Source of the DNA: Psammoneis japonica
Taxonomy: Eukaryota
Reading direction: 5' to 3'
Length of the DNA stretch: 64,000 bases
Assembly: GCA_008632985.1 (NCBI GenBank)
Contig: QPGO01000028.1
Location: forward strand, 305,598 to 369,597
Shown: positions 1 to 64,000 of the stretch, piece by piece
Layout: each line of letters begins with the position of its first letter
Numbering within the stretch: position 1 is the stretch's first letter
Position numbers and translations under genes: made by a program
Notes under the pieces: generated by a model
Databases searched by the model: none
Told to the model about the DNA's origin: nothing
The model's input: only the letters and a program-made list of their open reading frames with translations

Positions 1-2218
1 GCAGTGTGACAAAGCTCATGGATGATCTGAATTGTGCACCCGCTGTGCCAAATTGCAAAGGTGCAGCAGTGGCTGTCTGTTGAAGCAGCACCTCAATGTG
101 TTGAAGGCAGAGCATTGTTGACATCTTGGCTGAAGGCAATGGCAAAGCATGGGGTGGGTCCATGCTTGTTTGGGAGTTGCCAGATCTGCCACCACCAAAC
201 TGCAAAGGTGTGGCAGTGGATGGCTGTCTGGGCAGTGTCTCAACATGTCAGAGGTGGTGTTGGCACCATGGCTGAAGGCCAGGTCCTGGCATGGGGTGGG
301 TCCCTGTGCCTTTGCCAGGTGGGCTTGTTGGAGAGCAAATGGTGCAACCAGCCTTCCTGAGTGCTGGGTCTGTTCACACCCACCTGCCCCTCTCCCACAT
401 GTGCTCCATCCCTCTGCATCTCAACACATTGGGGGCACTCTTGATTGGTTTTTCCAACAAACTTTGATGCCAATGAGCATCTCATGGTTGCATGCAAGCC
501 ACACCACTGCCATCCAAAATGATGCTGATTTTGCACAAATCTGGTTCGCGCAGCTGGCAGAAGCCAACATTCACACACCTTTCATTCATCTTGCTGCCAT
601 GAGAATGTGCCTTGAAATCATTGGCACAACAGACAACTGTGTTCTTGAACAGTGCAGGTTGTGACATGTCTCAGTTTTGCTTCCTGGGAGTTTTTCACAG
701 CAGTGCCTCACCTCCTGGGTGTGCAGGAAAGGTGCTCCTCCTCATCTGTCATCTTAGAGAGCTGTTTCCGATCCTTGCACCCAATCTCCTGTGCATGACA
801 AGAGTGTCATTCACTGAGCAATGCTTTTGTCCTTTCTTTGAATGGTGGCAAAAAAGAACAATGCTCTTCGGGGCAAGTGTTTGTGCAAAATGCATGAGTC
901 CACACCTTGCACTGCCAACATGCACTGTTGAACATGCACATTTCCAAGTTGCGTGCAACAAGCTGCAGTGCAGCACAATGGTGCATGATGATGCATGCTG
1001 CCGGTGTCTCACTTTGCAGCATGACCTCTCAACAATGCTTTCACCTGTTGCCCTGTTTCTTGTTTCCTTCTCAATGACAACATTGCGGTGCATCCCACAA
1101 GCTTGGTCCCATTGTGCATCAATGAGCTTTGTCCAAAAAATCTTGTCACTGGCAAGTTGGACAGTCAGCACATTGACAACAGAATGGAAGACAAAAACAT
1201 TTTTGACAACACCAAACACTTTTTAACTGACTGAGCCAGTCTGTGCTGCTCATCACATGATGGAGTGGCAAGTCCAATTTCACCATCAATCACCTCACCA
1301 TCACCGTTGTCTTCACCACCATCAACTGCACCTGTGTCAGAGTGCACTGCTTGCAACACCTCCTCTTGGACCACTTCTTTGGGTGCAGTGCCACCTGATT
1401 CTGAAGACTGAATCTTGGCTTTGAGCTTTGAAACTGAGTCATCATGCTTTTTGCTTTTGTCAGGATTGATCTCCACAATCACAAAATGATGTGGCACACA
1501 AGTCCTTTTTGCACAGTTTCCTGATGTCACCATTCTTCTCCTGCAATTTTGCCTTTGCAGCTGGAAGCAGCTCTTGCAGCTTGGCTCTCATTTCTTCTTT
1601 CTTGTTTGCATCTTCCAATCATTCCAGCCATTTGAATCATTCATCATGAGAAGCAAAAAACTTCAACCAGTTTGGCCTGTGTTCATGAGGCACACTCACA
1701 ATTCCACATTGACCCCCCATCATTCCAATCATGTTGAGACATTTTGCTGTCATTTTGACACTTTGTCCCATTGCTCCAGCATCTTTTTTACCTCTCTCAA
1801 TGTCACATCATTGGCAGCAAGGGCTGCAATCTTCTTTTGAGCATCACCCAAGTCTGCACCAAGATGTGCAGAAGGTTCACAAGATGCATTGCATCCATGC
1901 TTGGGATCTCAATGATGAAACTCAACATGCACAAAGAGATCTTTGCCTTTGACTCTTAATTTGTCTGGAACAAGCTGGAAATGTAAGAGGCCATGGTTTG
2001 CATCCTTTGCTGCCTTGTGTGCTGCTGCAACTTCTGGGTTGGTCATGGCACATTGCATCTGATTCTCAGACAGAGCTGTCATGTCTCAAGATGCTCCAGA
2101 TTCTCTTTTGCTGCTTTGTGGCAAACTCTCAATTGCTGGTGGTCCTTCAAGAGAATCTTGAATGTCCTCAGCAGGCTCTAGATGATGCACTCAAGAGTGA
2201 ATCCTCCATGCAAGTCAA

Positions 2219-3955
2219 TCAAGGGCACAACTCCTTTCTTGTTTTGAGGAGTTGTGCCATGCCACCATGATGGCAGGAGCAGGCACTTGTCAATGTGTGT
2301 GATTCTTCTGCCGTGAAGCTTTCTCCAGCTTGAAGAAATGGTTCAATCCTCTTGCAGTGCTCAGGAAATGAGACATGAGTCCTTGGATCCAAACCAACTT
2401 GTGAGAAGGATTTGGCCCATGTTTCTTCAGTGGCACCATGCAGAATGTGTGAACCAATGTTGATGGTGAGATCCCACTGATCCACTGCCACTCCCTTGCT
2501 GATTTGTGCACTTCTGTGTGACCCAAGCCCATCATGCTTTCGATCTTTGTTGCTGGCTGCTGCCAATTGATCATGTGATTGACTGGCATGTGATGTGCCA
2601 CCTTCTTGTTTCAATGGTGCAACCTTGTTTTACCAATGGCATTCCATGGCTTCCAATGAAGAGAAGTGTGGGCCAAACCCATCAAGAATCTTCAGCATCT
2701 GCCACCACAGGTTGGCTGCCACTGTCAGATGCACACTTGTTCTGTGACCTGACACAACAGCAGGAGTCATTTTTGCCTGCACTTCTTCTGTCATGAAAGC
2801 AGTCAAGGTCATGATGATTGTGGAGCCTTTTGCAGCATCCCACTTTCTAAGATGCACATCTGGCACACCCGGCATGCCTCCTCTCTCTGGCAAGAACAAA
2901 AACAGCAGGGCCCTGGCCTCCAGCAGCAGTTCCCACATGACAAACCAATGTTGACACACTGGAGTCATGCAAAATTTTCTCATGTTTCTTTTTGCTGGCA
3001 GAACCAACAATGCAGATGTTTCCATTCAACACAGTGAAGCAAGACTTGTCCCCTGTCTGAACAAAATGCTGAGAGCGACCTCTCCAAAAAGCTTGCCCAT
3101 CATCCCACAGTGACCAACATTCCTGCTCTTGAGAAAGTTCAAAGAATTCTCATCCTTTGTAAACCAGCAATGCTGACCAGCTGTTGCAGCTGCAGTTGGT
3201 TTGGTTGTTGTTGCTTGAGCCTTTTGTTCTTTCTTTTTGACAGTTTCTGAATGATTTGGCTGCAGCAGTGTCCTTTGGAGGTGGTCTGTTGCACTCTTGC
3301 AGCTTTTTACATCAAGGCATGCTGCTGGCTCAACTGCCAGATCAACACATTTGGTTTTTGAAAGTCCATGGTTGGCTCTGCAGAGCTCAGCAATTGATTG
3401 CTCAATCACCTCTGGGGATGTTGCGTCGACAATCAGCTTTCTTCTCTGGTGCTTTTGCCAGTCTGATGTCATTTTGCAGGTCATTGTTGACACACTTTCT
3501 GAAGGCATTGATTGGCACTCCAACAACATTGGCAAATGCACTTCCATTGAATGAGCTTCTCCATTGCCATCTCAATGCTGGTCCTTCTTGCCAAGCCACT
3601 CATTCACTGCATCCATCATGATTGACAGATGAGGCTTCTTGTGCCAATTCGTCCTTGGTTTCTTTGCTGCAATGGACTCATCACTCTTGCCACCATCCAC
3701 CAATGCACTTCTTGTCTTGATCATTCTTGGCTGCAGCAGTCTTCTTGCCAGACCCTTTCTTTGTTGTCTTGAGCACAGCAGAAAGTTTCTCGTCAACTCT
3801 GGGGCAGCGCTGCTGGCAGCACCCTGCACAAGCATTGCTTTCTTCTTCTTTGGATGACCACAACACTTGTTTTTTAAGAAAAAGTCAGTTGCAAAAGAAA
3901 GCTTTGCCTTTTTTGCATTTTTCTGTGTTTTGAGAGGCTTTGAAGGTGGTGCCAT
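2219..3955 (-). mobile_element. Degenerate pogo/Tc1-mariner-type (DDE_1-like) transposase, frameshifted
   Basis: Minus-strand fragments from MAPPSKPLK (ATG 3955) through ILDGFGPH (~2664-2690) and GTSHASQSHDQ resemble the DDE_1 LDG.xSH ... TSHxxQxxD motifs. Multiple frameshifts; 3' limit uncertain. Confidence 0.55.
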
Positions 3956-4589
3956 GGTTGATCTTTGAAAGAAAAATGAGGCACCAAATCTTGGTGGCAT
4001 CCCACACACCGGCAGAAATCAGTGTTGTTTCTGCTGCATGTGTGACACAAAATTGCCTTGGTGTGCAACATTGATCCCATCATCAGTCATGTGGAACATT
4101 TTTAGAGGGACAAAAAATGACAACAACATGCAGAAATTTGGAGTTGCACAATTTTTTTTTGTGGCCAGGAGCACAATGAGATCTTTCATTTGCGCACGTC
4201 AAAAGGGCAAGAAAATGGAAAATTGAAGTTTTTTCAGGTCTGCATTTCTTGGCTCAAATTGCATGACTCTTGCAGCAGCCAGCTTTTACAGCATCACAGA
4301 GCAGCAGGTGTGGCAGCAAGCAACTGTGGAAAACAGAACAGAAAATGGCAAGGTCAGCCTGGGTCAGCCCATTGCTTGTTCTGTCAAGTGCCTTTTCTTG
4401 CAACTCATTGTGAAATCACATCTCACCTTTGCCAAGGATCAACATCCTCCATTCAAGGTCTCTCTTAATTTTTTCACCATTGTGCACACTGTTCACAAGC
4501 ATGTGTTGTGTTGTGCAACAACAGAAGTGGCAGCCACTGCAAGGATTGTCCTCACTTCCAAAACAAGAGGCTTGCAATCAGACAAACAG

Positions 4590-4850
4590 CAAGAACAAGT
4601 CTTTCAACAAGCAAAGCAATCCCTGCCAGCATGGCTGTTCAAGATGGAATTCATGCACATGTTGTCCATGGAAGCAGCAAAGAAAATTCCTGACCAAAGC
4701 TTGGATTTTGCACACATTGATGCTCACCATGATTGTTGCGGTGTGTCAAGGAAGATGTTGAAGCTTTCCACCCACCAAAGCTTTGACTGGGTGGCATGTT
4801 GGCAGGCCACAATTTCTTGAATGCAGATGAAGTTTCAGCAGACCAACTGC
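4590..4850 (+). pseudogene. Class I SAM-dependent methyltransferase (Methyltransf_24-like) fragment
   Basis: DQSLDFAHIDAHHDCCGV followed, after a frameshift, by GMLAGHNF resembles the SLDFVYIDARHDY...GGILAGHDY motif with Y->H and Y->C changes. Confidence 0.6.
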
Positions 4851-5205
4851 TGTCTGCAGTCAGACTGTGTGAGGATGACAGAGAGACTCTTTGGACAGAC
4901 AAGCAGCTCTTTCTCTCTTGCCAGTGCTCGTGTCATCCACCATTGCCAGTTTGCAGGGAGCTCTTTGGCTCATTGCTCTTGCCATTGGTGCTCTGTCAGG
5001 TTGTGGCCTCATCATTTCATTGTTCCTCTGCTTTGAAACTCCCACTGTGGTTCATTTGGTTTGTGAGCTGAACAAGCATGCCACCATTTTTGATCCTGGA
5101 ACAGAGTTTTTCACGATGCCAAAGACAATTTTCTGGTTTCTGGGCTGCAGAATCACACTGAGCTCTGTGTGTTTTTTGGTCAAGAATCATTGCACCGATC
5201 TCACC

Positions 5206-8200
5206 ATGGCACACCTCACTCCCAAAAAGGGCACCATTGACACCCTTGCCAAGATCTCTGTGGCATTCAAACCACACCCTTGCCAACAAAACACAACTGA
5301 GCATCTGAATGGCTTGCACGGTGGCTCTGTCATCAATCTGGATCAGTTCTTTGACAACAACAAACATGATGCACAATCAAAAGATGGTGTTGTTGACCTC
5401 CTTGCTGACCATGTCATTCAAGCAACAATCCTTCAGGAGACTGCGCACCCCCCCACAGAGAAGCTTCCGGTTGCACACTTGATTGACAAGTCCCCCATGT
5501 GCATCACCACTGGGACTGCAGATGACTCGCTGTCTTGTCTTTCATGTCAGATGTCAGATCACAAGACCAGGACTGCTCTCAAGATCAAGCATGCAAAAGC
5601 AATCATTGCAGTCAACCCCAGGAACATTCATTTCAATCCCAACATGAAACATTCTCACCAGGATTGGAGTGAGTTCTCTGACACACCCCACATCTGCAAA
5701 TGCATGCACCAAAAACCCCACCGCCATTGTTCACAAGTTCAAGTGGAGTCAAAACTCTCCCTGATGATGATCCTGTGAAATCATGTTGAGATCAGGGGAG
5801 AGAAGAGGAACCCGTTGAGCCATTTGAACAGGAACATTCCAATTGTCCCAAGGAATCAGGATTTGCTGCCCTCAACTCCATCCATGTGTCTCTGTCCATC
5901 CCTTCATGGACATCTCCCAATGTCACTTTTGACACCAAATGCAAGATTTTTGACGTCAATGCCATCAAATTTTTGTCCAATGAACACTGTGCACAGTTTG
6001 ACACTGGTGCCTGTGTCTCCTGTGCAGGTGACCAAAATCTCCCACACAACTGCCAGGCTTTTACACTCAATGACCCGTGTCCCCTCAAGATCAATCCGGC
6101 ACTTGGTGGTGCTGCTGTTCCCATGGCTTTGGTCACTTGTGTGTCCCAGCTGCAACCAAGGAAAGCAACATTGCTGTCCATGCATGCTGTCATCCCAAGC
6201 CCCAATCAACTTTGGTGGTCAAGCAGGCTTTCCACACAGCCAATGGTGGATGCAAACAAGATTTCATGGCAGATTGTGTTTGCTGAAATTTCACAATCAA
6301 GGAACCTGTGAGTGTGTTGCAAAACATTGCCTTTGCAAGGCTCAAGACATCATCACATCCATGGTCAACTTGTCAGTGGCAAGTGTTTGACCCATTCTTT
6401 GATCCTCCCAGAATTGGTGAGACATGCTTGACACAGCAACATTGGAGCTCAAGACTCTGCTGACCACAAGTTTGCTGAGGAATGTGATGCCATGGTGGCA
6501 TGTGTGATCAACACCTGCAAAGAGAACCAAGTGAATGCCATGAAAGAACAATGCAAGCTCATCCCCCAAGTCCACCAAGACATTCCCTTCAAGATGCCCC
6601 TTGAGAACAAAGTGCCCATCAGTCCAATCCCTCAAGGCTGATGTGGGGTGCATGCTCTGGCATCAATGCCTTGGCCTTCCCAGTGATCACCACTTGTGCA
6701 ATGCCTGCAAATGTGTCAAGGGTGTTCCCAAGCTTGCTCATAGAAAATCTTCTTTGGATGCTTGTCCTGCTTGCATTTGAGTGAAACAGACAAAGAGCCC
6801 TGCTGGTCCCAACTCCACCCGCACCACGACCCAGCCCCATCAAGGTCTGGCAGTGGATTTTGCATTTTCCAGCATCAAGTTTTGAAGAATGAAGAATGTG
6901 CTGTGGATTGTGTTGGCCTCAATGGGGAAACTCATTGGATTCTTGTCTGCTGTGATTGCTGCACCCATCATCTCCATGTCTCTGCTCATGTCTCCAAGGC
7001 TTCTCCAATCAAATGGATTTGCCATTTTTTGGAGGACCACTTGCCAAAATGTCAAGATGAATGTGTGTTTGTGGATCAAGATGGGAAGTTGTACAGAAAC
7101 CCAGCAGTGCAAAGACTTTTTGAACATGACTTTTGGTGTGACATGCACCCAACTGGCATTGGTGCCTCTCACCAAAATGGCCCCATTGAATGTGGCCACT
7201 TGACTGTGCAGAATGCTGTTTGAGCACTCCTCATTGGAGCAGGTTTGCCCATCAAGTTTTGGCCTTGTGCTTTCTGCCATTACACTGGCATCAAGAATGC
7301 AATCCCTTCAAAAGATCAGGATGTCTCCCCTGCTGCTCTTGCCACACAGGACAGGTTGAAGACTCCACTGGTTTTTGTGCCTTCAGATGCCATGTTTGGG
7401 CTTGCAAGAACACCAAGCACCCTGCAAAGATGCGGGACAACTCTGCCAAAGACATTTCCCTGGAGTGCATGCCGGATGCAACCAAGAACAATGTGTGGCA
7501 TAATCCCGCATCTGACCTTGTCAAGATGGAAATGCATTTTTGTTTTGACAAAGGTGTGAGTGATGTTCCCCATGACCAAATGCTGCCAAATGTCATTCTT
7601 CTTCAGCAGATGCAGAATGGTGAACCGTTTCCGGCCAAGGAAGAAGAAACTTCTGTCAAACAGCTCCACTTTGCTGGCAAACCTTTTGCTGAGATGCTTC
7701 AGTGCAACATGCAATGGTCTGCATTGGATCCAAAGCATGGTGTGACCTTCAAGACTGACAAGCTCTTCAACCATGCTTGCTTCTCCAATGTCAAGTGTGG
7801 CAGCTCTGTGGCTCATTTGTTCTCCTCTCTCTTCAAGGCTGCTTGGGACAAGATCTGAGGTGTGTGTGTTGCACCCATTGATGCCACGGATGTTTTCGCA
7901 CAACAGCAGGTCAAACAAGATGAACTCCAATGCCTGTGCAATGCTGACACTCCCTCCTTTGACATTGTTTTTGCACTGGAATGATGCCTTGACTCCCATC
8001 AGCTCCAACATGCCTTGATTGAACATGACACATTCTTGCCTCCTCCTCTGGAAGATGAAGAACATGTTGCTGAGCTGACAATGGCAGATGCACGCATTGT
8101 TGCAGCCTTGCACCATTTTCCTGATGTTGACTTCTCAGTCTTGGATGATGTGGAACCCAAATCTGCACCAACAACAGACCATGAACAGGGTGCTTTCAAC

Positions 8201-8785
8201 ATTTCTGTGATCTCATCTCATGCCATTGCACCAGAAGAGCACGCTCTGGACAGTTTTGCTTGCAACAGCTTAAGAAACTGCCTCTGCGGAACAAGTGGCA
8301 TGAGGGTGAATTCACCCAGCTTGATCATTTTCATGCTCTTGGAATGTTTGGTGCACCAATTGAACAACTGAAGGGTGCGATTGCACTCTGGCTGCATTGG
8401 CAATGCAATGTCAAGACAGATGGAACTTCATGCTCTCACCATTGCTGTGACAGTTCCTCATGTGCTGCTCCTGCTTCACATTGTCTCCAGTCTGTCCACT
8501 CCTCCTGCATGGAACAACTGACTCAGCATTTGTTTTTTGCACTCTTGGCATCACAATGGGATGTTGAGTGCATTCTGGTGATGCACAAGATGCACATGCA
8601 TGCTCACCCAGTCCTTCAACACTGGCACATGTTCAGATCAACAAGGCTCATGCCACTTGGAGCAAGGATTGTTTTGGCATTGATTCAGATGATTGGTCCA
8701 TGGTGCTGCCAATCCCACATGCCTTACAAGGACACCTTGAGCCAGGGGCACTCGGGGAGAACAATGTCAACAAGATCATCATGGA
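5206..8785 (+). mobile_element. Degenerate Ty1/Copia gag-pol (diatom CoDi-like), 3'-truncated
   Basis: Protease-like FDTGA (~5997). Integrase core VDQDGKLY...PTGIGASHQNGPIE..H (~7070-7200). RT N-terminal part GDAQDAH..SP and VLPIPHALQGH.E.G (~8570-8760). Order PR-IN-RT is Copia. Confidence 0.85.
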
Positions 8786-9525
8786 TGAGCCACAGCCTTC
8801 ATGACACTGGAGACCAGCCAGACAACACCACTTGAGACCAGCTGGACAATGCCACTTGAGACTAGCCAGGCAGTGCCATTCAAGTCCAGACATGTGCTGA
8901 TCAAGAGGACATGCCACTTGAGACTGGCCAGATGATGCCACTTGAGACCAGACATTTGCTGCTGCTTGAGACAATGCGCCACTCAAGACTGGCCAGATGA
9001 CACCAGTGGCCAGACGATGCCACTTGATGCTGGCTAGATGACACCATTGGAGACTGGAAATTTGCTGCTGGAGACAACACCATCAATGTTCGTTGCAACA
9101 ATGAATTCCAGCCTGCATTGGGCCTGAGCTCAAAGACAAGTTTGATCTCACAACAGATGTCAGGAGAAGCAGCTGATCCTTCTGAGCCACAGCCTTCATG
9201 CCGCTGGAGACCAGCTGGACAATGCCACTTGAGACCAGCCAGGCAATGCCATTCAAGACCAGACATGTGCTGATCAAGAGGACATGCCACTTGAGACTGG
9301 CCAGATGATGCCACTTGAGACCAGACATTTGCTGCTGCTTGAGACAACACGCCACTCAAGACTGGCCAGATGACACCAGTGGCCAGACGATGCCACTCGA
9401 TGCTGGCTGTAGATGACACCATTCAAGACTGGAAATTTGCTGCTGGAGACAACACCATCAACGTTCATTGCAACAATGAATTCCAGCCTGCATTGGGCCT
9501 GAGCTCAAAGACAAGTTTGATCTTA
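8786..9525. repeat. Two-copy ~370-400 bp duplication built from a 24-bp minisatellite (unit ~CCACTTGAGACCAGCTGGACAATG)
   Basis: 8786-9150 is repeated at 9184-9525. Each copy holds several 24-bp units and ends in a ~60-bp piece of the family-A integrase (matches 29790-29848). Confidence 0.9.
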
Positions 9526-10731
9526 TGACAAACTGCACAAGTGCTCAGGAACATGCCCCAGAAGCCAAAAGGAACAACCGTGTCATTTGGGAACACACCA
9601 GGGCAGTCCATCATCAACTGCCATTCAAGCATCTTCCAAAACTCATGGTCAAAGTCATCATCACTGAAGCTGCCAGAAAGCTCAATCAATTTCCAGCCAA
9701 GCATGGCATTTCAAAATGCTGCAGTCCAAGAATGATTCTCCATCAAAAGAATCTTGACTGTGACAAGAGCTGCAAGGTTGCATTTCACACTTGCATGCAG
9801 GCTTGCAATGACCCGGACATGGAACACCCAAGAGTTGAGGACCCTGGATTGCATTCATTTGCACCCCACCAACAGCAACCAGGTCTCAGACACAAGGTGC
9901 TGCACTTGCACACAGGCAAGAAGAGATCACCCATTGCAAGGTCACCCCTGTGCCCATCACTCCCTCCATCATCAAACGAGTTCATCAATTGGCTGAACTG
10001 AACCAGATGCCCCATGGTCTCAAGATTGAGAACCACACTGGAATCATTTTGTACGACACTGCTTGGCTTGCAGGAGTGGATTGTGATGAAGAAGACATTG
10101 AAACAGAGGATGACAAGGACAAAGAACTGGACTGGGGAGAGTGTGACAAAGTCAGCCAAGAAGAGCAACAAGAAATCATTCAAGATCAAGAATTGGATGA
10201 AGAAGCCAGCTTCATTGACATGAAACCAGGAGAAATGCCCCAAGATGTGCATCTGGAAGAAAATGATGAAGTTGCTTCTCAACTGTCTGATGGGGGTGGA
10301 ATCTCCAAAGAAATCAATGAAATGATTGAGCTCTTTGATCAGAATCAAAACAAGGAAGTCTCTCTAGAAGTGCAAGAGCTCATTGACAAAATGCAAGAGC
10401 CGGAATCCAAAGAAGCGAACACAGCAAGGAGCAGAGTGAATCCAAAGAGAGTGATGAGGAAGAGCCTGCTGCCACATCAAGATCAAGAAGGACTCTGAAA
10501 CCTCCAATTGGATTTGGTGACTGCCTATGTCATCTGCAGACTCAAGCTCACACCAAAGTTGAAGAGTGCAGTCTGGAGACAGCCAGAATCATGACCACAA
10601 CAATGTGCCAATGGAACAAGAATTTCAGCATGATTTCCACTGTTGAGTGAAGCCAGCAATTTGCTCAGACTTGCAGCTTGGCACAAGGACTCCAGAAGTT
10701 TGGAGAATCAGGCTGCAAGTCAGCCGTGTCA
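9525..10731 (+). mobile_element. Copia family A fragment (integrase C-half to start of RT)
   Basis: Clear nucleotide homology to ~29850-31107 (AQEHAPEAKRNNRV, PITPSIIKRVHQLAE, QTCSLAQGLQKFG). Confidence 0.9.
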
Positions 10732-12318
10732 TGTGCATGCCAGCCCAGCCTGAAACAGTGGATTTCATTCCAGTGGATTCTCTTGCAGAGGAGTTGGCAA
10801 CACTGGCATCATCACTTGCTTGAGCATTGCTGGCTTCTTGCTTGGCCTTGGCCTTGTTGATGGCCTGCTCTGCTTGAGGTTTTCCATGCATCTCCCAGCA
10901 GTTGTTGGAATGATGCCCCCCTTTCTGCAGCAGTGACACTTGCCTTCTAACTGAGCAAAGGACAGGGTGAGTTCTTGGTTTTCCTCCTTTTCCATGGATT
11001 CAGAGCTGTTGCTCCAATTGTTCTTGTTTTGGTTGTTGTTGGTCTTGCCAACACAGTTGAGCTTGTGGTTGCTCAACACAGAGTTGGCTTCCACAATGGA
11101 CTTGGGACATTGGTCATTTCTGAGCAACTCTGCTGGGTGTTCAATCCTGTCAGAATGGAACCGCATTTACGTTGATCTGCACTCTCCAAGCAAATGCAGC
11201 CCATCAACTGGCTGAACACCTGTTCTTGACACGTCTTGACAGCATCTGCATCATTTTCATTGCAGTCAGACATTCCTTCTGCCACTTTAGTGAGGATGAT
11301 TGGTCCTCCAATGTGAGACTTCATGATGTCTCTTGTGACCCTGAATTGCTTGGTGTGGTCTTGGAGACTCTCTTTCTCCTTCTGTTTGGTTCTGATCATG
11401 GCTCTTGCAGAATCTAAAATGATTGCCATGTTGCATCTGTGCTCTTGACAATTCAATGCATGCTCCTGAATTGCCTTGAGCAGCTCAATGGGGTTGGGTT
11501 GTTCTCAATCTTGGTCTCAAAGTCAGATCTTGCCTGGATCTTGTTCTTCATTGCCTTGGAGCACCTCTCCCAGAGCAAAGGATGAGCCTTGATCAGGTTG
11601 TTCTCACAAGTCTAGGTTCTTTTGATGTGAGCATTGAATTGCATCTTGAACTCAATTTTGTGCTGCTTGTTCAATGATGGCACATCAATCTTCTTGTCTC
11701 CTGTTGAGCTGACCTCAAGAGTCAGCTTCTTGAATTTCATGTCGCATGGAGTGTAAGTCTTGAGTGCAGCTGCAATGTCACCTCCAAACTCACAAGTTTT
11801 CTTGATGTGTTTTAAGATGAATTCAATTGCAATCTAAAAATCGGGTGCTTGCTTGGCACTCCCAATGCAGTGAACGCAATCGTTGATGCTCTTTGTGGCC
11901 TTTCTTGCCACTCTTGTTTCCTCTTCCATGGGATCCTCTTCCCTGGCTTCTGTTGCCAACTCTGCCTCTGCCTCTTCCACTCATGATGAAATGGCAAAGC
12001 AGCAAAACATCTCACACACAGCAACAATGACTCTTTTCTTTTTTCTTTCTTTTCAGCTGGATTGCTCTCTTTTAACTGTTGATTTTCACCCTTCTGGTGA
12101 CTGTTTCAGAGCCACCTCAGTCCTCCATGGTCGTCTGATCCTGAGGGCAAAATGGACAAGCTTGTTGTCACAATGCTTTCTAAGAGTTAAAAGAGAACAC
12201 AATGACTGCTTCTGTGGCAGTCCACATGCTTCACGTGGAGCACATGAGTGCTGACGCGCACGTCTTCTTTGCACCATCTAATTTCAACACATGAGCCGTT
12301 AAATCTTGTTTTCCAACA
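10732..12318 (-). mobile_element. Copia family A 5' fragment (5' LTR 12077-12318, leader, gag), inverted
   Basis: Reverse complement of 12077-12318 is a TGTTGG...CAACA LTR homologous to 27466-27703. Gag MSGRGRGR..., RTKQKEKESLQDHTK..., SFAQLEGKCHCC is homologous to 27806-28930. Confidence 0.9.
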
Positions 12319-13739
12319 ACTTTCTTCCCTTTTCTCTAGAGCCAAGAGTGCCACAGAAATCGCAAGCAAGACAAACAGTTTCAAGGCTGGCGCATTCATA
12401 GAATGAAGAAAGAAAAGTTGGTGGGCACCAAATGGAGGTGAAGTTGCCTCTGAAGCAAGTGCCAGCAGTGCATGGGTTCTTGAAGAGTGTGGCAGCAGTG
12501 GCAAACATGACAGTGGCATTCATTGGGGTGCCTTTTCTTTTGCTCTGATGGAAGGAGTTGGAGCTGCCACTTTTCACCATAATCAGGGGGCTCTGTGATC
12601 TTCAATCTGTCAAGTGTGAGCCGAAATTGAAATGAGAAAGTTGTGAGAACTGAGTCTGAATCACAGCAAAATCACAGGAAGGAGCTTTCAGCTAATTTTG
12701 GATTTCTCTCACCTCTCTTTTCATGGGTGCACTTGTCAGAAAGAAGTGTGTCATGTCACACAATGGCACCTCTGGCAGGAAAAGTTTGGTGGCAAAACAG
12801 CTCATTGGTTGTTGCTGCGCAAGTTGTGAGAATCAGGTGAGAACAGCTGCAAAATCACAGGAAGGATTTTCCACCCATTTTGGGTTTTTTCTCACCTCTC
12901 TTTTCATGTGCTGAAAAAGTGTGTCAAATTTCTTGCAAACTGTCATCATGTGTCAGAATGCCAAATCTTGTCTCAAAAGTCCAAAGGGTGAGAAATCTTT
13001 TTCAGTGCCAGCAGAAATGTGTCACACAAGCACCAGAAAATTTAGAGGGACAAATCATTTTGGAAAAGTGTGCCAACCTTGCATCGGGTGTCGGCCCTGT
13101 GTCTTTTTCATTGAAACACAATGAAGCACAGAGATCTCAGGTGGTGTCTGTGTTTGGGTTTTGCCCCCACAAAAATTCTCTTTGGCCTTGTTGCAATGAT
13201 GGGGAAGAAACAGTGCCAGTTGATGAGGTTGTTTGTCATTAAAGGGGTTTTGCAAGAATTGAAATTGGTCTGCAACAGGTTGCTGTTGTGGTGGGATTCA
13301 TGCATGCCAGCAGCACAGGGCTGCACCAGGCACTTCCACCAAATGGTTTGAGAGGCTCCTTGGCCATCGGCACAAGCATTCAACAGCAGCTGCCACCTCT
13401 TGTCTGCTGGAATCTTTGTCAGAGTTGAGTTGTGGTGTTGCTCTGACAGAGAAGCACCTGGTCCTAAGTCTGTTCCAATGAAAGGACTGGATCTCAAAGC
13501 AGAAGCAAGGTGACTGCCAAATGGATGCTTGATGACACATGACACAATTCGATGGCATTGCAGCAAGCAAATGGACCAGCTGTTGAGTCCCATGGAGCCG
13601 TCCGAGATTGCCCTCAAGAGAAAATCTGGGCTCATTGAGTTTTGTGTCTCTCTAGAGCAGAGATTGTCTTGACATCTGGGCATTCAAGCACACAGCATTG
13701 TTAAAGATAAACTTAAAAATTGCTGTAGAACGACAGCTG

Positions 13740-14330
13740 TTAATTTGGCATTGGCTCCTTGGAACTGCCAAGACAAGCCAAATGCAGAAAAGCATCAGTT
13801 CCATGTCCCTCCATGCTCACAACATGCAAATCCCCTCCAAAGTGTTGACAATGCAACTGACTGATGGGCAATCCATGCCCCAAACCTGCCAATGGCAAGT
13901 CTGTGGCATGGTCTACATTCTCTCATTGAACACCACCAAGCCCTCTTGTGTGGTGGGATCGGCAGTCGTAAAGAGATGCGACCAAATCTTGTCAATGTTG
14001 CTGCACACAATTCCTCCACCCTTGTCACTCACCTTGATGACCACATCCTCCTTGTTGTCTGCACCATCTGCAATCACCACCTTGATGGGAGGACAGTTGG
14101 CAAAAATTCCGTGCCAATCTGCCATGGCTCTCATGCCATTTTTCAAAAGCTCCAACAAAATGCAATCTGGTGTGCAACATCAAAAGCCGAGTCAAGTCAG
14201 TCGGCTGCACACACCACAGCACACAATGCAACAACATTCTCAAACTCACGCAAATGGGCAAGCATGGGGAAAGGTCAAATCAAGTCATCCCATCATCATG
14301 ATGACTTCCAGAGCATTTGCATGTCTTGGT
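13740..14330 (-). pseudogene. PDK: Pyruvate dehydrogenase kinase (PDK/BCKDK family) C-terminal genomic fragment with an intron
   Basis: LLELLKNGMRA...PPIKVVIADG...EDVVIKVSDKGGGI...KIWSHLFTTA...PLAGLGHGLPIS...HFGGDL..SMEGHGTDAFLHL is the PDK HATPase domain. GTGAGT...CAG intron at 14249-14167; stop TAA at 13742-13740; frameshift near 13920. Confidence 0.85.
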
Positions 14331-14340
14331 GGACAATTGA

Positions 14341-14780
14341 CCCTTCAACCACCATGGAGCAAATCTCCATGGTGGAGATTTGCTCCACTTGACGAGTTGT
14401 GATGTGTCATGCATTTGCACAATGATGAAACAAACATGGTGTAAAAATGTCACATCATGTGCAATCTGCATGAAACACACCACATGCATTTGCTTGTTGC
14501 AAAACAGAGCAATTCATCATAAATTTCACAGTAAAAGGTTGAGATTTAGTTCTCTCTGTACATCAATGAAGTGTGCAACAAACCTGGTGTTAAAAGTTGA
14601 CATTGAACTTTCAAAATGGCAAGAATGGTCCCCCAGAGCTTTTGGCGAATGCGCGCTCCAGAACAAAATTGCGCAAATTTTTTGTCACGCACATCTGAGG
14701 AAATTTTGTTTGGCACATTTGTGATGCAAGCAAGCAAATCTCCACCCATGGAGATTTGCTCAGGTCCAGTGGTTGAAGGG
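14341..14780. mobile_element. piggyBac-type MITE
   Basis: Terminal inverted repeats CCCTTCAACCAC / GTGGTTGAAGGG with an internal GAGCAAATCTCCA..TGGAGATTTGCT hairpin at both ends. Flanked by TTGA (14337-14340) and TTAA (14781-14784). Confidence 0.8.
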
Positions 14781-17700
14781 TTAAAATTAGTTGGCAGTGC
14801 ATGACAATGCATGCATCGCACAACACATGCACGTGGTGTGCAATGTACAACTGGTTGCAGATTGTGGAACTCACCATTTCATTTGATCAGCCACCTGGGC
14901 ACACCGGTCTCCTTCACGCGCACTTTTAAAATTTTGAAATTTCTGTGAGGTTTCAAACAAAAGACAAATTTGTGAGCCTCGTTGACACACAATTGGAGCA
15001 GGCTGGAGGCATGCACTGCAAAATGTTCATTGCAGTGGTGCAGAGAACTGAGAAAATTGGTGAAAGCACCACTGAGAATCAAAGTGACATTGACCTGCAC
15101 TCCAGAATTGCACCACTTGTTCTTTGGCAAACTTTTGGCAAACACTTCTGTGCTTGAAGCTTGATGCTGTGCAAGGATCCCAAGCTCTTGGCATCAATTA
15201 GAAAATCCTCGTTAAGAGTGAAACAAGAAATGGGGAAATCGGTGAAAGTGTCATTGAGATGTCACCAATTTCCCACAAAGTGTGACACTGATGGCACACA
15301 TCATTGTGTGCTGCTGCAGATTTGAGTTGTGTCAGAGAGAGGTGTTTTTGTTTGCTTTTGTGTTGGCCTGGATGTGCTCGCAGTGCCCCGCTGATTGTGA
15401 ATGCCTGTCATCCCCCTGATGACAAAGATCTCTCTGAGGAGTGCGCGCTGCTCTCCACTGTCTCTGCTCTCTGCTCTAGCCAGCCAGTGGCTGCTGAGGC
15501 CCTCCACCAGCCAGCAGCTGGAGCAGCACTGGCAGGTGGTCTCTGCAAGCACTGGCCACCAGTTGGTCATCTGCACAGATGCCATGATGTTTCTGGCTGC
15601 GGCAATCCTGGTGCTGATTCTACAAGACAGCATGTAAAACAGCACATTTCGTGCAAAAAAAAGCATGCCGGCAGTTGATTTGTGGTCCTTGACTGCAATG
15701 AACTCATTTCTTGTGCATTCAGAAGCCTTCAAATGCCACTGTAAATCAATTTTTCCTTGTGTCATCCATGTGCCCCTGTGCCCTGGGGTGTTTGACGCTT
15801 TGCTGTCAACGGCAAACCAACCAGGGAGCATTGGAAAAATTGTAGTGGCATTTTGGACCAAGATGTCACATTGATGGCATGTTTTGTCCAAATGTGCCAT
15901 TTGTGCAGATGACCATCTAGCAGAGAGCAGAGCACACATGTTGTCCACTGTCGCCAGTTTGCAGGGAGCTCTTTAGCTTGTTGCTCTTGCCATCAGCATT
16001 CTGTCATGAAGTCAAGAAGATGACCTGTAGAAGCATCTTGCTGCACTGACCTTTTTTTTTTTGTTTTGCTCTGATGCCTTGGCAAGTGCTGACATTCTTC
16101 CATGCGGTGCTGGCAGGACAAAGCCTCCTCCTTTTCTGTGCATGGTGCAAACCTCCCATGTTGTGCCTGTGGTGAGCACTTGCAAGGCATTGAGATCTCT
16201 TTGTTCACCCATTGTTGGTGTCAGAATTGAGGTGCACCAGCTGCACAACTGCAAAGCACACCCACTTGTGAGTCATTGCTTGGACATGTTTGTGGACCCA
16301 GGGTGCAGATTTGGAACTCATTTGGTCAGCTTTCAGTCCTCCAAGGAGTGCAAGCTGGCTTGATCAGACTTTTTAGAGACTGGCTGAAACAAACGATCAG
16401 CCATTTGGGAACACCATTGCCATGAAACCCGCCCTGCATTCTGTCACAAATTGAACATGTTTCTTGGTCTTAGCAACAGGACCACCATTGGATTTGGACT
16501 CAGTTTGAGCATCACGGAAGTGCTGTCAAGAATCATGACATCCACTCATCTTGTGGCCTCTCCAAAAAAGTTGAATGTGATGCTCACGGACAACGAATTT
16601 GCAACAATGGAACGAGCTGCATCCATTCTTGTGTTGGAAGGAGCCTCCATGTCTCACGCACCCGCGGATGAATTGGTGTGCAGCATTGTCAATTTGCACG
16701 GGCAAGAAGAAAAGAAGGAGCACAAGTGCATTCAACAGCTTGTTCTGGTCTCTCTCATCAACTGTTGCACTCAAAACATCATGCCAGTGAAATGGATGCC
16801 AAGCATTCCCACAAGCGTCATTGTCCCAGTCGACGCAGCCCAAGGCGTTGCCAACATTCTGCTTCGCCCAAATTCCTTGGCAACTTGTCCAAACATTTTC
16901 TTTGTTGGATTGCTCATCAAGCATGCTTGACATGAAGAAGGTCTTGGTTTCATGACATGTTCTTGCACAAGTGATCAATTGATTTGAGAACTGTGTCTGG
17001 CAGTGGGGGTGGACAGCATGCCTCAGTGGACCAGAAGAAAACAAGACAGTGGACACCAAGACAAACCATCTGCTGTGCAACGATGGTCTCAAGTGGGATG
17101 GTGGCACACCATCATGGGTTGAAGCCACCCACTTTGCATCACATGTTCTCAAGTCACTTCCATCTGTTGCAGCTCAGCATGAATGCCTCCAAACAATCAA
17201 GGCTGAATTTTTTCTAAAATGGGCAAACTGTCCAAGTTTTTCCAAGTCCAACACCTGGCAATCCCGGCATCAAAAGACATGTCGTCTCTCCCACATGGAC
17301 TGGACCACACAATTGTGAATGGCGTTAGATGCTTGCACATTGGATTTGAGGTTCAGAACTTGCTGTGTCATTTGAGTCCTCTGTTGGAATTCTTTGAGAC
17401 AACAGGTGCTCTTGAGCAGATTGCTGTCTTTGTGCATGCCATGTCAAAAAGTTCAGAGCCCTGCATGTGTCCACAATCACAGTGTCACCAAAAAGCTTTC
17501 ATCATCCTGCCAACTGTGAACAAACTAGAGATGCTTGTTACTCAACCTGAAAAATGTCACAGCAAAAGTGCAACTAGAGTGGGAATCATCTCTTGCCAGC
17601 ATGAGAGTGGAGTTGGCCTGGCACAGAGATGAGACATGTCATTGCCACAACACTTTGAGAATGCAGCAGTGTGATCTCTAGAGCTGCTCTGCTCTCTCTC

Positions 17701-19399
17701 TCTAGAAAGAGTTGGTTGTCATCACAGCACCTCCACTTGGCAGCTCTGGCTTTGTTGGCTTGCTGTGAATGAGAGATGGGTGTCGGTTCTGTCAACATGG
17801 CAGAATGACTGCACTCTAATGTAAATCCACATGGCTGGGAGTGGGGCAGCATGGCTGGGCAGGAGCAGCTTTTATTTCCCCGCGTGACTGACTGCAACAT
17901 GCCAGCACACGCAACACTGAACCACTGCAGCACACAGACGAGCACTGAGAAAAGCAACCACACAAAGACAGGGGAGTCATGGCAATCACGGTGCAGAGGC
18001 AGATCAATCCAGCACAACAGATGGACAAAACAAAGAGAAGGTGGGCAGAGACATGGTCAAGGTGAGAGACCATGTCAAAGAAAAGGTCTTTCTCAGCATC
18101 ACATTTGTGTTTGATGCAAGGCAGTCAGAGGAAACCAGAATGCTGTGCAGAGACTGTGCCCAGAATTGTGGACCAACATCAATGGACAGAACACTTTTGG
18201 AGCTGCCAGAGGCAGAGCAGAAGACACACCTGCATTTCCTGTGGACAAAAATAAAACAAAGGAGGTTGCACCAGGGTTGGCTGATGATGATAAAGCAATC
18301 CAATGCACATCAGGCCCAGCAAGACAAGTTTCACGGCAAGTGTTGTCATGGAGGATTGTCATGGATGAGGAAACAAAATGCCGGCATTGGCATGGTTTTG
18401 TTGTTGCGTGTTGTGCAGAGTGCAAGAGCAACAACAAGGACAACCGTTTGATGTCAGACTGCTGTGATGCAGAGATCAACAACCAAGGAAGCCCCACTGG
18501 AAGGGAAGATTTGTGTGAAATCATGATGCCAGACATCGCCATTGCCAAGCTGGAGGACAAAAACAGATCAAGCGCATTCGCCATTTTGGAAAAAGACCCT
18601 GAAGAGCCCATGGAGCAAGGAACGGGTCAGTTGAGGAGTTGGTGAACTGGTTCAAGGAGGTGCAGAAAAAGTCCATCAAGAGCCACAATGCATGCACGCG
18701 GAAGGTCAGAGCGGAGCAAACAACACAGGATCAATTGTCCATTTTGATGGAGGTCACGACCAAGCCAGAGAGAAACCAGAGCCTGCCAGACTGGGAGTGC
18801 AGTGCTGAGAAGAGACAATGCATGAGATGCCTGGGGCACTTCATGGCAGGAAACTCCAAGAGCGGAGTGGAAGAAGGTGCTTCAAGGAGATGATGCAAGA
18901 TGCCCAGGAAGTGCAAAGGATGGTCAATCAGGGCAAACAAGTTCTTCAAGAAAGTGGCAAGGGAAATCAAACAAGACATTGAGGACTGATGACTGGGCAA
19001 ATGGGAAGATTTGCACAGGACAATTGTGGCCAAGTGCAAAAAGAAGGGGGGCAGGACAATGGCAAGTTTTGTGACAAAGGCGACCACATGGTGAGCTGTG
19101 CCAAGAAATGAAAACTGGAGTTGATGCCTGTTTGGCAGATGGCATGTTAAAAGAATCAATCACATCATTGCAAATGACATCACAGAGCTGATCTGTGAGT
19201 GGTTCAACCACTTCATTCATTGATGGCAGAGCCACAGTCACAAGTCATTGTCTCGAAGCTCGAGGCATGCTGACACATGAACATGTGTGCAATGTCACAG
19301 CATGACATGTGAGCTTGTGTGTTGCAGTCAACAAATTCCAGTGGAAGAGATTTTCCATGTCGGGTGCTTGGCAAAGAAGTGTGCGGGACTGAACACACT

Positions 19400-19655
19400 C
19401 ATCGTGGGGCCCCACAAACACGGAGGGACCCTCCTGTGCAGAGCTCTGCGCGCGAATTTTTGCATGTGGCACCAAAACATGCAGCCTGCAGCATGCACAA
19501 AACTGGCACAGTTTCTATGACAAAAACAAAAAAAAATGCCCAGTTCACGAGATGGCTCTGGTGCGAAACCTGCATGAACAGCCCCCATGCACTCGCGCAG
19601 AACTCTGCACATTTCCGGGTTGCGGGTCCCTCTGCATTTGTGGGGTCCCACGATG
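19400..19655. mobile_element. hAT-type MITE
   Basis: Imperfect long TIRs CATCGTGGGGCCCCACAAA... / ...TTTGTGGGGTCCCACGATG. 8-bp flanking direct repeat AACACACT / AACACACC. Confidence 0.7.
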
Positions 19656-20358
19656 AACACACCCGCCTCTGGAGAAAAATTGGCGCACATTGTCGCAATC
19701 TTCTCAATTTTTGTTCCCCTCCCTGCCTGAGCCCTTTCAGGCTTTCCTTCCTGCAAAATTGCCCTCATCTCCCGGGTGTCAACCAAAAGGGCCAGGCAAC
19801 TCCCCCCCTCGACCTGGCCATTTTTTGGGATTCCTTGAACGGGCAAAAAAGCAAACCAAGCCAAACTGCCAGCTTCAACCTCCCACCACAAAGACTGCTG
19901 CACCTGCTGCAGTGCAATGGTCACAGCGGACTGGTTTCGAATTGATCTTCGCTTGCATGTCCCGACAACCAACTGGGAGCACTTGTGCACCATTAGCCAA
20001 TTTTCCAAAAGCCTGAAGCTATCCGCCCTCGATGCGGGGGCGCCCCCGTCATTGTTTTGACCGTTAAACGGTCATCAATTCATTCTTTTCATGTGCAGTT
20101 ATATTTACAACAAGAAAAGATCCATCCGGCCGCAATAAATACAACCGACCGCAACCGCCACATACATACCGCCCGGTACACACTGGCACAATACTGTACA
20201 CGCACATCATGCAGCACGGTGTTTACAGTTTCGTGTTTCTATCTCACCCCACTTTCAGCAGCAGAAACTGTACCGGTAAGCAACCAACCAACCACTGCTC
20301 CCCCTCGAACACTCACAGCCAATCATCCCTTCTAAACCCCCCCCTCAAGAGCATCAAA

Positions 20359-22437
20359 ATGAAAAGAGGATTGCTCATTTTTGGCATTTTGTGTTTCCTT
20401 GCAGCGGACTTGAGTCTGTTGAAAAGTTTTTTCAATGAAATGTCACGAGTGTTTTTCACAGGTGATGACCTTCCTGACGGCATTGCTGCTGCTGATGGTG
20501 ATGCCAAAAGGAAGGAGGAGGAGAACGCCACTGTTCTCTGTAAGGATGATGGTTCCAACCACACCTCGCACTCTCCTGAGGGAAGCACTGTGGCCTTTGG
20601 AGGTTGTGAGAGCTGGGAGCAGGCATCCCTGCCAGTTTGGGCTACTCGAGACAATGCTGATCAGCACAGTACGGATGTCCCATCCTATAAACAATCAGAG
20701 AGAGTCAGATTCTATATCGACATCATTGGTTGTGATGACAGAGAGTCTCCAGTCGTTGACATGGTGGTGGGCAATCGGATCCTTTACGCTCAGCAGCACG
20801 GTTATCGTTTCTTTTTCTTTGGTGGAGGAACAAAGCTGTTGCAGGACATTCACCCAAAATATGGCAAGCTTGAGGCAATCCTCCGAACATTCCACCCTTC
20901 ATTGGACGGCAAACAGTGGATAGTTTGGATGGACGCAGACACCCTCATTGCCAACACCAGCATCCCTTTTAAGTCTATCATTGAAAGGTTTGCACACACA
21001 GAAACTGACTTTATTGTGGCCCGGGATCTGCATAACGGCTACCCTATGAATACAGGTGTTTTCCTCATTCGAAACACCAAGTGGTCCTTTGATTATGTTA
21101 CATCTGTTATGAACATTGGAATTGAGACTGAGACGACGAAATCACCTCAAGCTATGAGGGACCAGCCCATCATGGTGGAGCAGCTCAGGAAGCAGGGACT
21201 CCTCGAAAAGACTGGATATTATGATTTGAAACACCCGATTGCCATCAACAGCAGGATTTCTGTCATTCCCACAAGAATGATGAATTCCTTTTGCCGCACT
21301 AGTCCCGGGTACATTACTTTTGACCAACGTTTCCGAGAAACTGGAGCTTGGCATCCCGGAGACTTCATTGTGCACTTTACAGGACCGATCAGGGATCTAG
21401 ACAGGGAGCATGACATTGGCATGTTCATCAAGTGGGCAGCAACACCTGGTCACAATTTTCCGAACCCCTGTCTAAATTACGACCAAACTGTTGGAGAAAA
21501 GCAACAACCAGGGAAGCAGAGTTACAACCAAAATGTTAGAGGAAAGCAGCAACCGATGAAGCAGAATAATTTGGGAACCTGTGCTACACAGGATGCACCA
21601 GATCCATCGCAGCTGCAGGCGGAGATGGCTCGGGCAGAGGAGTTGAGAAAGCAACTTGAGTCCTCAGGGCAGTGCATTAAGGGAAAGCACTGTGTGATGC
21701 CTTGTGGAGACGACTCCACCTTTTCCGTTCCAATGCCTCCACCCGGGACGCAGCTGGGCATGTTCCAGGTGTCCGCAATATGGTGCGCCATTAAAATGGA
21801 GTCCAAGCGTCTTGGCCGGGCTGCAAATTTGCTTGTGTATGGGCTGGGGAATGATTCTCCGTTTTGGTCTAATTCAACGGAGGGACGTGTGGTTTTCATA
21901 GAGGACAACAAGTCATGGTTTGACAACATCAAGGCCAAGCACCCTGGTTTGGAGCAGTACATTGTCAAGTATCACACAGTCGTAGAACGTGACATTCAAA
22001 GGGTGGGTAGCCCATCCTTTGAAAAGGAAATGGACCACATCCTGGACTCTTCACCGGAAATCATTGCCAGTGGTGTGGCCAATGAGACTTGGGACGTGGT
22101 CCTTGTTGATGCCCCGGCTGGTTGCGGCTTAAAGGATGTGGGGCGCTTCGCGCCGATCTACACCTCAAGGAGGATGGTGACAGAGCAGGGTCACGGCATA
22201 ATATTCGTTGACGATTACCAACGCTCCCCAGAAAAACTCACTGCCGATGTTGTGCTTGACGGAGGTCTGACCGGCAAATGCAACGGGACTTTGTGTGGCG
22301 ACAAGGTAGCTGTATGGGATCGCGTGAACCCTTTGACTGGGAAATTCATTGAAAAAAATGCATTGTTCAGTTTTGGACATTCCTCTACTGAGAATTTCAA
22401 GAGCACTATGGAAGGACTGCCTGGCGGCTACATCTGA
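20359..22437 (+). CDS. Type II membrane glycosyltransferase (GT34/MNN10-GMA12-like) fused to a C-terminal DUF579 (GXM/IRX15-like polysaccharide methyltransferase) domain, 692 aa
   Basis: Intact ORF with normal Tyr/TpA content and N-terminal hydrophobic anchor MKRGLLIFGILCFLAA. GT34 motifs YAQQHGY, WIVWMDADTLI, NTGVFLIRNT.WS, DQ, W.PGDFIVHF.G. DUF579-like motifs NLLVYGLGNDS.FW...GRVVFIED..W and WDVVLVDAP.G...GR.APIYT. Confidence 0.85.
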   Translation: MKRGLLIFGILCFLAADLSLLKSFFNEMSRVFFTGDDLPDGIAAADGDAKRKEEENATVLCKDDGSNHTSHSPEGSTVAFGGCESWEQASLPVWATRDNADQHSTDVPSYKQSERVRFYIDIIGCDDRESPVVDMVVGNRILYAQQHGYRFFFFGGGTKLLQDIHPKYGKLEAILRTFHPSLDGKQWIVWMDADTLIANTSIPFKSIIERFAHTETDFIVARDLHNGYPMNTGVFLIRNTKWSFDYVTSVMNIGIETETTKSPQAMRDQPIMVEQLRKQGLLEKTGYYDLKHPIAINSRISVIPTRMMNSFCRTSPGYITFDQRFRETGAWHPGDFIVHFTGPIRDLDREHDIGMFIKWAATPGHNFPNPCLNYDQTVGEKQQPGKQSYNQNVRGKQQPMKQNNLGTCATQDAPDPSQLQAEMARAEELRKQLESSGQCIKGKHCVMPCGDDSTFSVPMPPPGTQLGMFQVSAIWCAIKMESKRLGRAANLLVYGLGNDSPFWSNSTEGRVVFIEDNKSWFDNIKAKHPGLEQYIVKYHTVVERDIQRVGSPSFEKEMDHILDSSPEIIASGVANETWDVVLVDAPAGCGLKDVGRFAPIYTSRRMVTEQGHGIIFVDDYQRSPEKLTADVVLDGGLTGKCNGTLCGDKVAVWDRVNPLTGKFIEKNALFSFGHSSTENFKSTMEGLPGGYI

Positions 22438-22970
22438 GATTTATTTTGAACTGCACCTTTGATGAATGCACGTCTCCTACTACATAAATTGTTTATTTTG
22501 AACCGCGCCTTTGATGATGGACGTCTATCACTACATAAGTTGTTAAAAACATCGTAGAGGTCCAAATAGATGTGAGATTCAGCAGTGAGCTAGAGCCAAA
22601 CGGCACGCTCGCCGATTCTAATTAATAGGTAAAGAAAGGGACTAAGGAATAAACATCCATTGAAAAAAATGCATTGTTCAGTTTTGGACATTCCTCTACT
22701 GAGAATTTCAAGAGCACTATGGAAGGACTGCCTGGCGGCTACATCTGAGATTTATTTTGAACTGCACCTTTGATGATGCACGTCTCCTACTACATAAATT
22801 GTTTATTTTGAACCGCGCCTTTGATGATGGACGTCTATCACTACATAAGTTGTTAAAAACATCGTAGAGGTCCAAATAGATGTGAGATTCAGCAGTGAGC
22901 TAGAGCCAAACGGCACGCTCGCCGATTCTAATTAATAGGTAAAGAAAGCGACTAAGGAATGAAACATCCA
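22347..22970 (+). repeat. 311-bp tandem duplication of the last ~30 codons and 3' flank of the GT34-DUF579 gene
   Basis: 22347-22657 is repeated almost identically from 22658. Confidence 0.95.
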
Positions 22971-23099
22971 TGTTGTACGCCCTTCAGTCTGGCAGGTGAG
23001 GTGAACATATACTGTATATAATATATTTGTCTATCTTAAGGCATTTTCGTTTTCCCAATTTTTTTACATCAAAAGTGAAGATTTCTGAGTCTAAGTCAA

Positions 23100-26080
23100 G
23101 TATGCGGGATCGGTCATTGCTACAGTTAAAGTTGCTGCCTGTTGATTAGGAAGTTATAGCTTTTCTACAGGCGGGGGTACCACGACTGGAGTCTAACTTA
23201 CTCTTTCTGCGTGAATTTGATTCTTTGGTGTGCCTTTGGCGTTTTGACGGATGTTTTGGTGTTGTTGTTGATGGTATGACGAGAGTACCTTTACGATTGC
23301 GTTACATGTAGTCGTTTTTTTGTGTATTGGGTCTTAGGGCAAGGAGCACAAGGCTTGGAATGCTTAGTGTTTTGACGGATGGTTTTGGGGGTGTTGATGG
23401 TATCAAGAGAGTACCTTTACAATTTCGCCTTGTATCACATCGTTGTGTCCTGGGTAATAGCGTGACAAAGACATTCACAAGGCTGGGAATGCTGTTTGAT
23501 AGAAAGAAATTATTGAATCTAACACTAGTACTTTGACACGAGAACAAACGAACGGGATCGGCTATTGCATTGTTGTAGCTTCTGTGGCAATTGATGAGGT
23601 TGTCATGGTTTTTTGTCTCTGCTTGACCATCATAGATGAAAAAAAAAGAATCAATCATAAAAAATATAATTGACCATCACGAAAAATATCAATGTCAGAA
23701 AACAAACAGACATCAAGTAAGAAAATACACTGCAAAAACACAATTTCAAACTAATCTAGTTATCTTGGTGGAGTAGTATAAGCAGCTTTTATATTTTAAA
23801 TGTATGTCTAGTTAACGACATGTCCAGTTAACGACTGATAAAAAGAACAATCTGGTTTCAGTCGTTAATTTGAATATTTGTTAGTCGATCAGGTATTTAT
23901 GACACACATTAGCCTTAATGCCTTGATAGAAACTCCCATATCTGTAGTCGTTCTCCTTCGGGTGGTTGCAAAGGCTAATAATCTATTACCCTAGTACTTC
24001 GAGAACCAAGGAACGGGATCGGTTATTGCTTTAGTTGCAGCTGCTCTAGCTATTGATGATTTAGTTATTTTTTGTGTCTCTGGTTGACTATCATAGATGA
24101 AAAAAGAAGAATCAATCATGAAAAAATGTAATCGACAATCTTAAGTCACTAACGTCAAGTCAGAAGATTTATTAGGCCAAATATCCGGGTGTCTTGGGCA
24201 TTGCTGAATAAGAAAAGCGAGAGGCCTCACACGACAACGGAGATGACGGCCCATAACGGCATCGAAGTTCTACAGTACCTTATGACAATAAGAATAACAC
24301 CATTAGAACCGCCATATTTTTCTTAGTCTGTGGGTGCTATTTCTTTTTTTGTTCAGTGCAAATACAACAGGCTTATGGGATGACTTAAGCGGTTGTCAAG
24401 TGGAAAGTTTTTGTACACTTCTCGGGCCATTTCGAGCCCCTAATCTAAACGTAAACAACATAAGAATAGCACCATTGAATAAATCGTATGTAACTTAGAC
24501 AGTATGGTTATTTCTGTGTCATACAGATCTACTTTAGTGACCTTATGTGTCGACTTTCTATGATGCACATCAAGACAGGCGAAATCATTTGAAGACAAAA
24601 GGTCCATTGTAGACTAGTAGAAGAACTGCAGCATATCCTTCAGGAGCCACGTCATATCTACTTCACATTATCGATTGATGCGGTGCAGGCGAGCTTTTGG
24701 TTTGCTTTACTGGTGTCCTACGAAAACCAAGAAGCATGTACGAGATGTATGACAGCATACGGCCCACATCACTCTTTTCTCTTTTTTCACGCTTCCGAGC
24801 TTTTCGAGCTATTTCGTCTTTTTAATTTTCTTTTTTCGCTCGGTTAGGGTTGGCCTTAGTGCTAAAACATGTCAAAGTAACGACTGTTGAAAAGGCGTTA
24901 ATTTGGCACAAAGGCGTGAATTTGGACATTTGTTAGGGCCCTAGTCGCTCTTCTGCCGGTTGTTGCAAAATAAAAACTTCGACACGATAATCACCTAACG
25001 GGATCGGTTATCGCTGTAATTGCAGTTGCTATGGCCATTGATGTGATAGTTATTTGGTGAGTATACACAAACATACATTTTAACATCAATCTTTTAAAGA
25101 TGGCATTCGTGGTGTTTTCCCGTTGGACGACCTAAGATATTTTTCGATTAGTCATCTCGCCATTCAATGTAGTCGATAATATTTTGGATGCAAAAGATAA
25201 GATGAAATATGGTAGCTTATGTGTAGAATACAACAGATCGTTTGTAAGGCCAAAATTGTGCTTGTGTCGTCAAAAAATACAAACCATAAGGGGCCGCCAT
25301 GGCCGATGTTCGGAATAATTTATTGTGTAGTGTTACACTGTCTGTAATGAAGCATAAGCCAAACATTAATGCTTCATAATGATAAGGTTGAACCCATAGG
25401 ATACACCCTTATTCGTAGCTATAGGAAAACGAAAGGAATGATTCGTATTTTACATAAACGTAACACCCATTTCTTGTCTCTGGTTTTGTCTACCGGCATT
25501 AAAACTGACCCTACAAAATACTGGTAGACGGTAGATGAAAAAAGAAGAAATCAATCATGGATAAGAAATGCAATTGACCATCTTAAGTCACTTATCACAA
25601 AACAGCAAATGTCAGAAAATAAGCGAATATCAAGTCAGAAAATAGAGTGTTCTAAACGGCTCTTATATTTTGACGTTAATTTGGACATTTGATATTTGGT
25701 CAGGTACGTTTTGTTGCACGCTAGCCTCAATGCCTTGATGAGAAACTCACATCTCTGTAGTCTTTCTTCTGTCAGTTGTTGTAAAGGCTTGAATCTACCC
25801 TAATCCTTCGACACGAGAACCTAACAGCATCGGTTATTGCTATAGTTGCATGATGGATGAAAAAAGAAGAATCAACCGCGGAAGTTGCTTTCTAGTTGCA
25901 CGCTAGCCTCAATGCCTTGATGAGAAACTCACATCTCTGTAGTCTTTCTTTTGCCAGTTGTTGTAAAGACTTGACTCTACCCTAATCCTTCGACACGAGA
26001 ACCTAACAGCATCGGTTATTGCTATAGTTGCATGATGGATGAAAAAAGAAGAATCAACCGCGGAAGTTGCTTTCTAGAGT
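23100..26080. repeat. Dispersed degenerate copies of the GH125 gene 3' end and flank
   Basis: TAGCCTCAATGCCTTGATAGAAACTCACATCTCTGTAGTC-like blocks at ~23910, ~25722 and ~25903 match 35904-35942 (and 35676-35725). 23730-23980 aligns with 35748-35970. GGATCGGTTATTGC-like motif recurs at ~23107, 23555, 24016, 25001, 25830 and 26010. Confidence 0.7.
25713..26076. repeat. 182-bp tandem duplication
   Basis: GTTGCACGCTAGCC...GAAGTTGCTTTCTA at 25713-25894 and 25895-26076. Confidence 0.92.
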
Positions 26081-27465
26081 GCATGTCTTTAAACTCGCAA
26101 ATGTAGGCAAGAAGAAGAACGGATCTGAGAGAAGACAACATATCTCAAAATCTAAGTATTTATGGACCCCTAATTTGAAAAAAAGGGATTCATCGCACTA
26201 AATGCACGCGCGTTCGCCAAAATGAAATTGCAGTGATAGGTCGAGCTTTATGAGTTCTCAAGACATCATAGTATGCAAAGGCGATGGTTATGAGCATGCG
26301 CGACGTTTGGCTTATAGACTGTAGATATGTCTATAGCAAATCAAACGCCAATTATCGGCATTTCCTGGAAAAGTATGGCTTATCTACCATAAGTAGCATA
26401 ATTTTGGCGAAAATTAGCGGTAATTTCAACCTAGCATCAGGGCAAAAGTTAAAGAATTTTCATGCTTCATGCAACATTTCTTGCTTCAAAAGACCTAAGA
26501 TGAGCCTATATTTAAAGTCAGTTTTGTCAGAATGCACAAGCCATAAAAAGTTAAGCAACTCACCAAACATTGTGGAGAGGGCATCTCTTGCGTTGACATC
26601 CTTGATGCTTTTATTGATGCAATTTCAAAAGCTGAGATCGAGGCGCAATCTGGTTTTCAGCATCAACTCAAAATTATCGGGATCACGCTCGAACAACGCC
26701 TTCCGAAAAAAAAGCTATTTCGAGTAGCACTAGCTCCAACTTACTTTTTTTGCCTCGTTAGTAGCTCTCTACAGTACCATGGATACATTACCTGTAACCT
26801 ACCTGTGGCTACTTTTCTTTGGTTTCTTTTGCCTATTGAAGCTCTGCATTGCTTTCTAGAGCGTATGTCTTTTCAACTCGCAAATGTAGGCAAGAAAAAG
26901 AATTGAGCTGCGAGAAGAGAACAAGTCTCAAAAGCTAAGCAAAAAATCTCCATCGCAATGGGTTTTCTGAGGTGAAACGAAGTTAAGATTGGCTCAGCTC
27001 CGTTGCTTGTTTCAAAAAGTCCAAAGATGAGTGATTGAGTTTTCTGAGGTTTAATGAAGTTTACATGGCTCGTCAACAGCTCCATTGCCCGTTTCAAAAA
27101 GTCCTAAGATGAGCGATTGATGCTATTTCTTAAAGAAAAAACTAACCACCTTGTCACTGAATGATTCACAGAAATTCGACTAAAATTAATTAAAAAGGCA
27201 AATCATCGCCTTTTTCTTTTCGACTAAAATTAATAAAAAAAGATCATCGCCTTTTTTCTTTTAAATCCGACAGTCCATGGAACCTGTGTACCTCGTTCAA
27301 TCGGAAGATTCTTCCTTGAAGCCATTGCTTGTTTCAAAAAGTCCTAACCAGATTTTTATGTATCCACCATGTAATTGTCTGCTAAAGCTTTAAGTCTTGT
27401 TTGTGCTACAGGTGTGTTGTACATTTGAAAACCCTTTAGCAATGTCATGGCACATGGCCAGTGTG

Positions 27466-27703
27466 TGTTGGAAATGGTGAATTAAAAGTTCAAACACCGA
27501 AATTAGATAGCGTGAAGAAGACGTACGCGTCAGCGCTTATGTGCTCCACGTGAAGCAACGAAACAGCCGATGGAAGCAGTCATTATTCTCTTTTAACTCT
27601 TAGAAAGTATTGTGATAACAAGCTTGTCTATTTTAGCCTCAGGATCAGACCTTAGAGGACTGAGGTGGCTCTGGAACAATCACCAGAAGGACAAATTACA
27701 ACA
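27466..27703 (+). repeat. 5' LTR of Copia family A
   Basis: TGTTGG...TACAACA; aligns end to end with 32730-32967. Confidence 0.95.
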
Positions 27704-28424
27704 GCTGAAAGAGAACAATCCAGCTGAGAGCTGTGAAAAGAAAGCAAGAAAGAAAAGAGTCATTCTCACGGTGTGTGAGACATTTTACTGCTTTGCCTTT
27801 TTATCATGAGTGGAAGAGGCAGAGGTGGAACTGGCAACAGAAGCCAAGGAAGAGCATGCATTGAACTGCCAAGAGCACAGGTGTGACATGTGGCTGTCAT
27901 CTCAGATTCAATGAGAGCGGTGCTGGAAACCAAGCAGAAGGAGAAGGAGAGTCTCCAAGATCACACCAAGAGATTCAGGGTTGCAAGGGACATCATGAAG
28001 TCTCACATTGGAGGACCAATTGTCCTCACCAAGGCAGTGCAAGGCATGTCAGAATGCGACGAGCACAATGCGGATTCTATCAAGAAGTGTCAAGAAAAGG
28101 CATTCAGCCAATTGATGGGTTACGTGCACTTGGAGAACGCAGACCAGTGCAAGTGCGGATCAATTCTAACAGGATTGAACACTCAGCAGTCCCTCAAGAA
28201 CGACCAACATCCCAAGTCTGTTGCGGAAGCCAACACGGTGTTGAGCAACCACACTTTTGACTGCGTTGGTCAGCCTGACAACTGCTGTAACAGGAACAAT
28301 CGAAACAACAACTCTGACTCCAAGAAACAAGAAGAAAACCAAGAAATCACGCTGTCCTTTGCTCAGTTAGAAGGCAAGTGTTGCTGCTGTGGCAAGGCCG
28401 GACACAATTCCAACAAGTGCTGGG

Positions 28425-28759
28425 TGTTGTAATTCATCCTTCTGGTGACTGTTCCAGAGCCACCTCAGTCCTCTGAGGTCTGATCCTGAGGCTAAAATGG
28501 ACAAGCTTGTTGTCACAATGCTTTCTAAGAGTCAAAAGAGAACAAGCTTGTCTATTTTAGCCTCAGGATCAGACCTCAGAGGACTGAGGTGGCTCTGGAA
28601 CAGTCACCAGAAGGACAAATTACAACAGTTAAAAGAGAACAATGACTGCTTCCATCGGCAGTTTCTTTGCCTCACGCAGAGCACATGAGCGCTGATGCAC
28701 ACGTCTTCTTCGCGCTGTCTAATTTCGGTGTTTGAACTTTTAATTCACCATTTCCAACA
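28425..28759 (-). mobile_element. Rearranged solo LTR of family A inserted antisense into gag of the same family
   Basis: Reverse-oriented LTR ends, perfect 5-bp TSD CTGGG (28420-28424 / 28760-28764), and an internal inverted duplication with arms 28425-28511 and 28541-28627. Confidence 0.92.
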
Positions 28760-31700
28760 CTGGGAAAGGCAAGGAAAACCTCAAGCAGAATGGGCCATCA
28801 ACAAGGCCAAAGCCAAGCAAGAAGCAAGCAACGCTCAGGCGAGTGACGATGCCAGTGCAGCCAATTCTTCTGCCAAAGAATCCACTGGAACAAAATCTGC
28901 TGTTTCAGGATGGGCTGGCACGCACATCAAGCGATTTGTCTCTCCACCAGGATCAATCTGGCAGCATGAGAGACTGGATCTTATTGGACAACCAGTCCAC
29001 AACCACAATCTTCTGCAATGAGAAGCTCGTTGCAGACATCCGTCCGTCAGATGAAGCCATGCGTTTGGTCACGACACCACAAGGCCATGGTGCCAGGGTT
29101 TGGCAAGACTTGGTTTAACCCAGATGCAATCACCAACATTTTTGCTTGCTCTGACATGAAGAAGAAACACAGAATCACAAGTGATTCTAAGCAAGACAAC
29201 GCATTCACCGTTCATCTCCCCAACAAGAAGGTTGGGTTCGAGGAGGACGGAAAAGGGCTGCAAGTTTACAAGCCCAAGATAAATGACACTGGAACTCAGC
29301 TCCAATTTGTGCAGAGTGTGGAAGAGAACAAGAAGTTCTACACTCCACGACAGTTCGAGAAAGCCAAGAGGGCTGGGGAATTGTTGCGCGCATTGGGAAA
29401 CCCAACCGTGAATGATCTGAAGGCCATCATTCGCGTGAACAGCATCAAGAACAATCCCGTCACAACGGAGGATGTAGATTTGGCCTAGAAGATTTTTGGA
29501 CCAGATGTTGGAAGTCTAAAAGGCAAGGTCACAAGGCAGAAGCCGGAGCCAGTTGCAGAAGACTGCGTGGAGATCCCGAAGGAGCTCATTGCAGTGCAAC
29601 ACAAGGTCACTCTTTGCCTGGACGGTCTCAAGGTGAATGGATTGCCATTCCTCACCACAGTGTCACGAAACATTTTTTATCGCACGGCACAACCGCTCAA
29701 GGACTTGACCCAACCAACTCATCAAGAAGCTCTGGAAGATGTGCTGCGAGTCTACAACAAGGCCGATTTGAAGGTCACATGCATTGCTTCGTTGCAACAA
29801 CGAATTCAGGCCCATTGGGAATGCACTAGAAGACAAGTTTGATCTCAAGATGAACTGCGCAAATGCTCAGGAGCATGTCCCAGAAGCCGAAAGAAACAAC
29901 AGAGTTGTTCAAGAATGTGCCAGGGCAGTCTGTCATCAGCTGCCATCCAAGCATCTGCCAAAACTCATGGTCAAAGTCATGGTCACCGAAGCTGCTAAGA
30001 AGCTCAATCATTTTCCAGCCAAGCACGGCGTTTCCAAACATTGCAGTCCAAGAATGATTCTCCATCAAAAGAATCGAGACTGTGACAAGAGCTGCAAGAT
30101 CACGTTCGGCACTCATGTGCAAGCTCACAATGACCCGGACCCCAAGAACACCCAAGAGTCACAGACCTTGGATTGCATTTGTTTGCGCCCCACCGACAGC
30201 AACCAGATTGGACATGAGTTGCTGCACTTGCAAACCGGCAAGAAGATCACTCGTCGCAAGGTCACCCCTGTGCCCATCACTCCCACCATCATGAAGCAGG
30301 TTCATCGTTTGGCTGAAATGAACAAGATGCCCAATGGTCTCAAGATTCAGAACAGCACTGGAGCTGTTTTGTGCAACAGTGCTTGGCTTGCAGGAGTGGA
30401 TTGTGATGAAGATCAATTTGAAGACGAAGACTGTGATCTAGAAGAAGACATTGAAACTGAAGACAACGAGGAAGAAGAGCCAGACTGGGGAGACTGCAAC
30501 AGAGTCATTCAAGAAGAGCTGCAAGACACAATTCAAGAACAAGAATTGGATGAAGAAGCCAGCTGCATCAGCAAAGAACAAGACGAGACTCAAGAAGAAA
30601 AACCTCCAATGATGAGCATCTCGGAGACAATGACGAAGTTGGTTCTCAACCGTCAGACGGCAGCGGAATTTCACAAGAAATCAACGACATGATTGACCAC
30701 ATTGATGAACAACAGAGGCTGGAACAAGAGAAGGAACACTCTCCGGAAGTGCAAGAGATCATCGACGAAATGAAAGACCTGGAATCTGATGACGAATCTG
30801 GAGAGGAGCAGAGCAAAACCAAAGAAAGTGTCCAAGAAGAGCCTGTTGCTGCATCCAGGGCAGGAAGGACTCTGAAACCTCCAGTTAGATTGGGAGACTG
30901 CCAATGCCATCTACAGACTCAAGCTCATTCACAAGAAGAAGAGCACAGCTTAGAAACAGCCAGAATCATGGCCACGACAATGTGTCAGTGGAACGAGAAG
31001 GTCAGCACGATTTCCACTGATGAAGAAGCACATCAATTTGTTCAGACTTGCAGCTTGGCACGAGGACTCCAGAAGTTTGGAGAAGAAGGCCACAAGTCGG
31101 CAGTGTCAGAGCTGAAGCAAATCCACAATGGAGTGGTTTTCAAACCCATTCACATCAATGACATGACTCCTCTGGAGAGGAAGAGAGCCATGGAGAGCCT
31201 CATGTTTCTCACAGAGAAGAGAGATGGACGAATCAAGTCAAGGTTGTGTGCAAACGGAAGCACGCAACGAGAGCACATGGACCGAGATGAAACCGCCAGT
31301 CCGACAGCATCCACAGAATCTGCTCTCATTGCAGGAGTGATTGATGCCAAGCAAGGCAGAGACATCATGACAGCGGACATCCCGAGCGCATTTGTGCAAA
31401 CGGACATCAAGGTCAAGGATGAAAAGATCATCATGAAGATCCGTGGAAGGATGGTGGACATGTTGCTGGAATTGGATTCAGACACTTGCCAGGACTGCAT
31501 CGTGCACGAAGGCAAACACAAGGTTCTCTGCATTGAAATGTTGAAGGCACTCTGCGGAATGCTGGTGTCATCCATTCTTCATTGCAAGAAGTTCCGCAGA
31601 GACATCGAAGGAATTGGATTTGAGGTCAACCCTTGTGATCCATGTGTCGCCAACCGCATCATGAATGGAAAACAACACACGGCAACATGGCATGCAGACG

Positions 31701-32729
31701 ATTTAAAGTCTGGTCACGTTGACAGCAAGGTCAACAATGAACTCAAGATTTGGTTGGACAAAACTCATGCAGATGAGATCGGAAAGGTCAAAGTCACTCG
31801 TGGAAAGAGGCACGACCATCTAGCCATGACTCTAGATTGCTCCATTCCAGGAGCACTGCAAGTTGACATGGTGCTTCATGTGCAAGGAATGGTCGAGGAG
31901 TTCTTCAAGGAATTCCCAGAAGAATTGTCAGGTGACGTGGATTGCCCATGGAGCGAGAAGCTCAACAAGGTGGGTGAGACAGCCAAGAAATTAGATCTCA
32001 AGCATGCTCGAGCATTTTGCACTTTTGTGATGAAGGGCATGTTTGTGTGCAAGAGAGCCAGACAGGACATTCAGCCTGGCACTGCTTTTCTCTCCACCAG
32101 GGTCAAGGATCCGAACGAATCGGACTGGCCAAAGCTGGTGAGGCTCATGAATTTCCTCAAGACAACCCAGTTTGATGTCGCAGTCATGTCGGCTGGAGAC
32201 AAAGTCATCATCGAGTGGCACACTGATGCCGCATTCGCAGTCCATCTGGACCACAAAAGTCACACAGGTTCTGCCATGACCCTTGGAAAAGGTGTCATTG
32301 CATCAGTCAGCACGAAGCAGAAGATCAACACCAGGAGTTCCACAGAAGCAGAGATTGTCGCAGGAGACGATGTTTTTGCAAAGGTCCTTTGGACCAAGCA
32401 TTTTGTTGAAGCTCAAGGTTTTGAAGTTGAGCGCAACATCATGCATCAAGACAACCAAAGTTGCATGAAACTAGAACAAAATGGAAAGGCCAGCTCGGGC
32501 AAATGCACGAGACATTTCAACATCAAGTGTTTTTGCATCACTGACCTCATCAAGCGAGGAGAACTTGAGATTGAGTTCTGCCCAACAGACAAGATGATGG
32601 CAGATTGCATGACCAAACCAGTGGTTGGCAAAAGTTCATTGTTGATCGTCAAGCCATCATGAACATCCAAGTGCCCAAGATGGTCAAATTTGGAAATGGC
32701 AAGAATCTTGTCATTGGTCAGCAGGAGTG

Positions 32730-32967
32730 TGTTGGAAATGGCGAGCTAAAAGTTCAATCACCGAAATTAGATGGCGCGAAGAAGACGCACGTGCCAGCGC
32801 TCATGTGCTCCACGTGAAGCAACAAAACAGCCGATGGAAGCAGTCGTTGTTCTCTTTTGTCTCTTGGAAAGCATTGTGACAACACGCTTGTCTGTTTTAG
32901 CCTCAGGATCAGACCTTTGAGGACTGAGGTGGCTCTGGAACAGTCACCAGAAGGACAAATTACAACA
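32730..32967 (+). repeat. 3' LTR of Copia family A
   Basis: Follows the PPT-like tract; same length as the 5' LTR. Confidence 0.95.
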
Positions 32968-33199
32968 GCATGCTCTGCAGTGTGTGGGCAGTTTGCCCAG
33001 TGACGGGAAGCATGCGGGGAGTCGGCTGGGCCCAGAGCACTGGTTCACCCCACCACATCTCCCACACAAAAATCACATTTCCAGTCATGGCTCGTGGTTG
33101 TTTTTGAAGGTTTTCACTCGCAATTGATGTGCCAGGCATTGTTTTGTGCCATGCGTTGTTGTTTCGAAGCCTTTGGTTTGCTGGCTTGCCACTTTCTCC

Positions 33200-34823
33200 T
33201 TGCTTGAGGGGTGGCAACTTCAATGCACTCCACCTGCTCTTCGCATGACGGGTTTGTGGAAACAGCCTTGCTTGGAAATGAACACATGCAAGTGTCAAAT
33301 GGGCACAGAGTGGTGTTGTGATCAAAGAGGGGTGGCAACTTCAATGCACTCCACCTGCTCTGTCTTTGCACAACAGGTTTGTGGAAACAACCTTGCTTGG
33401 CACAAACACACACAAGTGTCAAATGGAGGACACAGAGTGGCACAATCAAACAGTGGAGCATTCTCCAAAACCACCTTGTGCTTGATGAGTTCACAGCCCT
33501 CATCGATGATGTCTTGCAACCTCTCCAAGAAGGTTTCTCCAGTCACGTTGCACCGTGCAGATGACTCATCGTGAAAAGGAAAAAATGCAAGCAAGTGCCA
33601 AATGGAGGACATGGAGTGGCACAATCAAACAGCGGAGCATTCTCCAAAACTGCCTTGTGCTCAAGTTCACAGCCCTTGTTGTCATCGACAATGTCTTGCA
33701 ACCTCTCCAAGAAGGTTTCTCCAGTCACGTTGCACCGTGCAGATGACTCATCGTGAAAAGGAAAAAAATGCAAGTGAGCTGGTTCCAGTCAATCCAGTTG
33801 CCAAGAATCTGACACTGCTGCAAACCAGCAAACATTGGCACCGATCCACTCAAGATCACATCCATTGGTCATTGGCTCTCCCCCAAGAATCACCGCAGAC
33901 ATGGAACCCAAATTTGGACTGGGACAGAGCGGACAGCGGGAACCTTCTCCACACACCGACGTCCCAATGGTGGAAGAGTGCCCAACCACTTGCACACATT
34001 TCGTCGATCATCAAACTGTGGTTGGTCGGGGGTTCTCAGGCTGCCAATCATGGTGACATCATGTCGCTTTTCTTCTTTGGATGAATTGTCACCACAGTTC
34101 GATCCCACTCAGCATGAAGGCAGAAACTGTTGATTTTTTGATTTCCGTTCTGGCACCTCGTCTTCAAAAATGTGATGACTGCTGACGTCTGTTCGACAAG
34201 CTCGTTCAAACCTGGAACATGTGTCCTGGTGAAGTTGTGAAAATCAATTGACCAACAGCCGGCCAAGGCAAAATGGGGCCGCACCATGACGTGGCGCTCT
34301 GGGCACTTCTGAAAGGCCTCAGAATCTCATAAAATTTTCTGGGAACAGTTCAGCAGTTCATTGTCACATCTGCCATTCAACAGAGATTGTGTGTTTTTTG
34401 ATGACCCCACGCGATGATGGTTGTAAAACAATTGTGTGACCAGGGGACAAAGAACAACTTTGCCTTGTCAATGTTTCGAGTCTGCGTGGGGTGGTTTGAG
34501 CTTGCGTTCATGAAAAAGCAATCGTCCCCATGGTTGAAGCTTGGCATCATGCTGCTCATTTCGGGTGAACGCATGTTTGCTGACCGGCCACATTCCACAA
34601 GTGGCATTGGGTGTTGACCCATGCCAACTCCTCGTAGACGTAGAATGGGACACTCAGCAGCAACTCAGGGGCAGCATCGCCAGATGGCTTGCTTCTCCGC
34701 TTGTGTCTGTCAGAGGAGGGCCGTGGGCTGAAAGCAGCAGTGGGCACAAGCCAAAGACACACATGAAGAGCGCGAATTTTCGAATGCTCATCGTGCCGGG
34801 AAACCGGGGGCAGTTTGGGTCAT
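33200..34823 (-). pseudogene. Exostosin-like (GT47) glycosyltransferase pseudogene with a duplicated C-terminal segment
   Basis: PFYVYEEL, HGDDCFF...NHPTQTRNIDKAKLFFVP and SKFGFHVCGDSWG...MDVILSGSVPMF resemble exostosin motifs. Several frameshifts. ~180-bp tandem copies at 33413-33591 and 33592-33774. Confidence 0.7.
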
Positions 34824-35069
34824 GATGGAGTTCGTTTTTGCGTTGCAGCAGCCGTGGGCCGTGGGCGGATCATCGTTGCGCAACACAGTGCAATGTCGAG
34901 CAAAACTCAAAAGGGAAAACAAACAATGTTTCGCTGACATCCAGTCAAATGTAAATGATGTGGAGCTCTGACTGCTGCAGCTCGGCCACTGCCATCGTCG
35001 GTCGTCGCTCTAGCTGCTTCTAGCTAGCTAGAGAGTAGAGCACAGCACCGGTGGCTCTAGCTCTAGAGT

Positions 35070-35437
35070 AGTGGTTATCCGTACAGTACACATACCATGT
35101 TTGGACTAAATAATATGGTGTCAATATGGCATCTCGATCCAAAACGCCACCACAATTTTTCCAATGCTCCCTAATTGTTTTGCCGTTTACAGCAAAGCGT
35201 TAAACACCACAGGGCATAGGGGCTTATGGATAACTTAAGTGAAAATCGATTATAGTGGCATTTGAAGGCTTCTGAATACATAAGAAAGTCGCAGTCGGGG
35301 GCCACGAATCAATCGCCGGCACGCTTTTTTCGCGCGAAATATGGTATTTTATATAGTATCCCGTAGAATCAGTACCAGGATTGCCGTAGCCAGAGATACC
35401 ATATTATGGTATCATGGTATCTGTACGGATAACCACT
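35070..35437. mobile_element. MITE-like element
   Basis: Perfect 17-bp inverted repeat AGTGGTTATCCGTACAG (35070-35086 / 35421-35437) inside CTAG-rich low-complexity flanks. TSD not resolved. Confidence 0.65.
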
Positions 35438-35873
35438 CTAGTAGCTCTAGCTAGAAGTACTCTCTATGTAGAGTTAGAGAGTAGCTCTCTAGCTAGTAGA
35501 AGTATCTGTGCAGAGCGACCTGCTGCAGTGCCGGGCCAATCTTGAAACAAATCGCCAAAATTCGCGCGAGCAAGGGGCACAGTCGAACCGATTCTGGAGT
35601 CGCAACCCGCGGCCTGGGCTCTAGCTAGCAGGCTTACATATTTTTACTAGTTGGTCAGGTACGTATGACGCACACTAGTCTCAATGCCTTGATAGATAGC
35701 CTTAGAAACTCGCATCTCTGTAGTCGTTCTTCTCCCGGTACAGTGCCAAAATAGAATTTCAAGCACATCTATCTCGGTTGAGCAGTCTTACTTATATTTT
35801 TAATTTTGAATAAATGTCCAATTAACAACGGCTAAAAGAAGAATCTGGTTTCAGTTTTTAATTTGGGTGTTTT

Positions 35874-37598
35874 CTAGTTGGTCATGTACGTATGACGCAC
35901 ACTAGCCTCAATGCCTTGATAGAAACTCACATCTCTGTAGTCGTTCTTCTGGCGGTTGTTGTAGAAGCTTACTCGGTTATTCGCTTTTGGTTCCACTGCT
36001 TTTGCAGTTGCATTCTGCGCGACCAAACGACCCCTGGAATCACAGCGGACGCCAAGACCAGTCTCGACCAATACAACGAACAGCGCATTTGGCCATTCAA
36101 ACCACGTTCGTGAAAAGCCACCGGCGCACCCCGTCTTGCTATTCACACTCTCGTGCATTACACCGTTGCATGCACTCACCATCAATTGTCGTATCTGGAA
36201 GGCAATCGAACTAGCCGCTTCGCCTTTCTCAGCCGTCAACGCTTCAATCGCTAATGCCATTGGCCACACGTAGCCGTGAAAGGTGTGAGGTGATCCGATC
36301 CCACGCAAAGCGGCGCCATCGTAGTAGAACTTGTTTGTTACCGGAGACAACAGGCGCTTTCTTGTCGCTTTGTACACCTCGTGGTTGTAGCCACTCCATC
36401 CGAGCAGTGGAATTGAGAGAAGCGAGGGTACGTTGGCATCGTCAAAGTTGTCCAATACATTGCCTAAGCCGTCGACTTCATATGCGTAGACACTCTCACC
36501 CGATGGTGATTTGACAACGCCATACTTTTCAATTCCATGCGTGATATCTTGCAAGAGCTTTGTCGCTTTCTCTTTCAACTCTTCCGAATGCCAAACTCTC
36601 GCATTCATCTCCAATGTCCGTTCAAGTGCCGCCGCAGCGAAAATGTTAGATGGGATTAGGTATCCATATTGGCAAGGATCATCGGACGGCCTGAAGCCAC
36701 TCCACGTCATACCAGTGTACCCTGTGGGCGCACCTTTGCCCCCTTCTGGTAGCTCAAAGTAACGGTAGGGAGATTTTTCATCATGATGCTGCTCAACAAT
36801 CCATGTGTCCACCATGAGCATGACGGCATCAAATATGAGCGGCTCTAGGAGAAGTGCCTCTGGGCGATACAAGTCTTCCGCAACGTAGTAGTCATAGATC
36901 TGCGTTAAAAAGTATGCTCCCGAGTCGAGTTCGTAATTCCTGGTCGCCACCCATCCACCACGACCGATCACACTATCCTTGAGCGACAACTTTGATGGAT
37001 CGACCCACTTTTTCTCGTACGCGTTAGCATACACGTCCTGCAAAATATAGAATGCCTGACGACGGATTGCTCCTTCGACAATCAGGCGCAAGAAACGTCC
37101 CTGTCGCGTCCTTCCAATGTACAGGTCAATCTGAACAGCCGAGTCGCGGGTCCACATGTCGTCAATGTCTCCCGTCTGCACAAACGTCTGCTCGCCCATG
37201 TCGCCAACTTCGACAGCGCGGATGAGCGAAGAGTACAACAAGTTGCCACAAAGGCTCATTGCGCTTTCCATTTCTTCTTCTGTAAGGTTTTGCTTCACGG
37301 CGTTCTGGATTTCAGGGTCTCCATTGCGGCCAGCCAAGGTCCATATCGATGGAGGAAGGCGTTTGCGGAGCTCTGCAATGCTCTCCGGCGTGGGTTCAGA
37401 CGCAGCCAGAGGTGCTGTGCTGCTACTGAGCACCCGAAGTGTGGGGTGATCCTCGTCAGGTATCTTGAGATGCAGCGTCACAAATGACATCATCAGCATA
37501 AATGCAGCTACGACGAGAGAAAGCAACAGGAATGCTTGAAAGCTCGGCATCCAGCCCACCCGAGCTTTCCTCTGACGGGGCAAGTGTGGCTCTCGCAT
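35874..37598 (-). CDS. Glycoside hydrolase family 125 (exo-alpha-1,6-mannosidase-like) with N-terminal membrane anchor, 574 aa
   Basis: Intact ORF with motifs TFVQTGDIDDMWTRDS, YELDS, WSGFRPSDD, DDANVPSLL, GIGSPHT, WPMAL, HESV and F.R.WFEW.NALF. Confidence 0.92.
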   Translation of the reverse strand: MREPHLPRQRKARVGWMPSFQAFLLLSLVVAAFMLMMSFVTLHLKIPDEDHPTLRVLSSSTAPLAASEPTPESIAELRKRLPPSIWTLAGRNGDPEIQNAVKQNLTEEEMESAMSLCGNLLYSSLIRAVEVGDMGEQTFVQTGDIDDMWTRDSAVQIDLYIGRTRQGRFLRLIVEGAIRRQAFYILQDVYANAYEKKWVDPSKLSLKDSVIGRGGWVATRNYELDSGAYFLTQIYDYYVAEDLYRPEALLLEPLIFDAVMLMVDTWIVEQHHDEKSPYRYFELPEGGKGAPTGYTGMTWSGFRPSDDPCQYGYLIPSNIFAAAALERTLEMNARVWHSEELKEKATKLLQDITHGIEKYGVVKSPSGESVYAYEVDGLGNVLDNFDDANVPSLLSIPLLGWSGYNHEVYKATRKRLLSPVTNKFYYDGAALRGIGSPHTFHGYVWPMALAIEALTAEKGEAASSIAFQIRQLMVSACNGVMHESVNSKTGCAGGFSRTWFEWPNALFVVLVETGLGVRCDSRGRLVAQNATAKAVEPKANNRVSFYNNRQKNDYRDVSFYQGIEASVRHTYMTN

Positions 37599-37775
37599 TC
37601 TTCTGTGCCGGCACCTGTGTGTTCACGTGTGCCCTTCCGCCTTACTGTAACACGCTGTGGGGAGCAAATGACGCCGATAACAAGCCTAGTAGTAATCTCG
37701 TTCTCAATTCAGAAGTAAAGTAACGCTCTGAAAGCTTAGGGTCCTAGCCCTAGCTTGCTACGTAGCGCTGTCATC

Positions 37776-38086
37776 TACTACGAATTGCAAGACAATTGCG
37801 CGATTCACGTGCCCGAAGGGTGATTGTTGAAATTCGAGCTTCGCGCACGTAGAGCCTGTAGAAAATGTACCAGCCAGCCCGAAGCTCCGATTTGCGTAGA
37901 TCACGTAGGAGAGTACCACAAGGTCATTTGATGAAATGACTGGGACGATTTAGACGACCAAAATGAAAATTTTGATACCACATCATACGTAGAAATGACA
38001 TCTGCGCGAAGGGAGAATGTTGCTTCGGGCAACGATATTCCACCTTCGGGCACGTGAATCGCGCAATTGTCTTGCAATTCGTAGTA
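37776..38086. mobile_element. MITE upstream of the GH125 gene (TA-flanked, Tc1/mariner-like)
   Basis: Perfect 44-bp inverted repeat 37776-37819 / 38043-38086 beginning and ending in TA. Confidence 0.75.
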
Positions 38087-38833
38087 TGTTATCATCGATC
38101 GCCGCTCCCCGCGAAAGCAAGAGCGCCGGCGGATGTCTGCGCTTCGCGCTTGCGCAGCCATACCATCCAGACAACGAACAAAATCGCGTACACCAGACAT
38201 TTTTTCCATAAAAATATAGATTAGATAAAATAACCATTGACGCACTAGATATTGCCCACTATTGTAATTTCAGACATTATTACCGCACCAGTAATAAGGA
38301 ACAGTCATTTGTGTAACTGCCGACAGTTATAACAATTATTGAGATCGAGTAGGCTAGTACGGTAATGCAAGATCGGTCATTTCGTTCCAACGCTGCAAGA
38401 AGTGTCCTGCATTGTCACACAGCGCCAACGCAACCCTGCACAATCTCACAAACCATGCCATCACGCCAAAATCGACAAGGCTCGTGCTTCCACAGGGAAC
38501 TACTCATGAATGTGAAAACAGCTGCTCCATCAAAGACACCTGGACTTTTGTGCCTCAAGAGGCTTTGCGATTTCTCTCACTGCCACCAGGTGTCCCAGCA
38601 AAGCCCTTGTGCAGCCATTTCCATGCCAGGGATGCTCTCTTGGTTGCTGTTGGGGTTGCTTGAGTGTCTCTTTGCAATCATGGCAACACATTGTTTCAAC
38701 AACTGTTTGAGCCTGTTTTGTGTTTTTGAGCAAACAGAGGTTTCAAAAAAAGAAGAGAGCCAGAGGAGTGCACAGCGTTCATTTGAGATGTTGCTGAGAG
38801 TTGCTGAGATCATTGTTGCTCATCTTTCACTGT

Positions 38834-41800
38834 TGACAGGATTTGAACAAGATTTTAGTTTGTCACACACAATTGTGTGTGCTCTCAGTTCCACGCACGT
38901 CATGCGATGTGGTTTGCTTTCGAGCCACTCAGCTCACAAGAACAATGACAGCAGCACCGACATCACGACACCAGTCTTTTGGCTCCTGTGACGGTCTCTG
39001 CACGGAGACTCATCTGCTGTTTAGACAGCAGCAAGGAGTCACTGTTTTCTTCCACCCAGTCGTCTTTGTTTTCTGTCAGATTGACAGTCTTGCTCTTTGT
39101 CATCCATTGAGCATTCATCATCGTCATTGAGAAATTTTCGATGACGCGCACCGTTGGCGGTGGAAGTGTGTGTCCACCTTCTTCGCTGCTGGACACTGGA
39201 TTAAATCTGCACGTTTGGATTTGTCCAATGCCTCCCATCGTTGGACACATTTGTTCAATGGACATTTGTTTGGCCAGGAATTCCTGAATTCTCAGACATC
39301 CGAGATTCCGGATTCCTCACAGCGGATCCCACTGACAATCCATCCGCTCGCGTCCACGCGCGCACGATGCAAACCCTGACTCTGGCCCTGCTCTGCACAC
39401 GCCAAGTCTACCGCCTTGTGCCTGCACCAGATTGCTGGTCCTCTGCAGTTCTACAAGGTCCACAAGGACAACTGTGAGAGGAAGCAGTTCTTGATCACAG
39501 CCTGCGTTGGGGCGAGGGTGCATTTCCCGCGTTTGTTCGTCCCTCCACAGCGCCAAATTTGGCCGGCCTGATCGGGTTGTCCAACCGATGTAAAATGAGA
39601 ACGGTTCAGAGGTCTTGTCCACCTCTAGTTGGCTTGTCAGCAGGGGTTTTTAACCCATTGCTCCACTCTCAGGCAACCCAAAGTGTCGCCAGCTGCGGGT
39701 TCGGACGTGCCGGCACAACTCTGCGGACCGGATGGGAAGCTCAGCACTTAACTACGAACAGGACATCACAGCCTGGCGGCTTCTGACTCTTAAGATGGTT
39801 CAAGACATCAAGTCAAGACTCAAGTCAAGTTTCAAGTTATTTCAAGCTCACCCTCTGACTCTGGCCAGTTCCGACATCCACCCAGTTGCAACATGGTTCT
39901 CACCAGGCAACAACAAATTGATGGCCTCGAGTGCATTCTAGGCACTGTTCTGAATCAAGCCGCAGACAGTCCATTGTGCTCCGCTCTCAACATTGATGGA
40001 ATCGATTCGCATCAGGACCTTTTTGCTTTTACTCTGACACAACTGGATGCCCTTGTGTGCAACGATGGCACCAATCAGATGCCCTTGCCACGTGGTTACA
40101 AAGCACAGATAGCTGCGCTGATTAGCCTGCACACGGCAAAAGCGCGCGGCGGCGCCGATGTCAGCAACAACCCTCAATTGTTCACTCACAAGGAGTTCAC
40201 TGACTGTCGTCTTAGTCCTGAGCATGTGGCATCCCTCTCCATGGGCACCGTGCCATCTGCTCCCACCCCTGGCTCTTTGCCACCCAAAAACCACATGACC
40301 CTGTGCGTGACTTTAAACGAGGCATCAAACATGACCCACTCACCTTCGCGACTCTCAAGTCAGACAAACAGTGGCACACGTGGCACACCTCCATCATCGC
40401 ACAGGCCCACTCCCAGGATGTCGAACTCGTTCTTGATCTGAAGTGCAAGCCCTCCACAGCTGAGGACAAGGCCCTGTTTGATGAACAACAGAAGCACATG
40501 TTCGCCGCATTCGAACGGATCTTGAAGAATGACAAAGGCAAGGCGCTTGTTCGTCAACATGTCGACTCCTCTGATGCTCAAGCGGTGTGTCGCGACCTTT
40601 CCAAGTGCGCCCTCACTTCCACTCGCGCATCCCTGGAGTCCTCGACCCTTCTCACGTACCTCGCCACTGCTCACCTCGGTGATGGCACCTGGAAGGGCTC
40701 CACCCATGCCTTCGTGCTTCACTGGCAGGACCAGCTTTGCAAGCATGAAGCTCTTGTCCCGGGTGCGGACCATTTCTCTGCTGGCCAGAAACATGTCATG
40801 CTTGAGAACGCCGTTCATCCTGTTGAAGAACTCCGTTCGGAAAAGAATCAAGCTGATCAGTTCCACATGCAGAATGGAAAAGGTCTCTCTTGCGAAGAGC
40901 ACTGTGGACTTCTGCTTTCTGCTGCAGCACAGTGCGACAGCACGTTCACCCCCAAGACCACTCCTGGCACTCCACGCCGTGCCATCTACGAACATGACCT
41001 GGTTCCCGACGACCCTGACGATGATGCATTCTTTGACATCGACAGTGATGTTGACGTCATCCAAGCTTGTGCTGCACAGACCCACGGCAACTCCCTCACC
41101 AGGGAACAATGGCGTCACATTCTGCTGGACCATCAGCGCATTTGGGACACCTTGCCCCAGTCCACCAAGGCCATCATTCTTGGCTTGCGCAATGCCCACA
41201 CCAGCAACTGCCATGACTCAACGATGGTCAACCTCCACGACCTCCGTCTTGGCAGTGACGGTGACATCAACTTGTCCACCAACACCCATGCTCTTGCATC
41301 GGAACTCACACCATCCGATGCTGCAGCCGATGCAGCCAATGCCAACCCCATTCTGGCTCATCTCACCAGGTGCAAGCCCCTGCCACCTGGCAACTTGCAA
41401 CATCTCCTGGCACCTGAATGGCCTCCTTCCGCCCATTCCGGTGAGAAACCGCCCGGATCTGCACCTTCCGCCTGCTCCGACGCGAAGCCCAATGACACTG
41501 ACATTGAGATCAACGGCCACAAATGCCATCGCGTCAACAACCACAATGTTGTCTGCTCTGCCTCGACCCACAAGTCAACTCGCAAAGGTGCTCTTGTGGG
41601 TCATGGTGCAAATGGTGGCATCGCTGGTGATGATGTTCGTGTCATTGCCCGCACTGGTCGCCAGGTTGACGTCCAAGGTGTCGACGATCATCAACCAGTC
41701 GACATCCCCATTGTCACTGCCGGTGGTGTCATCCACACGCAATGCGGCCCTGCCATTGCCACCCTTCACCAGTGCACCTGCACTGGAAAGGGAAGACGAC

Positions 41801-44800
41801 ACACTCTTGCGGCCAGCTCAAGTGGTGCAAGCATGATGTCAACAATCGGTCCATCAAGGTCCCCAACGGTCTGCAGCGCATCACCGCTGTTGATGGATGC
41901 ATCATTCCCATCGACATTGAAGCCGGCCTCCCGCACATCGCCGTGCACCTGCACACCGACGCCGCATGTCATTCTCACTGGTGATGACACATGGGATCCA
42001 TCTGTCCTTGACCACCAGTTCACGGACGATGAGATGTGGCATGATGTCGTGTCTGACCTCCAAGATGACCCGACTGCCAACCTCTTCGATGAGTTCGGCA
42101 ACTGTCATCACCGCCATGTCATCAACAACACCATGCTTGCAGACTCCATCCTTGATGATCACCTGCTCCCGACATCTGATTTCTTCTATGAGTGCCATGA
42201 GCGCAAACTCAATCCCAAGGATCCCGACTTTGAGTCCCTCCACCCCTGCTCTGGCTTTCTCCGAAGGACACTGTCCGCCGCACTTTTGATTGCATGATGC
42301 AGGGTGCCCGCATGCCAGCCAGCACGCACCTGAAAAAGGCACACAAATCGCCCAACCCGGCTCTCAATGTCCACCGACGCAATGAACCCGTTGCTGCTGA
42401 CACGGTCCACTCCGACACCCCTGCCATTGACTCTGGTTGCACCAGCGCCCAGCTCTTTGTCGGCACGGAATCTCTCATCACTGACGTGCATGGCACCAAA
42501 ACTGACAAAGAATTTGTCAACACCCTCAAGGACAACATTCACAACCGCGGTGCCCCGCCCAAGCTCATCAGCGACCGTGCTCAGGTTGAAATCAGCAACA
42601 AGGTTCTTGGCATCCTTCGTGCCCTCTTCATCTCGAGTTGGCAAAGCGAGCCTCACCACCAGCATCAGAATTTTGCTGAACGCCACCACCAAACTGTGAA
42701 GACCATGGCCAACACCATCATGGATCACTTTGGGTCCCCGACTCACACCTGGCTGCTCGCCCTGATGCACATGTGCTTTGTGCTCAACCACACGGCATCA
42801 GCCAAGCTCCACTGGTGCACCCCCACTGAGGTGCCATCTGGCTCCACTCCCGACATGAGCCCGCTCCTCCGCTTTCAATGGTGGGAACCCGTGTGCTGCC
42901 ACCTGGATGATTCCGACTGGCCACCCAAATCCCGTGAATTGTGGTCGCTTCGTTGGCATCGCCAAACACGTTGGTCACCAAATGACGTTCAAGATTCTTT
43001 CTGACAACACTCAGAAGATTCTCTGCCGTTCCAACGTGCGCTCCGCCCGTGATCCGTCTGCTCCAATCCTGCGTCTTGATCCTCCTGACAAGAAATCTGC
43101 TGACCCTGTCATTAAATCCTGCCACGACTCCAAGGACTCGCCAGATTCACCAGATGGGGAGGCGATCAGGATGCCCAAAATGCCTGTCTTTGACCCCGAG
43201 GATGTCATCGGACGCACCTTCCTCATGAAGCCACAAGAGGATGGTCAAAATGCCACAGAGCCCGCATCGTCAAAGCCGTTGAGGACCACGACTGGAAAAT
43301 CAGAGGCAATCCTGAACTGGTCAAGTTCATTTGCTCCGTCAACAATGACGAATGCGAGGAAGTCCTGGCCTGCAATGACATCATGCACCACATTGAGCAA
43401 GAAGACGAGGACACCACCCTCTGGAAGTTCCGATGCATTGCATCGCACAAAGGACCATTGCGACCCCATGATCCCTCTTGGAAAGGCTCAAGCTGCAACG
43501 TCATGCTTGAATGGGAGAATGGGGAGATCACGTCTGAACCCCTTGCCATCATTGCCAAGGACGACCCCGCAACCTGTGCTGTCCACGCGCGTGAGCACGG
43601 CCTTCTAGAAAACGAAGGATGGAGACGTTTTCGCAAGACAGCCCTTCACCAGAAGAAGCTGTTCTGCATGGCCAACCAAGCCAAGTTATGCTCCTTTCAT
43701 GCTGCGCCATGACACAAGTGCGGGTGTGTGAAGTGCCGCGGGACTACAAGCATGCCATGGCCCTTGATGAGCGCAATGGCAACCGCAAGTGGGGAGACGC
43801 AACAGACCTCGAGATGACTCAGCTTGATGAGTGCGAGGTCTTCCACGACTGCAGACACCACGAGGATTCCAGTGCTCCATCAGGACACAAGAAGATCTGG
43901 GTGCACCTCGTCTACGACGTCAAACATGACGGACGGCACAAAGCAAGGCTTGTTGCTGATGGACACCTCGCAGACGTGCCCGTTGACAGTGTCTGTTCCG
44001 GAGCAGTGTCTGTGTGTGGCCTGCAAATGATGATCTTCCTGGTTGAACTCAACGAACTAGAGACCTGGGCCACTGACATTGGGAATGCCCACCTTGAAGC
44101 TGCGACCAAAGAGAAACTGCACATCACAGCAGGCCCCGATTTTGGCGACCTGGAAGGACACATCCTTGTCATCCACAAGGCTTTGTACGGACTCCGCAGC
44201 TCCGGACTCAGATGGCATGAACGCTTTGCCAATTGCTTGCATGCCGAAGGTTTCTTCCCATGCAAAGCCAAACCCAACATCTGGCTGCGTGGGAATGGTG
44301 ACCACTGCGAACACGTGGCAGTGCATGTGGACGACCTGGCCTTTGCCATGAAGGACCCCCAGGCTTTTGCAGACACCCTCATGGAGAAATGCAAGTTCAA
44401 GCTCAAGGGCACTGGACCATTGGAGTTCCATCTTGGCTGCGACTTCACCCGTGACCCAGACGGCACCCTGTGCCTTGCTCCCCGCAAGTGCATTGAGTGC
44501 ATGGTTGACAACTGTGCGTGCCTTTTTGGGGAGAAGCCCCGCACTGATGTGCTTTCACCCCTTGACAAGGGTGACCACCCTGAGCTCGACACCTCTGAAT
44601 TGCTCAAACCGGATGGCATCCACCAACTCCAGTCCTTGATTGGATCCCTGCAATGGGCCGCATCTCTGGGTCACATTGACATTGCTGCGGCTGTCATGTC
44701 CCTGTCTGGCTTCCGTGCAGTGCCCCGTCAAGGCCACCTTGACCGTGCCAAATGCATCTGCGAATTCCTCTCCAAGATGCATCATGGCGCCCTCCAAGTG

Positions 44801-47800
44801 CACACCGAGGAGCCCGACTGTTTGGACCTCCCTGAGCCCATGCATGACTGGGCTCAATCTGTGCATGGGGAGGTAGAAGAGCTGCTCCCGCAAGATGCAC
44901 CCAAGCTGCTTGGCAAGTTCATCACCACCACACACTGCGTTGATGCGAACTTGTTCCATTGCATGCTCACTGGATGCTCTGTCACCGGCATCCTCTGCTT
45001 TTCTACGTGAGCACACATTGGCAGTTTCCACGTGGAATTCTACGGTCTTTTTGCACCAAGCAGCAGTCACCATGACGACCCCTCCTCCACCGCAGGCCAG
45101 CCCTGCCGGCGCTCCTCCTCCTGATCCTCCCCCCATTGTGGATCATGCTCCGTCAACCCCAACGAGAACTGGCTCGAAAAAGATCAACGCAAGTGGCCCA
45201 AAAGAAATCACCATCTGTCTCGAGTCAACATCGGCGAAAGACAACGCTTCCACGGTTTTGGCAATGGGACATGCCACCATTCTCCATGCTCTTCAGCAAA
45301 AGGCGTCCCAAGATCCCTTGACCCATAAAATTTCCATTGTGTCAAACCGCGGTGCAGACATTCCTGATGTCAACGTGGTCGAATGGAATTCTGGATTGAA
45401 ACACTCGCAACATTTTGTCGCACACCGTGTCGGAGGCTCCCGCCGCAGGTCACCCACACACATCATCGCCCACCGCATTCGCACCACTCTCACCCCAATG
45501 GAAATCAGAAACATCCCCTTCGCACACAAAGCCTTGAAAGACAATGGTGTTTGTGTGTGTCGTCACGAATGGGACGAGACCACCGTTGACTTGTCCCGCA
45601 TTGCTCTTCTCCTGGATCACACGCCAAAGCACTGCCCTGCGGACATTGTCCAGAAATGACTCATGTTGATTCTACCCACCCGCAGTCGCTCTAAGGTTCC
45701 CTTTCAGTTGATCATCCAGACGGCCTCTTCCCCACTTGACAAAGACATCAAATCGACTTTTTACGCCATCGAAACACCCCAAGAGCGCACCAAGGACATG
45801 ATTGCTGCTTTGATGGAAGCATTGAAAGACCATCCTTTGGCAGTGATTTTCACCCGTTGGCGACACACCCAACCTGAACAATTCAACAAAGCAGTGCGCA
45901 AGCAACGAAAAACCTCCGCAAAAACTCACGTTGTCCCATTGCTTCACTTTGCTGATGGAATGCACTTTTACATGTCCGATGCCATTGCCGTGATCCCGGG
46001 GGCAGTGGACGTTGTCCCTTCGAAAAAGAAAACTTCGGTTCCATGGCACAATGTCCTGGTGGAAAAACTGTGCTTTCACCAAGTTCGAGAACATGTTGGT
46101 AAAAATCTCCCCGGTTGGACGAATGGTCTTCCGGACAACGAAGCACCGCCTGTTCATCAACCTCACCCTGTGAATCTGGGTGTCAACGATGACATTTCTG
46201 ATGCGGTTCAATCAATTGCATCAGCCAGCATCCAAAGTTGGAAATCTCTCAATGTCTCTGATGTTTCACCATTGGATTCACAGGCTCCTGCGGAAAGTGA
46301 AACTCAGCCAACTCTCCCACCGGTTCCACGCAACGCAGGCATTCACGGAGGTTTCCAAATGTTTGCACAAGTCTTGGAAGGTTCCACTGCCGCGGCAGTT
46401 CCCAGAGCCACCCCCACTTCTGAATTGACTTCCTGCACCAACGAAATGGCAGAACTTAAACAAATGGTGCTGCAACATCACCAGGAGCAGGATCGTCGGC
46501 TAGAACAATTGGAACAACAACATCAAGCTTCTCTTGAGCAACTCGCTTCCAAGTTTCAAACCTTGATTCAAGAAACAATTTCATCCATGTCTGCTCAGGG
46601 CGTCTCGTCTCCCCAGCGAAAGAAACCCGCTCTCTCTGCCCCAGCAGGATCCTCTTCTCAACACCCTCCCAATGACACCACTGTGGACGAAGCAGAACAA
46701 GATGACTCAGTTTTTTCCCAAGGCAGGACCAGTCGTCCAACCTGCCATTGTCTCAAGACACATGCGCTCGTTGCACTTCTCAGTCTTTCTTCAAGAAAGC
46801 GTGGCCAAACACCCAGGGGTGAAACCCCTTCGGCAGCAGTTAATCCCGCTGCTCAGCAGTGGACCCAGATGTTGTCAGGAAGAATTTTTGCTCCCCCTTC
46901 CAGCACTGTCGACTGCACCAACTTGAAAGAAAATGATCCGATTGGCAACCCGCTTAACCCAAAGTCCCCTGACCACACCCGCTTGCATGCTTTCAATGCC
47001 AATGGATGCACTTGTGACCTCCAAGGTGGAGATTTCAACACTTGTTCTCAGGCAGCCACGGAAATCCAAGCGGACGTCATTGGGATTTCGGAAACTTGTT
47101 TGGATGCAACACAACATCAAGTCAGACAGAGCTGCACTCAGACCGTTCGTAGATTCCTTCACCACGGCAGATTGACTTTGTCCTCTTCCAAGACTGCTTT
47201 CTCTACCCCTTGCAAACCCGGTGGTGCGCCCTGATTTCTTGCAACTCCCTTTTGTCTCAATGTTGGACTCAACATGAAGATCCTCTTGGACGATGGTCAA
47301 TTCAAATCTTTGATGGACGCCACGGCTGGCAGGCAATGTTTGTTTCGTGTTGCAGAGTGTGCTCGAATTCTTCCATGGCAGGTGAAACAATGGCATGTGC
47401 ACAACAAGTCGCACTGCTCCGACAACAAGGACGCGCCAACCCCGACCCAAGGCGATCATTCTGTGCGGATTTGACCCACATTTTGGAATGCTTTCTTGAT
47501 GACCCCAATTGGGAGGTTACATTGTTTGGGGATTTTAAGACAGACTTCTGAACCGATGACGACACTTTGGCTTCCATGGCGCAAAGGTTCAACATGTCAG
47601 ATGTGATGCACTGTCACCAAGAAGACCTCGATTTCTCCACTTACATGAGAGGATCTCGCCGACTAGATTGTGTGCTTGCTGCTCCAGGAGCTCTGGCTGC
47701 CGCGAGACTTTGTGGGCATGAATCCTTCAGACATCGGATTTCTTCGGACCACCGTGCGCACTTCATTGATTTTGACACTGTCGCTTTGTTTGGCAATCCC

Positions 47801-50800
47801 ACTGTTGATTCACCTCGCACGGAACATCGTGATTTACAGGCGAATTCTCCGAAACACGTTGCCACTTACCTGGAGACAATGGCACCCCTTCTACAAAGTC
47901 GAAACGTCAGGGAACGTACAGAATCATTGATGCAGCTCGAGATCTCCAACCACAAATTGGCAGAGAGACTTGATCGCGACATGCTGCAGTTCTCCTTGGC
48001 ATCCGCCAAATGTTGTCGCCGGTGCAAAGAGCCCGAATGGTCTGTCAAATTGGCCAACCTACGAAAACAGATCTTTGTGTTGTCCAGGATGATGTCAATG
48101 TTTTGCAACAAAGTGAATGTGGCACCTGCTGTTCTACGTGCCAAGTTTGATCTAAAGGACTCATTTGTTCTTCCAGTGACCTTACAGGAATGTGCTGCCG
48201 CGCTGCGAAAGGCTCAGACAGAATGTCGACAGGTGGCACGAGAGAGTCAGAAACATCGTGAAGCTGAAAGAGATGCACGCATCGCGGAACTCAAGCTAGA
48301 ATGTGCAAAACAGTCAATGGCAAAAGCTCGTTTGCTACGAAACCAACGCTGTGCTGAAGAAACCAAGCGAGTCTTTCAGAAAATCAACGCGTGTAAAGAG
48401 TCAGAAGATTCCAGCGTGCGAACTGTTCAGATCCCTGCGGATCCTCGAGATGATCCCAAGACATGCGAGAACTGGACAACGACAGATGCTCCAGAAGACG
48501 TTGAATCTGCCCTCCAGCATCGCAATCAATGCCATTTCGGACAGGCACATGGAACTCCTCCCACAGTCCCTCCCTTGTCAGTTGATCTCGGATGCGAAGG
48601 AGATGCTGCAATGGCCGAATTGATCTTAGACGGGGAACACGAAACGGACCACCTGAATCGGGCTACATCATTGCTGATGCAGCATCAACGACGACGCACA
48701 CCACCAGCAGTTCCCAACGCTCTTGCTCCAGAGGCTCTCCGGTCAAAGACAGCATTGTGGTCAGAATCTGCGTCTGCATCATTGAAATCTGGGATTCATT
48801 TGGGACACTGGAAAGCTGTGTACGCTCCCCATTCTCATGCATCCGATTGCGACAATGACAGGAATCCATCTGAGCAGAAAGAACTGCTGGATTCGGTCCA
48901 ACAGTCTCTCGTGGCAATGCGGCTCAACCTGATCAATTGTGTGCTGAAGTGGGGCCACTCGCATGAACGGTGGAAAGACATTGTTGACGTCATGATTTTC
49001 AAAGAACCAGGCAATGACAAGATTCGCCGGTTGCGTGTGATTCACATCTACGAGGCGGACTTCCAATTGATTGCAAGTGTCAAGTGGCAAGAGCCAGCTC
49101 AACATGTGGAACACCATCGCATGTACAACCCAGGGATCTGCGGATGCCGCTCATTCCTTTCTGCTCAAACACCAGTGTTTCTTGAAAATTTAATGATGGA
49201 GATTTCACGTGCATCCAGAAAAATGCTGCCAACCAGTGACGACGATTGCACTTCTTGCCATGACAGGAACATTCCAGCGATTGTCGGCCTGTGCGCAAAG
49301 AGCGATGGCATGCACAAACGAGTGGTCAAAGTCAATGTGGCGACGTCACACCATGCATGCTGCTGGTTGCGCACTCTGTTGGGACTCGCCCAGCGAAGTT
49401 ATTGTCATTCCTCCGATTGTCCTTTGTGCGGGACAGGACAGGGTGGCGGGAACTCTCCATGGCACTGGAATGCCCCATGCAGTGGATTGTTTGACATTTT
49501 TGATGCCGAGGCCATTGGCTCATACTTTGAAACCCCAGATGGACAGTTCCACATCCGAGTCTTCAACCGAGGTTACATTGACGACACTTCTGAGCAAGTG
49601 AATGATTTCAGAGCCAACCCCCAGCCTTCCACTTTTGAGTTGTCCCAGTCTCTACAATCGGACAACCAGTTGTGGTGTGACCTGCTGGATGCTGCCAGAC
49701 ACGAATTGGAGTTACCAAAATGTTCATTCCATGCCATTGAGTGGGATTTCATGGAGTGTGGCAAGCCGTGTGTCCGCCCCTGTCATGATGACATCGAAGT
49801 GGAAATTTTTTCTGCAGACCGGTCTGCTTCCAGGTGCAGCGAGCAATTGTCTGCATGCACACCTCACAAAACCCTGGGACACTACATGGCTCCTGCAGGA
49901 GCTCAGAAGACTCAACTGAAGAAGCTGCAACACAAGAGCAACACAGTCGCCTCATTTCTCCGGTCGTGTCCCTTGGACAGAAGAGAAACATGGCGGTGCT
50001 GCCAGCTTGTTGTTTATCTTCAATGACATGCGCACTGGCCAATTCAAACTTTCTCCCAAAAGAACTCCAACAAGTTCAACAAAAGGCTGTGCGGACAATG
50101 TTCGCTGAATGCGGACACAATGGGAACACCAAACGGGCGATTTTGTATGGACCGCAATCCCTCAGAGGAGGAGGTTTTCGATCACTCGACGTCAAGCAAG
50201 GAGTGGCCCAACTGCAACAATTGTTGAAGCACGCGAGAGGAGTCGAACACTTGCAACTCGGGGAGGATCAACCGCACAAACTTCTTCACATCGCCGCAGC
50301 GTGGATCCAACTGAATTTGGGAACTGGTGAGAGTTTTTTGTGGGACGTAGACACCGTGTTGCCTCACATGGAATCCCGATGGTTCGCGTCAGTTAGAGCA
50401 TTTTTGCATTGGATCAATGGTCATGTGTTCCCACTCCACAATGGGGTCCTTCCACTTCAAAGAGACAATGACCAGTGTTTGATGGACATTGCATTGCATT
50501 CCCAGTCCTTTGCTGCGCGAGAAATCCGGTGGACAAACCATCGTCGCTTGCACTTGAAAGTCTCATCAGTTTCCGACATTACTCTCTCGGATGGGATGAC
50601 ACTGGATGGGTCGAAAATGCAAGGTGATCCGTCCCTGCAAAGCAGCGTTAGCACCCTCAACAATGTCGAGCAGTGCAAGCCTTGTCCAAGAGCCTGGACC
50701 GTGTGGAAGAAATTTTGCTCAGCCCTGTGTCACCCAAAGTCACTGTGTTTAAAGGAACCTCTAGGAGATTGGCTGGCACCACCGTCCCAGATGAGAATGC

Positions 50801-53554
50801 AATCGACCGCACATTTTTCCCCATCTGAAGAACATTTGCATGTGCACACCTCATCAGGTTTTAACATTTTCCAAGCAAACGGGACAATCGCCGATTCTGC
50901 AAGGGAAATCGAGACTGTGCCGACCCCCTCCGATGCTTCACACCCGGCAGAGGTGTCTACAATCGAGGATGGTCGATGGCGATTCGAGATCCCGCATGCC
51001 TCATTAACCGACTCCCACTCTCCGACCTCTCCCGATTCCTTTCTAGTGCGTCTTCAAGGACTGGATGCATGGGAATCTACGCTGTTTGAAGACTTGGCAT
51101 TCCACATTTCTCCCCAAGCAGTTGTCCAACACTTTCTTTCGTCTGCTCTTGCCGCAGGCAGCGATGGGTCAGTCCAAGACGGGGCTGCCTTCGGGTGGAC
51201 TATCACCATAGACGGAGCACCACTGGTTGATTGTGCAGGGCCAGTTTTTGGCAAGACTCCGTCCTCATGCCGAGCAGAGGCTTGCGGCATTCTGTCAATT
51301 GCAAGATTCGTTTGCCGACTGTGCGAACACCACCGTGTTGCGGTTCCTTTGGATGCAGTCATTCATTGTGATGACAAAGCACTGGTGAACTGTTTGTCTA
51401 AATTAACGCCCACCCTTCCGGTGATTGATCCCGAGAATGATGCGCACGAGCAACACGATTTTCACATCTGCCATCACGGGGCCAACGCTGTCGCACCAGA
51501 CTGGGACATTTTGAATGAGATCCTCCACACCCAGCAAGCTCTGAAGCAGCTGTCGGATTCAGAAGACCTTGCCCTGCCTCCCGTGCGATGGGCAAAGGGA
51601 CACCAAGACAGGCAATCTCCAGCACACACACTGCCTTTAAATGCTAGAGTCAACATCCGAGCAGACAAATTGGCAGGAGCTCACCAAGGTCACTGTCTGC
51701 ATGACACGAATCAGGTCAAGCATCTGCCACATTGTCACTCGCACCCAGAGACAGACGGAGGTGCAATCACGACGAACTACAAGAAACACATTCGGTGCAC
51801 GGCTGCTGCTCCCCAATTGATGGAGTGTGTCATCGAACGGAAACCAATGGGATCCTTCAGTGGCAGATCAAATCAATTGGAACGCCCACGCAGTCTTGGT
51901 GAAGCGCCATTCACAGCAACACGTGAATGCGGTCAAACTGGTCCACGACTTGTCACCTGCCAACAGGATCACACACAGACACAATCCAGTCCGACCACAC
52001 CAGTGCATCACATGTGATCATCCGATGGAGGACAGGGACCACATCCTTTGATGTCCCAACAATGAACAGTGGCAAAGGAAGTTCCTACAAGGCCTGCGAC
52101 GTTGCTGCGACAAGATGGATGCTGTGCCCACTCTCCACGACTTTCTGCTGGAAATGCTTCAAGCCTGGTTTAACGACAAAATGGCGCATCTCGACAACGT
52201 GGATTGCCGATGCAAGGCACTGTGGAGAGCTCAATCTGATGTCGGATGGCGACAGGTGTTTCAACGGCAGATGCTCGTTCATGTAGAATCTTTTACAAGC
52301 TGGACACACGGCAACATCAGGAAGAAAACAAACAGCCTCCGGGTTGGACAGTCCAGATGGGGTCTCACTCATGGAGAAGCTGGTGGGAACTTTGGGAAGA
52401 GCATGATGAGTTGGTGCATGGGCACGATGTCGATTCTCGGAAATCATCACAATGGAGAAAGGTGGAAGCTGAACTGATGGCGACACACAACAAACGACAA
52501 GAGCATTTGGCCAAAGACAGAGGCGCATTGTTGGACTCAGTCGAAGAACACCGATCATTTGCTGCAACAAGGATTCAAAACTGGATCTCTGTGGTCCGCC
52601 CAAGACTTAAAGAAAGCCCGAAAGAAGCCAAGCAACTAGCAAAAAGCGGCACTTGCACCATTTTCAGCTGTTTCCGTCGGGCGCCCTCCACTGGGGGCGC
52701 CGAATCCGGCCAATTGCACCACATTTCTGCCACATCCTCCACAGGGTGCACTGGAAGTGTGGGTCAGCCGGCGCCAGAGTTGCTGGGCAAAGGTGCAATG
52801 GCACTTAAAATTGGGGTTTGGTTTTTTTTTGTCACCAGCATCCTCTGTTTCCTCAACAAGTTTCCAGCTGATTGGTTCCCCAAGAAACAAGCAACAGTTG
52901 AGACCACTGCGTGTGGATCCGAGTTTGTTGCCGCAAGGACGTGCATTGAGCAGATCATTGATCTGTGCATCACTTTACGTTGCCTTGGCATTCCCATTCG
53001 TGAAACATGTCACATGTTTGGGGACAACAAGTCGGTTGTGGACAGTGCCACCATCCCACACTCCAAGTTGCGTGAGCGACACACCGCCCTCTCGTTCCAT
53101 CGTGCACATGAGGCGATTGCCTCTGGTTTCCTTGAGTTTCATTTTGTCGAAGGCTCCCGCAACCCAGCTGACATCCTCAGCAAGCATTGGGGTTGCTCCC
53201 AAATCTAGAACCTCCTTCGTCCTCTAATGTTTTGGAACTTCGATCCCGAGGCTTTCAACCAATCCGACTTCAAATCCATCACTGTTGACCCCTCAAGCAA
53301 ACTGGGGAGTGGCAGGATTTGAGCAAGATTTTAGTTTGTCACACACAATTATGTGTGCTCTCAGTTCCGCACACGTCACGCGATGCAGTTTGCTTTCAAG
53401 CCACTCAGCTCACAAGAATGACAACAGCAGCACCGACATCATGACACCAGTCTTTCGGTTCCTGTGATGGTCTCTACACGGAGACTCATCTGCCATTTAG
53501 ACAGCAGCAAGGAGTCATTGTTTTCTTCCACCCAGTCATCTTCATTTTCTGTCA
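38834..53554 (+). mobile_element. Full-length Ty1/Copia retrotransposon, family B (CoDi-like), interrupted by a LINE
   Basis: 245-bp LTRs 38834-39078 and 53310-53554, perfect TSD ACTGT, PPT GGGGAG. Gag from 39893; integrase ADTVHSD...LISDRAQ...SEPHHQHQNFAER; RT VHLVYDVKHDGRHKARLV, DIGNAHL, KALYGLRSSG, VHVDDL; RNase H GSEF, GDNKSV, NPADILSKHWG. Confidence 0.95.
45001..52830 (+). mobile_element. Non-LTR retrotransposon (LINE) with ORF1 and an APE-RT-RNase H-zinc finger ORF2 (resembles diatom Ambal-type), degenerate
   Basis: ~20-bp TSD GTCACCGGCATCCTCTGCTT (44981-45000) / GTCACCAGCATCCTCTGTTT (52831-52850). ORF1 ATG 45072. APE motifs NANG, ISET, GDF, RLDC, SDHR. RT KEPG...LRVIHIYEADF, GTGQG, GYIDD. 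RNase H SDGS, RAE, CD, KGHQD, N..AD.LA. C-terminal CxxC...H...C. Confidence 0.9.
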
Positions 53555-55464
53555 ACTGTCACTTCCACTTGCATTGGATCTCATCATTTTAACAAAGCTG
53601 CAAATCAAATGAGCCAACACCATGGTGACACCCAAAGCCAGCTGAGGAGTGCCGGTGCTCTGGTGTCAAGTTCCCCCCCCCCGCTGCCACAGCAGACCTG
53701 TCAGCATGCTGCACATTTCCACCAATGCTTGCAGGCACTTTGTTCCCAGCCACTTTTGCCAACCAGCAGAGAATCTCTTTGAGCCAAGGGCATGACCCCA
53801 TTCTCTGCCATTTGCTTGAGTGCTCATTTCAAAAAGTGCCAAAGCCACTCCAGATTTTTGTTGGCTTGCACTGTTGCAGTGTGCAGCACAAACATGTTGG
53901 CCACCAGATCTTCCTGCACTCATTCACAACACTCCTCAGCATGCACAAAGACTGCAATCTTGTTTGCATTGTAGAGTGTCAGAGAAAAACCAGCAGCCAT
54001 CAGATTCAAATGAGTGACACCTCAGTGACACCCTCCAGTGGGCGGACCATGAGTTTCTAGAGCTGTCTCACAACACAACAACAGAGCATTGTTGTGGTGA
54101 TCTGCCATGACATGAACAGCCTTGTCAATCTCTCACATGCAGCAACAACAATTTGAGTTGGGGCCCTTCTTCCAAAATGTGGGCAGTGACCAGGAGCAGA
54201 GCTCATGAGTGCAAAAATCTTGCTCTGCAAAAGTGAGCCCAAACTGTTGTTGATGGACTTCACTTTGTGCAGGCCACAATTGTCAAGGTGGTGAAGCAGG
54301 TGCAGAGGAGGGTTGATGCTTCTGTCAAACTCAAGTCCTGTTAGAACAAAAAACACCACGCACTCAATTTTGGCAAATTGACTGAGCCAGTTGGGCTGCA
54401 ATGACCCACCAGTCATGGGAACACCCGGGAAAGCCACTTTCCAATCTTCTTCCAACAGTTTCCCAACTTTTGCCAAGCGAGGTGTGCAGCACTTGGTGCT
54501 GGCATCAAATTGGGGGAGAGAGACTCCACTCTCTCTTTGTTTGCCATTGTGGTCACTGCCAGAGGAGTCAACTGTCACACTGCAGTTGATTTGCTGCAAT
54601 CTCGCAAGTCACCCAGCTCAACTCCATGTGGGTGGGCACCAATGTTCTCCAACAACTTGACATCTGCACCCAGACAAGTGGCCTCAAAGCAGTGCCATGG
54701 CTCATTGACAAATCATGCTGTGACATGCTTTTGTGCTTGCCAGTGAGAGCCCATGATCACCAAAGCCAAATTTGCTTTGGCTCCTTGGCCCTTCATTGTG
54801 GGCAACTGTTCTTGTGCACAAAGGAAGCTGGTTTTCCTGAACAGATGAGATTCAAAAATTATCTGCCAGTGCAAACAAAACATCTCCGCACTGCAATCAG
54901 TGCAAGTGTCAAAACAGTGTTTCCATCACAGCTTCATTGCTGGCAGGAACAAGCTCTGCATTTGGCAGAAAATGCCCCTCCAATGAAGCCCAGCTCTGCT
55001 CTCTGCCTGCAGGTGTGTGATGATGCCTCCCAAGTTGAGCATTGTCTCTCCAAACATTGTCATTGCTGGCCACACAATGTTGTCAGGTTTGTGGTCTGTT
55101 GTGCCATTGTCATTTGTTTTGTTTCACTCTTGCCTGGCAGATGCAGTGTGCCATTCCTTGGTGCAACAGAAATGACAAGCACATTGTGAATGTGGGTTCC
55201 ATTCCTTTGGTTTCAGCTGTGCTGGCAGAAAACCCAAATGAAAACAACATTTCCTCACACACTGCCCCGTTGACCCTGGTTGTTGTGCACATGGCAGGAA
55301 GGTGCTGTTGCCACATCATTGAGCAAGACTTGTTGAGAAGCTGTGTGGCCTGGAAGATTGCCACAGAGCCAAGGGATTTCCTCTCTCCACAAACCAAGGC
55401 ATTTGTGGAGGAGTTGACTTCATGAGAACAGTTTGAGAAAAAGATGCCGCCAGCCAGAGTCTCA

Positions 55465-55800
55465 CAATTCATTGAAGTTTGCATCAAAAAGTGGCTCGCC
55501 ATTTTGAGTGGAAAGCTGTGTCATGGCACCACTGCTCCAAACACATCGGCATGCTTGGAGACAGGATGGCATTGAACTTCATGCTCAGCACCTCCCAGTT
55601 CTTGAACCGCCATTCATTGCACCCCTCCTGTCTGGCATGAGCAAGCCTCTGCAAAATCTTCTGGGTTCTTGACAAAACTGCCAGGGCACTTTGCACAGAT
55701 GGGCAACTCACCCACACACCCATCATCAGTTTCCATGTGTTTGCCCTCATCACGTTCTATTTTCAATGCCACCAGCAGGGAGCAGTGATTCCACAAAGTT
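55465..55800 (-). mobile_element. DDE_Tnp_4-like (Harbinger/ISL2EU-type) transposase C-terminal relic
   Basis: ETDDGCVGE.P..KCP, ARQEGCNE.RFKNWEVL and QNGEPLF fragments across frames. Confidence 0.55.
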
Positions 55801-56188
55801 TCCAGGTTTCCCGCAAATCCAAAGTTGCACACCCGGGTGTTTTGTCAAAAATGTGTGGTGCAACAATTGTGCCCCTGTCATTGTGCAACAGAAAATGTGT
55901 GAAAAAATGTCATTTTCACAAGCTCTTTGTGCAGAGACATGCCAGGTCATGCCATTTTTCCATTGGTCTGCAATTTGTGTCTTGCTTGTTTGGTGGCCAT
56001 CTCACAAAAACCAGAGTGCTGCGGCTCCAAATGATCACAACAACAGCAGCCCATGACAAGTGCCATGAGCAATGCTGGGGCCACTTGTTGGACAAAAGAT
56101 CATGTCAAAAAGCTTGCACAACTTGTCAAAGATTGCAAGCTTGTTGCTTCATGACATGGCACACATCAAAAAAGCATGTGACAAGCAC

Positions 56189-56588
56189 GTGACGCGTTCC
56201 AGCCCTAGGTGGGAGCTCGTAGTACTGACGTGTGACACAAATAATTTTTATCATCCGTCGTATGTTTCGCACGTACATTTCCACGTGTGATATTTAAAAA
56301 AAAATGTCCAGACTTGCTGTTTTGCGAAGCCCCAGACGTTTTACATGACGCATTTATAGAAACAATAATGCGCCAGTTACATTCTTCAATGTCTGAAGAA
56401 TGTAACTGGCTAAGTAAAAATCGATGTACTTCAATCATGTGCGAGTTTGTGCGTTCGCAAAATTGCCTCATTTTCTGTTGGCGAACATTGACATTCTAAT
56501 TACCGTATAATTTTACTACGGAGCTCGCACGTAGAATTCTGCGGGCCCAATGTCACACGGATTCCCACCTACGTCTGGAACGCGTCAC
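56189..56588. mobile_element. Young MITE-like element
   Basis: Inverted termini GTGACGCGTTCCAG.C.TAGGTGGGA / TCCCACCTACGTCTGGAACGCGTCAC. Rich in TpA and CpG, unlike its flanks. Confidence 0.75.
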
Positions 56589-58714
56589 TTCAGCAAAATT
56601 CCGAAGTTTCAAACTTTCACACAAACTTGCCGCAAGAAGTGTTGGCAGTGGGAAATTGACCAAATCCTTTGAGGCAATTGGAGTGGCAAGAAAAAGCACA
56701 TTTGTGCCCACTGTTCTGTTGTTTTGTTCATCTTGTGCTCACACCATCATCTTTCCACTTTGACTTGCATGACTCAGGTGCCAAGCAAAATGCCGAGGAC
56801 ATTGTGGCAGACACACAAGAGATGCTGAGTTGAACAAAGATGAGGAGCATGACTGCAAATCCTCAGAAAACAAAGAAGAGTGCTTCTCCAGCAACAAGGA
56901 AGCTGCCACCAGCATGCCGGGCAAGACCAAGACAATGCAAGATGTGGGTGGTGACTTTGCATCAAAGCTCAAGTCATCTGCCACAATTTCATTGTCTGGC
57001 AAGACAAAGTCAAGGAATGACAAGAAGGCAGGTGCTCTTCATTGTTGCCACAGGTGGCATCCAACAAGCACATGTGCATTGCTGTGGATGTCCTTGTGCC
57101 ACCTTTTGCCACATCACACTGGATTGAATCTGAAGGTGTCTGAACACTGGTTGTGGGGCAAAGGTCACAAACAATGAGCACATCTCCAGTTGGACATTTG
57201 AGAAGGGTCATTTGTGTGACTCTGTTCTTGCTTCTGAGCTGCCTTTGGATGACCAAGTTCTGAAGGAAAGCAAAACCAAGCAAGCTGGGCAAGAGCTGCT
57301 CAAGTCCCAACAAGGCATTGAAGAGACCATTGGCAACGGCAAAGGCTCGTGGTTGCCCACACACTGCTTGCCTCCCATTCCCCTGCAAGACTGATTTTTG
57401 TTCTGCTGGCAGCAAGGCTGGCTGGAAGTGCTCAATGTGTTCATTCATGACAACAAAGAGCTTGTGGAGCAAGTGCAAGGGTGCACACACTCCTTTCCAT
57501 TCAGCTCAGTGTGGCAGTGGAGAGGCCTTCAGAAGAAGGCCATGCGGCTGAAAAATCAAATTTCTTGGCCAGTCTCCTCTGGATGCTGCAACTGCCAAGA
57601 AGGAAACAAGAGGGAGCATCACAAGGCAAGCTGTGAATGCTTGGTGGTGGCAGCGGAGGGACTCAGCTCACGCGACGACATCGCTTTGAACTCTGAGGAA
57701 TGCGCGAGTGAGGGCAAACTCAAAGACGACAAAATGAGCACTTTCAAAGTCACAGCAGTTGTTCTGTTCAGGTGGCAAAACAGCACAGTTTGCACTCTCT
57801 GGTCTCACACTCACAGATGCAAGTCGGCTCGGATGTGTGCTGGCATTTCATGTTGTCATCACATTCCAGCAATGCACACATTCGAATTGTTTTCATGCCG
57901 ACATCAGACCGCACGGCACATGTGCATTGTGTTCTGGCACATTTCTGCAAGATTTCTGTCCGTTTTTTGCCACAATCCGCGATTTCCCACAGAGCCTGTG
58001 CCGCGCAGAGCCAGTGGGAACTTCATCTGGAAACTGGTGCCGTGCGCAGCGGTTCTGTCTGGACTTTGTCAGGGCACTGCAAAAAACACTTTTTGGAAAA
58101 CATAAAAAAAAAACGCACACCATGACAAGCGCCATCGACGCGTCATCTTGCAGCTCCACTGAAATGACGCTTGCGGCTCTCACACATGATGCACACAATC
58201 TGAGAGTGTTCAAGTGACTGTTGAACTTCCAAGATTGTTGAGAGATGGCACCGTCATCCAATTGTGCGCAGTTGAATGGGGTCACCGATGCAATGCACCA
58301 AATGCTGTTCCATCGTACAATTGGACCGAAGAGAGGCAAATGATGCTGATTGATGCTGCAAACAGCTTGTCAATCGTCACTGCACTCAAGTTGGAATGTG
58401 ATGGAGGCGCAACACCACACCACACAGCTGGTCATGACACGAGTTGGCGCACCGTTTTCAAGAAGGTTCAAAGTTTTGTTGAGATGGATGCCACCGAGCA
58501 GAAGCTGGAGAAAAAACGCTAGAGCAAGATGCCGCGATGGGAGAAAAACACACATGAGCAACGACTTCGCATTTTGATGGATCAAAAGGCTGCAATTGAA
58601 ACCAAGCTTGCTCCAGTTGACAACAGAGCTGCGGCATTGCCGCGAGCAGTTTCACCCATGCTGGACACTGCTGCGGAACAAACCGCGCGTGTTGCAGGAA
58701 GTGGTGTGGACTGA

Positions 58715-60846
58715 TGTGAGAACATGCATGTGTTCATGCATCAGTGTGCCATCAAGTCCTGTGTGTGACAATGGCCGCTCAGAAACCGCCATCAACCACC
58801 ATCAACGACTCACCCAATCACAGCTCGAGAAATGAATGAGATCGGAGGTCTTGGGTTTAAATCGAGAATTGAGCCTCACTTCTTCTTTTCTTTTGTGCAA
58901 TCAAGAACTTCTCGTTCCTGCTGAGTCTTTTCACTGCGTTCATCTGTGTTGAGTTTGGTGCAAACACGGGTCACTTCTCGTTCTTTACAAATTCTTGTTG
59001 GTTGTCGAGTGGAGCAGTTTTGTTCTCACAATTTAGCGACTGGTCAATTTGCACCTCCTAAATTGTCCATTGTTGCTGTTTCTATCTCTACAGCGTAAAC
59101 TGCCGCATGCCCACACGCTTCCTCTGCACTGTGGAGACCTGACTTGGTTCAAAATTGTTGCAGAAACCAGAGCCCAATGTCGTGGACACCGAAACGATGA
59201 CATCATGAACGCCGAACAGATCGCAGCCGCGATTGCTGCAGCCATTCCGGCCACCATCCAACCTCTCATTGACGCCCAGAACAACCCTCCAGCTGGCAAC
59301 TTCGCTCGCTCACCAGCCTCAGCCCATGATGCACTGCTTGACTGCAGTCGCCGAGGCGATGCCGACGCATCCAAGACAGCCACTGAACCTCTTCCGACCA
59401 CGTTCAACACCCAGAAGCCTGACATCCGTGCATTGCTCAATGAACTTCGTACAAGGTCCGAAGCTTTTGGTTGGAACAACATCCCAATGATCAACGTCAA
59501 TGAGGGAGCAGCTGATGCCGCTGCTGAAAACCGGAACATGCTCACATCCTACGGAAGCATCACACCGGAACAGATCTGCACGGTGTCCGCCACCTGCACA
59601 AACGGGCAGAATCGCGAAACCCAGAACAACTGTCAGCCATGCCAGTGCCTTCACAACTTGGTGGATGAAGCTGCCAAGCAAGTTGTGGCCAACGAATCCG
59701 AGCAGTGTCGCGTCGGAGACACGGATTGCGGGGCATTGTACCTCAAAATCCCACTCTCGAAGGCCGAGATTGACACTCGCACTGCAGCCTCCCACATCCG
59801 CTCCGAGCTTGCATCCTTGGACAAGCACATGGTCGACACAGCCAACCATGACATCAAGGCATTCAACGAGCACGTGAGGGACCGGATTAAATCCCTGTCA
59901 AGCCGAGGAGAGACGTCCAACAATCTCATCACGAACCCATTCAAGGGACATGCAGCGTGCATGGACAAGAACTTCACCAAGCACATGGAGAAAATCAACG
60001 ACGACTGCGACGATGGAGTCGACATTGCCCATGAGCAACTCATGATTCGCGCCAAGAAGAAATGTCAAGCTCTCGTCCTCAACAAAAAGTGGAGCGAACC
60101 AACCGAGGAACAAGCGCAAATTGTCGCTCTTTGCGCCAAAGTCAACGACCTCCGGAACCAACGCTCGCACAGGTCACCCCAGCAGTCATCGGGCCAGAAA
60201 CCTTCCAACGCCAGCCAGGCCAAGAAGTCCTCAAATGCCACCAAACGCAAGAAAGGTGAAAAACCGAAATTCAAAGGAAAATGGACTTGGCGCGACGTCA
60301 AACCTCAGCCCGGAGAACCCAAGGTGAAGACCTTTGAGGGAGAAGAATGGAAGTGTTGCAACTTCCACAAGTGATGGGGACAGCACTTGAGCAAGGACTG
60401 CCGTGCAAAGCAGAAAGCTGACAACCGGAACTCCGGCAACCCAAACCAGCTGACGTCCGACGGCTCTCACCGCTTCCATGGCGAACATCGGCATCAATGA
60501 CGTGACGGGACAGGCCCAAGACGAATGAAGGTGGCGGTCAGGTTTGGAGATGATCTGCACCATGTTGCTTGTTGCACTGTTTGTGATCTTGGCTTGCACT
60601 GATGAAATTGTGGACACCACTCTGATGAAAGTAATTCCCATCGCAGCCAACGTGATTGGCAGTGCATGTGATCTGCTGTGCTCCTTGTCTGACTTAGCCA
60701 AGCCCCTCTGCTTCAACCTCGAACCCAAGCCCAGAGTCCGAAGACCCCAGAGTCGGTGCAAGCGAGGCTCCACTTGCCGCCAATGACATGTCCGACGCAA
60801 ACGTGGAGCATGTGTCATGCACAAAGTCGTCGAGGTCCATGTGACC
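58715..60846 (+). mobile_element. Copia family C 5' part: candidate LTR (58715-59030) and gag
   Basis: TGTGAGAACA...TGTTCTCACA inverted ends. Gag-like ORF from 59205 (FARSPA..LLDC, FGW, QNNCQ, IDTR, SRGET, FKGH, W..P..GEPK.K...KCC.FH.W..H...C). Interrupted by the Gypsy LTR. Confidence 0.7.
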
Positions 60847-63445
60847 TGTGAGCCGGTTGTCGGATTGCCCCACGCATGTGCTGGGTGCTGAAAAGAAGAT
60901 GTGTTGCGACTTTGTTGTTGTGAAAATTGTGAGCCAGTTTAGAGTGGAGAAAGTGGGATCATGCGAATGGGGAATCTTGCCAAATTCCCATTCGTTCGCA
61001 TTTGGATTGCATCAAATCGATCGTGCGTTCGCATTGTGGATCGTGCGAATCAAGCCATCACGCGCTGTGCACGAGTGATGTCATCGTGTGGAATCACGCT
61101 GCCATCGTGGGCCAGACGACGGGCCAGTGTGCTTCACACGGATGCTCTCTCAGCATCCTTCTGGAATTGCCTGAGACCTGGAGCCATGCCCTCCTGTGGT
61201 CATGCTTCCCAGGCACGCGTTGACAATGCTGCGTTGCCACGTGCAAGAGGCTCATGCACGGTCTCGCCGTGTTGTCCAGCAGCGAGGCATGCTGCACACT
61301 CCCCCATGATCAGGGCCGTCAAGTGACAGGATGTTTCACTGGTGACAGGGCACAATCTGCCGTAGATTGCACGCATCTGTCAGTGCTCCGTTCTGGGTGC
61401 GCAACGTGCCGTTGTCACATGCACTCATGGGTTTCTTCAAAATCCCACAGTCATTTTTAATCATCTGGCTGAATTCTGCCATAAATTCTGTCCCACGGTC
61501 ATAAACCACCTGGGTTGGCCACGGACATCTGCATGGCCACGTTTGTTCCACGACGTTTGCTGCGACGTCTGCGCGTTTCGTAGACACTTCTTCAATCTCG
61601 AACCACCCGGTTGCTGGGTCAATCATTGTGACTGCCCACAACTGCAAAGTGTCCTTTCCGCGTCTTTGAATTTTATGTGGCCCCATCACACCCATGCATG
61701 GAGTCTCCCATGGAATTATCTCGGCGACCTTTTCTGGCAGCTTCCCATGACGCTGCATTCGGCGTTTTGTCTTCTGGCATTGATCGCACTCAACGCACAT
61801 GGAATGCACCGTAGACCTCACACTGGGCCAGCAGAAGTGCTGGGCAATGGACATTTCCGCACGTGTCTCACCTGGATGACACAGTGTCTCGTGGTGCCAT
61901 TCAGTTGGCGGAACCTGCAATGACTGTGGCACTGCGATTTTGTCCTCATGACAGATTAACTGTCGTGATGACCCTCCCCCACGATGTGCGCGAATGGAGC
62001 AGTCGGACGAGTCCTTGGCTCGTGAAAGCAGGCGCTTGTCCTTTTGTTGTTCTTTTTGAATGCACTTGAAGCTAATGGGCAGAGACACGTCGTCTTGCGC
62101 GTCTGCATTAAAGGCTTCATGCAAAGGACGACTTGATGGAGTGTCTTTTACATCCGGATTGGCCTTGGAAGGCAAGCTGGGTGCCAGCCAAAGGCGACTA
62201 AGAGCGTCAGCGACTGGGTCATGGGCACCCTTGACATGGCGTAATTCGGGACCGCATTCTTCGCATGTCAACCGCCAGCGCACAACGCGCTCGGCATTGA
62301 ACACTTTGTGCGCAAGGTTTTTATGATCAGCACATGCAATTGTGCGATGACCAAGGAGAATCGTTCGAAATTCTTTCAACGTCTCCACAATGGCGAGCAA
62401 TTCTCTCTCCGTTGTTGCACAATTTAATTGCGCGCTGTTGAGCTTTCTGCTGCAAAAGGCGACAGGTTTGTTGTCTTGGGACACAACTGCTCCCAATTGA
62501 CATTTAGAGGCATCGGTGTGCATCTCAAAGGGTTCACTAAAATCAGGATGTGATGACAAAACATCATCCGACATCACCCGTTTGACGGTTTCGAATGCCT
62601 CGTCTTCAACGGACATCCACTCCCACCTGACAGTCTCGCTTGCGAGTCGTGTCAGCAGAGCCAAGACTTCAGAACGTCCAATCCACGTGTCACGGCAGCA
62701 CTTCACCATGCCAACAAATGAGCGCAGGTCGCATTCATTGGTTGGGGTTGCGACTCGCTTGATGGCATCGACTTCATTGGGTGTTGGTCGCACTCCGTCT
62801 CTGTTGACCAGATGACCCAAGCACTCCAATTGGGTTTGACAGAAGTGAGATTTAGTTGCATTGACTTTTAGCCCTGCTTTCTGGACCCTCAACAAAACTT
62901 CTTCAAGTTTGTTGAGGTGATCTTCGTGGGTGCCTTTCGTCACGACGAGAAGGTCATCTGAGCACGTTCGAATGAACGATGGATCTTCAAATGAGCCTGA
63001 CATGCGTTCTTGGAAAATGTCTGGCGAGTTGCACAATCCCATGGGCAATGCCTGCATCTCATGCTTGCCCCACGGGAAGATGAGCGTGCAGAGCTTCTTG
63101 CTGTCAGTGTCCAATCGGATGTGACAATGGCCCATGTTTAAATCCAGCGATGCAGCCCACATGAAGCCTTTGAGCTTGAGTGGCATGTCTTGGATGTGAG
63201 GAATCGGATGAGGCAATCACTTGATCCATTTGTTCAGCTCTCTGAAATCATCAACAAAGCGCACCGTTGAGTCTTTCTTCGGTGTGATGAATGATGGAGC
63301 TGCCCATTGGGATCGGTTGACGTGTTTGAGAACACCGATGCGCACTGGGCGTTCTACTTCTTTACGTAGCGCAGCTTTGTGTGCACGAGGTGCTTCACAC
63401 GGACGAGCGTGGCATGGTTCTACACCCTCCTTGAGTTGGACATGG
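60847..63445 (-). mobile_element. Ty3/Gypsy pol (RT-RNase H-integrase), PPT and probable 3' LTR (~60847-61296), degenerate
   Basis: WAAPSFITPKKD, DFRELNK, LDLNMGHCH, LPMGL, CSDDLL, TDASKCQLG, AFCSRKL, ERELL, DHKNL, ADALSRL, HPG, DRGTEF. Order RT-RH-IN is Gypsy. PPT GGGGGAGTG. Far LTR end is tentative. Confidence 0.92.
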
Positions 63446-64000
63446 AACGTGCACACCAGACACTTGGCAACATGGTGCGTTCCTTCTCAGCACAGGACAT
63501 GGAGCTGGACGAAGATGACTCATGGAGTGGCATCCTCTCCGCAGCAGCCTTCGCCATTGGGGCTACAGCACACACGACCACGCGTGCAAGTCGCGTGCAA
63601 TTGGTCTTCGGACGCGATGCGGTTTTGTCTGTTGCCCATCGTGCTAAGTGGAAACACATAGAAACCAGAAAGCAGAAGCTCATCCACTTAAATGACAAGC
63701 GTGAAAATCAGAAATGCAAGGAGCACCAACAAACCGCAGGGCAATTGGCACTTGTCAAACAGGAACAATCCTCTAAGTGCGGTTCTGACAGCTGTGCAGG
63801 ACCCGCCAGAGTTGTCCGTGTGTGTGACAATGGCACGTTGCGCATCCAGAACGGAGCGCTGACAGATGCGCACAATCTACGGCAGATTGCACCCCATCAC
63901 CAGCAAGACATCCTGTCACTTAACGGCCCTGATCATGGGGGAGTGTGCAGCATGCCTCGCCACTGGACAACACAGCGAGACCGTGCATGAGCCTCTTGTG
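63446..64000 (+). mobile_element. Gypsy integrase C-terminus, PPT and start of LTR (63946), inverted relative to the adjacent pol
   Basis: ERAHQTLGNM...WSGILSAAAFAI...QLVFGRD...GP..V..V.DNGT. 63820-63998 is an inverted copy of 61243-61423. Confidence 0.9.

Follow-up and report, generated by a model that had tools for sequence, protein, structure and literature searches.

To our knowledge, before 2026 RIP was the only well-characterised hypermutation that acts on transposons in place and in a specific sequence context; basidiomycete variants of it exist. RIP in fungi is a genome defence in which mobile DNA suffers heavy, context-specific transitions with sharp edges, genes are spared, and CpA is converted to TpA, creating stop codons. 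Deaminases of the ADAR and APOBEC3 type also hypermutate selfish elements, acting on RNA or single-stranded cDNA and leaving one-strand clusters made in a single round; APOBEC alters C, not A, and ADAR prefers a 5'-U neighbour (bioRxiv 10.64898/2026.01.13.699255). The closest described system is that of the chlorarachniophyte Bigelowiella natans, for which, according to the main text of a preprint by Mettrop et al., two integrated viral regions had 231 single-nucleotide mutations, of which 230 were A→G/T→C, all at TpA (bioRxiv 10.64898/2026.01.13.699255). This TpA-specific mutation was measured de novo in mutation-accumulation lines, at a rate ∼1000-fold over background and with only some lines active; TpA-depleted coding sequences were enriched in RT and DDE domains, and the proposed agent was an ADAT2-like adenine deaminase (bioRxiv 10.64898/2026.01.13.699255).

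We analysed a 64,000-nt stretch of DNA (hereafter the window) that resembles the B. natans system, as the preprint's main text presents it, in several respects. TpA is exclusively hit, giving TpG or CpA depending on the strand; only foreign or mobile DNA is affected; and the long-term footprint is low TpA with high CpA plus TpG, including in RT and DDE sequences. The two systems differ in that B. natans is a rhizarian, whereas the host here is most likely a diatom (a stramenopile), and in that an ongoing rate was measured there, whereas an old footprint alone is read here. The NCLDV region of B. natans is partly depleted (rho 0.45), whereas the retrotransposon blocks here are near saturation. 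A preference for ATA/TAT over TTAA, one hit per site and coupling to CpG decay are seen here; in the preprint's main text, a term search brought up no analysis of trinucleotides or flanking bases and neither ‘diatom’ nor ‘other species’ (bioRxiv 10.64898/2026.01.13.699255). As the preprint came earlier, with a TpA-specific process at integrated viruses, the finding described here is not the first of its kind, and the novelty implied by an earlier note on this DNA was overstated, the same signature having been seen there de novo (bioRxiv 10.64898/2026.01.13.699255).

Across the whole window, observed/expected ratios (O/E) are 0.23 for TA, 0.52 for CG, 1.59 for TG and 1.56 for CA. Four depleted blocks, covering 52,495 of the 64,000 bp, contain 301 TpA against 3,335 expected: block 1 (1–20000; 93/1391, O/E 0.07), block 2 (27706–35000; 47/471, 0.10), block 3 (38401–56188; 112/1037, 0.11) and block 4 (56589–64000; 49/436, 0.11). 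Compared with 200 mononucleotide shuffles, TA in the depleted segments has z-scores of −24 to −47. Island 1 (20001–27705; 435/645, 0.67) and island 2 (35001–38400; 193/226, 0.85, with CG O/E 1.08) are TpA-normal, and the near absence of TpA in the blocks and its normal level at two genes, as claimed in the earlier note, are thus borne out (0.07–0.11 against 0.67–0.85). A 400-bp TA-normal island at 56189–56588 had escaped that note. The block edges are sharp, at 100 bp or less (for example, one TA in 34901–35000 against 12 in 35001–35100), and the edge at 27705/27706 coincides exactly with the 3' end of a TA-rich copy of a 243-bp repeat. No TA is present in 33001–34300 of block 2, and stop codons in the blocks comprise 434 TAA/TAG against 2,562 TGA. 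Surviving TA sites lie in an ATA/TAT context in 41/301 cases in the blocks and 281/628 outside (p = 2e-22), with no ATAT sites surviving in the blocks against 44 outside. CpG O/E ranges from 0.16 to 0.72 across the blocks, with strong CpG depletion in block 1 (0.16) and only mild depletion in block 3 (0.60), and it correlates with TA O/E in 1-kb windows (Spearman 0.69). Since TA in block 3 has fallen to 0.11 with CpG only at 0.60, TA loss is independent of the amount of CpG decay.

The recognisable transposons in the blocks are retroelements. Block 1 contains two Copia-like remnants detected by tblastn (9439–10204, + strand, and 10873–11905, − strand); its ORFs gave no Pfam domain and the rest of the block is unannotated, and no transposon protein is recognisable across long stretches of the blocks (most of 1–9 kb and 12–20 kb). 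Block 2 carries protein remnants of Copia-A (27890–28420 and 28776–32761, + strand), of which the RT/RNase H ORF (30554–32662; 702 aa stop to stop at 30554–32659) matches RVT_2. Copia-A is flanked by a 243-bp direct repeat, with an upstream copy (27463–27705, + strand) that has kept 14 TA and a 91% identical downstream copy inside block 2 (32727–32969). TA loss increases along this region, from the upstream repeat copy through the 5' part of Copia-A (O/E ∼0.2) to its 3' part (0.06). Copia-B in block 3 is a single LTR-retrotransposon insertion (38834–53554, + strand), with 245-bp LTRs (38834–39078 and 53310–53554) that have TG..CA ends; its 5-bp target-site duplication is ACTGT (38829–38833 and 53555–53559). 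Its RT ORF (43595–45010), which has the HVDD motif, matches RVT_2 (E = 1e-21), and inside the element lies a LINE (non-LTR retrotransposon) remnant found by tblastn (46848–50556, + strand), with an 824-aa ORF (47552–50026) that has 10 Tyr. The LINE homologues bear RVT_1 and Exo_endo_phos domains, and one is named Fragilaria crotonensis. Block 4 contains a 626-aa Gypsy RT-RNaseH-integrase ORF (61336–63216, − strand; Pfam RVT_1, RT_RNaseH and Integrase_H2C2) and a second Gypsy fragment (63442–63906, + strand; tblastn). A dispersed repeat of ∼290 bp has a gene-side copy with 22 TA (35121–35402, + strand) and a partner copy with 4 TA in block 1 (15584–15874, − strand). Copia, Gypsy and LINE elements are affected, as the earlier note stated; its inclusion of DNA transposons is unconfirmed, as Pfam found no transposase domain in 162 stop-to-stop ORFs (including each of the 154 that reach 110 aa) and the lone element bounded by terminal inverted repeats (TIRs) is unmutated. 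Nor did the Pfam scan find a deaminase domain in the window ORFs, in agreement with the note's statement that no causal gene is visible in the window.

The spared DNA includes two intact genes. Island 1 contains a 789-aa ORF (20068–22437, + strand) with GT34 and IRX15/GXM domains (Pfam PF05637 and PF21729) and 22 Tyr; downstream of this ORF is AT-rich DNA with short dispersed repeats. Island 2 contains a 582-aa GH125 α-mannosidase ORF (35874–37622, − strand; PF06824, E = 3e-101), which served as a control. All 19 of its conserved Tyr are kept, and none of the 11 replaced residues among its 204 conserved columns is a TA-type change, so that the targeting of transposon-rich blocks with genes spared, as first proposed, is upheld. 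The third spared segment, at 56189–56588, is a MITE-like insert with 26-nt TIRs that are 92% complementary; it is normal in both TA (26/32) and CG (27/18), is surrounded by TA-free DNA and is the sole TIR-bounded element in the window. It may mean that the process is episodic or extinct, or that it does not follow position alone; as a sign of episodic activity it is only a hint. The 27705/27706 edge, at a repeat end, also argues against a purely positional chromatin model, which would not predict it.

The direction of change is TA→TG/CA, as the earlier note had it, and this is evident from both Tyr columns and repeat pairs. The Tyr counts had been reported correctly, the 702-aa Copia-A ORF having none, the 626-aa Gypsy ORF one and GH125 28. 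When the Gypsy ORF was compared with 120 homologues, none of the 23 Tyr columns (defined as at least 70% Tyr) retained Tyr, with Cys at 12, His at nine (Cys/His 21/23), and Trp and Met at one each, while 19/21 Arg columns were still Arg. Conserved residues have been replaced at 98 positions of this ORF; a single TA→TG/CA change accounts for 45 of these replacements and a single CG→TG/CA change for six. The eight Tyr columns of Copia-A hold Cys (four), His (two) and Phe (two), and the 16 of the LINE hold His (six), Tyr (five), Cys (two), Trp, Asp and Phe (one each); Arg occurs at 0/47 Tyr columns of these three elements. All seven motifs quoted in the earlier note are present, KALCG and PCDPC in Copia-A, and MGHCH, ECLGH and AFCSRKL in Gypsy, but HVDD (44324) and GNAHL (44081) are in the second Copia and not in the 30.7–32.7 kb ORF. 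For the nucleotide comparison we used three repeat pairs, each with one TA-rich and one TA-poor copy, and polarised them on the presumption that the TA-rich copy is ancestral-like. The 243-bp pair has TA upstream and TG or CA downstream at nine sites, and the reverse at none; the ∼290-bp pair has TA in the gene-side copy and TG or CA in the block copy at 18 sites, and the reverse at one, with CG→TG/CA differences at 11 sites in that direction and at none in the other. In total, 51 TA sites of the TA-rich copies correspond to 38 TG or CA, 10 kept TA, three other states and no CG in their in-block partners.

It is hardly credible that a modified base in transposon DNA was systematically miscalled by sequencing or assembly. 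Contigs of a public run from the same organism, at ∼55×, contain 0.75 of sampled words from 29000–38900 with zero differences in the gene parts, and 786/3,514 contigs are at least 99% alike; this only matching run is possibly the assembly's own source, which leaves the artefact some room. Conflicting strand-specific miscalls should, however, yield CG, which is seen at 0/51 sites, whereas paralogous copies differ stably in whether a given site is TG or CA, and the blocks additionally carry transversions and indels of the ordinary kind expected in old elements.

The excess of A→G is restricted to TpA, as previously claimed. Counted per strand in the three repeat pairs, A→G is found at 38/101 TpA, 9/160 ApA, 18/228 CpA and 5/111 GpA (Fisher p = 8e-15), with 32/499 for the three non-TpA contexts together. 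The spectrum of the old copies is mixed, with A>G/T>C making up 122/240 strand-counted substitutions and C>T/G>A 68, the latter largely at CpG; CG→TG/CA changes at 15/66 per strand mark a second process within the same blocks. The mutation motif of Pol eta is WA, and errors made by such a Y-family polymerase (WA→WG) when methylated, deaminating transposon DNA is repaired would accommodate a TpA hot spot with CpG decay alongside. This option, raised in the earlier note, is disfavoured and in our view highly improbable, as A→G shows no increase at ApA (9/160 against 23/339 at CpA plus GpA, p = 0.70) and TA in block 3 is depleted despite the mild CpG loss there.

Both DNA strands are acted on, again as first proposed, and sites are hit once, in sequence. 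Over 46 Tyr columns there are 23 Cys and 18 His, and in Gypsy the 45 inferred events (27 TG-type and 18 CA-type) fall in 22 runs against 22.6 expected, such that the outcomes are interspersed. If both strands were hit independently in a single round, single hits would make up at most 50%, whereas 38/51 are observed (binomial p = 3e-4). Once hit, a site has ceased to be TpA on both strands and would be immune, so that TA would never become CG. The two LTRs of Copia-B show 24 differences, among them five TG|CA doubles, two TA singles, eight CpG singles and four other transitions; such doubles also arise from CpG, and ∼2/5 are expected to have done so. These observations fit a slow process on integrated duplex DNA, and RNA editing, one-round cDNA editing and Pol eta do not fit equal, interspersed outcomes with a TpA-only context.

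We consider it improbable that the changes preceded integration, with retroelement RNA (edited by an ADAR-like enzyme with a 5'-U preference) or cDNA being altered and the mutated copies then inserted. The recognisable victims, Copia, Gypsy and LINE, are all RNA-mobilised, the only TIR element is unmutated, and the TA loss of Copia-A rises from 5' to 3', a gradient of the kind that cDNA editing gives. Saturating one-round editing of both strands could not, however, produce 38/51 single hits with 0 CG, and the outcomes are strand-symmetric and interspersed, without one-strand clusters. Repeated autonomous cycles are unlikely in elements that, with HVDD and no Tyr, are dead. Beyond the Copia-B target-site duplication (38401–38833 and 53555–56188), the DNA is TA-free as well, as is the near-single-copy DNA at 33.0–35.0 kb, and the LTRs of the single Copia-B insertion differ from each other by TA-type changes. 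In B. natans, the mutations arose de novo in integrated DNA viruses, according to the preprint's main text (bioRxiv 10.64898/2026.01.13.699255).

The process is distinct from both RIP and 5mC decay, a point on which the earlier note was right, and a separate CpG→TpG/CpA decay nonetheless co-occurs in the blocks. Rather than C→T at CpA with enrichment of TpA, as in RIP, we found the opposite polarity fixed by the Tyr columns; RIP creates stops, whereas the process here destroys TpA and removes TAA/TAG. RIP is triggered by sequence duplication; here repetition seems neither sufficient nor necessary. The repeats at 24.0–25.3 kb keep normal TA at a read-contig depth of 352–520 (bins in 24003–25336) against ∼55 for single copy (6–9×), whereas near-single-copy DNA at 33.3–34.7 kb is TA-free at a depth of 88–101 (33341–34674), contig depth being a crude measure of copy number that says nothing on past copy number. 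The 5'-T preference here recalls the 5'-U preference of ADAR, but both strands are hit, at interspersed sites and once per site, in integrated DNA. Methyl-CpG decay gives the same TG/CA products in the same blocks but cannot remove Tyr codons (in Gypsy, Arg is largely kept and Tyr is not), and TA loss is complete where CpG is merely mildly reduced.

An in-place, TpA-specific hypermutation of mobile DNA, acting at the DNA level, is very probably real. To the full statement, that a host process converts TpA to TpG/CpA in silenced transposon blocks by adenine deamination, we assign a probability of roughly 0.5. The host process would target integrated, silenced transposon blocks, leaving genes and their immediate flanks alone, and would turn TpA into TpG or CpA on a single strand of a single site per event, accumulating across many cell generations until TpA is almost gone. 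It would act most rapidly on ATA/TAT and least rapidly on TTAA, and would outpace the CpG decay of the same blocks. As to its chemistry, on slightly less than even odds, an enzyme would deaminate adenine in duplex DNA, yielding hypoxanthine that is read as G at the following replication. We infer that the process is of the same kind as that measured de novo in B. natans.

The ‘adenine-based’ label of the earlier note is ambiguous as to chemistry because TpA is self-complementary, such that A→G on one strand equals T→C at the thymine of the same step on the other. The same in-place process could instead be aimed at thymine, with T (best in T-A-T) being oxidised or otherwise modified, mispairing with G and becoming C, for example through a TET/JBP-type enzyme making 5-hydroxymethyl- or 5-formyl-uracil in silenced DNA. 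In dinoflagellate DNA, hydroxymethyluracil replaces T preferentially at TpA. All observations suit this alternative equally, since a TA→CA change, read from the opposite strand, is TA→TG and the ATA/TAT preference can be read as T*AT, but we judge it unlikely, and the B. natans authors prefer adenine deamination in the preprint's main text, also without proof (bioRxiv 10.64898/2026.01.13.699255).

Conversion of TpA to TpG or CpA cannot create a new stop codon, as TGA arises only where TAA, itself a stop, stood before, and other stops are removed (TAA→CAA; TAG→CAG or TGG). Because the process would make no new stop and would remove TAA/TAG, elements would die by missense (Tyr→Cys/His, YVDD→HVDD) with their reading frames remaining open. 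For annotation, blocks of this kind give rise to many ORFs that are long and free of Tyr, and these will be reported as proteins by gene callers; six of 146 public Copia representatives have this look.

What is new here is the same signature, saturated, in the retrotransposons of another algal group, one that is distant and dominates ecologically, with transposons, besides viruses, as main targets. Candidate enzymes would have to hit each site once, act on both strands, prefer ATA/TAT over TTAA and leave ApA alone, and the hunt for them becomes a comparison of genomes of algae with the footprint and algae without it; a natural A:T-editing enzyme for duplex DNA would be of interest to genome engineers. 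A phenomenon described in one strain is broadened into what may be a defence found across SAR. We tentatively suggest that diatoms and chlorarachniophytes may share a natural duplex-DNA adenine (or thymine) base editor that turns A:T into G:C at (A)TpA in silenced DNA and is guided by transposon-silencing marks. Such an editor could be of ancient origin or have spread horizontally, serving SAR algae as an ‘anti-RIP’ genome defence in which elements are killed through missense changes and keep open frames.

Over the entire window, TpA occurs at 0.23 of expectation and CpG at 0.52, with TpG and CpA near 1.6 (observed/expected, O/E). The loss of TpA is confined to blocks rather than diffuse. Four depleted blocks (block 1, 1–20000; block 2, 27706–35000; block 3, 38401–56188; block 4, 56589–64000; O/E 0.07–0.11, z = −24 to −47 against 200 shuffles) together span 52,495 bp and contain 301 TpA, compared with 3,335 predicted from base composition, whereas two islands have near-normal O/E values of 0.67 (20001–27705) and 0.85 (35001–38400), bearing out the depletion claimed in the earlier note. 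At a resolution of 100 bp the block edges are abrupt; for example, a single TpA in 34901–35000 is followed by 12 in the next 100 bp.

Both intact, intron-free ORFs of the window reside in the islands, and encode a 789-aa protein and a GH125 α-mannosidase (Pfam assignments). The 789-aa ORF (20068–22437, forward strand) fuses a GT34 (GMA12/MNN10) domain to a C-terminal IRX15/GXM (DUF579-type) domain, an unusual arrangement for a cell-wall or glycan enzyme, and its start is likely a Met about 97 codons in that precedes a hydrophobic anchor. The TA-normal, AT-rich spacer behind this gene holds two young tandem duplications (22344–22971, 318 bp, 98.7%; 25713–26077, 183 bp, 97.8%), and shares short dispersed repeats with the GH125 flank at 35739–35969. 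For GH125 (35874–37622, reverse strand), the nearest named relatives are diatoms (Amphora coffeaeformis and Seminavis robusta, 63% identity; Nitzschia inconspicua, 56%), with a best match overall of 67%.

Transposon remnants in the blocks come from two Copia families, one Gypsy and one LINE. Copia-B, the Copia element in block 3, is a single clean insertion of 14.7 kb (38834–53554) with 245-bp LTRs, TG..CA ends and a 5-bp target-site duplication (ACTGT) at either side. The LINE (46848–50556), one of whose relatives is named Fragilaria crotonensis, lies within Copia-B on the same strand as its pol, and long open frames with no family match follow inside Copia-B (49792–52017 and 52240–53208). 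Together with the GH125 relatives, this named LINE relative points to a diatom as the most likely host. For Copia-A, the Copia element in block 2, a target-site duplication was sought and none identified. Pieces of its 243-bp repeat are found, in direct as well as inverted orientation, immediately within the element (28425–28760, 27463–27705 and 12061–12285), among them a 203-bp palindrome at 28425–28627, and a further Copia copy at 9.4–12.3 kb is partly inverted relative to Copia-A. DNA transposons had also been named among the victims, which was not confirmed, as Pfam found a transposase domain in 0 of 162 scanned ORFs of the window. Much of 1–9 kb and 12–20 kb yielded no recognisable protein, a protein-cluster look-up (Atlas) with the ORF at 59037–60371 returned only clusters without a name, and neither a tRNA nor an Rfam family was found in the window.

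Because CpG decay alone could yield an excess of TG and CA together with low TA and CG, outgroups were needed to establish polarity. The Gypsy ORF (61336–63216, reverse strand, block 4) was compared with 120 database homologues, taking as Tyr columns those with Tyr in at least 70%. At 23 such columns it carries 12 Cys, nine His, one Trp, one Met and no Tyr. Conserved Arg is intact at 19 of 21 columns, and thus Cys and His were not derived from CGN codons. A natively TA-poor composition is ruled out, as all 120 homologues contain at least 2.9% Tyr, compared with 0.16% here. Among the 98 conserved residues replaced in this ORF, a single TA→TG/CA change, scored within a codon or across a codon border, accounts for 45 (including Thr to Ala, Ile to Val, Met or Thr, and Leu to Pro or Ser), one CpG change accounts for six, and neither accounts for 47. 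In the same test, the GH125 control kept 193 of 204 columns and all 19 Tyr columns, with no TA-type changes. Copia-A has four Cys, two His and two Phe at eight Tyr columns, while the less depleted LINE has six His, five Tyr, two Cys and one each of Trp, Asp and Phe at 16. The Tyr counts in the earlier note were correct, and all seven of its altered peptide motifs were found, although HVDD and GNAHL sit in the second Copia, at 44.1–44.3 kb.

Polarity can also be read from three repeat pairs in which one copy lies in or beside a TA-normal island and the other in a block. Of the 51 TpA of the TA-rich copies, 38 are TG or CA in the TA-poor copies, 10 are still TA, three are otherwise changed and none is CG; over all three pairs, only two sites show the opposite polarity. 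Counted per strand, A→G changes affect 38 of 101 adenines after T, 9 of 160 after A, 18 of 228 after C and 5 of 111 after G. The excess at TpA over other A→G contexts, on which the earlier note had made its claim depend, is strong (p = 8e-15). The WA signature of Pol eta-type synthesis, which that note had offered as one possible source, is disfavoured, since A→G at ApA is not elevated over CpA and GpA combined in these pairs (p = 0.70). Across nine pairs, double differences with TG in one copy and CA in the other number 59, against 24 in the other seven double-transition classes combined, although CpG may contribute part of these. The Copia-B LTRs, identical on insertion, have since diverged at 24 of 245 positions, comprising five such doubles (about two of the five expected via CpG), two TA singles, eight CpG singles and four other transitions.

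We considered whether the TpA loss could be a miscalling artefact. Contigs from a publicly available run of this organism contain 0.75 of sampled words and are identical to the window in genes, a comparison limited by the possibility that the assembly was itself built from that run. None of the three runs listed as containing this DNA is an RNA run. Other element copies carry the TG and CA alternatives at the same sites, and strand-dependent miscalls predict CG calls too, of which none were found; each of these observations argues against an artefact.

The loss depends on the flanking bases, a dependence that is new in this analysis. Surviving TpA lies in an ATA/TAT context at 41 of 301 sites in the blocks, compared with 281 of 628 outside (p = 2e-22). 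No ATAT survives in the blocks against 44 outside, ATAC/GTAT survives twice against 64, and TTAA, CTAA and GTAA are over-represented among the survivors in blocks. Ten context classes are roughly fitted by a simple additive model that weights each strand by the nucleotide at position −2 relative to the mutated A (A > G > C, T). The model also explains why TAY (Tyr) codons vanish while some NTA codons and T|A junctions persist. Tyr codon outcomes (TAC to 13 Cys and five His; TAT to 10 Cys and 13 His) lean towards change on the ATA-reading strand, a non-significant trend (p = 0.11).

A duplex TpA presents one target per strand. In one saturating round with the strands independent, single hits would make up at most 50% of sites, and CpG would be a frequent product; the observed 38 single hits among 51 sites, with no CpG, differ from this (p = 3e-4), so the loss must have accumulated in small steps with replication in between. 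A site once changed is no longer TpA on either strand. Arg appears at none of 47 Tyr columns (Gypsy, LINE and Copia-A). TG-type and CA-type outcomes are equally frequent (23 Cys and 18 His at 46 Tyr columns) and intermixed (22 runs against 22.6 expected, 45 events). TA is likewise missing from the DNA just beyond the Copia-B target-site duplication and from the near-single-copy stretch at 33.0–35.0 kb (depth 88–101 compared with ~55). From the stepwise single hits, mixed outcomes, LTR differences and TA-free flanks, we favour integrated duplex DNA as the substrate over RNA or cDNA editing. At 33128–34612, where hardly any TpA is left to vary, the window and near-single-copy run contigs differ at five sites, all between CpG and TpG/CpA and none at TpA.

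TA→TG/CA changes never make new stops, as TAA becomes CAA or TGA, and TAG becomes CAG or TGG. This explains the 37 ORFs of at least 200 aa; on both strands of the blocks there are 241 TAA and 193 TAG compared with 2,562 TGA. Elements die via missense change with their frames staying open, the reverse of fungal RIP.

TA and CpG depletion are correlated in 1-kb windows (Spearman 0.69). The O/E values are 0.07 for TpA and 0.16 for CpG in block 1, and 0.11 and 0.60 in block 3, where TpA is gone with CpG still at 0.60, showing that TpA loss reaches saturation ahead of CpG decay. Being repeated is apparently not what sets off the loss, since the repeats at 24.0–25.3 kb (depth 352–520) retain TpA, and one 290-bp family is mutated in block 1 and intact next to GH125. 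A purely positional model is resisted by two features: the block edge at 27705, exactly where a 243-bp repeat copy rich in TA ends, and a 400-bp MITE-like insert (56189–56588; 26-nt terminal inverted repeats, 92% complementary), which has normal TA and CpG and is unmutated amid TA-free DNA. The insert has an internal perfect 17-nt hairpin (56372–56410), and a target-site duplication was looked for around it with none recognised. It may be a recent arrival, in which case the process there would be slow, be episodic or have died out.

A comparable process is described in the main text of a Bigelowiella natans preprint (bioRxiv 10.64898/2026.01.13.699255). In mutation-accumulation lines, an integrated giant virus and virophage acquired 231 mutations, 230 of them A→G/T→C and all at TpA, with a viral-region rate of ~6e-7 per site per generation; enrichment in RT and DDE domains is reported for 324 TpA-depleted CDS. 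From its figures (211 mutations, 6,169 TpA, 3,132 generations) we calculate ~1e-5 per TpA per generation and a half-life near 6e4 generations, a rate at which the saturation seen in the window would be easily reached. Neither 'diatom' nor 'other species' occurs in that main text, and a term search of it turned up no analysis of trinucleotides or flanking bases. Its authors put forward an ADAT2-like adenine deaminase as a proposal; the stramenopile-specific deaminase-SAM-Tudor proteins described in the text of Iyer et al. 2011 (PMC3239186) are another candidate enzyme.

Among 146 scorable public Copia representatives, six (P0262, P0359, P0354, P0257, P0300 and P0337) carry Cys or His in at least 40% of 13 columns where Tyr is the majority residue, and contain only 0.2–1.9% Tyr, indicating that similarly hypermutated elements are already in public sets as predicted proteins. 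A metagenome scan with P0262 gave five loci, only 44–54% relatives, with TA O/E of 0.3–0.7 per 500 bp, which say little on this question. For TpA loss in diatom transposons, no published report was found by a search that most subscription journals lay outside. The Tyr columns, repeat pairs and GH125 control support the earlier note's central claim of TpA→TpG/CpA hypermutation directed at transposons, base chemistry aside. This kind of process is already known from the one B. natans preprint, and the window gives the first example, as far as our searches reach, from a diatom-like genome, with retrotransposons affected to saturation.

Follow-up and report, generated by a model that had tools for sequence, protein, structure and literature searches.

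The window analysed here, a stretch of 64,000 nt, carries a partial copy of a host kinase gene that was very probably duplicated as DNA and afterwards struck on the chromosome by a regional process acting at TpA, together with decay of CpG, while the parental gene was spared. Because the parent of this host gene fragment survives, changes in the copy can be polarised, which is rarely possible for a mutator whose only other trace is an odd dinucleotide content: the comparison fixes the direction of change (TA is lost), the context, the outcomes on the two strands, and the fact that homology leaves the parent unexposed. All of the mutation evidence takes the form of fixed differences, within the window and against contigs of one sample.

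The copy, at 14336..13740 on the minus strand, represents the last ~170 codons (the C-terminal third) of a gene of the PDK/BCKDK family. In the PDB, all 20 sequences matched by each of two minus-strand frames, 13916-14179 and 13743-13922, were PDK/BCKDK chains; the best E values were 1.4e-11 (PDK2) and 2e-12 (PDK1/4), respectively. A diatom PDK profile of 440 positions, made from 59 full-length homologues, matched the same frames at 2.8e-40 and 1.5e-25, and at 4e-45 in a second profile alignment. Scores for Pfam HATPase_c, 25.9 and 17.4 bits, fall just under the cut-off of 26.4 because the domain is split between the two frames; both the PDB chains and the diatom profile place a C-terminal GHKL ATPase domain with its N-box and G-boxes in the fragment. 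From 129 candidates in a large protein collection, 89 proteins matched at E <= 0.001. PDK domains were found in all of them, the best was 76% identical, and the fully named source organisms were all diatoms (Attheya, Ditylum brightwellii, Fragilaria crotonensis, Bacillariaceae sp., Epithemia clementina, Seminavis robusta and Mayamaea pseudoterrestris). The fragment's own host is most likely a diatom too. The parts of the fragment are as follows.

13740-13742, minus strand: stop codon (TAA) of the fragment; apart from the TpA in it, a single other TpA remains in the fragment.
13743-13922, minus strand: distal part of PDK exon 2, the G2-box region GLGHG...MEGHG (PDB PDK1/4; profile positions 381-439), in a frame shifted relative to the proximal part.
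13916-14166, minus strand: proximal part of PDK exon 2, with the N-box LLELLKN, IKVSDKGGG and WSHLFTTA (PDB PDK2; profile positions 303-382).
14167-14249, minus strand: intron of 83 nt, phase 1, GTGAGT...CAG, with no TpA (sequence and contig alignments).
14250-14336, minus strand: upstream exon remnant CPPRHANALEV...LDLTFPH (tblastn, residues 335-360 of the best homologue; the profile alignment starts at position 270).

By tblastn, residues 335-501 of the best homologue, P0001 (502 residues), map to 14335..13746, and profile positions 270-439 of 440 are found in the fragment. Positions 1-269, including the N-terminal four-helix-bundle domain (PF10436), have no match in any of the six frames of the window. 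When further PDK coding sequence was sought 5' of the transposable element that abuts the fragment, by local alignment and with the profile after this element was cut out, only 2-3 more codons fit, which locates a 5' breakpoint, or an upstream intron, at that point. The fragment is 5'-truncated, and recognisable homology stops at the stop codon. Its lesions include, in the upstream exon remnant, a 2-nt deletion (frameshift at ~14262) and an in-frame TGA in place of the Arg of its relatives, and, in exon 2, a frameshift at 13922. It is a non-functional piece of a PDK pseudogene and fails as a functional member of the PDK/BCKDK kinases. The two remaining TpA lie in the contexts CTAC and TTAA, the latter at the stop codon, and the translation contains no Tyr at all; at the 10 positions where the diatom profile has a consensus Tyr, the fragment has His at eight and Cys at two.

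Three sequencing runs of one sample contain the stretch, and their contigs were aligned at 80% likeness. In run X1, which is possibly the data behind the window's assembly, so that the letters would then gain no independent confirmation from it, the window's own contig reproduces 13300-14365 with one difference and one gap at a word depth of ~60. A second contig from this run (contig 3, 2596 nt) reads through the intron without a break: it aligns at 13741-14256, where it differs in 73 letters and has 14 gaps. Bin depth over the PDK part is 117.7, which the two contigs account for in full (61.4 and 56.4), so a third copy at 80% likeness or above is absent. In run X2, contig 10 (1263 nt) aligns at 13806-14166 and ends exactly at the 3' edge of the intron; its loose end is exon-1 sequence, translated FPYVPTHL. 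Run X2 is labelled 'DNA?', and we read it as a probable transcriptome, and contig 10 as a spliced transcript, because the contig ends at the intron edge and continues in exon 1, and because the run contains 0.24 of the words of a 9-kb query, roughly what the single intact gene in that query would contribute. Were X2 DNA, contig 10 would represent a DNA copy without the intron; in either case it confirms the boundary of the intron. No piece on the fragment itself was found in X2 at 90% likeness or above.

The intron at 14249-14167, which splits a His codon in phase 1, had been proposed from the sequence alone, and these contigs bear it out: one stops at 14166 and continues in exon 1, and the other runs through. 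A form lacking exactly these 83 nt exists, and the window copy retained the intron. The proposal that the fragment is a genomic duplicate and not a spliced retrocopy also holds, given the retained intron and the lack of poly(A) after the stop. A processed retrocopy was considered as a candidate and is ruled out, as the 83-nt intron is kept at the parent's splice junction and no A-run follows the stop.

The second contig represents the functional parent, and it is untouched. When the parental stretch was rebuilt from the listed differences it gave a stop-free piece of 65 residues that is identical to P0001, a diatom PDK, at 60 of 65 positions (92%), compared with 50 of 65 for the window copy. 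TA o/e is 0.77 in the parent and 0.12 in the copy, and CG o/e is 1.09 and 0.24. The absence of stops, the greater closeness to P0001 and the normal TA and CG content identify this contig as the functional parent and answer the question, posed by the sequence-only reading, of whether the parental copy was spared. Systematic errors of base calling or assembly at modified bases in heterochromatin are conceivable as a source of the differences, in that TpA and CpG could both carry base modifications and X1 may be the assembly data. An artefact of this kind is nonetheless exceedingly improbable: the X1 contigs reproduce the region at a depth of ~60, the copy also has frameshifts, nine transversions and an element insertion, and parent and copy stand side by side in one run.

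The spectrum of change was obtained from 40 listed differences at 13844-14121, which cover 278 nt of exon 2 (the total for contig 3 is 73; X2 contig 10 has 50 differences, and the 10 beyond the listed 40 lie within ~40 nt of its ends). Nine are TpA>TpG and one is TpA>CpA; nine are CpG>CpA and five CpG>TpG; the remainder are five other A:T>G:C transitions, two other G:C>A:T transitions and nine transversions. Ten of the 15 A:T>G:C transitions in the fragment are at TpA. Bases in TpA were changed in 12 of 27 cases (Fisher p = 4e-7 vs other bases) and bases in CpG in 16 of 38 (Fisher p = 3e-8), compared with 12 of 213 for the reference class of other bases. The TpA bias anticipated from the sequence alone is therefore real, and CpG, which that reading did not stress, is equally biased; CpG decay adds as many changes as the TpA mutator, and an account based on TpA only is incomplete. 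Thirteen parental TpA read TG (8), CA (1), TC (2) or TA (2) in the copy. Of 19 parental CpG, 14 were altered by transition and three were kept, and none of 42 parental TG or CA dinucleotides reads TA.

At the level of codons, comparison with the parental DNA contig gives the direction of change directly. Tyr codons were lost at 13978 (TAT>CAT, WSY>WSH), 13877 (GLGY>GLGH), 13853 (SY>LH) and 14095 (TAT>TGT, DADY>NC), and the pair of changes at 13847 (CGA>CAA) and 13844 (TAC>CAC) converted RY to QH. CGN became CAN or TGN at 13859, 13847 and 14005 (R>C at 14005), and GTA became ACA twice. Three of the five Tyr conversions listed by the sequence-only reading, WSYLF>WSHLF, GLGYG>GLGHG and RYFGG>QHFGG, are thus seen against parental DNA, and the other two were not directly confirmed: MEGHG is ambiguous and possibly ancestral, the closest homologue P0001 being already MEGHG and the codon lying outside the listed differences, and HYIL>HCIL is read from homologues alone (HY in both P0001 and the profile). 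The differences alter 34 codons, 13 of them synonymously and 21 non-synonymously, which fits the expectation for a pseudogene, and the fragment is clearly unselected. The outcomes at TpA in the fragment are unequal between strands, with nine TG and one CA on the plus strand (binomial p = 0.02). This bias is not what a purely symmetric process on double-stranded DNA would predict, and it hints at single-strand or transcription-linked exposure.

The element adjoining the fragment carries the same signature.

14337-14784, no strand assigned: piggyBac-like MITE with its target-site duplicates; the element itself is 440 nt, 14341-14780.

Its target-site duplicates are TTGA at 14337-14340 and TTAA at 14781-14784, so that the junctions read TTGA followed by CCCTTCAACCAC... 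at one end and ...GTGGTTGAAGGG followed by TTAA at the other. The inverted ends are at least 16 nt long, and an inverted-repeat search returned three overlapping pairs of arms, 14-16 nt in length. A piggyBac-type MITE is marked by a TTAA target-site duplication and by inverted ends CCC...GGG, and both marks are present here. Only 1 nt separates the insertion from the point at which PDK coding sequence becomes recognisable. Over the MITE span the summed word depth in run X1 is far above that of the flanks and many contigs align, as for a many-copy family. TA o/e within the MITE is 0.16. A cut-and-paste element and a duplicate made by its insertion are both TpA-depleted, and both can have been changed as DNA only.

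The fragment and its MITE lie in a landscape of sharply bounded blocks. For the whole window, TA o/e is 0.23, CG o/e 0.52, TG o/e 1.60 and CA o/e 1.56. In 500-nt windows, TA o/e is 0.0-0.26 at 1-20000, 0.0-0.24 at 28000-35000 and mostly 0.0-0.25 at 38500-64000, compared with 0.4-1.4 in the normal stretches 20000-27500 and 35000-38500. Defined more closely, the depleted blocks are 1-19994, ~27786-34952 and 38501-64000 (~52 kb), and the normal stretches are 20020-27697 and 35011-38363; the transition at each edge takes place over tens of bases (19994/20020, 27697/27786, 34952/35011, 38363/38501). GC content is 0.39-0.41 in unmutated spacer and 0.46-0.56 in blocks. The normal stretches hold two long intact ORFs, for a GT34+IRX15/GXM protein and a GH125 mannosidase. 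Five features of the blocks bear on what follows.

1-19994, no strand assigned: TpA- and CpG-depleted block (TA 0.0-0.26 and CG 0.0-0.5 in 500-nt windows), holding the PDK fragment and pieces of degraded copia.
15584-15874, no strand assigned: mutated copy of a short repeat whose unmutated copy lies inverted at 35121-35402.
27463-32969, plus strand: copia-type element with a 91% identical LTR pair (5' LTR 27463-27705, 3' LTR 32727-32969) and a weak RVT_2 match.
38834-53554, plus strand: large copia-containing element with 245-nt direct repeats (38834-39078 and 53310-53554), TpA depleted, CpG largely kept.
56190-56590, no strand assigned: island of ~400 nt, rich in both TpA and CpG and delimited by TA positions, with inverted ends and surrounded by a depleted block; it is probably a young MITE that is still unmutated.

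Copies that lie on different sides of a block edge, or within one block, indicate that mutation followed insertion. Between the repeat at 35121-35402 and its copy at 15584-15874, 21 TpA become 10 TG, eight CA and one TC, and two stay TA; TG was kept at 21 of 23 sites and CA at 10 of 11. In the copia element at 27463-32969, TpA is retained in the 5' LTR and depleted in the internal part and the 3' LTR, where the 14 TpA of the 5' LTR read TG (5), CA (4), TA (4) and TT (1). The block edge at ~27705 falls at the end of this 5' LTR, a position that an RNA-guided or transcription-linked process would also predict. The direct repeats 38834-39078 and 53310-53554, both within a block, differ at five dinucleotides that are TG in one and CA in the other, and tandem copies at 33413/33592 have five such split sites. 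Split outcomes between copies imply that each copy was hit independently once both were in place. For the two LTR pairs, a search for target-site duplications and TG..CA ends found neither; the members of each pair likely belong to one and the same element. Near-identical tandem repeats outside the blocks, 22344/22655 and 25713/25895, are without such changes. The MITE duplicate, the LTR differences, the split outcomes and the TpA-free intron together argue for action at the level of DNA, after insertion, and the sharp edges, the unmutated tandem repeats, the 35121-35402 copy and the parental TA o/e of 0.77 argue that targeting is by place and not by homology.

These observations bear on a route through RNA, by which an unspliced PDK transcript or a TE read-through transcript would have been hyper-edited as dsRNA (A>I at UA, by an ADAR- or ADAT-like enzyme), reverse-transcribed and inserted. 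The 5' truncation of the copy and its 3' end at the stop codon fit such a history, reverse transcriptases exist in the window, UA is a favoured ADAR context according to a 2026 preprint (10.64898/2026.01.13.699255), and the 9:1 strand bias in the fragment fits the editing of one RNA strand. We consider it very unlikely. The copy keeps its intron and lacks poly(A), and the signature is shared by flanking non-PDK DNA, by the later-inserted MITE and by one of its target-site duplicates. LTR pairs differ, including split TG/CA outcomes, which is impossible from a single edited RNA template. To our knowledge ADAR is confined to animals, which also counts against this route. The sequence-only reading had argued against ADAR editing followed by reverse transcription from intron retention; that argument is weak by itself, because an unspliced transcript could also be copied, and the conclusion stands on the MITE, the LTR pairs and the block edges.

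Carriage of the fragment inside a retroelement that was copied unspliced had been named as one circumstance that would undo the case for a genomic duplicate. Pfam was scanned with 150 of the 154 ORFs of at least 110 aa in the window (leaving out 19-420(-), 243-581(-), 1490-1837(+) and 4121-4465(+)); none of those scanned in 1-20000 contains an RT or other TE domain, nor do any of 64 ORFs of 55-109 aa at 11.5-20.1 kb at an E value of 0.01. This further weighs against a route through RNA and, with the missing poly(A) and only two X1 contigs covering the fragment, leaves no indication that the fragment is retroelement-borne. The 64 shorter ORFs gave two weak, chance-level matches only, to zf-LITAF and DUF6698. 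Copia homology in the block extends over 9464-12285, and when 16 TE ORFs of the window served as tblastn queries, the matches were limited to copia pieces at 9492-10731.

It could also be supposed that no targeted mutator exists, that a genome-wide neutral bias against TpA and CpG erodes all unselected DNA, and that genes keep their TpA by selection. Old blocks are depleted in TpA and CpG alike, and the fragment, with its 13 synonymous and 21 non-synonymous changes, is unselected, both of which agree with this idea. However, the region 22500-27500, without a Pfam match in three scanned ORFs of at least 110 aa, and the spacer 35000-35500, which is outside all scanned ORFs, have TA o/e of 0.6-1.4, and these normal stretches adjoin blocks at 0.0-0.1 across edges tens of bases wide. 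Within the fragment, TpA bases were changed ~8 times as often as other bases, and young-looking TEs with near-normal CpG are already TpA-free. Neutral erosion by itself is therefore highly improbable. CG o/e of 0.6-0.9 is retained at 40-53 kb and 58-64 kb, which are nearly TpA-free; blocks that lose TpA and keep CpG indicate that the two losses are separable processes.

Copia elements related to that of the window provide an outside reference. Two relatives on metagenome contigs, L001 and L002, have 62% and 57% protein identity to it and TA o/e of 0.55-0.88. They read YEYIAVYVDD where the window copia reads CEHVAVHVDD (the RT motif of the copia in 38834..53554 reads HVDD), and 12 of 18 L001 tyrosines stand opposite His or Cys. 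With normal TpA and Tyr in these relatives, depletion is not native to the copia lineage.

The context of the mutated sites was estimated from those that survive, 325 TpA in 52.5 kb of blocks against 538 in 8.5 kb of normal DNA. Relative survival is 0.04 for ATAT, 0.12 for ATAC, 0.41 for ATAG and 0.56 for ATAA; it is 0.80 for GTAC, 1.17 for CTAC, 1.41 for CTAG, 1.71 for CTAA and 1.86 for GTAA, and reaches 2.15 for TTAA, the best survivor in mutated blocks. The favoured target is TAT, equivalent to ATA on the opposite strand. Among the polarised pairs the preference by 3' neighbour is weak (TAT 16/37, TAC 13/27, TAG 8/25, TAA 10/37) because the sites are near saturation, and the surviving-site analysis is clearer.

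TpA is self-complementary, and T>C and A>G changes are for this reason indistinguishable from fixed differences. A regional process at the DNA level could accordingly act on the T of TpA, oxidised to 5-hydroxymethyl- or 5-formyluracil by a TET/JBP-type dioxygenase, with T>C as the result. Formyluracil mispairs with G, and the extended ATA/TAT preference fits both readings. Thymine chemistry is an unlikely alternative all the same: nothing in the present data speaks for modified thymine, and the one experimental precedent proposes an ADAT2-like adenine deaminase, itself unproven. By analogy with that precedent, in Bigelowiella natans, enzymatic adenine deamination is the most likely chemistry.

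The preferred explanation, a DNA-level duplicate mutated in place, can be cast as a sequence of events. The 3' third of a host PDK gene (positions 270-439, with one intron and the stop codon) was very probably duplicated as DNA, and the copy lies among 20 kb of decayed transposons. Once duplicated, it was struck on the chromosome by two transition processes, each with its own sequence context. A TpA>TpG/CpA process cost the copy all of its Tyr codons (TAY>CAY/TGY) and left ACA Thr where ATA Ile had been, and ordinary CpG>TpG/CpA decay accounts for R>Q, R>C and CGA>TGA. The TpA process strips at least 90% of TpA in transposon-rich blocks regardless of their content, its targets being LTR elements, the DNA-transposon MITE, the host gene fragment, the intron and spacers. 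Where genes and some intergenic stretches begin, it ceases over tens of bases, and it leaves the homologous parent unaffected. Targeting goes by territory, presumably heterochromatin, and not by repeat pairing as in RIP. Direction, context, regional confinement, timing after insertion and the sparing of the parent follow from the observations; the putative reaction is deamination of adenine in 5'-TA-3' on DNA, best in TAT, which would be read as G at replication.

The B. natans work is the sole published parallel that we found. In that preprint, two integrated viral regions of mutation-accumulation lines gained 231 changes, of which 230 were A>G or T>C; the changes are reported on TpA at ~1000 times the background rate. 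Long-term clusters elsewhere in that genome, poor in TpA and rich in CpA and TpG, show an enrichment of RT and DDE domains, and an ADAT2-like DNA adenine deaminase is put forward as the enzyme (Mettrop et al. 2026, bioRxiv 10.64898/2026.01.13.699255). The two cases are alike in having A:T>G:C changes at TpA, giving TpG or CpA by strand, that are confined to certain chromosomal regions, and in that a single-copy region can be targeted. They differ in strength (TA o/e of 0.45 in the NCLDV region there, 0.0-0.1 over tens of kb here), in target (giant-virus inserts there, transposon blocks and a host gene fragment here) and in the kind of evidence (new mutations there, fixed differences only here). 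B. natans is a rhizarian chlorarachniophyte, whereas the PDK relatives found here are all from diatoms, a different supergroup; the present case adds another supergroup to the phenomenon. The preprint makes no mention of diatoms (10.64898/2026.01.13.699255), and our search of the full-text literature, whose coverage excludes most subscription journals, found no report of TpA hypermutation in diatoms.

Other known systems are less similar. Fungal RIP, too, is a transition hypermutation tied to sequence context, and it destroys transposons and duplicated parts of genes within the genome itself, but it converts CpA/TpG to TpA and lowers GC, whereas here TpA is destroyed and GC rises, and it needs duplication and mutates both copies, whereas here the parent and the tandem repeats outside blocks are spared. 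As a candidate RIP is ruled out, with 0 of 42 parental TG/CA changed to TA and the parent untouched. Animal ADAR/APOBEC editing combined with reverse transcription also leaves clustered transitions in mobile elements, and ADAR has a 5'-U preference, but these systems act on RNA or pre-integration cDNA; here a DNA transposon, a target-site duplicate and an intron-bearing copy are affected, and LTRs were hit after insertion. Deamination of 5-methylcytosine at CpG covers 14 of the 40 fragment differences and the CG o/e of 0.1-0.3 in old blocks, but TpA loss is outside its reach and is seen where CG o/e is still 0.6-0.9.

If the host is indeed a diatom, a phenomenon with a single earlier report, from a chlorarachniophyte, is also present in a major group of phytoplankton, where its footprint is much stronger, and this makes a search for the enzyme and the targeting signal tractable. 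A broader proposal, to which we give slightly less than an even chance, is that diatoms carry an active, territory-targeted TpA>TpG/CpA DNA editing defence, free of cytosine methylation and of homology, that kills whatever DNA settles in transposon-rich chromatin through the loss of Tyr codons, Ile (ATA) codons and TAA/TAG stops, and that it is the same system as in Bigelowiella. If true, this would make it a counterpart to fungal RIP that is ancient, SAR-wide and opposite in chemistry.

There are also practical consequences for annotation. Because TAA and TAG stops are lost, TpA-free blocks contain very long spurious ORFs in all frames, and these, with TE proteins devoid of Tyr, mislead gene callers and TE annotation. 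In the window, Tyr makes up 0-1.2% of the TE ORFs, compared with 2.8-4.8% of the two host genes.

The edge of the depleted block, the transposon-rich stretch stripped of TpA by mutation to TpG or CpA, runs about 50-75 nt from the start of an open reading frame that has been spared, with a TA observed/expected ratio of 0.4-0.5:

20068-22434, plus strand: intact 789-codon open reading frame with a GT34 glycosyltransferase domain and an IRX15/GXM (DUF579-type) domain

Around 27463-27786, another block edge lies no more than about 80 nt from where the 5' LTR of a copia element stops. This element (27463-32969) keeps all TpA in its 5' LTR (27463-27705), while its internal part and 3' LTR (32727-32969) are depleted. 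The 5' LTR might act as the boundary of the depleted block; alternatively, the process might track the transcribed part.

A different kind of limit may be marked about 90 nt downstream of the stop codon of the PDK fragment, a dead partial kinase gene copy, where a repeat would indicate the 3' end of the duplicated segment:

13499-13652: short repeat whose bin depth reaches 329 in run X1, a sequencing run of the same sample

Conversion of TAA and TAG stops has left 154 stop-free stretches of at least 110 codons across all six frames of the whole window, many of them overlapping, for example:

40222-42294, plus strand: long stop-free stretch
47552-50023, plus strand: long stop-free stretch
49792-52014, plus strand: long stop-free stretch

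Most of the 154 have no family match, and most are probably not genes.

Within surroundings that are otherwise TpA-free, an island of about 400 nt (56190-56590) is rich in both TpA (26 occurrences) and CpG. Bounded by inverted ends about 29 nt long, it looks like a MITE that inserted recently and is still unmutated; if so, it would offer a natural clock for the TpA process.

One stretch inside a depleted block, 40000-46000, is strand-asymmetric, with TG observed/expected ratios of 1.8-2.0 versus 1.2-1.5 for CA and a GC skew between roughly -0.15 and -0.19; the other depleted blocks are symmetric. In L002, a metagenome contig carrying a related copia, positions 1-2300 have a CG observed/expected ratio of 0.0-0.1 and a normal TpA ratio of 0.65-0.72, which is CpG decay without TpA loss. 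This pattern is the reverse of that at 40-53 kb in the window.

Follow-up and report, generated by a model that had tools for sequence, protein, structure and literature searches.

How can the two LTRs of one retrotransposon, which a single reverse transcription yields as identical copies, come to differ at one dinucleotide in one direction only? The question is raised by a decayed Ty1/copia element at 27466-32967 (+) of the window, the 64,000-nucleotide stretch of DNA analysed here, in which the 5' LTR retains TpA at sites where the 3' LTR reads TpG or CpA. An initial annotation attributed this pattern to mutation occurring after integration and graded by position. We conclude that the locus probably records a DNA-level hypermutation of TpA to TpG/CpA that acts after integration on both strands and is aimed at silent, transposon-rich domains.

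Results

A decayed copia element beside a gene island

The element is bounded by direct LTRs (TGTTGG..ACAACA) of 238 bp each, at 27466-27703 (+) and 32730-32967 (+), and lies between the 5-mers GTGTG (27461-27465, +) and GCATG (32968-32972, +), which form the left and right target-site duplication (TSD). Downstream of the 5' LTR come the leader and gag (27704-28424, +), where TpA is already low; the gag frame (27887-28432) terminates in a CCHC knuckle (CCCCGKAGHNSNKC). A solo LTR from this family follows, nested in the element and inverted (28425-28759, -); it includes a forward fragment composed of an LTR end and leader (28538-28643). Beyond it comes a pol region of broken frames (28760-32729, +) with an RT/RNase H frame (30554-32659) of 702 codons that holds zero stops and zero Tyr. 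A perfect 5-bp TSD, CTGGG, borders the nested insert at 28420-28424 and 28760-28764, and this pair of flanks fixes the LTR ends and the 5-bp TSD length independently of the full element. The insert is absent from an older, rearranged copy of the family at ~9464-12285 (hereafter the 12-kb copy), whose LTR (12090-12285, -) serves as an outgroup, and once it is removed the order from gag to RNase H is continuous.

The assignment to copia agrees with the direct LTRs with TG..CA termini and with the 5-bp TSD, which is perfect at the nested solo LTR and reconcilable at the full element. Among the matches listed, PF07727 is present in 110 of 120 homologues (E down to 1e-239), and long homologues align to the element from 29114 onward. 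The RT frame itself scores 26.8 bits against the Pfam model RVT_2, under the 31.6 cut-off, and a Pfam search of the frames between gag and RT gave zero matches. The best matches of both the copia family and the neighbouring GH125 gene are in diatoms, which led us to abandon an earlier host assignment to a dinoflagellate carrying 5-hydroxymethyluracil at TpA. Three environmental relatives from a metagenome scan (53-57% identity), which serve as unmutated comparators only, have ordinary TpA levels (O/E 0.58-0.75).

The LTR pair differs one way at TpA

The two LTRs align without gaps and differ at 22 of 238 positions (90.8% identity). At nine sites the 5' LTR reads TA where the 3' LTR reads TG (five sites) or CA (four sites), and at none is the direction reversed (sign test, p=0.004), which agrees with the roughly nine one-way differences reported initially. 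All seven site pairs named then are present, namely GATAG/GATGG at 27509, CGTAC/CGCAC at 27524, CTTAT/CTCAT at 27538, CTTAG/CTTGG at 27602, AGTAT/AGCAT at 27608, GATAA/GACAA at 27616 and TCTAT/TCTGT at 27630; the two others are TTATT/TTGTT at 27585 and TTAAC/TTGTC at 27595, and an additional site at 27654 reads TA in the 5' LTR and TT in the 3' LTR. The TA count stands at 14 in the 5' LTR, a level like that of the gene island, and 4 in the 3' LTR, while the CG count is 9 and 11, respectively, and CpG-type differences make up 5 of the 22.

Private changes also occur outside TpA. The 5' LTR carries at least two GC-to-AT changes (27513, 27679), and the 3' LTR three AT-to-GC and four A-to-T/C changes at non-TpA positions, so that the process is imperfectly TpA-specific or a second process is also active. 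Per site, the loss of 10 of 14 TpA from the 3' LTR against 6 private changes at ~186 other sites gives a rough ~40-fold excess, as counted from fixed differences. Raw LTR divergence is 9.2%, compared with 3.4% (8/238) when only differences outside the TA/CG-state classes are counted, as expected from the earlier suggestion that LTR dating would be inflated here.

The same sites have been resolved in opposite ways in other copies, as the initial annotation also held. In an alignment of the four in-window LTRs (5' LTR/3' LTR/nested solo LTR/12-kb copy), site 27509 reads TA/TG/CA/TG, site 27524 TA/CA/TG/TG, site 27630 TA/TG/CA/CA and site 27654 TA/TT/CA/TG.

TA is the ancestral state

That TA is the ancestral state at the affected sites, assumed in the initial annotation, is demonstrated independently at the protein level. 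We defined 369 conserved columns with at least 60% consensus among 79 close diatom copia homologues. All 18 conserved Tyr columns are lost in the element, ten to Cys (TGY), seven to His (CAY) and one to Phe, while 303 of the 351 non-Tyr columns are kept (Fisher p=4e-15). With 99 more distant homologues, none of 14 Tyr columns is kept (six Cys, three His, five Phe), and the 702-residue frame, free of Tyr, compares with a median Tyr content of 3.3% in 150 homologues. Within the element's 5' third, polarised Tyr columns are too scarce for a gradient to be measured, one of three being kept against 0/12 further 3'. Individual LTR sites are polarised less fully: four of the ten TA sites have TA in the 5' LTR only, so that the in-window copies alone leave them unpolarised, and as all other copies share one derived state there, C-to-T change in the 5' LTR could account for these four.

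Timing, strands and the target site

The changes arose after integration, as had been proposed; the one-sided LTR differences, the reconcilable TSD and the opposite states in other copies all support this, as does a 19-bp stretch that a duplication has placed twice inside the nested solo LTR, once with TA and once with TG. Both strands are used about equally, with 15 TG against 11 CA products when LTR and Tyr positions are counted together (p=0.56). Other genomic copies, represented by k-mer contigs from the only read set found (two runs of one sample, which probably is the source sample and is therefore not independent support), show CA/TG double differences from the element at 27962/3, 28937/8, 28945/6, 29506/7 and 31817/8. 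The last of these is a 100%-Tyr column, CAT in the element and TGT in the other copies.

GTGTG and GCATG match at three of five positions, and both mismatches are adjacent, forming a TG/CA pair. As suggested initially, the two fit a single target of GTATG or GCGTG, between which the TSD itself cannot separate. Among random 5-mer pairs from the window, a TA or CG ancestor reconciles only 0.5%, and 0.15% are identical. None of the 11 listed contig joints bridges 27465 to 32973 in the manner of an empty-site allele.

TpA depletion is regional with sharp edges

TpA depletion is confined to parts of the window: TpA O/E is 0.00-0.22 in 50 of its 64 one-kilobase intervals, with TG+CA up to 2.0 (typically ~1.9), and 0.63-1.15 in the cores of two gene islands. 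The intact island genes have 22/789 and 28/582 Tyr, and transposon frames elsewhere in the window 0-3 Tyr per 436-691 aa. The island to the left of the element (20000-27465) has normal TpA (O/E 0.45-0.81) and holds an intact GT34 and GXM-like gene frame (20068-22434, +), from which AT-rich non-coding DNA (GC 0.36-0.41 where it adjoins the 5' LTR) leads to the element; dense TpA reaches right to the 5' LTR (27437, 27420, 27407 etc.). The low-copy downstream flank (32973-35000), by contrast, is almost devoid of TpA (0-3 TA per 500 bp) until a sharp edge at ~34952/35011, past which lies the GH125 gene (35877-37622, -).

Position matters, as the initial annotation claimed, but in place of a gradient we find a sharp step followed by a further drop. 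Where the 5' LTR ends on its 3' side, the fraction TA/(TA+TG+CA) drops from 0.30 to 0.04-0.13, and it drops again near 30 kb to 0.00-0.07, mostly 0.00-0.02; within the internal region TA : TG+CA is 29:430 before 30 kb and 9:538 after it (p=0.0002). Sharp edges mark the remaining three island borders too, the last and first dense TA lying at 19994/20020, 34952/35011 and 38363/38501, as compared with 27697/27786 at the 5' LTR.

The extended context is also selective, with ATA/TAT the most depleted and TTAA the least. CpG is itself scarce in 1-19 kb (O/E 0.05-0.3), and in 39-53 kb TpA O/E is 0.0-0.2 while that of CpG is 0.6-0.85. ApT, ApA and TpT are not depleted in the window, for which reason GC-biased gene conversion was rejected; Pol-eta-like errors at WA motifs, which three non-TpA A-to-G changes in AAT might recall, are disfavoured by the ApA O/E of 1.14. 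The window contains 37 ORFs of at least 200 aa, most without a family match.

A second repeat pair

A second LTR-like repeat pair, at 38837-39078 (+) and 53313-53554 (+), differs at 23 of 242 positions, 20 of which are TA/TG/CA/CG state changes, and its divergence of 9.5% raw versus 1.2% represents an ~8-fold inflation. We found no TSD around this pair, which may therefore not be one insertion. The island-side copy is as TpA-depleted as its partner, and at this other island the depleted domain extends 330-470 bp past the repeat end. Gene proximity alone is therefore not the rule; the position of the domain edge decides.

Discussion

Proposed mechanism

We envision that one insertion of a Ty1/copia retrotransposon took place at the right margin of a gene island in a diatom-like nuclear genome. 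After integration, A:T to G:C transitions at TpA would have accumulated on the two strands about equally, through a process that works within silent, transposon-rich domains and no further than their sharp edges. One such edge would fall where the 5' LTR meets the internal region, which would account for a 5' LTR that retains all visible TpA, a 3' LTR that has lost most of its own and an RT/RNase H region that has lost essentially all. That the target duplication now reads GTGTG on one side and GCATG on the other could stem from the same process or from CpG decay. The sequence itself shows the polarity, the post-integration timing, the involvement of both strands and the restriction to certain regions; that the process is enzymatic and steered by chromatin state we infer. 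A first guess at its chemistry would be deamination of an adenine preceded by T to hypoxanthine, read as G; alternatively, the palindromic TpA might carry a modified T or A that mispairs or is mis-repaired.

Alternative explanations

The asymmetry of the LTR pair would not be positional if gene conversion by, or recombination with, a young and still unmutated family LTR had restored the 5' LTR and the rest of the element had stayed mutated. Such an event would also give a TpA drop within ~100 bp of the point where the 5' LTR gives way to the leader, the leader itself already departs TA-to-TG from two other copies, and the second repeat pair lacks island-side protection; the summed contig depth of the element, 20-45 times that of its flanks, and the 1369 contig pieces that match it at >=90% suggest that many donors were available. 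A 5' LTR that had once been mutated should nevertheless have left a depleted flank beside it, because depletion at the other island overshoots the repeat end, yet here the left flank is TpA-dense right up to the LTR. Conversion would likewise leave aside the second, position-dependent drop inside the element, and the 5' LTR bears private changes of its own, so that we regard this explanation as unlikely. Much less probable is that the two LTRs come from different insertions, in a recombinant or composite element whose differences are older than the locus. The flanking 5-mers are indeed non-identical, the element holds a nested LTR and a rearranged relative lies in the window; however, the TG/CA pair formed by the adjacent mismatches is of a kind that few random 5-mer pairs could yield, and gag to RNase H run on continuously without the nested LTR, which has its own TSD.

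Changes that predate integration, through ADAR-like RNA editing or reverse-transcription errors, are similarly improbable as the main source. ADARs typically prefer a U 5' of the edited A, according to a preprint on Bigelowiella natans (bioRxiv 10.64898/2026.01.13.699255), and such editing may have made a minor contribution. As a sole cause it is contradicted by the 9:0 difference between LTRs that one reverse transcription should have made identical; the TSD and the low-copy flank at 32973-35000 are affected as well, and the equal use of strands departs from editing of sense RNA, which would turn TA into TG only. We give even less weight to a reversed polarity in which TG/CA (or CG) is ancestral, TA comes from ordinary or RIP-like C-to-T change and the 5' LTR is the mutated one. 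AT-rich DNA adjoins that LTR, and at the four unpolarised sites every copy except it carries CA or TG, but the conserved Tyr columns, none kept and all but one now TGY or CAY, contradict this reading; intact conserved host genes sit in TA-rich regions, the three- and four-state sites TA/TG/CA(/TT) derive most simply from TA, and a TpA O/E of 0.00-0.1 points the opposite way to RIP. Some long-read base-callers systematically mis-call modified motifs, and at TpA in silent chromatin a base modification could have been read as G or C. Such a sequencing or assembly artefact is the least credible explanation of all: k-mer contigs from run X1 show 0 differences over 26407-27492 and, over the TpA-free stretch 34009-34654, 3 differences plus one gap, at a depth of ~56-63, TG or CA occurs at the same site in different copies, and 3 of 365 copia-like proteins from public collections are also Tyr-poor.

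Implications

If post-integration TpA hypermutation is indeed at work here, a second, distant eukaryotic lineage targets integrated mobile DNA by TpA-to-TpG/CpA change, a process documented so far only in one 2026 preprint. To that study the locus would add an LTR pair and target duplication that date the process after integration, a stop within ~100 bp at a domain edge that is independent of repetitiveness, and an extended sequence preference. There are consequences for annotation too: the LTR-divergence age of the element is inflated ~2.7-fold, Pfam models drop under threshold on mutated transposons, and TpA-free DNA, having no TAA or TAG stops, yields many long spurious ORFs that mislead gene prediction. 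More tentatively, it is plausible that diatoms own an enzyme-driven, base-editing defence of DNA that acts on whole chromatin domains, erasing TpA at ~40 times the background and faster than CpG decays, removing every Tyr codon and TAA/TAG stop, preferring ATA/TAT and ending at ~100-bp edges against active gene islands. Since the same signature has been reported in a rhizarian, this could be an old defence of the SAR supergroup and the mirror image of fungal RIP.

Comparison with known systems

Fungal RIP resembles the present case in its post-integration, dinucleotide-specific transitions, in transposon decay, in leakage into flanks and in inflated LTR divergence. The polarity and chemistry are opposite, however, as RIP creates TpA by C-to-T change at CpA, whereas here TpA is destroyed; in place of the C-to-T change at CpA/TpG and TpA excess that RIP leaves in repeats, we find a repeat TpA O/E of 0.00-0.1. 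RIP is moreover triggered by duplication, while here one LTR of a pair escapes and the other is hit, and thus position, not repetition, decides. CpG decay through deamination of 5-methylcytosine shares the palindromic YpR target, the TG/CA products, the silent DNA and the TG/CA double differences between copies, and it is also present in the window. It cannot remove TpA, which has gone here more quickly and more evenly than CpG, and the LTRs differ strongly in TA, not in CG. Vertebrate ADAR/APOBEC editing of retroelements likewise leaves deaminase-type transition clusters in retrotransposon copies, but it is pre-integration, strand-specific and common to both LTRs, whereas the changes described here are post-integration, fall on both strands and include the flanks.

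The sole close precedent returned by a literature search, which found no report from a diatom, is the 2026 B. natans preprint (Mettrop et al., bioRxiv 10.64898/2026.01.13.699255). In mutation-accumulation lines, integrated viral DNA underwent de novo hypermutation of TpA to TpG/CpA; the authors put forward an ADAT2-like candidate, TpA-depleted CDS are enriched in reverse-transcriptase Pfams, and diatoms go unmentioned in the paper. The host there is a rhizarian and here a diatom-like stramenopile, and the targets are viral DNA there and LTR retrotransposons with their surroundings here. TpA O/E in the NCLDV region is 0.45, compared with the near-saturated 0.00-0.1 of our locus, where the edges are resolved to ~100 bp and the extended context (ATA/TAT, TTAA) is visible; the changes were measured de novo there and are inferred from fixed differences here. 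Common to both are A:T to G:C changes only at TpA on either strand, their regional occurrence in foreign or integrated DNA, and TpA depletion with CpA/TpG enrichment. In the window, as in B. natans, the effect stays within regions where foreign or integrated DNA lies, and the host genes are spared.

A single insertion with one-sidedly diverged LTRs

The element, a decayed Ty1/copia retrotransposon at 27466–32967, comprises on the plus strand a 5′ LTR (27466–27703), a leader and gag, whose frame 27887–28432 carries a CCHC knuckle, a pol region of broken frames, its RT/RNase H frame (30554–32659) being open for 702 codons, and a 3′ LTR (32730–32967). Its RT reaches 26.8 bits against Pfam RVT_2, for which the cut-off is 31.6; a full HMMER search with it returned 30,679 relatives at E ≤ 0.001, the nearest being copia proteins at 52–65% identity, some of them named from Fragilaria, Nitzschia, Epithemia and Attheya. 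An inverted solo LTR of the same family is nested in the element (28425–28759, minus strand), bounded by a perfect CTGGG/CTGGG (28420–28764 including the duplication) and absent from an older, rearranged copy at 9464–12285. Together, the solo LTR and the insert-free older copy define the family LTR ends as TGTTGG..ACAACA and the duplication length as 5 bp, so that both are fixed independently of the element's own flanks. A forward fragment made up of an LTR end and 16 bp of the leader (28538–28643) breaks the solo LTR in turn; the resulting arrangement is palindromic, and LTR positions 118–136 overlap over 19 bp. In the older copy, a minus-strand LTR and gag (12285–10731) meet a plus-strand pol fragment (9464–10731) at 10731, which marks either an inversion or a template switch.

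A gap-free alignment of the two LTRs shows 22 differences over 238 positions. As the initial annotation had proposed, nine sites read TA in the 5′ LTR and TG (five) or CA (four) in the 3′ LTR, with none reversed (sign test, p = 0.004), and all the site pairs that it quoted are present. The remaining differences are one TA versus TT, five of CpG type (CG versus TG/CA, in both directions) and seven others; TA counts are 14 versus 4 and CG counts 9 versus 11 (5′ versus 3′). The flanking 5-mers, GTGTG and GCATG, are derivable, as had also been suggested, from one word in which a TA (GTATG) or CG (GCGTG) dinucleotide was resolved oppositely. Of 5-mer pairs drawn at random from the window, no more than 0.5%, identical pairs counted in, can be so reconciled; one insertion is thus well supported, with either GTATG or GCGTG as its target word.

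Direction and timing of the changes

Site states were compared across four LTR copies, namely the 5′ LTR, the 3′ LTR, the solo LTR and the LTR of the older copy at 12 kb. This alignment supports ancestral TA at six of the ten sites that are TA in the 5′ LTR: 27595 and 27602 are TA in other copies too, and 27509 (TA/TG/CA), 27524 (TA/CA/TG), 27630 (TA/TG/CA) and 27654 (TA/TT/CA/TG) carry three or four states, matching the earlier claim that other copies resolve the same sites oppositely. At the other four sites (27538, 27585, 27608 and 27616), one derived state is common to every copy except the 5′ LTR, so the in-window copies cannot polarise them.

The direction was settled by the protein rather than by the LTR copies. 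Tyrosine is absent from the 702-residue frame, whereas its median share in 150 homologues is 3.3%. In an alignment with 79 close diatom homologues, each with at least 2.5% Tyr (369 columns at ≥60% consensus), the element matches 303 of 351 non-Tyr consensus columns and none of the 18 Tyr columns, which now read Cys/TGY (10), His/CAY (7) or Phe/TTC (1) (p = 4e-15). Against 99 more distant homologues, Tyr is kept in 0 of 14 columns (Cys 6, His 3, Phe 5). Since a functional ancestor had TAY at these codons, TA is ancestral and TG/CA derived. Outcomes over the LTR and Tyr sites are balanced (TG 15 versus CA 11, p = 0.56), hence both DNA strands are affected.

That the mutation follows integration, as first claimed, is borne out by LTRs that were copied from one template and now differ one-sidedly, by the split target duplication, and by the 19-bp duplicate inside the nested solo LTR, whose copies differ as TA/TG. 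Adjacent CA↔TG double changes in other genomic copies (27962/3, 28937/8, 28945/6, 29506/7 and 31817/8) point the same way; these number at least five among the 40 of 180 differences listed, from contigs of X1, the single public run that covers this stretch. At 31817/8, a 100% Tyr column in homologues, the element reads CAT and other copies TGT, implying that one TAT was resolved independently in separate copies.

Pre-integration RNA editing, which predicts identical LTRs, one-strand changes and untouched flanks, was rejected as the main cause. A base-calling artefact behind the TpA loss is unlikely, since the k-mer contigs of sequencing run X1 reproduce both the junction at 26407–27492 (0 differences) and the TpA-free stretch at 34009–34654 (three differences and one gap), each at a k-mer depth of ~56–63; this run is probably the source sample and so gives no independent confirmation of the assembly. 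One further X1 contig, of depth ~60, joins the end of the internal region to an LTR start (32731 / 27466) that is closer to the 5′ LTR, with extra letters at the joint; it may come from a further copy or allele whose 3′ LTR is less mutated, or from a tandem or circular form.

A sharply bounded depleted domain

Across the whole window, TpA O/E is 0.23 and TG/CA ~1.6; per kb, TpA O/E lies at 0.00–0.22 in 50 of 64 intervals, with TG+CA up to 2.0, and normal values (0.63–1.15) occur only at 22–27 kb and 35–38 kb. All intact host frames lie in these two islands: an intronless 789-codon frame with GT34 galactosyltransferase-like and IRX15/GXM-like Pfam domains (20068–22434, plus strand; 22 Tyr in 789 residues), and a 582-codon GH125 frame (PF06824; 35877–37622, minus strand; 28 Tyr in 582) with 56–67% identity to proteins named from Amphora, Seminavis, Nitzschia and other Bacillariaceae. 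The former sits at its island's left edge, the island beginning within ~350 bp upstream of the first Met. Together with the relatives of the element's RT, the GH125 matches mark the window as nuclear DNA of a diatom-like organism. The TpA-poor DNA contains a second copia RT, a gypsy-type pol and many family-less frames with 0–3 Tyr.

At 250-bp resolution, TA/(TA+TG+CA) is 0.30 in the 5′ LTR, equal to the island level (0.25–0.39), then 0.04–0.13 from 27716 to ~29.9 kb, and 0.00–0.07 (mostly 0.00–0.02) over the remainder up to the 3′ LTR. The other three island edges are just as abrupt, with dense TA limits at 19994/20020, 34952/35011 and 38363/38501. Within the internal region the fall is significant (29 TA to 430 TG+CA before 30 kb versus 9 to 538 after it, p = 0.0002), though gag/IN and RT may have had different ancestral compositions, and polarised Tyr columns are too scarce to measure it by (1 of 3 kept in the 5′ third versus 0 of 12 further 3′). 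The initial observation is therefore confirmed and its interpretation supported, the grading by position holding in substance, although it takes the form of an abrupt step followed by a further fall and not of a smooth gradient.

The difference between the LTRs is best explained if the mutated domain ends abruptly and the 5′ LTR sits immediately beyond its edge. Had an unmutated copy converted the 5′ LTR, the outcome would likewise be a TA-rich LTR with a mutated twin; we consider this improbable. The low-depth flanking DNA at 33–35 kb is fully depleted of TpA; with the 5′ LTR spared and its twin mutated, this indicates that location, rather than copy number or homology, directs the process. 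Within the TpA-normal island, 24000–25200 shows a summed X1 depth of 340–540 versus ~56–85 nearby; this may be repeated sequence keeping normal TpA (summed depth not being a copy number), which would fit targeting by location.

A second LTR-like pair lies 14.5 kb apart at 38837–39078 and 53313–53554, with a 24-bp indel directly upstream. It differs at 23 of 242 positions, 20 of them changes of YpR state (TA/TG/CA/CG), including five TG↔CA doubles and eight CpG-type changes, and three of other kinds. The island-side copy, 330–470 bp inside the depleted domain, is unprotected, and two sites are TA in the distal copy versus TG in the island-side copy. A TSD was looked for at this pair and none found, so it perhaps does not represent one insertion.

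Rate and LTR dating

The 3′ LTR has lost 10 of 14 TpA, whereas its ~186 sites that are neither TA nor CG carry six private changes; per site, the excess is roughly 40-fold. TpA loss in the element is several times faster than CpG decay. Divergence of the LTR pair is 9.2% raw and 3.4% (8/238) outside TA/CG-state classes, and for the second pair 9.5% and 1.2%; LTR dating is thus inflated, as had been anticipated. Elsewhere, CpG and TpA are both extremely depleted at 1–19 kb (CpG O/E 0.05–0.3). At 39–53 kb TpA is 0.0–0.2 with CpG still 0.6–0.85, an uncoupling by which TpA loss again seems the faster process.

Sequence context and mechanism

In the depleted parts (1–19500, 30000–35000 and 38500–64000), 296 TpA survive in 50 kb. 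With island contexts standing in for ancestral ones, A precedes T at 7% of survivors versus 26% in islands, and relative survival is 0.05 for ATAT, 0.13 for ATAC and 2.3 for TTAA; a single ATAT is left versus 44 in islands, ATA/TAT are nearly gone, and TTAA, CTAA and GTAA survive best. This bias suggests an extended sequence preference. The private non-YpR changes of the 3′ LTR all fall at A:T pairs (7/7; 5′ LTR numbering): AT to GC at 27481, 27482 and 27530, A to T at 27494, 27596 and 27654 (the last the A of a TpA), and A to C at 27621. Two of its private A-to-G changes stand in an AAT context. The context bias and the A:T-pair changes may constrain the mechanism.

Taken together, the data reveal a post-integration, TpA-specific A:T to G:C process acting on both strands, regionally, with sharp edges at active gene islands. 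We infer that it is enzymatic and steered by chromatin state. Our first choice would be deamination of an adenine preceded by T to hypoxanthine, read as G. Alternatively, a modified base at the palindromic TpA (oxidised thymine or methylated adenine), analogous to 5-methylcytosine at CpG, might mispair or be mis-repaired.

Consequences and comparison with known systems

TpA-free DNA lacks TAA/TAG stops, hence long open frames abound: only two of the 37 window frames of at least 200 aa are host genes, and among 16 scanned frames of that size, plus the element's two of 200 aa or more, most had no Pfam match. Gene predictors would over-call in such DNA. Public relatives are unremarkable in composition: all 120 of the nearest proteins listed have at least 2.5% Tyr, and three related metagenome loci have TpA O/E of 0.58–0.75. 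Three of 365 copia-like proteins retrieved are Tyr-poor with raised Cys/His (P0132, 1/541; P0224, 4/453; P0229, 3/458), so the same erasure may be present in other public assemblies.

The direction of change is opposite to that of RIP and to a simple chain of C-to-T changes. The full-text literature searched, most subscription journals lying outside its scope, contained nothing on TpA erasure from transposons of diatoms, and yielded one close precedent, a 2026 preprint on Bigelowiella natans (bioRxiv 10.64898/2026.01.13.699255) in which diatoms are not mentioned. There, mutation-accumulation lines acquired 231 mutations in a pair of integrated viral regions, of which 230 were A-to-G or T-to-C, all at TpA and at ~1000 times the background rate, TpA-depleted clusters occur elsewhere in that genome too, and adenine deamination, with an ADAT2-like candidate, is offered as an idea (10.64898/2026.01.13.699255). 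The signature is the same as the element's, here in a distant lineage; judged by it, the process in the window would be of the same, very recently described kind, to which our analysis adds timing from LTRs and TSD, sharp domain edges and sequence context.

What the first reader, a model, noticed from the sequence alone, without database searches (positions are those of the whole stretch)
27581..27720. Copia family A appears to self-prime: its PBS is complementary to its own LTR
No TGG tRNA-type PBS follows the 5' LTR. The downstream bases (GCTGAAAGAGAACAAT at 27704; GTTAAAAGAGAGCAAT in the 12-kb copy; GTTAAAAGAGAACAAT at 28628) are the reverse complement of mid-LTR ATTATTCTCTTTTAAC (27582-27597). 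The match is a perfect 11 nt in the 12-kb copy. This is the arrangement of Tf1-type self-priming, where the transcript 5' end anneals to the PBS. It is established for Tf1-like Gypsy elements and only occasionally proposed for Copia. It predicts a transcription start near 27582-27587.
Basis: partly seen in the sequence, partly recalled or inferred. Interest (0 to 1): 0.7.

Follow-up and report, generated by a model that had tools for sequence, protein, structure and literature searches.

The report
Self-priming diatom copia with mis-copied insertions
A dead diatom jumping gene and all its testable relatives carry a start site for DNA copying that pairs with the front of their own RNA instead of a host tRNA, and three scrambled insertions in the genome join exactly these two sites, as expected if the pairing was used during copying.

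Summary
Confirmed, with one correction. The 16 bases after the 5' LTR (27704-27719) pair with LTR nt 117-132 (27582-27597): 13/16 here, 11-16/16 in 21 of 21 family copies, with mismatches clustering at TpA-type steps of a genome-wide hypermutation. Among 67 metagenomic relatives, 25 of 25 that can be judged keep a 12-16-bp pairing with their own LTR while the letters change; cross-family pairing never exceeds 8 bp. The LTR site follows a diatom initiator-like motif, which predicts a start at 27582-27583 and a 15-16-nt primer. An 8-bp fit to host tRNA-Lys(UUU) is not kept by relatives. Distant copia families of the same genome have tRNA-type sites. Correction: the '28628 PBS' is not a third element. 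It lies in a 335-bp scrambled LTR inserted in gag with a 5-bp target duplication, in which U3 plus the primer site is fused to inverted U5. Two more such insertions exist in the genome. Tf1-like self-priming is the best explanation (0.85); start site and cleavage are untested. It is already predicted for plant TAR copia, and this scan noted the diatom lineage before (23 findings); a word search of the scan found no note of the fused insertions.

The parts
27461..27465 (+). left target-site duplication of element A (right copy 32968-32972; 3 of 5 identical, differences at a TG/CA step)
27466..27703 (+). 5' LTR, 238 bp, TG..CA
27580..27584 (+). initiator-like motif (TCAHW type); predicted transcription start 27583, or 27582
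   Evidence: consensus from PMC4686930 passages; start not mapped
27582..27597 (+). mid-LTR site complementary to the PBS: predicted self-primer (LTR nt 117-132)
27598..27603 (+). conserved TCTNAG-type motif directly after the predicted cut site
   Evidence: positions 1, 2, 5, 6 conserved in 19, 20, 18, 20 of 20
27704..27719 (+). primer-binding site, abutting the LTR, no TGG
27806..28424 (+). start of gag-like reading frame (ATG 27806), broken and interrupted by the insertion
   Evidence: gag identity inferred from position and likeness to the 5' end of intact relatives' ORFs
28420..28424 (+). 5-bp target duplication of the scrambled insertion (second copy 28760-28764; single in sibling copies L076, L077)
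28425..28759 (-). 335-bp scrambled LTR insertion: U3 + primer site (28759-28628), inverted U5/R (28627-about 28538), then primer site + R + U5 (28545-28425)
30554..32662 (+). RT-RNase H reading frame, copia type (weak RVT_2 hit, below cut-off); no Tyr left in the 527 residues counted
32713..32729 (+). purine-tract-like stretch before the 3' LTR, with a motif shared by relatives
32730..32967 (+). 3' LTR
12077..12318 (-). 5' LTR of the related 12-kb copy (primer site 12201-12186)
12061..12076 (-). PBS of the 12-kb copy, 11 perfect pairs then a wobble

Best explanation
Element A is a decayed member of a widespread diatom Ty1/copia lineage that primes reverse transcription with its own RNA, as Tf1 does. 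Shown: PBS and mid-LTR site are complementary over 14-16 bases, abut the LTR end in fixed register, and change together across the lineage. Inferred: transcription starts at the initiator-like motif (27583 or 27582); the first 15-16 bases fold over a loop of about 105 bases onto the PBS; the RNA is cut after 27597, probably by the element's RNase H (by analogy with Tf1 only); RT extends the freed 3' end into U5. Whether the primer comes from the same or the co-packaged RNA is open. Also inferred: the three insertions in which U3 plus primer site is fused to inverted U5 are mis-primed products of the same pairing during reverse transcription, later integrated.
For: Pairing at the same LTR position in 21 of 21 family 5' LTR-PBS junctions, 11-16 of 16 Watson-Crick, one perfect. 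24 metagenomic loci with perfect 12-16-bp runs and one with 13 plus a wobble, of 25 judgeable among 67. In one search, 19 distinct metagenomic PBS 14-mers plus family A share on average 6.2 of 14 letters and all 14 columns vary; 380 cross-family tests give at most 8 bp and 6000 shuffles at most 11. A CA step 15-16 bases before the 3' end of the site in 18 of 20, mean predicted pair probability 0.90-1.0. Sister family in the same genome (34-51% RT-RH identity to P0001) self-pairs 14/14 in 4 of 5 copies, 11.5 in the fifth; 15 loci of distant copia families score at most 10.5/14 against their own LTR, and 8 of them 13-14/14 against a host tRNA. Three fused insertions, each between 5-bp duplications checked against empty sites.
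Against: No start site, primer or strong-stop DNA was observed. The window copy pairs at only 13/16 and one family copy used as reference gave a perfect run of only 3, explained here by later mutation. The first 8 PBS bases also fit the anticodon loop of host tRNA-Lys(UUU) in half-tRNA register. The fused insertions can also arise after integration, by a host replication switch at the 16-bp inverted repeat, and would form with any primer complementary to the PBS. Relatives were collected by likeness to one protein, so they are not independent draws. The tRNA set (43 genes) may be incomplete.
Confidence: 0.85

Rival explanations
1. The pairing is selected, but as a structural or regulatory helix (packaging, dimerisation, translation control, or a shield for the PBS), and the true primer is something else, for example a small RNA or a protein.
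For: Covariation shows pairing, not priming; no primer was seen.
Against: The helix ends exactly at the LTR/PBS border and starts at an initiator-like motif in fixed register; PBS letters differ so much between families that no single external RNA could pair with them.
Confidence: 0.08
2. Minus-strand synthesis is primed by the primer-site sequence, but delivered in another form than a cut 5' end: the copy in the 3' LTR RNA or nascent plus-strand DNA (U3 plus primer site).
For: The three fused insertions read U3, primer site, inverted U5 on one strand, which is what such priming would give.
Against: Such products are 3 against 22 normal left ends; plus-strand DNA needs a prior minus strand, so it cannot start the cycle (established retroelement replication order); pairing begins at the initiator-like motif, not further upstream.
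Confidence: 0.05
3. Half-tRNA priming by tRNA-Lys(UUU) cut in the anticodon arm, as copia and Ty5 do with initiator tRNA; the LTR match is secondary.
For: 8 perfect pairs between PBS nt 1-8 and the anticodon loop of the host tRNA-Lys(UUU) gene L043, at offset 0; other copia families of this genome do match tRNA fragments.
Against: Only 8 bp against 16 for the LTR site; none of the 19 distinct metagenomic PBS keeps that octamer, nor does the sister family.
Confidence: 0.02
4. For the fused insertions only: they are ordinary integrated copies rearranged later by host replication slipping at the 16-bp inverted repeat, and say nothing about reverse transcription.
For: A later internal rearrangement would keep the target duplication; the return joints have only short microhomology (about 5, 2 and a few bases); the 12-kb copy also holds an internal inversion.
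Against: All three break at the same primer/PBS border, and no clean inversion of the whole loop with gag retained was found by the two pattern searches; RT is known to switch templates often (established knowledge).
Confidence: 0.3

Closest known systems
Tf1/Tf2 (Schizosaccharomyces pombe), Tj1 and the Tf1/sushi group, Ty3/gypsy
   Same: PBS complementary to a site in the element's own 5' LTR at the transcript start; no tRNA match. In Tf1 the first 11 bases pair with the PBS and RNase H cuts between bases 11 and 12 (PMC7175516, passages).
   Different: Copia superfamily; predicted primer 14-16 bases, not 11; loop of 89-152 bases; start site, cleavage and priming not shown here.
TAR lineage of plant Ty1/copia (Houba, Osr-1)
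   Same: Copia elements predicted from sequence to self-prime (PMC6317226, passages).
   Different: Named relatives of element A are all diatom proteins; relation to TAR was not tested, so one or two origins within copia is open.
CoDi elements of diatoms (CoDiI, CoDiII; Maumus et al. 2009)
   Same: Diatom Ty1/copia elements with TG..CA LTRs (PMC2806351, passages).
   Different: The main text has no statement on primer sites; its supplement could not be read; no named CoDi sequence came up, so the CoDi group is not assigned.
Half-tRNA priming (Osser, Bryco, Bianca; copia and Ty5 recalled)
   Same: PBS abuts the LTR and lacks TGG; an 8-bp fit to tRNA-Lys(UUU) in that register.
   Different: Match short and not conserved in relatives.
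Fungal GalEa 'conserved hairpin site'
   Same: Copia elements without a tRNA PBS (PMC5445492, passages).
   Different: There the authors found no LTR sequence complementary to the site; here the complement is in the LTR.

Membership tests
Ty1/copia LTR retrotransposon | Paired LTRs with TG..CA ends and a target duplication | tested here: met
   (duplication 3 of 5 identical)
Ty1/copia LTR retrotransposon | Copia-type RT (RVT_2) | tested here: met
   weak hit in the mutated copy, E 4.8e-6, below cut-off; nearly all of the 120 listed relatives carry PF07727
Ty1/copia LTR retrotransposon | Integrase before RT-RNase H | tested here: inconclusive
   RT-RNase H ends next to the 3' LTR, leaving no room for a downstream integrase; no integrase profile hit in the broken frames
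Tf1-type self-priming (mechanism) | PBS complementary to a site in the own LTR, conserved by compensation | tested here: met
Tf1-type self-priming (mechanism) | No tRNA complementary to the PBS | tested here: met
   best contiguous match 8 bases among 43 host tRNA genes, set possibly incomplete; not conserved
Tf1-type self-priming (mechanism) | Complementary site is the transcript 5' end | tested here: inconclusive
   initiator-like motif in fixed register in 18 of 20; no mapped start
Tf1-type self-priming (mechanism) | RNase H cut frees the primer; primer joined to minus-strand DNA | not testable with these tools
   needs particles or purified RT; the fused insertions are only indirect
Tf1-type self-priming (mechanism) | Helper U5 stem-loop next to the duplex (known to me from a reference title) | tested here: inconclusive
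   an inner stem ending 6-7 bases before the PBS appears in about half of 20 predicted folds, judged by eye; covariation not tested
Tf1/sushi group (Ty3/gypsy) | Gypsy-type pol | tested here: not met
   RT is RVT_2, copia type
Plant TAR lineage | RT phylogeny within TAR | not tested
   no named TAR sequence at hand
CoDiI / CoDiII | RT clustering with named CoDi references | not tested
   no named CoDi protein among the 240 listed hits; supplement not readable
Half-tRNA-primed copia | Conserved PBS complementary to a tRNA anticodon arm | tested here: not met
   8 bp in family A only; PBS letters vary freely in relatives

The most novel reading that the evidence does not exclude
A large diatom copia lineage evolved self-priming independently of Tf1 and of plant TAR, with a 14-16-base primer, and the three fused insertions are fossil reverse-transcription errors that record the primer/PBS pairing at work in vivo, an error peculiar to self-priming elements because every LTR carries a complement of the PBS (about 3 in 25 left ends in this family).
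Probability: 0.45. Interest if true: 0.72.

Novelty: new variant of a known kind. Interest (0 to 1): 0.57.

Why it matters
Self-priming is shown by experiment only for Tf1-type gypsy elements and predicted for one plant copia lineage. A diatom copia lineage with free compensatory change over a 14-16-bp duplex is strong comparative evidence that a copia RT/RNase H can do the same, so the trick arose more than once or is older than thought. Intact relatives with single open frames of about 1650 residues give a defined primer, cut site and conserved motif to test. The fused insertions show a possible cost of self-priming and a genomic signature that can be searched for in other self-priming groups.

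Tried and rejected
Standard 3'-end tRNA priming: the PBS lacks TGG and no host tRNA end matches. Half-tRNA-Lys: see rivals. The 28628 sequence as a third PBS: rejected. A fourth fused junction in the sister family: 9 pattern matches, of which 8 read as normal LTR-PBS junctions on the other strand and L194 proved to be a normal 5' LTR whose pairing extends further. A loose motif scan for fused junctions in the 67 metagenomic loci gave 16 matches, none recognisable as such by eye. Viral contig scan: no match. Sequencing runs: no RNA holder listed, so no reads were laid and the start site stays unmapped. Naming the CoDi group: no named reference among hits, supplement of PMC2806351 not available; it may list primer sites. 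The RT tree separates 26 self-pairing from 13 other loci with full support, but the first set was chosen by likeness to one protein, several rows ran through frameshifts and long branches meet, so it is not used as independent evidence. Literature searches for self-priming in diatom copia gave no such paper in this library, which lacks most subscription papers.

Full report
Setting. The window lies on contig C28 of a 91-Mb assembly in 597 contigs. Element A spans 27466-32967 with 238-bp LTRs, 91% identical, and a 5-bp target duplication with two differences. Its RT-RNase H frame has a weak RVT_2 hit and up to 65% identity to 1234 proteins found; those listed with an organism are from diatoms (Nitzschia, Epithemia, Attheya, Fragilaria). 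It is a diatom-type copia element. It is dead: frames are broken and the 527 RT-RH residues counted hold no Tyr, against 17-32 in four relatives.

Observation. The 16 bases after the 5' LTR (27704-27719) pair with 27582-27597 at 13 positions plus one wobble; 3 of 2000 shuffles do as well. An LTR search of the genome scored 40 of 55 candidates. From the 30 loci returned, five further loci and the window, my script classed 21 distinct LTRs as 5' LTR plus PBS; two divergent LTRs without a clear end were dropped, and the 12-kb copy fell into the other class because its spacing missed the filter. All 21 pair best at the same LTR site, with 11-16 of 16 Watson-Crick pairs; PBS positions 6-11 pair in all, one copy (L009) is perfect, and mismatches cluster at positions 2-5 and 12-14, where TA, CA or TG steps lie. 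This fits a mutation process that acts on repeats here: TpA is at 0.23 of expectation in the window and 0.16 in element A, and of 392 substitutions in 24 LTR pairs 123 are TA against CA or TG and 110 lie in doubly changed pyrimidine-purine steps. A TpA-specific T/A to C/G hypermutation is reported for Bigelowiella natans (bioRxiv 10.64898/2026.01.13.699255, abstract; lead from earlier scan notes).

The tRNA test. Rfam and ARAGORN gave 43 tRNA genes (a lower bound). The best contiguous match is 8 bases, to the anticodon loop of tRNA-Lys(UUU), starting at PBS base 1, which is half-tRNA register. I took this as a real rival. The method does detect tRNA sites in this genome: of 15 loci from more distant copia-like families with an LTR pair, 8 match a host tRNA at 13-14 of 14 and none self-pairs above 10.5 (ends of two of these, L102 and L103, are unsure).

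Covariation. A metagenome scan gave 67 loci with relatives. In 23 an LTR end is followed at once by 12-16 bases perfectly complementary to a site in the own LTR. L125 adds a 14-bp case and L119 a case of 13 plus a wobble, both found by inspection. Of the other 42, L113 and L162 have the PBS but the contig begins after the site, L163 and L169 have no LTR before gag, and 38 show no LTR-gag junction (L120 among them could not be judged). So 25 of 25 judgeable loci self-pair. In one search the 19 distinct metagenomic PBS 14-mers plus family A share 6.2 of 14 letters on average (2-13), all 14 columns vary, 380 cross-family tests reach at most 8 bp and 6000 shuffles at most 11. None of the 19 keeps the tRNA-Lys octamer. 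The family A row in that call (L005) scored only 3 because its LTR site is mutated. A sister family in the same genome self-pairs 14/14 in 4 of 5 copies with another sequence. These loci are kin, so the counts are not independent events, but the compensation runs through all columns.

Start site and fold. In 18 of 20 elements a CA step lies 15-16 bases before the 3' end of the site, mostly as TCA followed by C/T and T/A; the site is followed by a conserved TCTNAG-type motif, and the predicted duplex has mean pair probability 0.90-1.0 across a loop of 89-152 bases. A diatom initiator consensus TCAH(+1)W is proposed in PMC4686930 (passages). In element A this motif is 27580-27584, so the start is predicted at 27583 (or 27582) and the primer at 15-16 bases. 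No start was mapped.

The 28628 sequence. It belongs to a 335-bp minus-strand insertion (28425-28759) in gag, between two copies of a 5-bp sequence that is single in sibling copies L076 and L077. It reads U3, primer site, inverted U5/R back to about LTR nt 145, then, through a 5-base microhomology, primer site, R and U5. Two pattern searches found exactly three such junctions in the genome: this one, C214 and C308. The latter two run U3, primer site, about 72 and about 15 bases of inverted U5, then jump into pol and end in a normal 3' LTR. Both lie between 5-bp duplications, each with two differences, placed by empty sites in related repeats. That is 3 fused against 22 normal left ends. Inference: during reverse transcription a strand ending in the primer-site sequence annealed to the PBS, or a PBS copy annealed to the LTR site, and was extended; integrase then inserted the product. 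This fits a primer that stays on the minus strand, as the title of Atwood-Moore et al. 2006 states for Tf1 (seen only in a reference list). It is not proof: a host replication switch at the inverted repeat after integration gives the same shape, and any primer complementary to the PBS would serve. I put RT origin at about 0.7.

Mechanism. Shown: fixed-register complementarity, compensation across the lineage, no conserved tRNA match, three fused insertions. Inferred: start at the initiator, fold-back, cut after 27597 by RNase H, extension into U5. Confidence 0.85.

Comparison. It works like Tf1, where the first 11 bases pair with the PBS and RNase H cuts between 11 and 12 (PMC7175516, passages; Tj1 in PMC4600332, passages; start-site control of Tf2 in PMC5341516, passages). 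It is not a Tf1/sushi member. Self-priming is predicted for plant TAR copia (PMC6317226, passages). Fungal GalEa have a hairpin site without LTR complement (PMC5445492, passages). The CoDi papers gave nothing on primers in the main text (PMC2806351, passages and one section; PMC2774666, passages); the supplement of the first could not be read and may bear on this. PMC3601003 (passages) suggests hairpin priming as ancestral. Five searches listed no paper on self-priming diatom copia, within a library that lacks most subscription journals. The scan itself holds 23 findings of this kind in at least 4 genomes; I formed my reading before seeing them.

Verdict. Real feature, well supported by comparison, untested by experiment. 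A new variant of a known mechanism, already seen repeatedly by this scan; the fused insertions are the added evidence from this window. Interest 0.57.

Noticed in passing
window 1-64000, strongest in repeats such as 27466-32967: TpA at 0.23 of expectation (0.16 in element A, 0.45-0.59 in two host genes), LTR pairs differ mainly by TA to CA/TG, Tyr codons lost: repeat-directed TpA hypermutation like that reported for Bigelowiella natans.
   Followed up: partly
L174, L176, L178 (also L175, L177, L184, L186, L187): Other copia families of this genome have a PBS matching nt 11-24 (D-arm) of tRNA-Met(CAU) L044 at 13-14 of 14, suggesting a short 5' tRNA fragment as primer; the scan noted this before.
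   Followed up: no
L185:1492-1505: PBS matches nt 27-40 of tRNA-Asn(GUU) L055 at 14 of 14: half-tRNA-Asn register; noted before by the scan.
   Followed up: no
window 9464-12318: The 12-kb copy has LTR and gag on the minus strand but its pol part (9464-10731) on the plus strand: an internal inversion.
   Followed up: no
window 28425-28759; G000 C50:471356-478297, C2:879180-881930, C27, C12: Family A copies often sit inside or beside copies of the same family (the 335-bp product in its own family's gag; opposed LTR pairs on C50 and C2; tandem copies on C27 and C12).
   Followed up: no
L104-L109, L111, L114-L117 and others: Many metagenomic contigs read purine tract, one LTR, PBS, gag: collapsed or circular assemblies of intact elements, some with single frames of about 1650 residues.
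   Followed up: no
window 20068-22437, 35874-37622, 43595-45010, 61336-63216: Host-like genes (glycosyltransferase 34 plus IRX15 domain; GH125 alpha-mannosidase), a second copia family and a gypsy-type pol lie in the same window.
   Followed up: no
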